This document shows, piece by piece, positions 1-42,294 of a stretch of 42,294 nt of DNA. The DNA comes from Welwitschia mirabilis. Its lineage: Eukaryota. The notes under the pieces are model-generated. The model worked only from the letters and a program-made list of their open reading frames with translations, made no database searches and was not told the DNA's origin. A program made the position numbers and the translations under genes. Where the stretch lies: assembly GCA_051453625.1 (NCBI GenBank), contig JBOZIK010000001.1:42897092-42939385 (forward strand). Reading direction: 5' to 3'. Numbering within the stretch: position 1 is the first letter of the stretch; each line of letters begins with the position of its first letter.

Positions 1-23
1 TTTATAGGGTTCTCGATCTATCA
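1..23 (+). repeat. 3' end of LTR0 (truncated by the window start)
   Basis: tagggttctcgatctatca matches the ends of the other LTRs (e.g. ctagggttcttgatcctatca at 24436-24456) and is followed by the PBS. Confidence 0.85.
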
Positions 24-25
24 TT

Positions 26-36
26 TGGTATCAGAG
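26..36 (+). other. Primer-binding site (tRNA-iMet), unit 1
   Basis: TGGTATCAGAG, 2 nt after the LTR-terminal CA; the canonical plant copia PBS. Confidence 0.9.
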
Positions 37-89
37 TGTAGGTTAGTCTTTGAGAGATTTTTATATATCTAGACTTAAGAGCCATAAAA

Positions 90-2186
90 ATGAGTAAACT
101 GACTAATAGATTTTTAATTAGTCATCCATCCATGTTCGATGATTCAAACTATGCCTATTGTAAATCTAGGATGAGAATCTTTCTTAGATTCCTCGATTCC
201 AATGTAGAGGAAGTTATATACAAATGTCATACCATGTCTAAGATAACCCAAACAGATGCAAATAGCAAGACTACCTTAGTCCCAAAATCCCAAGACTAAT
301 GGACTTCCATAGATAAATCAAAAGCCACTATTGATGCCAGTGCTCTTAATGCTATTTTTTATGCAGTATGTGTAGATGAATTAAAAATAATCATGAACTA
401 TAACTGTGCGAAGAAAACTTAGGATATTTTAAAAGTTGCATCTAAAGAAATATCCATTGTTAAACAAGAAAAACTATAAATTCTTATTTCTAAATTTAAA
501 GATATTCATATGAATGATGAAGAAACCTTGAAGGAATTTTTTGCTAGACGTACAGATATAGTGAACTTAGTGACAAGCCTCGAAGAATGCAAGAAAGAAA
601 GCGAGGTGGTAAAGAAAGTGTTGAGATCCCTATCCAAGAGATTCAAACCAAAGGTAACATCCATTAAAGAAAGTAAAGACATCCATCCAATGGTATTAAA
701 AGAACTTCAAGATAATCTTTAAATCTATGAACTTAAGTTTACTAAAGATAGAAGAAAACGTATTGCTTTGAAATGTGTATAGGAGAATTACAAATCTAAC
801 AGATCAGATGAAGAACTCGATGACGATGAAGTGGCTCTTCTAGCCAAGTATTTCAAAAGATTTCTCTATAGGAAAAAGGAAGGAAAACCAAGTAGGAATC
901 CAAGGAGAAGCAACCCAAAACAAAGAAAAAAGCAAGAAAAGGGAAAGAAAATCTAGTGCTATTCATGCAGAGGGTTTAGACATATGGTCAACAAATGTCC
1001 CAATACTAGAAGAGAAAATAAGAAACCTAAAAACACCTTATTCATGATAACTTGGAATAATGAAGATAATGAAGATGAGAAAATCTATTCAGACCATAAA
1101 TTAGACAAAGATAGGAGATTATTTTTCATGGCTCTAGTACCATCACTGAAAATGTACCTAGTACTTCAATACCTAATAATTTGAATATGATTAATAAAGA
1201 GGAATATAAGCTAGAAGACACATGTCAAGAGTTGTATGAAGAATGTGAAAAGCTTACCAAGAGAATCAATGAGTTAAATAAAAGAGTGAAAACTATCACA
1301 AAGAATAAGAAGGAAGTGAAAGAGAAATGCAATATGCACAAATCTGATAACATCATTTTAACTACTCAGGTAAATGATATTTTATTCTTTGTAAGTAAGT
1401 CTTCTGGTAGTTTATCTAAATTGGAACAGATGCTTGAAATACAAAAGTTAAATGGAGGCAAATCAAGTATTGGTTTTAGAGCATAAATATCATGAAAATA
1501 GGTAAATCAAATAAGTAGGTATGTGCCTAATCTTTTGTATAATTTTTGTGGTAGGTTTGGTCATTATAAATCTTTTTGCAAAGTTAGACAGTTGATGCTT
1601 TTTTCTAAAAATGTAAACTTATTATCTTTTAAATTTATTCCTAAGAAAAATGCACCACTAAGTTAAATAAGACTAAATGGGTTAAAGCTAATAATCTTAA
1701 AAGCTTTATGACACAGATAAATTTTAGAGGATCACAATTAAATAGTTGATATCTAAATAGAGGTTGTTCAATGCATATGATAGGAGATAGATCAAGCTTT
1801 CAAAACTTAAAGAGTATAAATAGAGAAGAAGTCATTTTTGGAAACAACAAAACAGCAAAATAGAAGGTACAGGAAGCATCAAATGAGGTATGTCATCTAA
1901 CCTTGATAATGTACTTTATATAAATGGTTTATAGCATAATTTATTAAGTATTAGTCAACTTTATAATAAAGGGTATAGAACAATCTTTGATAAGTCAAAA
2001 TGCATAGTTGAGAATGAGAAAATAAATGTTGTTATTTTTAGAGAAAAACATATTGATAATACTTATAGACTAGATGTTAAAACTCTTTATCAATTATTTC
2101 ATGTAAACCAACATTTTAGGAAAGGTTTTGATAAAACTAAATCTTATTCTATTAAATTTGTTAAAACCCCAAGTTCTTGCAATTAA
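90..2186 (+). pseudogene. gag: Unit 1 gag-protease pseudogene (copia gag, zinc knuckles, aspartic protease; no IN/RT/RH)
   Basis: HPSMFDDSNYAY..RMRIFL N-terminus; VVKKVLRSLSKRFKPKVTSIKESKD (UBN2-type gag); CYSCRGFRHMVNKC knuckle at 957-998; decayed WYLDSGCS near 1747-1770; NLLSISQL motif. Many stops and frameshifts. Confidence 0.88.
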
Positions 2187-2239
2187 TTTAACTATTATAA
2201 AAGTGATCTAAAGGCCAATACAAAATTCCTTAGCTAATT

Positions 2240-2601
2240 GTAGGGTGGTTGACAAGATTTATGATTTGGTCAACCAGATGTGGTCGGTTAACTAGCTTGA
2301 GAGCCTAATTGCACATACCCCTTTTAGTACTACAGATCCATGTCTCCACAGATCGATCAGAACATTGAGTGGTCGATCAGACCTGACAGATTATAGTGTG
2401 AAAGTATAGTTAATGAACCCAATTTCTTTCTCAAATATGCTCTATTTCCTTTAATCTATAAAAGAGATAGAATCTTAGCTTGTTTTTATTATGATTTAGT
2501 GCCTTTTAGCTCTCACATTTAGTGCTTTTCTCTCAAGATCTAGAGTTCTTATTTTCAGATCCAGTATTTTTCTTAGTTCTTATTCTTTCAAGGATCTTAG
2601 A
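2240..2601 (+). promoter_or_regulatory. Putative internal promoter of the env-like ORF (equivalents at ~9240-9601, ~15110-15465, ~20900-21266)
   Basis: About 5 decayed GGTCGACCGG motifs, then CTATAAAA (2456-2463; also 9456, 15327, 21122), then a CT-rich leader ending at the ATG about 140 bp later. Conserved in all four units. Confidence 0.55.
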
Positions 2602-3641
2602 ATGGCTGCAAGTTCTTCCAAGAGAAGAGGAAAGGAAGTTACTTCAAGGTAACCTTACTAATTCTATCAAGAAATATCTAAAGAAGACATTGACAAGTTT
2701 TTTAATAAGTTTGAGAATAAAGTTATGTGTCAAGAGTGATCTATAGTCATATCAAAACTTAGGAAACTCAAGAAAGTCATCCAGCTCTTGAAAGATCAAG
2801 ATCTAGACCACTTCTTAGATGTTTTAGGTCCTACTTATTCTTTTCTTACTAGAATGTTTTATTATAATGCTTTTTTTAACCATGATTCTAGAACTCTTAA
2901 AACCCTTATTTTGGGTAAGAGGTTGAGAGTAATAACAAATCTTATCTCTTAGCTAACTAATTTTCCAATAGGAAACTATGAAGATTTTTACCCTACTGGA
3001 GATACCATGGAAGACAAGCCAGCAGTTACTAGAGAGCTTTGTGGTAAAGTAAATTCTTGGAAGCACACGTTATCTACTTCCTTATTGACTTTTAAATATT
3101 ATTTCATCCATGTGATCTTTACTTATAGCTTTTTTTCTTTAGTTGGCCATCGTGATGAGGCCTCCTACTACTGAGCATATTTGATGTATTTAGTAGGTAC
3201 AAAGCATTCCATTGATGCTTCTGCTATAATACTGAAAAATATGGCCTCATAGCTAGAGTACCACAGAACTAAGGCTTTACCCTCTTCTATACTTATCACC
3301 AGTATTTGTTGTTATTTTCATGTTAATATTCATCCTAAGTTGGAATCGCTTCAGCCTATGTCATCCATTGGGTGTGTGACTTTGTCTTGCATGCATATCT
3401 TTGCCCCTCCAAGAAATCCCCTTCTAAAACTCTAAAGAAAGCATCTTCAGATGAGACTCTTTCATATCTATAGCAGATTGAATCTCACACCAGATACATA
3501 AAAGAAGCCTTCATTACAGCTGGATATAACATTGTAGATACCTTAGCTGAGGCTATTAGCTCTACTTGTACTAGAGGAGATGAAGAAGATTCAGAGGAAT
3601 AATCTAAAAAGGAAGAAGAAGAGGAGGAAGAATTAGATTAA
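2602..3641 (+). pseudogene. Unit 1 env-like / extra ORF pseudogene (Sirevirus 3' ORF, Transposase_32-like motifs, acidic tail)
   Basis: ATGGCTGCAAGTTCTTCC start. Cross-unit consensus motifs YPFLxRMFYxN, YLMYLVGT.HSIDA.AIILKNM, ALPYSILITSIC.YFHV, and terminal EEEEEEELD*. Lies between the pol remnant and the PPT. Confidence 0.75.
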
Positions 3642-4112
3642 GCTTTCTTGTCTTTTCAGGTTATGTTGTGTTATTCTCTTTTTTGCTTTTGTTATCAAAA
3701 AGAGAGATTTGTGCTTATTTGTAAAATGTTTTAGATGTATGCTCTTGATGAAAAATTTTTATTCTTCAGCTAGAATCCTTGTAATGATTTGTTTCTTTAA
3801 TAAAAATTAGTTATATGTTTGAGCATAATCTTTGCATTATTTGGTGTTTCTCAGTTTGTAGCATAAAATTTTATTGTGCCTATTTTTGGAAAGTATTAAA
3901 TTTATTATCTCAATTAAAGATGAACAAAAATATGTGTATCTTTAAAATTTATGATTGTATCTGATCACATCTTACATTATTATTTGATATCATTGTGTTT
4001 TCTCGATTTGTGCATTTTCAAAACTTTCTACATTTAAAATCTCAAAAATGTTGTCTTTTCAAAATGCCTAAATGTGTACCAAATTCTTAAATTATCATTG
4101 TTTATTCATTTG

Positions 4113-4791
4113 NNNNNNNNNNNNNNNNNNNNNNNNNNNNNNNNNNNNNNNNNNNNNNNNNNNNNNNNNNNNNNNNNNNNNNNNNNNNNNNNNNNNNNNN
4201 NNNNNNNNNNNNNNNNNNNNNNNNNNNNNNNNNNNNNNNNNNNNNNNNNNNNNNNNNNNNNNNNNNNNNNNNNNNNNNNNNNNNNNNNNNNNNNNNNNNN
4301 NNNNNNNNNNNNNNNNNNNNNNNNNNNNNNNNNNNNNNNNNNNNNNNNNNNNNNNNNNNNNNNNNNNNNNNNNNNNNNNNNNNNNNNNNNNNNNNNNNNN
4401 NNNNNNNNNNNNNNNNNNNNNNNNNNNNNNNNNNNNNNNNNNNNNNNNNNNNNNNNNNNNNNNNNNNNNNNNNNNNNNNNNNNNNNNNNNNNNNNNNNNN
4501 NNNNNNNNNNNNNNNNNNNNNNNNNNNNNNNNNNNNNNNNNNNNNNNNNNNNNNNNNNNNNNNNNNNNNNNNNNNNNNNNNNNNNNNNNNNNNNNNNNNN
4601 NNNNNNNNNNNNNNNNNNNNNNNNNNNNNNNNNNNNNNNNNNNNNNNNNNNNNNNNNNNNNNNNNNNNNNNNNNNNNNNNNNNNNNNNNNNNNNNNNNNN
4701 NNNNNNNNNNNNNNNNNNNNNNNNNNNNNNNNNNNNNNNNNNNNNNNNNNNNNNNNNNNNNNNNNNNNNNNNNNNNNNNNNNNNNNNNNNN
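4113..4791. other. Assembly gap (679 N)
   Basis: N run; the homologous stretch in unit 2 (about 11105-11222) is only ~120 bp. Confidence 0.99.
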
Positions 4792-4799
4792 AATTCTTG

Positions 4800-4993
4800 A
4801 TGTCAAAGGAGGAGAAATGATAGTACTTAGAAATGATAGTATTTTACTCTTTACTTGAATGTGTATATTCCGTAATGAAAAGAGGAGTTTTGATTCTTAA
4901 TGTATGATTAAAAGTATTTAGTGAATGAGCTTAAAACTATTCATATTTTTTGAAATCACTTAATTGTTTACCATCATTATCAAAGGGGGAGAT
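4800..4993 (+). other. Multiple polypurine tracts, unit 1
   Basis: tgtcaaaggaggag (4801), atgaaaagaggag (4875), and terminal caaagggggagat (4981-4993) abutting the LTR. Confidence 0.85.
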
Positions 4994-6400
4994 TATTAGA
5001 TTATATTTGCAAGTGATGTTAAATTAATTTCTCTTATATAGTGGAAAAATATTATATCTTTTCTACAAATGAGATTAAGTTTTGCAGGTGAAAGAATTGA
5101 ACCAAAATGCACTAGAGAAACTACTAAGTTATGTTAACCTCCAGTGGGGGTCAACTAGATACTAAAGGGATCACCTACACCTGAAGCAGTTGCAAAGAAA
5201 TGAAATAAATCCAGAGGGGTTGACCGGATTCTTATGAGGTCAAATGAACCTATAACCAGAAGAATCAGTGTTCTTGAATCAAATGACAAGGGGTCAACTA
5301 GATGCTTATGGGGTTGACTGGATTTGAGGACCTAACAGATAGTAGTTTCAGATCGAGAGACAAGGAATTGATCGAATCCAGAATTGGATCAACCAAACTG
5401 GGGTTAACTAGATCCAAATGTGGTTGACCAGTCTTGGAGACATAAAAACTTGGGACCATCAAAGTCTTCTCTTGGGTGACCTATGTAATTCATGGCACCA
5501 TATGTGGTCAACCAGATTTTTCTGGGGTTGATCGAATAGCACAGAAAAGAAATTTATCAAAATATCATGTAGTCATTTCCTAGCCATTATCTAGCAGTTT
5601 TCTAGCTATTTATAGCCATTGGAGGTGCAATTCATTTATAATAAATTCTAATAACCTTTTATTATAAATAGCTAGGTAATATATGATCTAGAGATCATTT
5701 GGCACTATACCATTTTGTCATAATCATTGTGGATCTAAAATATCAAGTTGTATTTCTATTGGCATATCATTGTATTTCTTCACATCTGATAGAGAATATC
5801 TATCTTTGGCAAAAGAGCTTTATTAAGAATTATATCTAAGAGCTTCATCACTATGATCTATTAAAGAAGAGATTTATTTATTGTACTACTACTAAATGTG
5901 TAATATCTCAGCAATCAAGGCATCATCATTTCATCACATTCATTGCTTCTAATGGTTGAGACTTAGCCTACAAAAGTCCATTATTAAGGTTGAGAATTAA
6001 CCTGCAAAAGTCCATAGTTAAGGTTAAGACTTAGCCTACAAAAGTCCATTGTTAATATTGAGACTTAGCCTATAAATATTTGCTTGTAAGGATTATATGT
6101 GAACCTAGTAAAATCTATGAAGTAATAGAGATCCAAGATCAAGCTTAGAAGAAGCTAATTGTTGAGAGTGGAGTAAGGGAGTTCTTGAATCACTATAAAT
6201 CCTACATGCATCAAAATGCATAGTTTGTGCTTTTTTGTCTTTTTATTCTTTTCTTATAGTTTTTCAATTTTATATGTACATTCTTGATTCCATTATTTTT
6301 TATATGCAAACTATGATTAGATAGTATTAATTTTGTTTTAAGCATAAGTTTTTTGAACGAACCTATTCACCCTCCTCCTCTAGGATTCTCAATCCTATCA
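4994..6400 (+). repeat. Shared LTR1 (~1407 bp)
   Basis: Starts TATTAG (decayed TGTTAG) after the PPT; GGTCGACC cluster ~5145-5540; TATAAATA 5663-5670; 34-bp repeats; ACCTATTCACCCTCCTCCTCTAG; ends TATCA followed by PBS. Confidence 0.92.
5952..6078 (+). repeat. 34-bp tandem repeat (~4 copies) inside each LTR (also ~12382-12510, ~18256-18385, ~24003-24135)
   Basis: Unit AAGGTTGAGACTTAGCCTACAAAAGTCCATTATT, read directly in all four full LTRs. Confidence 0.9.
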
Positions 6401-6402
6401 TT

Positions 6403-6414
6403 TGGTATTAGAGC
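6403..6414 (+). other. Primer-binding site (tRNA-iMet), unit 2
   Basis: TGGTATTAGAGC (one C>T change). Confidence 0.85.
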
Positions 6415-6466
6415 ATAGGTTAGTATTTGAGAGATGTTTACAGATCTAGACTTAAGAGCCCTAAAA

Positions 6467-9187
6467 ATGAGTAACTCAACTAATGGATTTTTAACTGGTC
6501 ATCCACCTATGTTTAATGATTCAAACTATGCCTATTTGAAAACTAGGAAGAGAATCTTTCTTAGATCCCTAGATGCCAATGCAAAGGAAGTCATATACAA
6601 AGGTCATACCATGCCAATGATAACCCAAATAGATGCAAATGATAACACTACCTTAGTTCCCAAATCCTAAGACCAATGGACTCCACAGATAAACTAAAAG
6701 CCATTGTTAATGCTTGTGCTTTTAATGCTATTTTTTGTGTAGTATGTGCAAATGAATTTAAAAAATCATGAACTATAACCATGAAAAGGAAGCTTGGGAT
6801 ATTTTAGAAGTTGCACATGAAGCAACATCCATTAAAAACAAGCAAAACTACAAATGCTTATTTCTAGATTTAATGATATTCAAATGGATGATGAAGAAAC
6901 CTTGCAAAATTTTTTTGCTATACTTACAGATATAGTAACCTCAATGGCAAGCCTCAAAGAATACATGGAAGAAAGTAAGGTGGTAAGGAAAGTGTTGAGA
7001 TCCCTACCCAAGAAATTTGAACTAAAGGTAACAGCCATCGAAGAAAGAAAAAACATCAATGCAATGGCATTGAAAAAACTTCAATGTAATCTTCAATCCT
7101 ATAAACTTAAGTTTACTAAAAATAGAAGAAAAGGTATTACTTTGAAATGTGTACAGCAGGATTACAGATCTGACAGGTCAGATGAATAACTCATTAACAA
7201 TGAAGTGGCTCTTCTAGACAAATGTTTTAAAAGGTTTTTCTACAAGAAAAAGGAAGAAGAACCAAGTAGGAATCCAATGAAAAGCAATCCAAAACAAAGA
7301 AAAGAACAAGAAAAGGGAAAGGAAATTCAGTACTATTCATGTATAAGGTTTGAACATATGGCTAACAAATGTCTTAGCACTAGAAGAGAAAACATGGAGC
7401 CTAAAAACACCTCATTCATGATAACTTAGAATAGTAAAGATGATGAAGATGAATAAANNNNNNNNNNNNNNNAGTAAAACTTCAAATGCTTATTTCTAAA
7501 TTTGAAGATATTCATATGGATGATGAAGAAACCTTACAAGAATTTTTTGCTAGACTTATAAATATAGTGAACTCAATGGCAAGCCTTAAAGAACGCATAA
7601 GGAAAGGAAAGCGCTAAGGAAAGTTCTAAGATCCCTACCAAAGAGATTCAAATAGAAGTTAACAACCATAGAATAAAGTAAAAACATCAATGTCATGGCA
7701 TTGGAATAACTTTAAGGTAATCTTCAAAACTATGAGCTTAAGTTTACTAAAAATAGAAGAAAAGGTATTACTTTGAAATGTATGCAGGAGTACTACAGAT
7801 TAGATAGGTTAGATGAAGAACTTGATGTCAATGAAATGGCTCTTCTAGCCAAGCGATTTAAATAGTTTTTTTATAGGAAAAGGAAGAATAATCAAGTAGG
7901 AATTCAAGGAGAAGCAATTTAAAATAAAGAAAGGAGCAAGAAAAGAGAAAGAAAATCTAGTGCTATTCATACAAAGGATTTGAACCTATGACCAACGAGT
8001 GTCCCAACATAAGTAGAGAAAAAAGGAAGTCTAGAAACTCTTCATTCATAGCAACCTAGGATAATGAAGATGATGAAGATGAGAAGAACTACTCAGATTA
8101 TAAATTAGACAGAGATAGTGGTTATTTTTTATGGCTCTAGTACCATCACTCAAAAATGTGCCCAGTACTTCAATACCCAATGATTTAGATATGATTAATA
8201 AAGATGAAGATGAGATAGAAGATACATCTCAAGAGATGTATGAATAATATAAGAACCTTACTAAGAGAATCAATGAGTTAAACAAAATAGTGAAACTATT
8301 ACAAAGGAGAAGAAGAAAGTGATAGAGAAATGCAATGTGCTCATATCTAATAACATCATTTTAACTACCTAGGTAAATGATTTTTTCATTTTAAGTAAGT
8401 TTTCTAGTAGTTCATCTAAATTGGAATAGATACTTGGAATATAAAAGCCAAATGGAGACAAATCAGGTATTGGTTTTGGAGCACAAATATCATGACAATA
8501 GGTAAATCAAACAAGTAGGTATGTACCTAATATTTTATGTAATTTTTATTGTAGATTTGATCATTCTAAACCTTTTTGCAAAGTTAGAAAGTTGATTCAT
8601 TTTTCTGAAAATTTGAACATATTACCTTTTAAATTTGTTTCTAAGATAAATGCACCACCTAAGTCAAATAAGACTAAGTGGGTTAAAGCTAACAATCTTA
8701 AAAGCTTTGTGATACTGATAAATTTTAGAAGATCACAGTTAAATAATTGATATCTAGATAGTGGTTGTTCAATACATATGATAGGAAATAGATCAAGATT
8801 TCAAAACTTGAATAGCATAAATGAAAGAGAAGTAATATTTGGAAACAACCAAATAGCAAAAAAGAAGGTACAGAAAGCATCAAAGGAGGTATGTCATCTA
8901 ACCTTGATAATATACTTTATGTAAATGGTCTACAACACAATTTATTAAGTGTTAGTCAACATTTTAATAAAGGGCATAGAATAATCTTTGATAAATTAAA
9001 ATGCATAGTTGAGAATGAGAAAATAAATGTTGTTATTTTTAATGCAAAACATATTAATAATCTTTATAGATTAGATGTTAAAACTCTTTATCAATTATTT
9101 CATGCAAATCAGCATTTTAAGAAAGATTTTAATAAAATGGAATCTTATTCTATTAAATTTGTTAAAACCTCCAATTCTTACAATTAA
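6467..9187 (+). pseudogene. gag: Unit 2 gag-protease pseudogene, with a ~615-bp gag segment represented twice across a 15-N gap
   Basis: GHPPMFNDSNYAY; VVRKVLRSLPKKFELKVTAIEE; *YLDSGCS at 8748-8771 (catalytic DSG retained); NILYVNGLQHNLLSVSQ. Bases 6841-7457 are repeated with divergence at 7473-8087. Confidence 0.88.
7458..7472. other. Assembly gap (15 N) joining two different unit copies
   Basis: N run; the sequence after it restarts ~615 bp earlier in the unit. Confidence 0.95.
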
Positions 9188-9601
9188 TTAAACTATCATA
9201 AAAGTGATCTAGAGGTAAGTACATCTCTCTTGGCTGATTGTTGGACAATCAACTGGATCTATGATTTGGTTAACCAATTGTAATTGGTTGACTGGCCTAA
9301 GAGCCTGATTGCCCAGACCCATTCTAGTACTTCAGATCCATGTCTCGATAAATCGACAGGAACTTTGAGAAGTTGACTGGATTTGACGGATTAAAATACA
9401 GAATTATAGTTGGTAGACCTAATTTATTTCTCAAATCTTCCCTATTTTCTTCAATCTATAAAAAAGATAAAACCCTAACTTGTTTTTATTATACTCTAGT
9501 TTATCCTAGCTCTTAGATCTAGTGCTTTTCTCTTAAGATATAGAGTTCTTTTTTTTAAATCTAGTATTTCTCTTAGTTCTTCTTCTTTTAAGGCTCTTAG
9601 A

Positions 9602-10634
9602 ATGGCTGCAAGTTCTTCCAGGAGAAGAGGAAAGGAAGCTGCTTCAAGGGAACCTTCCTAATTCTACCAAGGGATGTCTAAAGAAGATATTGAGAAGTTC
9701 TCTGATAAGTTTAAGAAGAAAGTTGTGTATCAAGAGTGATCTATAGCCACATTAGAACTTAGAAAACTTAGAGAAGTTATTCAAATCTTGAGAAATCAAG
9801 ATTTAGAAAATTTCTTGGATGTTTCAAGTCCTACTTATCCTTTTCTTATTAGAATGTTTTACTGTAATGCTTCTTTTGACTGTGATTCTAAGACTTCTGA
9901 AACCCTTATTTTAGGTAAGAGGTTAAGAGTGATAGCAAATCTTATCTCTCAGCTAACTGATCTTACAAAGGGAGACTATGAGAAGCTTTGGCCTTCCAGA
10001 GATACCATAGAAGATAAGCCAGCAGTTACCAAGGAGCTTTGTGATAAACTACATTCTTGGAAGCACATGTTATTTACCTTCTTATTTATTTGTAAATATC
10101 CTTTCATTCATTTGATCTTTACTTATAACTTTCTTTTTTTTAGTTCGCCATTATGATAAGGCCTCTTTCTACTGAGAATATTTAATGTATTTAGTAGGTC
10201 CAGAGCATTCCATTGATGCTTCTACTATAATACTGAAAAATATGGCCTCGTAGCTGGAGTACCATAGAACTAGGGCTTTACCTTACTCTATTCTTATCAT
10301 CAGTATTTGTCATTATTTTCATGTTAATCTTCATTCTAAGTTGGAATCTCTTTAGCCGATGTTACCCATTAAGTGTGCGACTTTGTCTTGCATGCATATC
10401 TTTGTCCACTCCAAGAAATCCCCTTTTGAAATTACAAAGGAAGCATCTCTAGATGAGACTCTTTAATATCTGAAATAGAGAACCAGACATATGAAAGAAG
10501 CCCTTATTATAGCTAGATATAACATTATAAATACCTTAACTAAGACTACTAGCTCTTCTTGTATTGAAGGAGATGAAGAAGATTACGAGGAATAATCTGA
10601 AGAGGAAGAAGAAGAAGAGGAAGGATCAGAATAA
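9602..10634 (+). pseudogene. Unit 2 env-like ORF pseudogene
   Basis: MAASSSRRRGKEAASREPS*FYQGMSKEDIEKF... then ORF 9788-10156 (PTYPFLIRMFYCNA...LGKRLRVIANLISQL); acidic C-terminus. Confidence 0.78.
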
Positions 10635-11099
10635 ATTTTCTTGTCTTTTTAGATCATGTGGTGTTATTCCCTCTTTTACTTTATTTATCAAAAAGAGAGA
10701 TTTATGCTTGTTTCTGAAATATTTTAGATGCATGCTCTTGATGACTACTTTTTATTTTTTACCTAGAATCCTTGTAATGATTTGTTTCATTAATAAAAAT
10801 CAGTTATATATTTTAGCACAACCTTTACATCATTTGGTATTTCTCAGTTTATAGCATAAAATCTTATTATGCTTATTTTTGGAAAGTATTAAATTCATTG
10901 TTTCAATTGAGAATGAACCAAAATATGTGTATCTTTGAAATTTATGATTGTATCTGATCACATCTTACATTATTATTTGGTATCATTGTGTTTTCTCGAT
11001 TTGTGCATTTTCAAAACTTGTCACATTTAAAAGCTCCAAAATGTTGTCTTCTCAAAATGCCTAAATGTGTATTAAATTCTTAGATTATCATTGTTTATT

Positions 11100-11424
11100 A
11101 TTTGGTATCAAGATAGGGGAAGAATGATTATTAATGTTTGATGTCATATATTTAAGTTTTATACTTAATTGCCATTGATATCAAAGGGGACAAGAAGATT
11201 TAGTATGCTTTAAAAAGTTTTTAATTCTTGATGTCAAAGGAGGAGAAATGATAATACTAAGAAATGATAATATTTTACTCTTTGCTTGAATGTATATATG
11301 CCTTGATGAAAGGGGGAGTTTTGATTCTTAATGTGTGCTTAAAAGTATTTGATGAGTGAGCTTAAAATTGTTTAAAATTTTTTAAATTACTTAATTATTT
11401 GCCATCAATATCAAAGGGGGAGAT
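11100..11424 (+). other. Multiple-PPT tract, unit 2 (5 copies of a TGATGTCAAAGGGGGAG-like motif)
   Basis: Copies near 11103, 11176, 11229, 11304 and 11410; the terminal AAAGGGGGAGAT abuts the TG of the LTR. Inverted arms CATCAAT (11403-11409) and ATTGATG (11444-11450) flank the junction. Confidence 0.88.
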
Positions 11425-12832
11425 TGTTAGATTATATTTTCCAATTGATGTTAAACTAATTTCTTTTGTGTAGTGCAAAAATGTTATATCTTCTATGCAA
11501 ATGATATTAAGCTTTGCAGGTAAAAGAATTAAACCAAAATGCACCAGAAAATCTATGAAATTATGTTAACCTTTAGGTGGGATCAACCAAATACTAAAGA
11601 GTTCAACCATACCTAAAGCAGTTACAAAGAAATTAATTAAACCTAGAGGGATCGACCAGATTCTTATGAGGTCAACCTAACCTATAACCTAAAGAATCAC
11701 TGTCCCTAGACTGAATGGTAAGAGGTCGACCTGATTTTTATGGGGTCAACCTAATTTGAGGATCTGACAGATAGTAGTTTTAAACTGAGAGATAAGGGGT
11801 CAACTAGATCTAGGATAGGTCGACTAGACTGGGATCTACTGGATCCAAATGGGGTCTATCGGACTTAGAGATGTAAAAACCTAGGGTAACTAAAGTCTTC
11901 TCTCAAGTGACCTATGTAATTCATGGCACCATATGGGATCGATCAGATTTTTGTGGATTCAATTAGATGACATGAAAAAGAAAATTTATCTAAACATTAT
12001 GTAGTTATTTCCTAATCATTACTTATCCATTTTCTAGCTGTTTATAGCCTTGCAGGTGTAATTCATTTATAATAAATCCTAATAGCCTTCTATTATAAAT
12101 AGATAGTTAATAGATGACCTAAAGATATTTTGATACTATTCTATTTTAGCATAATCATTGTGAATCTAAAAGATTAAGTTATATTTCCATAGGCATATCA
12201 TTGTATTGCTTTACATCTGATTGAGGAGATCTATCTTTGGCAAAAAATCTTTACTTAGAATCAGATTTAAGAGCTTTATCACTGTGATTTATTGGAGAAG
12301 AGCTCCATTCATTATACTACTACAGAACATGTGATACCTAAGTAATCAAGGCATCATCATTTCATCACATCCATTGCTTCTAAAGGTTGAGACTTAGTCT
12401 ACAAAAGTCCATTATTAAGGTTGAGACTAACCTGTAAAAGTCCGTCATAAAGTTGAGACTTAGCTTAGAAAAGTCTGTTATTAATGTTAAGACTTAGCCT
12501 ATAAACTCTGCTTGTAAGGATTATAGATGAATCTAGCAAAACCTATTGAGTAACAGAGATCCCAGATCAAGCTTAGAAGAAGTTAATCATCGAGAGTAGA
12601 GTAGGGGAGTTCCTAAACCACTATAAATCTTGCATGCATCCAAATTGGTAGTTTGTTCTTTTCTATCTTTTGATTCTTTTCTTATAATTTTTTAATTTTG
12701 TATGTACATTCTTGATTCCATTATTTTTTATACGGAAATTGTGATTAGGTAATGTTAAGTTTGTTTTGAGCATAAATTTTTTAAAGAAACCTATTCACCC
12801 CCTCCTCCCCTCTAGGGTTCTCGGTCTTATCA
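11425..12832 (+). repeat. Shared LTR2 (~1408 bp)
   Basis: TGTTAG...TATCA termini; TATAAATA 12094-12101; CTATTCACCCCCTCCTCCCCTCTAG; preceded by PPT and followed by PBS. Confidence 0.93.
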
Positions 12833-12834
12833 TT

Positions 12835-12846
12835 TGGTATCAGAGC
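12835..12846 (+). other. Primer-binding site (tRNA-iMet), unit 3
   Basis: Perfect TGGTATCAGAGC. Confidence 0.92.
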
Positions 12847-12898
12847 ATAGATAAGTCTCTAAGAGATTTTTACATATCTAGACTTAAGATCCCTAAAA

Positions 12899-15058
12899 AT
12901 AAGTAATCCATTTTGAATTAATCATCCACCCTATTCGATGGTTTAAACTATACATATTGGAAAGCTAGGATGAGAATCTTTCTTATATTCCTAGATGCCA
13001 ATGTAGAGGAAGTCATATACAAAGATCATACTGTGCATATGATAACTCAAACAGATGCAAATGGCAATACTAACTTAGTCCCCAAATCCAGAGACCAATG
13101 AACTCCCATAGATAAATAAAAAGCCACCATTAGTGCTCATGCTCTTAATACTATTTTTTATGCAGTATGTGTAAAAAAATTTTAAAAAATCATGAACTAT
13201 AACCATGCAAAGGAAGCTTAGAATATTTTAGAAGTTGCTTATGAAGGAACATCAATTATTAAATAAGTAAAACCATAAATGCTTATTTCTAAATTTGAAG
13301 ATATTTATATGGATGATGAAGAAACCTTGTAGGAATTTTTTGCTAGACTTACAAATATAGTAGACTTAATCGCAAGTCTCAAAGAATGCATAGAAGAAAG
13401 CAAGGTGGTAAGGAAAGTGTTGAGATTTCTATCTAAGAGATTCGAACCGAAGGTAACAACCATTAAAGAAAGGAAAAAAATTAATGCAATGACATTGAAA
13501 GAACTTAAAGGTAATCTTTAAACCTATGAATTTAAGTTTACTAAAGATAGAAGAAAAGGTATTTCTTTGAAATGTGTGCAGGAGAATTATAGATTTAACA
13601 GGTCAGATGAAGAACTCGATGACGATGAAGTGGATCTTCTAGCTAAATGTTTCAAGAGGTTTTTCTACAAGAAAAAGAAAGGAGAATCAAATAGAAATCC
13701 AAGGGTAAGCAATCCAAAACAAAGAAAATAGCAAGAAAAGGGATAGGAAATCCAGTGTTATTCATGCAAAGGATTTGAACATATGACCAAGAAATGTCCC
13801 AATACTAGAAGAGAAAATAGAAAGCCTAAAAACACCTCATTCATGGCAACTTGGGATAANNNNNNNNNNNNNNNNNNNNNNNNNNNNNNNNNNNNNNNNN
13901 NNNNNNNNNNNNNNNNNNNNNNNNNNNNNNNNNNNNNNNNNNNNNNNNNNNNNNNNNNNTAACTTGGGATAATTAAAATGATGAATATTAGAAAATATAT
14001 TCAGACCATGGACTAGATAGAGATAGGAGATTATCTTTTATGGATCTAATACCATTACACAAAAATGTTCCCAGTACTTCAATACTCGATGATTTGAATA
14101 TGATCAATGAAGAAAAAGATGAGTTAGAAGACACATGTCAATAGTTGTATAAAGAATGTGAGAAACTCACTAATAGAATCAATGAATTGAACAAAATAGT
14201 AAAAACTATCACAAAGGAGAAGGATGAAGTGCAAGATAAATGCAATGTGCTCAAATCTGATAACATTATTTTAACTACTCAAGTAAATGATCTTTCATTT
14301 TTTGTAAGTAATTGTTTTAGTAGTTCATCTAAATTAGAATAGGTGCTTGGAATACGAAAGCCAAATGGAGACAAATTAGGTATTGGTTTTAGAGCACAAA
14401 TATCATAAAAATAGGTAAGCCAAATAAGTAGGTATGTGCCTTATCTTTTGAGCAAAGTTAGACAATTGTTGTTTTTTCTGAAAATGTGAACTTATTATCT
14501 TTTAAATATATTCCTAAGAAAAATGCATCACCTAAGTCAAATAAGACTAAGTGGTTAAAGCTAATAATATTAAAAGCTTTCTGATATAGATAAATTTTAG
14601 AGCATCATAGTTAAATAGTTGATATCTAAATAGCAATTGTTCAATGCATATAATAGAAGATAGATCAAGCTTTCAGAACTTGAAGAGCATAAATGGAGGA
14701 GAAGTCCTTTTTGGAAACAATCAAATAGTAAAAATAGAAGGTATAGGAAGTATTAAAGGAGGTATGTTATCTAACCTTAATAATGTAATTTATGTAAATG
14801 GTTTATAGCACAATTTATAAAGTATTAGTCAACTTTATAATAAAGGGCATAGAATAATCTTTAATAAATCAGAATGCATAGTTGAGAATGAGAAAACAAA
14901 TGTTGTTATTTTTAGTGTAAAACATATTGATAATACTTATAGATTAGATGTTAAAACTCTTTTTTAATGATTTATTTAAATCAATATTTTAGGAAATATT
15001 TGATAAAATTAAATGTTATTCTGTTAAATCTGTTAAAACACCTAGTTCTTGTAATCAA
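12899..15058 (+). pseudogene. gag: Unit 3 gag-protease pseudogene (start codon ATG>ATA; includes 100-N gap)
   Basis: Collinear with units 1, 2 and 4; CYSCKGFEHMTKKC knuckle near 13756-13797; second knuckle region deleted near 14450; 3' end approximate. Confidence 0.86.
13860..13959. other. Assembly gap (100 N, probably unknown size)
   Basis: AACTTGGGATAA occurs on both flanks, so the flanks overlap in unit coordinates. Confidence 0.97.
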
Positions 15059-15465
15059 TTTAACTGTCATGAAAGTGATCTGGAGGTCAGTACCTTATCC
15101 CTTGGGTGATTATAGGGTGGTCAGCCAAATTTATTATTTGGGAAACCAGATGTGATTAGTCAATAGGACTGAGAGCCTAGTTGCTCTGAAACCTACCATT
15201 ACTGCAAATCCATGTCTCAACAAATTGACCAAACTTTAAGCAGTCGATCAGACCTAATGGATTATAGTGTAGAAGTATAGTCAGTGGATCCAATTTCTTT
15301 CTCAAATCTACCCTATTTCCTTTAGTCTATAAAAGATATGGAACCCTAACTTGTTTTTATTATGCTCTAGTACCTCTTAGATCTAGTGCTTGTCTCTTAA
15401 TATCTAGAGTTCTTATTTTCAAGTCTAGTATTTTTCTTAGTTCTTCTTCTTTTAAGGGGCTTATA

Positions 15466-16506
15466 ATGGTTGCAAGTTCTTCTAAGAGAAGAGGAAATAA
15501 AGCTACTTCAAGGGAACCTTCCTAATTCTACCAAGGAATGTTTGAAGAAGATATTGACAAGTTCTTTGATAAGTTTGAGAAGAAAGTTATGTATTAAAAG
15601 TTATCTGTCGCCACATCAAAACTTAGAGAACTCAACAAACTCATCTAGCCCTTGATAGATCAAGATCTAGAGCATTTCTTAGACATTTTAGGTATTGCTT
15701 ATTCTTTTCTTACTAGAATGTTTTATTGCAATGCTTATTTTGAATATGATTCCAAGACTTTTGAAATCCTTATTTTGGGTAAGAGGTTGAGAGCTATAGA
15801 AAATATTATCTCTCTACTAATTGATCTTTCAAGGGGATACTATGAAGAGTTTTAACCTTACTAGAGATACCATGGAAGATAAGCCAATAGTTATCAGAGA
15901 GCTTTGTGATAAACTACATTCTTGGAAGCACATGTTATCTACTTTTTTATTGATTCCTAAATATCATTTCATCCATTTGATCTTTACTTATAACTTTATT
16001 TCTTTAGTTGGCTATCATGATAAGGCCTTCTACTATTGAGCATATTTGATGTATTTAGTACGTATAGAGCATTTCATTAATGGTCCTATTATAATACTAA
16101 AAAATATGTCCTTATAGCTAGAGTATCATAGAACTAGGGCTTTGTCCTACTCTATGCTTGCACTAGTATCTATCTCCATTTTTATGTTAATCTTCATCCT
16201 AAGTTGGAATCTATTCATTCTATATTACCTATTAGGTGTGTGAATTTGTCTCATATGCATACATTTTCCCTCTCTAAGAAATCCCCTTTTGAAACTTCAA
16301 AGGAAGCATCTCCACATAAGATTCTTTTATATCTAAAGCAAATTAGCTCCTACACTAGACACATCAAAAAAGCCCTCATCACAACTGGATATCACATTGC
16401 AGATACCTCAACTGAGGCTACCAGCTCTGCTCATACTGGAGGAGATAAAGAAGATTTAGAGGAAGAATCTAAAGAGGAAGAAGAAGAAGAGGAAGAATTA
16501 GATTAA
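15466..16506 (+). pseudogene. Unit 3 env-like ORF pseudogene
   Basis: ORF fragments 15652-15855 (AYSFLTRMFYCNAY), 15821-16039 and 16204-16506 (...EEESKEEEEEEEELD*). Confidence 0.78.
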
Positions 16507-17296
16507 AATTTCTTGTCTTTTCAGATTTTGTTATATTGTTCTCTCTTTTTCTTTTGTTATCAAAAAGAGAGATTTGTGCTTCTTTTTAAAATGTTTTAGA
16601 TGTATTCTTTTGATGAGAACTTTTTATTTTTCATCTAGAATCCTTGTAATGATTTGTTTCTTTAATGAAAATCAGTTATATATTTGAGCATAATCTTTGC
16701 ATCATCTAGATTCCTGAGTTTGTAGCATAAAATTTTATTGTGCCTATTTTTAGAAAGTATTAAATTCATTGTCTCAATTGAGAATGAATCAAAGTATGTA
16801 TACCTTTTAAATTTATAATTATATCTGATAACATCTTATATTATTATTTAATATCATTGTGTTTTCTTGATTTATGCATTTTCAAAACCTGTTACATTTA
16901 AAAGCTAAAAAAATGTTATCTTTTTAAAATGCCTAAATGTGTATCAAATTCTTGGAGTATCATTATTTATCATTTGGTATCAAGATAGGAGAAGAATGAT
17001 TATTGACATTTGCTATCATATATTTAAGTTTTATACTTAATTACCATTGATGTCAAATGGGAAGAGAAGATTCAATGTTCTTTCAAAATTTTTTGATTCT
17101 TGATGATAAAGGGGAAGAAATAATAGTACTTACAAATGATAGTATTTTACTCTTTTCTTGAATGTGTATATGCCTTAATAAAAGGGGGAGTTTTAATTCT
17201 TAATATGTGATTAAAAGTATTTAGTGAATGAGCTTAAAATTATTCAAATTTTTTTAAATGACTTAATTATTTTCCATCAATGTCAAAGAGGAAGAT

Positions 17297-18712
17297 TGTT
17301 AAATTATATTTACCAATTGATGTCAAACTAATTTCTCTTTTGTAGTGTAGAAATGTTATATATTGTGTGTAAATAAGATTGAGTTTTACAGGTGAAATAA
17401 TTGGACCAAAATGCATTAGAAAAACTACTAAGTTATGTTAACCTCTAGTGGGGGTTGACTAGATACTAAAGGAATCAATTGCACCTAAAGTAGTTGCAAA
17501 GAAAATAACTGAACCTAGAGGAGTTGACCAGAATCTTATGAGGTCACCCAAACATATAACCTAAAGAATCAGTGTTTCTAGACCAAATGAAAAGGGATCA
17601 ATTGGATTTTTATATGGTCCACCAGATTTAAAGACCTAACAGATAGTATTTTCAGACTAAAAGGCAAGGGGTTGATTGGATCTAGGATGGAGTCGACTGG
17701 ACTAGGGTCGATCAAATCCAAATGGAGTTGACCAAACTTGGAGATGTAAAAAACTAGAGTGACTTATGTCTTCTCTCGAGTAACTTGTGTAATTCACGGT
17801 ATCATATGGGGTTGACCGGAGTTTTGTGGGGTTAACTGGATAGCACAGAAAAGAAATTTATCAAAATGTTATGTACCAGTTTCCTAACCATTACCTATTC
17901 ATTTTATAGCCATTTATAGCTGTTGGAAGTGCAATTCATTTATAATAAACCCTAATAGCCTTTTATTATAAATAGCTAAGCAATAGATGACCTAGAAATC
18001 TTTTGGCACTATTCTATTTTGGCATAATCATTGTAAATCTGAAAGATCAAGTTGTACTTTTATTAGCATATCATTATATTACTTCACATCTGATTGAGAA
18101 GATCTATCTTTGACAAAAGCACTTCACTTAGTATTAGATCTAAGAAGTTCATCACTGTGATCTATTAGAGAAGAGCTCCATTCATTGTACTACTACCAAA
18201 CATGTGATATCTGAGTAATCAAGGCATCATCATTTTATCACATCCATTGCTTCTGGAGGTTGAGACTTATCCTACAAAAGTCTATTATTAAGATTGAGAT
18301 TTAGCCTATAAAAGTCCATCATTAATATTAAGACTTAACCTATAAAAGTCCATCATTAAGGTTAATACTTAGCTTATAAAAGTCTATTTGTAAGAGTTAT
18401 AGATGAAGCTGGCAAAACCTATGAACTAACAAAGATCTGAGATCAAGCTTAGAAGAAGGTAATCGTCAAGAATGGAGTAGGGGAATTTCCGAACCACTAT
18501 AAATCTTATGTGCATTAAAATTGGTAGTTTGTGATTTTCTGAGTTTGATTCTTTTCTTAAGTTTTCCAATTTTGTATGTACATTCTTAATTCCATTACTT
18601 TTCATATGAAAACTATGATTAGATAGTGTTAATTTTATTTTGAGCATAAGCTTTTAAAAGAATCTATTCACCCCCCCTCCCCCCTTTTCCCTCAAGGTTC
18701 TTGATCCTATCA
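17297..18712 (+). repeat. Shared LTR3 (~1416 bp)
   Basis: TGTTAA after the decayed PPT caaagaggaagat; AAACCCTAA 17947-17955; TATAAATA 17967-17974; C-rich end; TATCA followed by PBS. Confidence 0.92.
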
Positions 18713-18714
18713 TT

Positions 18715-18726
18715 TGGTATCAGAGC
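18715..18726 (+). other. Primer-binding site (tRNA-iMet), unit 4
   Basis: Perfect TGGTATCAGAGC. Confidence 0.92.
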
Positions 18727-18763
18727 ATAGGTTATTCTTTGAGTGGACTTAAGAGCCCTAAAA

Positions 18764-20853
18764 ATGAGTAACCTGACTGATGGATTTTCAACTAGTCATC
18801 CACCCATATTTGATGGCTTAAACTATGCCTATTGAAAAGNNNNNNNNNNNNNNNNNNNNNNNNNNNNNNNNNNNNNNNNNNNNNNNNNNNNNNNNNNNNN
18901 NNNNNNNNNNNNNNNNNNNNNNNNNNNNNNNNNNNNNNNNNNNNNNNNNNNNNNNNNNNNNNNNNNNNNNNNNNNNNNNNNNNNNNNNNNNNNNNNNNNN
19001 NNNNNNNNNNNNNNNNNNNNNNNNNNNNNNNNNNNNNNNNNNNNNNNNNNNNNNNNNNNNNNNNNNNNNNNNNNNNNNNNNNNNNNNNNNNNNNNNNNNN
19101 NNNNNNNNNNNNNNNNNNNNNNNCATCCACTGTTAAATAAGTAAAACTGCAAATGCTTATTTCTAGATTTGAAGATATTCATATGGATGATGAAGAAACC
19201 CTATAGGAATTTTTTTCTAGACTTACAGATATAATAAACTCAATGGCAAGCCTCATAGAATGCATGGATAAAAGCAAAGTGGTAAGGAAAGTATTGAGAT
19301 CCCTATCCAAGAGATTTAAACCAAAGGTAATAGCCATCAAAGAAAGCAAAAACATTAGTGTAATGGTGTTAGAAGGACTTCAAGGTAATATCCAAACCTA
19401 TCAGCTTAAATTTACTAAAGATAAAAGAAAAGGTATTACTTTGAAATGTATGCAAGAGGATTACAGATCTAATAAGTCAGATAAAGGACTCGATGATGAT
19501 GAAGTGGCTCTTCTAGCTAGGCATTTTAAAAGGTTTCTTTACAGAAAAAGGAAGGAGAACCAAGTAGGAATCCAAAGAAAAGCAACCCGAAACAAAAAAA
19601 AGAGTAAGAAAAGAAAAAGGAAATCTAGTGCTATTGAAGCAAAGGGTTTGAATATATGGCTAATGAATGTTCCAATACTAGAAGAGAAAATAGAAAGCCT
19701 AAAAACACCTCATTCAAGGTAACTTGGAATAATGAAGATGATGAAGATGAGAAAATCTATTTAGACCATGGATCAGATAAAGATAGGAGATTATCTTTGA
19801 TGGCTCTAGTACCATCACTTAAAAATGTGTGCAGTACTTCAATACTCGATGATTTGGATATGACCAATGAAGAGGAATATGTGCTAAAAGACACATGTCA
19901 AGAGTTGTATGAAGAATGTGAGAAACTTACTAAGAGAATCAATGAGTTAAAAAAAATACTAAAAACTATCATAAAGGAGAAGGAGGAAGTGGAAGAGAAA
20001 TGTAATTTACTCAAATCCAATAACATCATTTTAATTACTCAGATCAATTATTTATCATTTTTTGTAAGTAAGGTTTTTAGTAGTTCATCTAAATTGGAAC
20101 AGATTCTTGGAATATGAAAGCCAAATGGAGACAAATCAGGTATTGGTTTTAGATTATAAGTATGACAAAAATAGGTAAATCAAAAATGTACCTAATATTT
20201 TATGCAATTTTTTTAATAGATTTCATCATTCTAAATATTTTTGCAAAGTTAGACAGTTGATGATTTTTTCTGAAAATGGGAACTTATTGCCTTTTAAATT
20301 TATTCCTAAGAAAAATGCACCACCTAAGTTAAATAAGACTAAGTGGGTTAAAGCTAATAATCTTAAGAGATTTATGACACAAATAAATTTTAGAGAAGCA
20401 TAATTAAGTAGTTTGCATCTAGATATCAGTTGTTCAATGTATATAACAAGAGATAGATTAAGCTTTCAGAACTTGAAAAGAATAAACAGAGGAGAAGTCA
20501 TTTTTGGAAATAATCAAATAGCAAAAATAGAAGGTACAGGAAGCATCGAAGAAGGTATGTCATCTAACCTTGATAATGTAATTTATGTAAATGGTTTATA
20601 GCATAATTTATTAAGTGTTAATCAACTTTGTGATAAAGGTCATATAATAATCTTTGATAAATCAAAATGCCTAGTTGAGAATGAAAAAATAAATTTTATT
20701 ATTTTTAATGCAAAACATATTGATAATGTTTATAGATTAGATGTTAAAACTCTTTATTAATTATTTCATACAAATCAACATTTAAGAAAAGATTTTGATT
20801 AAACTAAATGTTATTCTATCAAATCTGTTAAAACCCCTTATTCTTGTAATTAA
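18764..20853 (+). pseudogene. gag: Unit 4 gag-protease pseudogene (includes 284-N gap 18840-19123)
   Basis: ORFs 19243-19722 (VVRKVLRSLSKRFKPKVIAIKE), 19656-20117 (coiled-coil-like), and 20413-20601 (LDISCSMYITRDR...VIFGNNQIAKIEGTGSI, copia protease). Confidence 0.88.
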
Positions 20854-21266
20854 TATACCTATCATAAAAGTGATCTGGAGGTTATACACTATCCGTTGGC
20901 TGATTGCAAGGCAGTTAACTAGAGCTATAATTTGGTCAAATAGATGTGATTGATCGGCTAGCTTGAGAGCCCAGTTGCCTAGACTCCTTCCAGTACTGCA
21001 GATCTACATCTCGATAGATCGATTAAAACTTTGAGTGATTGACAGGACCTGACGGATTATAGTATAGAAGTATAGTCAGTGGACCATATTTCTTTCTCAA
21101 ATCTTCCCTATTTCCTTTAGTCTATAAAAGAGATAGAATCCTAACTTATTTTTATTATGTTCTAGTTCCTTCTAGCTCTTAGATCTAGTCCTTTTCTCTC
21201 AAGATCTGGAGTTCTTATTTTCAGATTAGTATTTTTCTTAGTTATTCTTCTTCCAAGGGTCTTAGA

Positions 21267-22303
21267 ATGACTACAAGTTCTTTTAGGAGAAGAGAAAAGG
21301 AACACTTTAAGGAAACCTTGCTAATTCTATCAAAAAATGTCTGAAGAAGACATTGACAAGTTCTTTGATAAGTTTGAAAGAAATCTATATATCAAAAGTT
21401 ATCTGTAACCACATCATAACTTAGAGAACTTAAGAAAGTCATCCAGCTTTTAAGAGATCAAGATCTAGACCATTTCTTAGATGTTTCAGGTCCTACTTAT
21501 CCTTTTCTTACTATAACATTTTATTGTAATTCTTCTTTTGGACATGATTACAAGGCTTTTAAAACCGTTGTTTTGGATAATATTTGAGAGTAATAGCAAA
21601 TATTATCTCTCAGATAATAGATCTTCCAAGAAGAAACTATGAGGAGTTTTAGCCTATCACAGACACTATGGAAGACAAGCCAGCAGTTACCAGGGAACTT
21701 TATGGTAAAGTGCATTCTTGGAAGCACATGTTATTTACTTTCTTATTAACTCATAAATATCATTTCATCTATTTGATCTTTACTTATAACTTTCTTCCTT
21801 TAGTTGACCATCATGATGAGGCCTCCTACTACTAAGCATGTTTGATGTATTTAATAGGTATAGAGCATTCCATTAATGCTCCTGCTATAATACTAAAAAA
21901 TATGGCCTCATAGCTAGAGTACCACAGAACTAGTGCTTTACCCTACTCTGTGCTTGTCACCAATATTTATCACTATTTTCATGTTAATATTCATCCTAAG
22001 TTGGAATCTTTTTAGCCTATGTTATCCATTAGGCATGCAACTTTGTCTTGCATGCATATCTTTGCTCCCTCCAAGAAATCCCCTTCTAAAACTCTAAAGG
22101 AAGCATTTCCAAATGTGGCTCTTTCATATCTGAAGAGAATTGAATCCTGCACCAGACACATAAAAGAAGCCCTCATTGCAGCTGAATATGACATTATAGG
22201 CACCTCAGCTGAGGCTACTAGCTCTGCTCATACTAGATGAGATGAAGACGATTCAGAGGAAGAATCTGAAGAGGAAGAAGAAGAAGAGGAAGAATTATAT
22301 TAA
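21267..22303 (+). pseudogene. Unit 4 env-like ORF pseudogene
   Basis: Collinear with the other units; ORF 22019-22240; acidic tail. Confidence 0.76.
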
Positions 22304-23078
22304 ACTTTTTTTTCTTTTCAGATCATGTTATGTCGTTTTCTTTTTTGGCTTTCTTATCAAAAATAGAGATTTGTGCTTATTCATAAAATGTTTTAGATAT
22401 ATGCTTTTTATGAGCACTTTTTATTTTTCACCTAGAATCCTTGTAATGGTTTATTTCTTTAATGAAAATTAGTTATATGTTTGAGTATAATATTTGCATC
22501 ATTTGGTATTTCTCAATTTGTAGCATAAAATTTTATTGTGCCTATTTTTTAAAAGTATTAAACTCATTATATCAATTGAAAATGAACCAAAATATGTGTA
22601 TCTTTGAAATTTATGATTATATCTGATCACATCTTACATTTTTATTTGGTATCAGTGGGTTGTTTCGATTTGTGAATTTTCAAAGCTTATTACATTTAAA
22701 AGCTTAAAAATGTTATCTTTTCAAAATGCCTAAATGTGTATCAAATTCTTAAATTATCATTATTTATCATTTGGTATTAAGATAAGGGAAGAACAATTAT
22801 TGACATTTACTATCATATATTTAAGTTTTATACTTAATTTCCATTAATGTCAAAGGGGAAGAGAAGATTCAGTGTGCTTTCAAAAGTTTTTAATTCTTGA
22901 TGTCAAAGGAGGAGAAATGATAGTACTTAGAAATGATAGTATTTTACTCTTTACTTGAATGTGTATATGCCTTGATGAAAGGGAGAGCTTTGGTTCATAA
23001 TGTGTGCTTAAAATTATTTGGTAAATGAGCTTAAAATTATTTAAATTTTTTGAAATCACTTAATTATAAGGTAGAGAT

Positions 23079-24456
23079 TATTAGATTATATTTCCCAATT
23101 GATGTCAAATTAATTTCTTTTATGTAGTGTAAAAATGTTATATCTTATGTGCAGATGAGATTAAGTTTTGCAGGTGAAAGAATTGGACCAAAATGCACCA
23201 AATAAACTACTGAGTTATGTTAACCTCCAGTGGGGATCGATTGAATACTAAAGGAGTTGATCACATCTGAAGAAGTCACAATAAATGAACCAAACCCAAA
23301 AAAGTCGACTAAATTCTTATGAAGTTAACTAAACCTATAACTTCAAAAATCAATGTTCTTAGATCGAATGGCAAGGGATCGATTGTATTTTTATGTGGTC
23401 AACTAGATTTAAGAACCTGACAGATAGTAGTTTCAGACTGAGAGATAAGGGATTAACTGGACCTAAGATGGGGTCAACCAGACTAGGATCAATCGAATCC
23501 AAATGGGGTCGACTAGACTTAGAGATGTAAAAACTTGGGGTGACCAAAGTTTTCTCTTGTGTAACCTATGTAATTCACAGCACCATATGGAGTCTACCGG
23601 ATGACATAGAAAAGAAATTTATGTAAACATTATGTAGCTATTTCCTAGCCATTACTTAGCTGTTTAGAGCCATTGGAGGCATAATTCATTTGTAATAAAT
23701 CCTAATAGCTCCCAATTATAAATAGGTAGGAAATAGATGACCTAGATATCTTTTGGTACTATTGTATTTTGGCATAATCATTGTGGATCTGAAAGATAAA
23801 GTTATTTCTATTGATATATCATTGTATTGCTTCACATCTGATTGAGGAGATCTATCTTTAGCAAAAGAGCTTTACTCAGAATCAGATCTAAGAGCTTTAT
23901 CACTGTGATCTATTGAAGAAGAGCTTCATTTATTATACTACTACTGAACATGTGATATCTGAGCAATTAGAGCATCATCATTTCATCACATACATTGCTT
24001 ATAAAGGTTGAGACTTAGCCTACAAAATTTCATTGTTAAGATTGAGACTTAGCCTGCAAAAGTATGTTGTTAAGGTTACGACTTAGCCTGCAAAAGTCCA
24101 TCATTAAGGTTGAGACTTAGCTTGTAAAAGTCCGCTTGTAAGGGTTACAGGTAAATCTGGTAAAACCTATGGAGTTACAAAGATCCAAGATCAAGCTTAG
24201 AAGAAGCTGATTATCGAGAGTGGAGTAGGGGAGTTTCTGAACCACTATAAATCCTACATGCATCAAAATTAGTAGTTTGTGATTTTCTATCTTTTAATTC
24301 TTTTTTTACAGTTTTCCAATTTTGTATGTACATTCTTGATTCCATTATTTCTTATATGCAAACTGTGATTAAATAGTGTTAATTTTGTTTTGAGCATAAT
24401 TTTTAAGAAAGAACCTATTCATCCCCTTCCCCGCTCTAGGGTTCTTGATCCTATCA
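23079..24456 (+). repeat. Terminal 3' LTR4 (~1378 bp)
   Basis: TATTAG start; TATAAATA 23717-23724; ACCTATTCATCCCCTTCCCCGCTCTAG...CTATCA, followed by AATCT rather than a PBS. Confidence 0.92.
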
Positions 24457-25249
24457 AATCTAATATTGTCAAAGAGAATCTATTCAATTAAGAAGTTCTA
24501 AAGAAAGCACAATAAATCTTACAAAAAATAAATAAATCATATCTAAAAGGAAGCATAAATAAAAAGTATCATAAGGAAAAAAATCTTGAAAAAGAAATTA
24601 ATAAAAGGAACTATATTAGGGTAAAAATTGTCAGTAGGAACCTTTAATAATGTATCTTCTCTTCTAGTTAACTACACCATAAGAAATATTTATTACTCTA
24701 AGTAGGACCCTATCTATTAGTAGTGGTTACACTAATGTATAATTATCTTGTAAATTTCTTATATAAAAATCAAAAGATAAACTTAATTATTACTTATTAA
24801 TGGAAAAAAGAAAAGAAAAAAAGGTAATGAAGTAATGAAAATTGAAAGATTCTTTCATAACTATCTTAAGAAGTCTACAATTAAATTGAGAATTAGTGAA
24901 AAACTTAAGACTTATTAACAAATAAATAATAAACTATAATTAATATTTACTAAATAATTTTATTTAATTTATATATATTTCACTAATTATTATTATTATT
25001 ATTACACTGAAAAATAAGAGAGAGAAAAATGATATAATAAATCTTAAAAGCATAGGATTTATTTAATAAAATTTTAATAGAATAACAACGAACAATATTA
25101 TCAAAGTTATTTTCTTCAAATAAAATTTACTTAATCTAAGATTAAATTCAAAATGTAATATTAGAGACTTACAAAAATCCTAAGTCATTTTAATAAATAT
25201 TTCTTTTTCTTGAAGTTTGAATAATTATCTAAAAACTAATCTCAATGAT

Positions 25250-25640
25250 AAACATCTTACTAATTTATGTTTCTTCTTCTAAATGAGTTAGTTCTTTTAT
25301 ATTCTTTTCATGCTATTTCTAGTGGAATAGATAATGATAAGACTTATTATTTAAATATATTTTACTATTGTTTAGATTTATCTTGATACCCATTAAAATT
25401 AAATAAATTTTTTTCTCAATTGACTCAATTAAATATGAAAACTAACTAATGGAATCTAAAACATTATCTAGCTTTACTTTTCTAGACTAACCATTTCCTT
25501 CTTTTCAAGCTTGAAATTATAGAATTTGCTATGTTGATAGAAGTACTTATTAATTAGTATGTTAGTCTCTTTTCATTCTTATTACTTAATCTATTAGTTT
25601 CATCTTCCTAAAGAAATCCAATTATTTAAAAGCTGTTGAC
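25250..25640 (-). pseudogene. Possible highly decayed Ty3/gypsy gag remnant
   Basis: Minus-strand fragments (INKYF, FYNFKLEKKE, FNGYQDKSK, PLEIA*KEYK) fall in the order expected for Athila-type gag; similarity is weak and by eye. Confidence 0.3.
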
Positions 25641-26674
25641 TTTTAGAATTGGAGTTTGGTGAGATCTCTATGAAAGCCATAATAAATCCATCTAATTTCT
25701 AAAAATGAAGTTTATATTATTCTTTCTTATCCCTTATATCCATTGTTGTTAGTAGAATTTTGTATTTAAGCTTAAAAAGAAAATAAGAATATGATCTTTA
25801 AGTAATGAGACATTGTGAATGAGCTAGAATGATTTGTAAGGTGTTAGGAAAAATGGCACATATAAGATAAGTAAAGTAAGAATTAAATAGTTACTTATAT
25901 ATGAATAAACTAGATATGACCAAGGAATTTTGGATATAATTTGAAAGAGAGATTTATGAAATTAGTTAAGAATCTAGAAAACTTCTAAAATATTCTTGAT
26001 AATTAATTTAGTATTCCATAAAATTAGAACAATTATGGGGTTCCCTTATGATATACTTCTTCAAACTAACATATAAGTTAGGTTTTAATTATAATAACTT
26101 CTAATTATAAATATATTGATTATTATAGAACCTTATTCACCAAATTTAAAATTACAACTTAAAATGTATTTATAGAGAAACTAGTATCACAGTACAAAAG
26201 GGGATTTACCTTGAAAATTAAAGGCATGGATTAGACTCATTTAGTAGTTAAGTTTTAATAAAATTTAATCTTTAACATATACCCATTGAATAAATTCATT
26301 CACCCTTCAAAAAATCTTCTTCTCTTGAAAATTATCTTCTAAAAGAAACTTATTTAGCAAAGAACCCATATAATTCTCTATCAAATCTCTTACTTTTAAA
26401 ATGAAAAACTTAAGTTATATTATCATCTATATTTTTCAGCAAATATATAATTTAAAAAATAATTAATTTATATTATTTTTATTTTCCCTTTTGATAATGT
26501 TATTGATTAGTAAATGTGGTTTTTGATGGTTTCATCGATATGAAGGAAATTGAGAATAAATTAATAAAATCACTTGGTATCAAATTTTATAAATTTATAA
26601 TTTTAACAAATCATTAGTACTACTACTTTAATATGTATCTTTTATGAGGTCATCAAAAATTTAAAAGGAGAGGG

Positions 26675-26786
26675 TAGATTAAATATTAAATTACACTTTA
26701 CCCTTAGATTTTTAAAAATTAAAAAGTTAAAAGAAGATGATAGATTAACTATTAAGTTATACTTTACCCTTAGATTTTGAAAAATT
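26675..26786 (+). repeat. 46-bp direct repeat pair, with a partial inverted copy at 27151-27165 (MITE/foldback-like)
   Basis: tagattaaatattaaattacactttacccttagatttttaaaaatt (26675-26720) versus tagattaactattaagttatactttacccttagattttgaaaaatt (26741-26786); cttaaaggtaaagta downstream. Confidence 0.6.
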
Positions 26787-27004
26787 GCACACCTTAAACT
26801 CTATTCAAAAGCTTTCAAAACATTTCATTTTTAATTTAGATTTTTAAAATTTCTTATCCTTGTATGTATGTGCAAAAACATCACTAGATAAGAATACTTC
26901 TTTTATTCTAGAGTTAAGGTCTAATGAAAGCTAATTAAAATAACTCTAGAATAATTTCATTTGACTTCTAGAATAAATTAAAATCAATTACATTTAGCTT
27001 TAAA

Positions 27005-27014
27005 NNNNNNNNNN
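27005..27014. other. Assembly gap (10 N)
   Basis: N run; an A18 tract lies nearby at 27041-27058. Confidence 0.99.
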
Positions 27015-30000
27015 TATTCCTTTTATGATAATAAAATACCAAAAAAAAAAAAAAAAAATTGGTTTGAAAGATGTGATTTAGTTAAAAATAATATAGATTA
27101 GGCTAAAATAAATTCAATCAAGAAAATTCAAAATCAGATGATTAATAAAACTTAAAGGTAAAGTATTGATAAAAAAGAAAAAGATTTGGAAGTTAGTTAT
27201 AAAGTCCCTCATAACCTTCAATTAATTAGATCTTTTACCTATGAAATATGAATTTATGACAATATTAATAAATGTTAAATTACAAATTTAAAAAAATTAT
27301 AGTATTAGAAAATATAGTGTCCTTTGTAAAAATGTTTTATGCTAAAAATTTATAAGCTCTTAATATATTTATTTATTTGAAATTATTTTATTTCATGGAT
27401 CACGTTTGTTAATTAGTTCTCAGAAGAAAGTAATCATTAAAGAACTTCTAAGTCTTTATTATAATGTTTGCTCCTAAGATGATAACTTTTTTAACCAATT
27501 TGAAGGAAATTTACCTAATAGGAAATTCTTAAATTGTCTCCTAAATATTATTCCTCCATAATGTATAGTCAAGGATAACAACAAAAATATATAACAAGAT
27601 TTTAACTTAGAAGTAATGATAGAGCTTAAATTTTGAATAAAATAAGGTATTAATAGTCAATATTTTACATTCCTTTTTAAACTTTAATATTGCATTAATA
27701 GGTATTTTTTACTTTTTAGATGACACATATCCTAGACATTTAATGAGCTCAAAATGATGCATTGTGATCTAATTTGAGGCTCTTCATAATACTTGCGATC
27801 AAAAGATTAAGATGGAGGATGAAAATGTAGATCACAGATGACTATTTTAACGTTACGGTTTTATAGATGATTCATAGTCCTTTTCTATTACCATATATTA
27901 TTCTCTTATTAATGAAATGATTCCAACTCATTTTAATATTGGGTGCATAACATTGAATGACATCAAAGCTTTTTACGACATTAGTACCGTGGAAAATTTT
28001 ATTTAAAAAAGCATAGTTTATCTATTTCTAGTCATTTTTAAATTAAATTTGATAAATTCATATATTGTAAGACTTAAAGGATGAAATTAAATTAAGTTTT
28101 ATTTTTGGAGTTTGGTAGTTATGTATGAAACTACTTGTGGCACTATAACATCAATTCCAAGAGTAAAATGGCATTATAGCACCATGTGACAATTTTATAA
28201 AATAAGACATGAAACACATCTAAATTAGAGGTGGTTTTAGGAACTCCTTAGCTTGAAACCAATATTTGAGTAACTATAAAGACTCTCCTTAATGCTCATA
28301 CCATCATCATCTCATTGTTATACAATTATTATGCCCTTTTTTACATTCACAAGTGTTGGAAGGATATGTTCTATTCATTTTCTCTAATTTTTATTGAATT
28401 CTAAGTCCATCTTCTCTCTATATCAACTTTGAAAACCTTCTACATTTCTTATTCTCATCTTTGTTTCTATTAAAAACTATTCTTAGCCTCATAAACCTTT
28501 TCATATCCCATTTTACATTATCTTTTCTTTCATTTCCATTTAACTAAAAGGCATTATAGGGATGGTAAAGTACACATGATCGAGTGGTGTAAAAGGAGGG
28601 GAAAGCATCAAATATTGTAATTAATTGAATGGAGGACTAATGGAAATGGTCTTCCATTAATTTGAAATCAATAAGTGCTCCTTTTATATATGTTTTTCAT
28701 GCTTTTTATCACTTTATTTATTCATTTTTATCATGTTTTTCTTTCAATATAACTAGACTTTTTCTAGTTGGTAGCATAAATAGTGCTAATTAAGTTATAG
28801 AATAATTAGTACCTTTTATGGAAATTTGAGGTTTTTGTATATTTGCTAACTCCTTACCAAAATAAATCATGTGTTTTATTTTTATTCTCTCTTCTTTGCT
28901 TAATTTTTTTTTTCATTTCCTAGTACATTTCTCATTATTTCACTTTTTTTCTAAAGTAATTAATACTAATTTTTTATTCTCTCCTCTTCAATAGCCATAG
29001 CATGATCTGAAAATATGTTATTTATGCTTTTATAAGATCATAATTATTCTTTTTTGTAATATTTATTTTCTCTTCTTCCTTCTTTCTTAAAATCAAAGTG
29101 GAATAGTTAATTTTAGAGCTTATTTCAGATCTTGTTTCAACCATAATGTTTTCTATGCAACTCTTATGATTCTAAAATTTTTTAATAGGTTACTCTTATC
29201 ATTTATAAATATTCTTACGTAAAGTGGTAGAATCCAAATTTGGCCTCTAAAATCCATTTTCTAGCCATTTTCAATTCTAGTTACAATTTTACTTGGAAAA
29301 CTTTCTCAACTGTCAAATATTTTTTTTTAAATTTTGCATAGTGATTTACTTACCCATTTTTAATGCATTTTTTAAAATCTTAGATTCTATCTTTCATTAT
29401 TTTTTAATAATTTTAGAATATGGAATCCATTGTTTCTCAAGTTTTATAGTTTGTTTAATATTCTCAGTCAAATTAGAATTGATTGTAATTTTTTGTAGTT
29501 TTTCTAGATGAATTGTTTTGGATTGATTACAATTGATTCTACTTAATCTTAAATATTTATTTTAAGAAACTTGTTTTATCATATATTATAAGTCCTTTAT
29601 GAGTTCTAAAATTTTCTAATTTTATTTCTTTGAATTTTCTCTCCCTTTTCTTTTTTCCCCTTTATTACTTCTTATTTTATTAGTTAAAATAACTCAAAAC
29701 TAACTAGGATAACTTTGATTTAATGAATAATATTATGCTAGTTTTTATCAATTTCCTATTGATAATAATTCTAATTTTGATGTTTCAATGCTTTTATAAT
29801 TCATTCTATGCTCAAGTAAAGAGTTATCTTCCAAGTCAAATATATTGTGATTTAGTAAAAATCATATTTCTATCAAACCGTTTGCCTAATCGATTTCAAG
29901 AATCGAGATTTAGAAGTGTTATGTTTTGATTTTAAATTAATGTATATTTTGCATATAATGGATTATAATGTTTTAATTACCTAATTACCTCCATTTAATA

Positions 30001-32687
30001 TGAATTAAATAAGTCAACTTTTCAAGTAAAATTATTTTTACATATGAAAATGACTTGGATAAATTTAAATGTTTAAACTCCTTTGCTATTTCAAGTTAAT
30101 TATGAATAATCTTTAGAATCTTTTGAATGTTCATGAAAGGTTACTTCATCTTATTTAATTATATTTCTATTTTCACTTCTTGTAAAATTATGCTTTTACA
30201 TGTCATTTTTTATGATTATTTTATGTCATGTGTTTTAAATTAGTTTTATGTCACTTAAGACAAATGGTTATTTTATTATATGAAGTGATAGGTTAATAAG
30301 GAAATTTTAGTTTCCCATTGGTTTGATACTTATGTGATTTCACTATATTTGGAATTTGACTTGGAAGATTTCTTTTGAATACAATTTGAACTTTTTATGC
30401 TTAATTTTTTAAAATTAACTTATTATGTTAAGTATACATTTACTTTTGTAGAGGCTAAGAACATGATCTGCTTGTTTTAAAAATTGAATTGTTACTTTTT
30501 TTAATGAAAAATCACTAATTAAGAGGTAAATTATTTCCAATAAATTTATTATCTAGAAGATCTTAGATCCTCTAATAGAGCTACAAGTGAAATCTAATTA
30601 CTAATGGATAAGGGAAAAAGCATACTTGAACCATGAGAAAGTTTTTAGAAGAAGAATTATTAAGGTTATAACGTAGAATTAAGTTGTTTAGGTAGGAATT
30701 TACAAGCCAAAAAGGTATTTGAAATATGTTAAATAATAAAATACAAACTGTAGTTCATTAAGTTTTCCTATTCTATTTTATTTTGATTAATAATGTATTA
30801 TTAGATATAGAAATATTACTTGCTACTTTACTTCAAAACCTATAAAAGAGCCACAAAAAAATTTAGAAAAGTAATAATAGTAAAAAATTAAAAAAAAGTT
30901 ATAAAATAGTAGATTGATGATTATTAAATAGTATTAATGTTACATTAATAAGTGTTTAAAACGTTTTGGATGATAGTACATTTACTACAACTATCATTTA
31001 ATAATCACTCCTTATATTTCTTCGACCTTCTTTTTGATGCAATCATTGATAAGGATAAGTATTTTAAACAAGATCATCAATATAGAAAATCTATAAGAAA
31101 AGGAAAGAAGAAGCAAAGAATAAGGATGAGAGGACACACAGAACATCTTATTAAAGAACTTTAATAAGTCAAGGGAGAATCATTGATATTAATTGTCATG
31201 GTCATTAAAATTTAATTTGCACATTTCTTACATGATAATAATTAGTACTTTTATTTTATAAAAGCACTAGAAAAATAATTTAGGCTAAAGTTAGTTTTAA
31301 CAAGTAAATATAGGAATTAAGAAATAACCAATAAAGTAGAAAATTATAATGATTTTAAATAAAATAAAAAAATTTAATGAGAAAATCATGAAGTTCAAAA
31401 TATTAATGTTCCACCATTTACATGCTATGAAAAGAAGTTTTAAAATAAAATTTACCACTTATTTTTTCATTTCTAATAATATTACTCTATGAAACCATTA
31501 AAAGATTTTTACTAAATTTCTTCTTGAAAAAATGGCATTCATAATAGGAAGTAGTCCAATGAGTAATTAAATGTTTATCCTTTATCTCATAATTTTTATA
31601 AAATTTTTGATGACATGAAAAATCTTAAGTTTAAGAATGTGATAAATGATATAATATATTACTAATTGATATATCTTTGAAATTTTTATTATCATTTAAT
31701 AGTAAAAGGAAAAATGAATATTATAAATGTATATGTAGAATTTTGGTATTCTAATACTTGTAAAATAGTAAATGAATAATAAGGAAGAAGTATCTCAATG
31801 AATTAAGGATAAGACAAGTGATGCAAAGAAGGGATTACATAAAGAAGATAAGTGTTCATTCAAAAAGAAGTTAAAAAAGTGATTAAGAAGGATAATGGCT
31901 CTTAACTAATTTTGAAATCTTAAAGAAGTATTAATATACAAGTATCATCCCTTAATTCTATTACAACAGCAAACATGTAATCCTTTTATAGCTATATAAA
32001 GAAATATAAATAGCAAAGACCTCATAATAAAAAGAATCTTCTTAGGCTTATTAACTTTAAAAATAGAAGGAACTTCTTCAAATAGAATAAGGGTAAAGAC
32101 TAACAGTTAACTAGGCTTGGAATCTCTATTCTTATTCATCTATTTCAAAAATGAATACAAATTTTTTCCCCATGTATTAATTTTTAATACATTTTTCTTA
32201 GTTACTTGATCTAATAATATTATAATGTACTACTTATTTTAAGATATAGAAATAAAATCCTATTCTTTCATTTTTCATTTATTTGGTTAACCTATTCTAA
32301 ATTTATTGATAGAATTTTTAACATTTAAAAATAAATATTATACAATAATTTTAATATAGAATTAATCTTAGAAATCATTGTGTTTTACAAACATTTTTTA
32401 AGATTACTAATATTCAAAATTCTTGTATTAGAAATATCATATTAAATCCTCAACTAAATTTTAAATGAATTTTTCTCACTATATTATGAAAAGTATATAC
32501 TTGTAATTATGCTTAGCTTTAGATTATAGTAGAATCAAAATAAATTTTAATGATAGAATTAGGTGTACAACATAAAAAACTATAGTTAATTAATACAACT
32601 ATAAGTCTTTTAATAGCAATGTTATAGGGATTACTTATTCTACTATAGTTGCATCATTTCACGCCATTGCCAAGGAACAAATACTTT

Positions 32688-32688
<1 letters not shown>

Positions 32689-32754
<66 letters not shown>
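32689..32754. repeat. Compound microsatellite (GT)12(AT)21
   Basis: Read directly from the sequence. Confidence 0.97.
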
Positions 32755-32760
<6 letters not shown>

Positions 32761-34535
32761 TAGATTTTGTAAAGATCTACAAAATATGAAGAATTCATGT
32801 CCACTTATAATACATTCACATATGTTAAAATTAAAGATTAAGTTTTAAGAATAGATGTTTATACCATTGAAATGAGGATATAGTATTAAGTTAAAACTAA
32901 ACTTTTATAATATCAAACAAAGTTAGAAAGACTACAGCTTTGATGAATATGGACTCAACCTCAAATGCATCTTGAGGAATAATACCATTTTGGGAAGATG
33001 ATGGAAGTTATATTGTATTATTCATGGGTTATTTTAGTAAATAATAAAATGTAGCTCTTTAAATGAAATAGTTTTATCAATTAAAAAAAGATTAAAAATA
33101 TTAATTTAACCCTCTTACCAACCTTTAAAGAAAAGAAAAATAACAAAGATATTCTATAGTTTGATCTTTATCATTCTTTTTATAAGGCTGATTACTTAGA
33201 AATAAACAATAAGAAACTAAGATTCTATATAGGGATATGATTTAATATGATATTACCAAATTTGCTATGGAATTTTTACTACTTGAATAGAATTATAAAG
33301 TTATTTTTTATAAGAATATTGATTAAAAAGTATCATTGAAGATTTAAGAGAAAATCCAATGCAACATTGGATGAACTCTATAATAGTATCAAACTTTGTT
33401 TGGAAAATATTCTAATCATGAAATAGAAGTTAGGAAAGAGTTATAGCTTTTCTTAAAGAAGTTAATAGACTAACCATTAAAAAAACAGATATGTTATGTA
33501 GAGGAATATTAAAAATTAAAGCTTTTATATCATCAGTAAAAATATTATAACACTTTAACAAATGAATCAAGGTTGGAACAATAAATAAAATGAAATTTTC
33601 AAGGGAAAAAGATAAAATTCTGTGTAGTATAAGAAAATGAAGAGTTTATCCTAGCTAAAAGATAAGACAAGTGTTACAAATTAGATTCTTCATAAACATG
33701 TTATCACCAAGAGGATCATGATAAACTTAGCTATCCTTATTTAGAAAAGTTATTTGTAAAATGGTAAGACATTAATATACTTAACTTAACAATTACTAAA
33801 GAAAAATTTTAAAGAAAAACTAATCCTAATATTTCTTAACAACATTAAAATAAAACTTAGGGAAGACCTAAAAACTCTTTATAGTAGTATGTGACTAAAA
33901 ACACATAATAAAGAAATGAATTTTATAAAAATTAAAGGAGTAAGCTTGATAAAGATAAGATTAGATAATTAGAAAAAAAAAAAGGAAGGATAAAAACCCT
34001 AAAATATCATCTAATTAAGCTTACTCAAACCCACAAACATTATGAAAAAGTCTTGATGTCATAGAAATAAGATCAAGAAAATCTCTTACTGATGATTAGA
34101 TATTGAGAAAGAGAGATAAGTCATTTAAAGAAAACTCACCAAGATGTTTAAGTAGATTTTGTCTTAGAAGAATTCAAAAATGAAATTAGATTTAAGCTTA
34201 TTTATCCAATGGGATTTGATGTTGAATGCAATAAAAATCAAAATAAAAATTTGACTCAATCTATGGTAAAAAATTATAAAAACGTTTTAAGAGCTACATA
34301 TATGTATGCCATTAATAGGCTTCCTTAAGAAAGTTTAAAGGTATGTGAAGGTTGTTAAATAATTACATAGCAGACCTGTAAAGCATCTTAGTAATAAAGA
34401 CATAAAACAAATAACAATTAAAAGATGAAAAATTATCATTGATATCTACTACTGTAAATAATGAATTAGCCAAGCAAAAATATTGAGACTTAGAAACCCT
34501 ATAAATAGAAATAAGAATAAAAATGAAAAAAATTA

Positions 34536-34800
34536 GCTTTAATTAATTTAAAAGCAAGCATAGATTTTATTTCTTATAAGGTATATGAAACTTTAGATAA
34601 ACTTAAATTAGAATTCTATGATAAAAATCTAGTATTAGGAGATAAATCTACTACTACTACCAATGAAATTCTAAAGGATATTACAAGGATTTACTTATGT
34701 GATTGATCTTGTTATTTTCAAAACAAAACATTAATCTATAAAACATATTATTATTTTAAGAAGACTTTTAATGGCCACTACAGATGTAACTTTATTTACT
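34536..34800 (+). pseudogene. Gypsy aspartic protease remnant (relic A)
   Basis: ALINLKASIDFISYKVYETL...LVLGDKS...ILKDI...LRRLLMATTD corresponds to the ALxDLGASINLMP...LQLADRS...LGRPFLAT pattern. Confidence 0.6.
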
Positions 34801-35298
34801 AGAAAAGGGATAATGTAAATTTTTATGAAATACTTTAAAAAGCCTTTAGTAGTTTCAAAGCAAGTAGAATTATTAACTTTAGAGACTATAGAACATTCAA
34901 CCATAGAATATAAAATTTAATATTTCTTATAAAATGAAGAAAAACAATGTTTAGAGAATAAAACTTTATATTAAAGAAGTAAAAAATTTTTAATGAAATA
35001 GAAATAAAAAAGACCTATTTTATAATTGGGATCAGAATATTTCAATGTGAAAAACGTTAAACCATTAATCATAAATAGTGAATTAACCTATGTGTAAAAC
35101 ATGAAGCTTAGAAAAACATTAAAAATACATATAAAATCTTTATCTTAGACACATATAAATACAAAGAGTATTCTAGCCAAGGTATATTAGCACAAGATTT
35201 ATTTATACCTCTTAATTAAATTTCTAAGATAATCTAAAAGAAGAGGCAACTCCAAGATGTAAAACATTAAAAACATAAAAATAAAAAATGTAAGATCT

Positions 35299-36130
35299 AT
35301 TTATCCTATTTCAAACTCTAAATCAATAAGTCCTGTATCAGTTGTTCCTAAAAAGGGAGAGAAATGGAAAGTATGCCTTGAATTTAGAATGTTAGATTTT
35401 ACAATCCATAAAGATCATTTTCTTTTACCTTTTTGTAGGTCAACTATTAGATAAAATTTCTAGTCATGCATATTATAGTTTTTTTAGATGGATCTAATGG
35501 TTATGATCAAATACTCATAACACCTAGAAACTAGGAAAAGATAATGTTTACTTATAATTAAGTAACAATTATTACAAAGTTTTAGCATTTGAATTGTGTA
35601 ATGCTCTTGTTGTCATTTGAAGATTGATTTATTACATCTTATAGGATATGTTAGAAAATTTAATGCAAGTATTTATCAATGATTTTTGAAATTATAAAAA
35701 TAATTTTAATAAGTCACTTAATAAGTTGGAAAACATATTATAAAAATATGAAGAAAGGAAGTTGAAATTAAGTTAGTCCAAAAGTTTCATGATGGTAAGG
35801 GAAGAAATCATTCTAGATCACAAAATTCATAAAAATAAGATTAAAAAAGATGGAAATAAAATTAAAATTATAAGAACTAAGGTCTTCATTAGGTCATGTT
35901 GGAAATTATCAAAGATTCATAGAAAATTTTACTAAGATAGCCAATTCATTAAACACATTGCTATAAAACAATGTAATATTTAATTAGATAAAAGAACACT
36001 AAAAATCCTTGAAAGAACTTAATAAAAACCTAATAGAAACATTCATTCTACAATAACTAAAAACCTTTCATATCATAATAAATGCTTTATGATTTAGCAT
36101 AGGAGAAGTTTTAAGATAAAAACATGATAA
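35299..36130 (+). pseudogene. pol: Gypsy reverse transcriptase and RNase H-linker remnant (relic A)
   Basis: IYPISNSKSISPVSVVPKKG, WKVCLEFR, KDHFLLPF, FLDGSNGYDQI, FELCNA, MQVFINDF (decayed YxDD), SLGHVGNYQRFIENFTKIANSL. Confidence 0.85.
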
Positions 36131-39100
36131 ATGGAAACTATCATGATCCCTTGACCTTCTTAAGGTAAAGAACTTCCTATGTCTATGTTTAATAATGTAT
36201 TTGTAAAAGATTGTTAAATGTAAATTATCTATTTAAGGATATAGCCCTTATAGAATAAATTGTAATAAATATAAAATGTTTCTTCTATATAAAAGGATAC
36301 AACAACTATTCACCTTCATTAAAAACATGGCAAAGGAGGGATTTAGGACATGCATGAGATTTACACAAGTATACTAGGCCTTAACAAACTGGTATAACCC
36401 TTTATTGATTCCATAAATTGGATCGTAACCATAGTTTGACTTGTCCACTTTACACTTTAAATCTTAGAGTTTAACATGCATAAGTTCTATCTTTTTTAAT
36501 TATTAATAAAGCATGATGATTAACTATTTCAATTTTTATCTTTTAATTGCAAGTTCCTTTAAATTATTTTAGTTCTTAATTATTTTATTTATTAAGTAAT
36601 AAAGTTTATTTTAAAAAAATTATCAGATCATTACAACTAGTGTCAAAGCATTTAAGATAGTAAATAGCTATCTTTTAATAATCTAAAAACAATATGAGAA
36701 TAGCCTTTTTTTAAAATAAAAAATAGATAACTTTTCATTTAAAAGATAGAACAATACCAAGATATAAAAAGAAACTAAAAGACAATTAAGAAGTAACATA
36801 TAAAAAATCCCTTAATGTATCAAGGCTCACTTTGATTAGCAATCACATGAGAGGAAGAACCATCACAAGAAGGATCAAGAGGATTAGGAAGAATCTCCCC
36901 TTCTTCATTATCAGGAAGTAGATAGTCCAAAGTAACTAATTAATTATAATAATGGTTAAGAAAGGTGATGATACATTTTAAATAATTTACTAAATACTCC
37001 TTTGATACACAACATCAATGATAAAAGGCACACAAATCTTTCTTTGCAATAATGAGTCTTTTAAGAGAAAAATTTAAAACCCACTCTAAAGGACTGACAT
37101 GTGCATTCTTCTAATCCAATGTAGTAAGCACTGCCTCAGTCTATGCTTGTTTTTTTTTTAAGGGATTAATTCTTCAATCAAAAAGAGTTTACCTTAGTCT
37201 ATTAAAATAGAGGAAAAATTAAGTTCAAGGGAAATAAATACTTCTCAAATAAATTAGGAACAAAAGAAATTACCTTCAATAAGTGAAGATGAACATATAA
37301 AGGCTTAAGTTGTTACAACTTATGATGAGTTATGTAGTGAATCGCTAATGCGCCATCAATTTGTATGTATTTGATGGGGTTTTATGAGCTGTTTTACAAG
37401 ACATTTATATAGATTTAGATTTAATTCTAAGGATTTTGAATAATTGATAAAACATCTCAAAAATATGCAATTCTTGAAATGATTTAATGAATTTAAGGCA
37501 TATTCTAATATACATGGCTTTGGAGAAATATTACTGATGAAAAAGGCTAGTTTCTCCTCACTACAATGAACAAAGAAGATTATCATTCCCTTTGAAATTC
37601 CCATAACAAGTAGGATGACAACTACATTTGATGCTAATGTGGACTACTGAGTGATGTACTGAAACACTGTTGAGTCATCTTTTGTAAGGAGCTATTATTT
37701 CCTATATCCTCTGGATGATAGATAGGACAATAATATATCTAACTCTGATAGTTAAAATTTAATCATTTTCTCTATTTCTTTTCTATAATGGAGCATGTTT
37801 TGAAGCACCTTTTATGTAACTGTTTTACTATATAACCTTCTAAATAATATCCCATCCCCCATGGAAATCGAAGGGTAGGAGATCCATCTCAAGAGTTACA
37901 AAAATATGTTTCCTTGCTGGAGGGATGTATATCCTCTATTGAGGCTCAACTATTTTGTAATCTATATGTTGGTCTATTTTTAATATAAATACTCTATTTT
38001 CATTATTGCATTTAGTTTTATTATATGTTCGTTATGATTTATATTGCCCTTGATCTGGTGATAATTTCATTAGTAATATAGATCTTTAGAATATCCCTTG
38101 TTAAAGCTAAAAGAAAGTATTTTTAGGATTATTTTGCATTGCATTTATATTTAATTGCATTTACATTTACATTGCATCTTTATTTTTTGCATTGTTTTTT
38201 AATTTTAGTTACTTTATTCTTTGTGAAAATCAAACCTCAAATCTTATCTCATAGTCTTTAATGAGATACAACATTTGGGCTTACTGATAACTATATTAGT
38301 GTGTTGGGTTGTGCAAGATATCTATTTTACTTATGAATGATAAGATCTTTTTAAGTATAAAATTTTTCACAAATATACACCAAAACAAGTTAACACCTTT
38401 TCTGGGGAAGGCTACTGAGGAGCACAAGAATTATCGTCATTTGGATGAGAAACTCAGATTTTCATTTATTTATTTATTCATAGAGACATTGTATTTTTAT
38501 TAGGAACAATAGATTTTTTGCTTGCAGTTTCTCAGTCTTAGTTTTAGAAGTAAAATAACCGTTATCTCTTATGTCATTTCAATAATAAGCAAGACGATAG
38601 TCTTTGATTTTAGTTTTTATTTTTATATTTTAGTTTTCTATTAGCATAATAAAAATTGGTCTCTATCATCTCCTTTGTTGTCTCAATGATCAAGAGGATG
38701 ATAGCCTATGTGTTTTTCTAGCTTTTGGTTTTTTTCTTTATTAAACTTCTATTTTCTTCTTTCTGTATGAGTCATCCTCTTTGTCATTCCCATAATAGTT
38801 AGGATAATAGTCTATTATTTTTAATTTTATTTTTTGTTGTTTTTCATTTGCAAGATGCTATGACATGATTCATCTAAAAACAGATATCAGAGAAAGGATA
38901 TCGATAGAGAAAAATAATAGAGAAGGACTGGTAGACTTTGAAATCAAATAAGAAAAACAATCTCCAGGTGCATACAATCCTTCTTCTAAATTTATTTTTT
39001 TCTAAACTAGACCCCCTTAAAGAAAATATTGTAGAAGAAAATTAGTTTGTAATGTCAAGTGCTATCCAACAATAAAATCAAGTTGTAGGATCTTCAATCC

Positions 39101-39149
39101 TTGGTTCCAATGTAAACATTAACCTAAGGGAACTACTAGCTAATAAGAA

Positions 39150-39960
39150 ATGAGAAATTCAAAATCTTTTCAATTTACCCTTAAGAGATGATGTTGAGCT
39201 AAAGAACCTAGATAACTATCTAATATTTATTTAATGAATACGATGAGAATCCTCTCTAACACATTGTAGACATAAAATAATTAATTCTTACCTCTAGAAA
39301 TGGTAAAAAGAGGATTAATAATAGAACACACATGATAATCTTTCCCATAACATTAAAAGAAAGAGCTAAAATTTGGTTAAAAACTATACTACACAAAAGT
39401 TTAAATTCTTGGAATCAAGTCTAAGAGGCTTTTACTAAAAGATATATGAGTGAAAAAACTATTAGAAAAAGAAAAATGGAAGTAACAAACTTTTAATAAC
39501 ATTCAAATGAGTATTATGCTTCCACATACAAACATTTCTTTGTAGCAACCCACTATAATCTAGTAGATTCTTTTTTATGAGAAGAACTAGTTAACTATTT
39601 TTATAATGGATAAAACCACCACAAAAAACAAGTTGTAGACTTCTTTTATGGTGTAAACCTTATGAGCCTTACATTAGAAAATGCCTGAAAAATATTATAA
39701 TAACTTGTAGAGGCTAGTTAAACTTGATCAATATCTAAAGAAAACCACACTATAGGATAACTTATCAAAGATTTGAAGAAGGTAAAACAAGAAAATAAGG
39801 TAGAAGACAACTCTATAAATCTAATTAAAAATTTCACAACCACCTTGGAGAAATAAACTGAAATGATTTTAAATGCTAAATTAGTAATATAAAAGAATGT
39901 TATGCCAACATGCTACTTATGCGAGGACAATTACCACATAATTAAAAACTGTCCACTTTT
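39150..39960 (+). pseudogene. gag: Gypsy gag remnant with zinc knuckle (relic B)
   Basis: FPITLKERAKIWLKT...SLNSWNQV*EAFTKRY...EVTNF (~39340-39500) follows the Retrotrans_gag pattern; CYLCEDNYHIIKNCP near 39911-39955. Confidence 0.78.
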
Positions 39961-40736
39961 ACTCACCTACAAAGAAAAGATAGATGAAGAAGTTTGTGCT
40001 TTCAACCAAAAGTTTTAAAACTTCTAGTCATAGCCTAGGTCAAATACACATTCTCAAATTAATTTTTAACCTTTTAAAAATCAATTTCAAAATTTAAAAT
40101 TCCAATCAAGTTCATTGAACTTTCAACATTTTAATGATTCACTCACAAACTTTTTGGATGAATTTAAAAAATCACAAGAAATAATAAGTGCCAAACTTAA
40201 TAACTTAGTAAATGCCCTTTAACAAAAAATGTTGGCAAACTAAAAATCACAAGGAACATGAGCTACACAACCTTTATCAAATCCCAATGAAACAAGAAGA
40301 GATTGTAAGGTTGTAACATAAAGTGGTCAAGAAACAAAGCCTTCTCCTTATAAATCATCAACCTTCCAAAAAAAATTCGAGATGATGAAAAAGAAGAGAA
40401 CTTAAAATATTAGAATATTATAACTTATTCTTCCTTAGTAAAATAAAAAGAAAAACTCTTCATAGTAATTAGAAAAACAACCAAATACCTTTTCTCTTGA
40501 TAATCTTAACAATAATCCAACTCCCAATAAATATCTAAAAGAATTAATGAAAAATTTTAGCATGAATTTATACTTCTAGAAACTTTTATAACAACATGGA
40601 GTACTTAAAGCTATGGAAAGTTTTAACAATAAGAAAATAAAAACAATTTATTCCAAGTAGAATATTTTTATCTCAATCCATCATGAATTTCGTAATATAA
40701 AAATCTCTTAAATTTAAAGATATAGGGGTAGCAACA

Positions 40737-41120
40737 ATGAATATTACATTAGAGGAAAACAAAAAGATTAGTAAAGCTTTAATTAACATTAGAGTGAGTG
40801 TTAATATCACACCACTACACATTTGCAAAAGACTTATTTCAAAGGATAGAATAGAGCCTACTCAGATTCTCTTAGAGTTAGCGAATACTTTGGTTAATAA
40901 ACTATTAGGGGTCTTCAAGTATTTAGTGATTTAAATTAAAAAGGATCACTACTCAATAGATGCAATTATCATATAAGTCGAATACAACAAAGGATACTCA
41001 TTACTTCTAGGATGAGCCTTCTGTGCAATATCCAACTACATTATTAATACTATTACTGGAATGATGAAGTGTCATCTAAGAAATAAAACATTTACAAGTA
41101 GAGTTTTTAATGTATCTAAA
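40737..41120 (+). pseudogene. Gypsy aspartic protease remnant (relic B)
   Basis: KALINIRVSVNITPLHICKRL...EPTQILLELANTLVNKLLGVFKYLVI, then LLLG*AFCAISNYIIN...VFNVSK. Confidence 0.72.
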
Positions 41121-42294
41121 AAATACCTATATGATGAAGAAAACTTAGAGGATAAAAATAAACCAACTTTATTCCTCCAAGGTTGACATGACATAAGCCT
41201 ATACTTTATGATAACCCAATTGAGATTAAATACATATAAGCCATTCATATATTTAACTTTAAGAATGAAAAAGAAATGAAACCTTTAGATTGCAAGGAAA
41301 TTCAATTATTAACTTACACCCTAAGGAAGATTGTCCATATATGAGTTAGGAATTAAAAATCATAATTTTAATCTAAACCTTAAAAACCTTTCTAGTGGAC
41401 TAAAACATATTTGTATTTACAATGATTAAAACAAAAATCTTATAATCAATGAAAATATTTTACTAGAGTCAACATTAATCTCCCCTTGGACTTCCAAAAT
41501 TTGTACTATTATGTGGTCTCATAGAGTTTTAACTGTTATCCCTCTCTTCCTATAATTGATTCTACTTAAAAATGATTGTATATCTTTTATGTTTTATCAA
41601 CTAATGAACATTATTCTCGGACCTTATTTCTTTGAAAAAATGCAATATCTTGAGACTGTCTACATAGATCCTTTCTTTTTTCTTTCTTTTCAATAAAAGT
41701 ATGATTAGATTTTAGGATTTGAAGAAAATTTACTAGCTTTGTGTTTTATTTTTTATTATTATGATTTTAACTTTGATTTCATCTTTAGATTTCTATTTTG
41801 GCTTTTTTTATCATCCCCTAAATTATTCCAATAACCATAAGGATGATAGTCTTTATTTTCATTTTCTACCTTACATTTTCTATTAGATTTCTATTTTCTA
41901 TTTTTGCTTTCTATTTTTGTTATCCTCTCTATCATTTGGATGATGAGAAAGATGACTGTTAGTTGTCTTTGATTTTATTTTCTATTATTTTGAGAAAATA
42001 CATTTTGATGGCTCTGTTGAGATTTTTGACTTAATGACTTAAGAATTTTAGAAAGTTAATGAGCAAAGGCTGAAAATATATGAGCCACTGTTTGAATTTT
42101 CTCTTAGCTTTTTCCTTTGGAGGTTATTATGACATTACTTTATTATCTTTCAAACATGATTTATGTATTTATTTCCATGACTAGTCTTTTGACTTGGGAA
42201 TTTTACAGTGGTAAGATTAGATTCACCTAATCTTAAGACATTCACACGTCTATGAACTTCAGTTTAAAAGAAGGTTCTTTATTTTTAATTCTTT

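Follow-up and report, generated by a model that had tools for sequence, protein, structure and literature searches.

The first 24,456 nt of a 42,294-nt window of Welwitschia mirabilis DNA (the window being the whole stretch that was analysed) form a tandem array of LTR-retrotransposon units in which each adjacent pair has one LTR in common. Four or five decayed copies follow each other head to tail, all on the plus strand, and the unit (LTR plus internal region) measures 5.8 kb. We consider it likely that the array is real and old, that its element is a non-autonomous Ty1/copia derivative with a Sirevirus-type ancestor, and that this element was quickly multiplied from one founder, after which the copies decayed independently. 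The array has no present function.

Self-BLAST yields 18 direct matches of at least 200 bp (80.8-85.4% identity) at offsets of about 5.8-6.4 kb or multiples thereof. Four internal regions alternate in one orientation with four full LTRs and one partial LTR within positions 1-24456 (Table 1), a layout that can be read as (LTR)-I-LTR-I-LTR-I-LTR-I-LTR. At all three internal LTRs a polypurine tract (PPT) lies on the left and a tRNA-Met primer binding site (PBS) on the right; both abut the LTR edge directly, without host DNA between the units. The original prediction had claimed a head-to-tail array with shared LTRs and no intervening host DNA, and self-BLAST and the three junctions bear it out on both points; the boundaries it had placed at 4994-6400, 11425-12832 and 17297-18712 are exact. 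Each LTR starts with T(G/A)TTA(G/A)ATTATA, immediately 3' of AAAGGGGGAGAT or a decayed version of it, and ends with TATCA followed by TT and TGGTAT(C/T)AGAG. In the window the start motif occurs four times (4994, 11425, 17297 and 23079), as does the PBS motif (26, 6403, 12835 and 18715), each time 3 nt past an LTR end. Because the window begins inside the last 23 nt of another LTR, the array extends past its 5' edge. The 34-bp sub-repeat of LTR_B recurs in the other LTRs (5954-6076, 18263-18384 and 24004-24133), and its copy number differs among reads of the family (joints going back 30-35 nt). Beyond position 24456 and the adjoining AATCT, the remaining 17.8 kb are AT-rich, unrelated DNA without similarity to the units.

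Table 1. Features of the array, in window coordinates
Feature	Position	Strand	Evidence or remark
Upstream LTR, 3' end, cut by the window edge	1..23	+	TCTATCA end, then TT and TGGTATCAGAG at 26; aligns to the other LTR ends
Internal region I1; PBS 26-36; N gap 4113-4791	24..4993	+	Pfam Retrotran_gag_2, Pol_BBD, Transposase_32
Transposase_32 (PF20167) remnant in I1	2803..3324	+	env-like/additional-ORF position; 3 in-frame stops
LTR_A, 1407 bp, common to I1 and I2	4994..6400	+	motif ends, alignment
Internal region I2, composite	6401..11424	+	6401-7457 and 7473-11424 overlap by ~610 bp in element coordinates across a 15-N gap
Extra upstream PPT octamer AGGGGGAG, at -114	11311..11318	+	motif search; second such copy at 17183
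LTR_B, 1408 bp, common to I2 and I3	11425..12832	+	exact Sirevirus 12-mer AGGGGGAGATTG from 11415
34-bp sub-repeat, ~3.6 copies, inside LTR_B	12383..12505	+	repeat analysis
Internal region I3; N gap 13860-13959	12833..17296	+	gag and Pol_BBD/protease matches
LTR_C, 1416 bp, common to I3 and I4	17297..18712	+	motif ends, alignment
Internal region I4; N gap 18840-19123	18713..23078	+	self-BLAST, domain search
LTR_D, 1378 bp, terminal 3' LTR of the array	23079..24456	+	motif ends; AATCT and unrelated DNA beyond
AATCT, candidate half of a target-site duplication	24457..24461	+	adjoins the LTR_D end; partner position upstream of the window

The coding content of the units is limited to gag, protease and a Transposase_32 domain; a Pfam domain search found no remnants of integrase, reverse transcriptase or RNase H in any of the four collinear units. 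In I3 the gag domain (Retrotran_gag_2) matches at nt 13123-13530 (E 1.9e-15) and Pol_BBD/protease at nt 14623-14847 (E 2.8e-15), and this pair of domains is of the Ty1/copia coding type. All four units are non-autonomous derivatives: LTRs, PBS, PPT and gag are present and the replication enzymes are missing, as in GAG/PROT-only (TR-GAG-like) elements. Relatives retrieved in a gag homolog search are at about 35% identity or less.

The Transposase_32 match in I1 (E 3.8e-10) covers profile positions 5-176 of 177 and scores 40.4 bits, which is below the curated cutoff of 45. Two in-frame stops in this region are common to all four units. Fifteen homologs of the region were collected and PF20167 was present in all ten of those scanned; word-based homolog searches with the region gave no match. 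PF20167 is reported from an extra ORF in an Athila element of sunflower (PMC11728184), and in the literature searched, including passages of PMC7264820, we found no source that connects it to a Sirevirus env.

The non-coding sequence fits the hallmarks of Sireviruses, a genus of Ty1/copia, as described by Bousios et al. 2010 (PMC2829016), from which we took our criteria, namely a PPT 12-mer, several PPTs and a 16-nt LTR/PBS junction. The terminal PPT, consisting in Sireviruses of the octamer AGGGGGAG followed by AT and the TG of the LTR, is exact at LTR_B and has one mismatch at LTR_A and two at LTR_C; at LTR_D no match was found within the two mismatches allowed in the search. PPT sites lie at -10, -114, -187 and -310 from the LTR (the -187 and -310 copies are decayed), in line with the extra PPTs that Sireviruses have within 0.5 kb of the 3' LTR (PMC2829016). 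The 42-kb window holds four exact octamers, each of them at position -10 or -114 relative to an LTR, and none on its minus strand. The junction CA-ATTGG-TATCAGAGC is matched at 15 of 16 positions at 12831 and 18711 and at 14 of 16 at 22 and 6399; the general form CA-xTTGG-TATCAGAGC and a C-rich LTR 3' end are likewise common to the array and to Sireviruses (PMC2829016). A candidate inverted repeat of 12 nt (83%) around the PPT occupies corresponding positions at LTR_B and LTR_C, which is weak given the AT-rich DNA. Its left arm stops 5 nt short of the PPT and its right arm begins 20 nt into the LTR, against about 28 nt expected for Sireviruses.

Differences with Sireviruses as described in the same source (PMC2829016) are evident too. 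The array has neither pol enzymes nor a CpG island nor surviving palindromic CGG-CCG boxes: each LTR contains one to three CGG and one to three CCG, and no dyad motif recurs among the LTRs. The CGG-CCG motifs, which in Sireviruses make up a CpG island upstream of the TATA box, may have been erased by decay. Full Sireviruses measure 10-12 kb against 5.8 kb for the unit found here (PMC2829016), and since a pol enzyme region is missing, placement based on reverse transcriptase is impossible. The Sirevirus label of the original prediction thus holds for the non-coding signatures, but the units, lacking integrase, reverse transcriptase and RNase H in all four cases, are not full Sireviruses.

The units are old and no longer active: identity between them is 80-85% (80-83% for the LTRs), and the longest ORF outside the N runs has at most 171 amino acids. 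K2P distances amount to 0.205-0.237 for pairs of LTRs and 0.173-0.196 for pairs of internal regions, with neighbouring units no closer than distant ones. Transitions outnumber transversions by a ratio of 2.3-3.7; G>A and C>T together make up 163 of the 299 singleton sites in the LTRs, and the observed/expected CpG ratio is 0.13-0.28 in the LTRs and 0.16 over the array. Considering the low GC content, we also examined an RIP-like fungal mutation process; it was rejected, as the transition/transversion ratio is only 2.3-3.7 and both the coding and the non-coding features match plant copia elements.

The relationship between the units is star-like. Sites grouping two units against two fall in similar numbers on each of the three possible splits (LTRs 30/40/32, internal regions 71/53/57) and singleton sites are far more numerous (299 in the LTRs and 830 in the internal regions). 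In maximum likelihood trees the internal branch takes up 3.0% of the tree length for the LTRs and 2.5% for the internal regions; bootstrap values are 50 and 77, respectively, and the two topologies conflict. We infer from this pattern that the array arose from one founder in a single short episode and then decayed in place. With K of about 0.22 and a general substitution rate for plant LTRs, the age of the array would be roughly 5-15 million years, and its formation would have been quick relative to that age.

At 40 listed places most reads of the family differ from the window. Two of these have the window letter in all four units, and at one further place a third letter is common to the other three units, which speaks for shared ancestry of the units within the family. 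As 32 of the 40 are private changes of one unit, they give a single founder only thin support. Moreover, random members of a family that spread in one burst would also give a star-like tree.

Taken together, the preferred origin would run as follows. The founder would have combined LTR ends of the Sirevirus type with a tRNA-Met PBS, several PPTs and a frame for gag and protease, and its Transposase_32 frame, at the env-like position, would already have been broken. Lacking integrase, reverse transcriptase and RNase H, it would have depended for movement on an autonomous relative. One copy would then rapidly have become four or more units, either by quick, repeated rounds of unequal homologous exchange in which the 5' LTR on one sister chromatid or homologue paired with the 3' LTR on the other, or by integration of multimeric cDNA. 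Afterwards sequence exchange between the units would have stopped, and each would have decayed independently, mainly through methylation-driven C-to-T changes, to about 10% per unit.

The second of these routes in its strictest form, which is a sub-case of the preferred origin, is a tentative possibility: a concatemer of at least four units of a gag-only Sirevirus derivative would have inserted in one step as multimeric cDNA. Such cDNA might stem from read-through of a one-LTR circle or of an existing tandem, or from (serial) template switching, and later recombination would not be needed. Such an origin has been suggested in plants (PMC1950507; PMC11899658) and predicts exactly the star-like divergence observed; rapid unequal exchange, however, fits the data equally. 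If the single insertion were true, the star-like divergence would be the fossil trace of that event, and the array would rank among the longest single-insertion LTR-retrotransposon multimers and be evidence for packaging and integration of multimeric genomes by plant copia elements.

Less probable is that the tandem order is unreal, dispersed copies having been strung together in scaffolding or contigs having switched copy within an LTR. The stretch contains five N gaps of irregular size, and some details give reason for suspicion. The 15-N gap at 7458-7472 is flanked by different copies of one segment of gag of about 610 bp (6841-7452 and 7473-8082, 80.7% identical): the scaffold is not self-consistent here, and the gap perhaps hides a fifth internal region. 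The 679-N gap (4113-4791) stands where about 118 bp are expected, and directly behind it begins an exact word of 77 nt that units 1 and 4 have in common. Furthermore, the family is abundant, with most mapped reads only 90-95% alike, and the deepest pile of reads falls on a highly conserved segment of about 46 nt covering the PPT and the LTR start (11394-11440).

Against such an artefact, a complete, collinear I-LTR-I junction is found in each of three separate contigs (4792-7457, 7473-13859 and 13960-18839). Exact words common to the copies are rare (11-73 of about 5,400-6,300 31-mers, the longest 35-77 nt), so that a k-mer assembler had little chance of switching copy. The 284-N and 100-N gaps are compatible with the period of the array, and no contig has host DNA at an internal LTR edge, whereas the last LTR does abut unique DNA. 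The original prediction had described each PPT-LTR-PBS junction as gap-free. This is correct as assembled, but no independent contig or read crosses a whole LTR: none was found among Logan contigs and raw reads because these are only 100-500 bp and 150 nt long. Contigs at least 99% like the stretch number 1676, 1459 and 1119 in the runs of three studies (under two organism labels), so that the private sequence of the unit is present in independent data. Only one contig matches exactly over an LTR end (12804-12908), and it reaches 29 letters into the LTR, under the threshold of 31.

Least probable appears a slow build-up of a real array, by rounds of unequal crossing-over spread over time or by neighbouring insertions merged through inter-element LTR recombination: these are classical explanations (PMC1950507; PMC13570524) and the distances between units are those that random family members would have, but nested similarity is absent, the internal branches are as short and the topologies as conflicting as described above, a few variants against the family majority occur in all four units, and independent insertions would need three precise recombinations plus the loss of all intervening DNA.

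The structure as such is not unusual. Rice, Arabidopsis, almond, cotton and sugar beet all provide well-documented cases of shared-LTR tandems, and tandem LTR retrotransposons with shared LTRs are reported to be common in plants (PMC11899658; PMC13570524). Like those described by Morales-Diaz et al. 2025 (PMC11899658), the array shows internal regions and LTRs alternating in one orientation, internal LTRs flanked by PPT and PBS without host DNA, and a location far from genes. Structures of that kind begin and end with an LTR and have one target-site duplication around the whole; the array has an LTR at its 3' end, with AATCT as the candidate duplication half. The candidate mechanisms given there, unequal recombination between LTRs or one-LTR circles that yield tandem transcripts, apply here as well; indeed the three that the original prediction had put forward (repeated unequal LTR-LTR recombination, read-through multimeric reverse transcription and rolling-circle copying of a one-LTR circle) are already discussed in the literature on such tandems. 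The rice cases are mostly Gypsy/Tekay, and 80% are polymorphic and have LTRs more than 95% identical (PMC11899658), whereas the array analysed here is a copia derivative with LTRs only 80-83% identical and is therefore a much older, fossil array.

Closer in content are the tandems of sugar beet (3 to 21 LTRs; 97 tandem copies in 38 families), which include non-autonomous elements, some retaining only GAG/PROT (PMC13570524). TR-GAG elements (Chaparro et al. 2015, as cited in PMC13570524) also combine LTRs, PBS, PPT and gag with a lack of replication enzymes, but the element found here is larger, has kept its protease and carries Transposase_32 as a second domain downstream. Two or more elements with a shared LTR also occur in template-switch complexes (Sabot and Schulman 2007, PMC1950507), Cassandra TRIM arrays (PMC7215508) and Drosophila TE tandems (PMC5932611), and tandems of TEs are regarded as seeds from which satellites arise; these systems differ in being dimers, very short elements or animal cases. 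TARE1 of tomato was rejected as the identity of the element, its LTR being 194 bp. The term macrosatellite, which had been suggested for the array, is not retained: it implies numerous units in a long array that exchange keeps similar, whereas the window (with the array continuing upstream) holds only four, possibly five, internal regions that are 80-85% alike and star-like, with no sign of homogenisation up to the array's end at 24456.

Summarizing, the array offers a clean case of an old tandem in which the units of a non-autonomous copia element share their LTRs. Structures of this kind are already well described, and no new biology follows from this one. It indicates that such arrays can stay in place over millions of years instead of being reduced to solo LTRs, and that LTR-pair dating and automated annotation of LTR retrotransposons will misread such loci. 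Star-like divergence between units can record the quick building of an array, and in this respect it provides a small piece of evidence on how tandems arise.

The self-comparison that the original prediction had proposed as a check returns 18 matches of at least 200 bp within the window, all in direct orientation and at 80.8 to 85.4% identity; their offsets are multiples of approximately 5.8 to 6.4 kb and all lie inside 1-24456. Four complete LTRs of 1378 to 1416 bp are present. Each starts with T(G/A)TTA(G/A)ATTATA directly 3' of the polypurine tract (PPT) AAAGGGGGAGAT or a decayed version of it, and each ends in ..TATCA. Directly 3' of the first three stands TT followed by TGGTAT(C/T)AGAG, well known as the copia primer site for tRNA-Met and described as such in PMC2829016. 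The primer-site motif also occurs at 26, behind the final 23 nt of an LTR truncated by the window edge. The layout is (LTR)-I1-LTR-I2-LTR-I3-LTR-I4-LTR, where I1 to I4 are the internal regions of the four units. The LTR coordinates and the description first proposed, with single LTRs serving two units, turn out to be exact. The U3-like part of each LTR also carries approximately 3.6 copies of a 34-bp sub-repeat, which varies in copy number among reads of the element family (joints going back 30 to 35 nt).

Coordinates of the LTRs and internal regions of the array
Feature	Position	34-bp sub-repeat
Internal region I1	24-4993	
Complete LTR (LTR_A)	4994-6400	5954-6076
Internal region I2	6401-11424	
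Complete LTR (LTR_B)	11425-12832	12383-12505
Internal region I3	12833-17296	
Complete LTR (LTR_C)	17297-18712	18263-18384
Internal region I4	18713-23078	
Complete LTR (LTR_D)	23079-24456	24004-24133

Five N runs interrupt the 42,294-bp window. As assembled, all three I-LTR-I junctions lie inside separate gap-free contigs (4792-7457, 7473-13859 and 13960-18839), in agreement with the original prediction. Copy-switching inside a contig is unlikely, because the units have only 11 to 73 of approximately 5,400 to 6,300 31-mers in common and their longest common exact words measure 35 to 77 nt. The scaffold itself is not flawless. The gap of 15 N at 7458-7472 is bordered on either side by a copy of one 610-bp gag segment (6841-7452 and 7473-8082; 80.7% identity), and these two are as unlike each other as any other pair of copies: either the gap hides a whole unit, giving at least five, or contig 4792-7457 is misplaced. 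A 679-N gap occupies a place where approximately 118 bp are expected. Among the public records compared over 8100-13859 (contigs of 100 to 500 bp and 150-nt reads) none bridges an LTR; one exact contig crosses 12832/12833, with 29 letters only on the LTR side. Units 1 and 4, elsewhere approximately 81% alike, are identical over 77 nt (4792-4868 and 22892-22968), beginning with the base that immediately follows the 679-N gap; this identity is probably the trace of a common k-mer node at which the assembler ended the contig.

K2P distances amount to 0.205 to 0.237 between LTR pairs and 0.173 to 0.196 between internal regions (ts/tv between units 2.3 to 3.7), and adjacent units are not closer than distant ones. 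Most variable sites are singletons, 299 of them in LTRs and 830 in internal regions, and among these G>A and C>T dominate; the three possible two-against-two splits are near equal (30/40/32 and 71/53/57, respectively). In the ML trees the internal branch takes up 3.0% (LTRs) and 2.5% (internal regions) of the tree length, with bootstrap values of 50 and 77 and conflicting topologies. CpG observed/expected is 0.16 across the array. Taken together, the distances, singletons, even splits, short internal branches and CpG loss suggest that the units split from one sequence about simultaneously and then decayed independently, like methylated silent DNA. At the substitution rate generally known for plant LTRs the array would be of the order of 5 to 15 million years old.

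Such star-like divergence would mean that four units were reached within a few percent of the array's age. The mechanisms originally put forward (repeated unequal LTR-LTR recombination, multimeric read-through reverse transcription and rolling-circle copying of a one-LTR circle) are those debated in PMC11899658, PMC13570524 and PMC1950507. The divergence is as compatible with insertion of a multimer as with unequal exchanges in quick succession, and it speaks against slow stepwise growth and likewise against a joining of unrelated insertions.

Sirevirus affinity was tested against the hallmarks listed in PMC2829016. The octamer AGGGGGAG has four copies window-wide and none on the minus strand: 10 nt before LTR_A and LTR_B and 114 nt before LTR_B and LTR_C, with decayed octamers at -187 and -310 from the LTR. 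The 12-mer AGGGGGAGATTG occurs without mismatch at LTR_B, the LTR/PBS junction 16-mer matches at 15 of 16 positions, and the inverted repeat around the PPT is weak. CGG-CCG motif boxes are not detectable in the LTRs, for which CpG loss may be the cause. The units offer no reverse transcriptase for a tree-based placement. The element behaves like a Sirevirus and, judged by these motifs, very probably descends from one, full membership being at most putative.

Outside the N runs no ORF exceeds 171 aa, and frames were translated through stops (stop = X) ahead of the domain search. Copia gag and a protease beta-barrel are detected in all four internal regions, best in I3 (Retrotran_gag_2, E 1.9e-15; Pol_BBD, E 2.8e-15). 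The same search gives no signal for integrase, reverse transcriptase or RNase H in any unit, and an internal region of 4.4 kb could not accommodate them. Hence the units belong among the non-autonomous, GAG/PROT-only derivatives treated in PMC13570524. In the gag frame one stop column, 5' of the Pfam match, is found in all four units; the remaining stops are private or in two to three units. Between gag zinc knuckle and protease (approximately 13960-14500 in I3, and equivalents) lies a coiled-coil stretch with a weak DUF1635-like match, followed by a second CX2CX4HX4C-like knuckle recognized by eye. The gag C-terminus is longer than in ordinary copia elements.

Downstream of gag/protease we find Transposase_32 (PF20167), best in I1 (E 3.8e-10; 40.4 bits, below the curated cutoff of 45; profile positions 5-176 of 177), with lower scores in I2 and I4. 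HMMER, run exhaustively with the I1 stretch as query, yields 15 proteins at E <=0.001; all 10 of these that were scanned carry PF20167 above its cutoff, and the named homologs are from Welwitschia, Acorus and Magnolia. Two in-frame stops are common to all four units, so the founder must already have carried this frame in disrupted form. An env-like origin of the domain is plausible, because PF20167 is found in an additional ORF of a sunflower Athila element (PMC11728184); a published link between PF20167 and Sirevirus env was not found in the literature. The domain, at 2803-3324 and the equivalent stretch of each unit, occupies the place of the Sirevirus env-like ORF.

Directly after 24456 follows AATCT and then 17.8 kb of AT-rich DNA (GC 0.24), in which neither similarity to the units nor an ORF above 95 aa was found. 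Within this flank (24457-42294), where CpG observed/expected is 0.14, a 66-bp segment is directly duplicated (26655-26786), and a (TA)24 microsatellite occupies 32712-32759.

Public sequence data from four runs under two organism labels were compared over 8100-13859. The family is abundant, most matching records being only 90 to 95% alike, while three studies hold 1676, 1459 and 1119 contigs at least 99% alike to the unit. At 40 positions most family reads differ from the window; 32 of these are private to one unit, at two the window letter is common to all four units, and one further position has a third letter common to the remaining three units. These few common variants against the family majority speak, if only slightly, for a founder set apart from most of the family. 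Private variants of the 8100-13859 unit occur at >=99% in runs X1/X7 and X4, labelled as two organisms; therefore either this copy is older than their split, or the labels denote very close taxa.

Overall, the observation behind the original prediction is confirmed and its interpretation in part: the tandem holds, whereas nothing supports a macrosatellite, nor a present function of the array. As a kind of structure the shared-LTR tandem is already known, and the present array is a further example. Rice, Arabidopsis, almond and cotton are documented as frequently harbouring such tandems, with 66 candidates in Nipponbare and 266 in a pangenome, 80% of them with LTRs more than 95% identical (PMC11899658); non-autonomous families of sugar beet comprise 97 tandem copies with 3 to 21 LTRs (PMC13570524). 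The tandems described so far are mostly young and polymorphic, whereas the present array is far more diverged, and its age is its only unusual feature.
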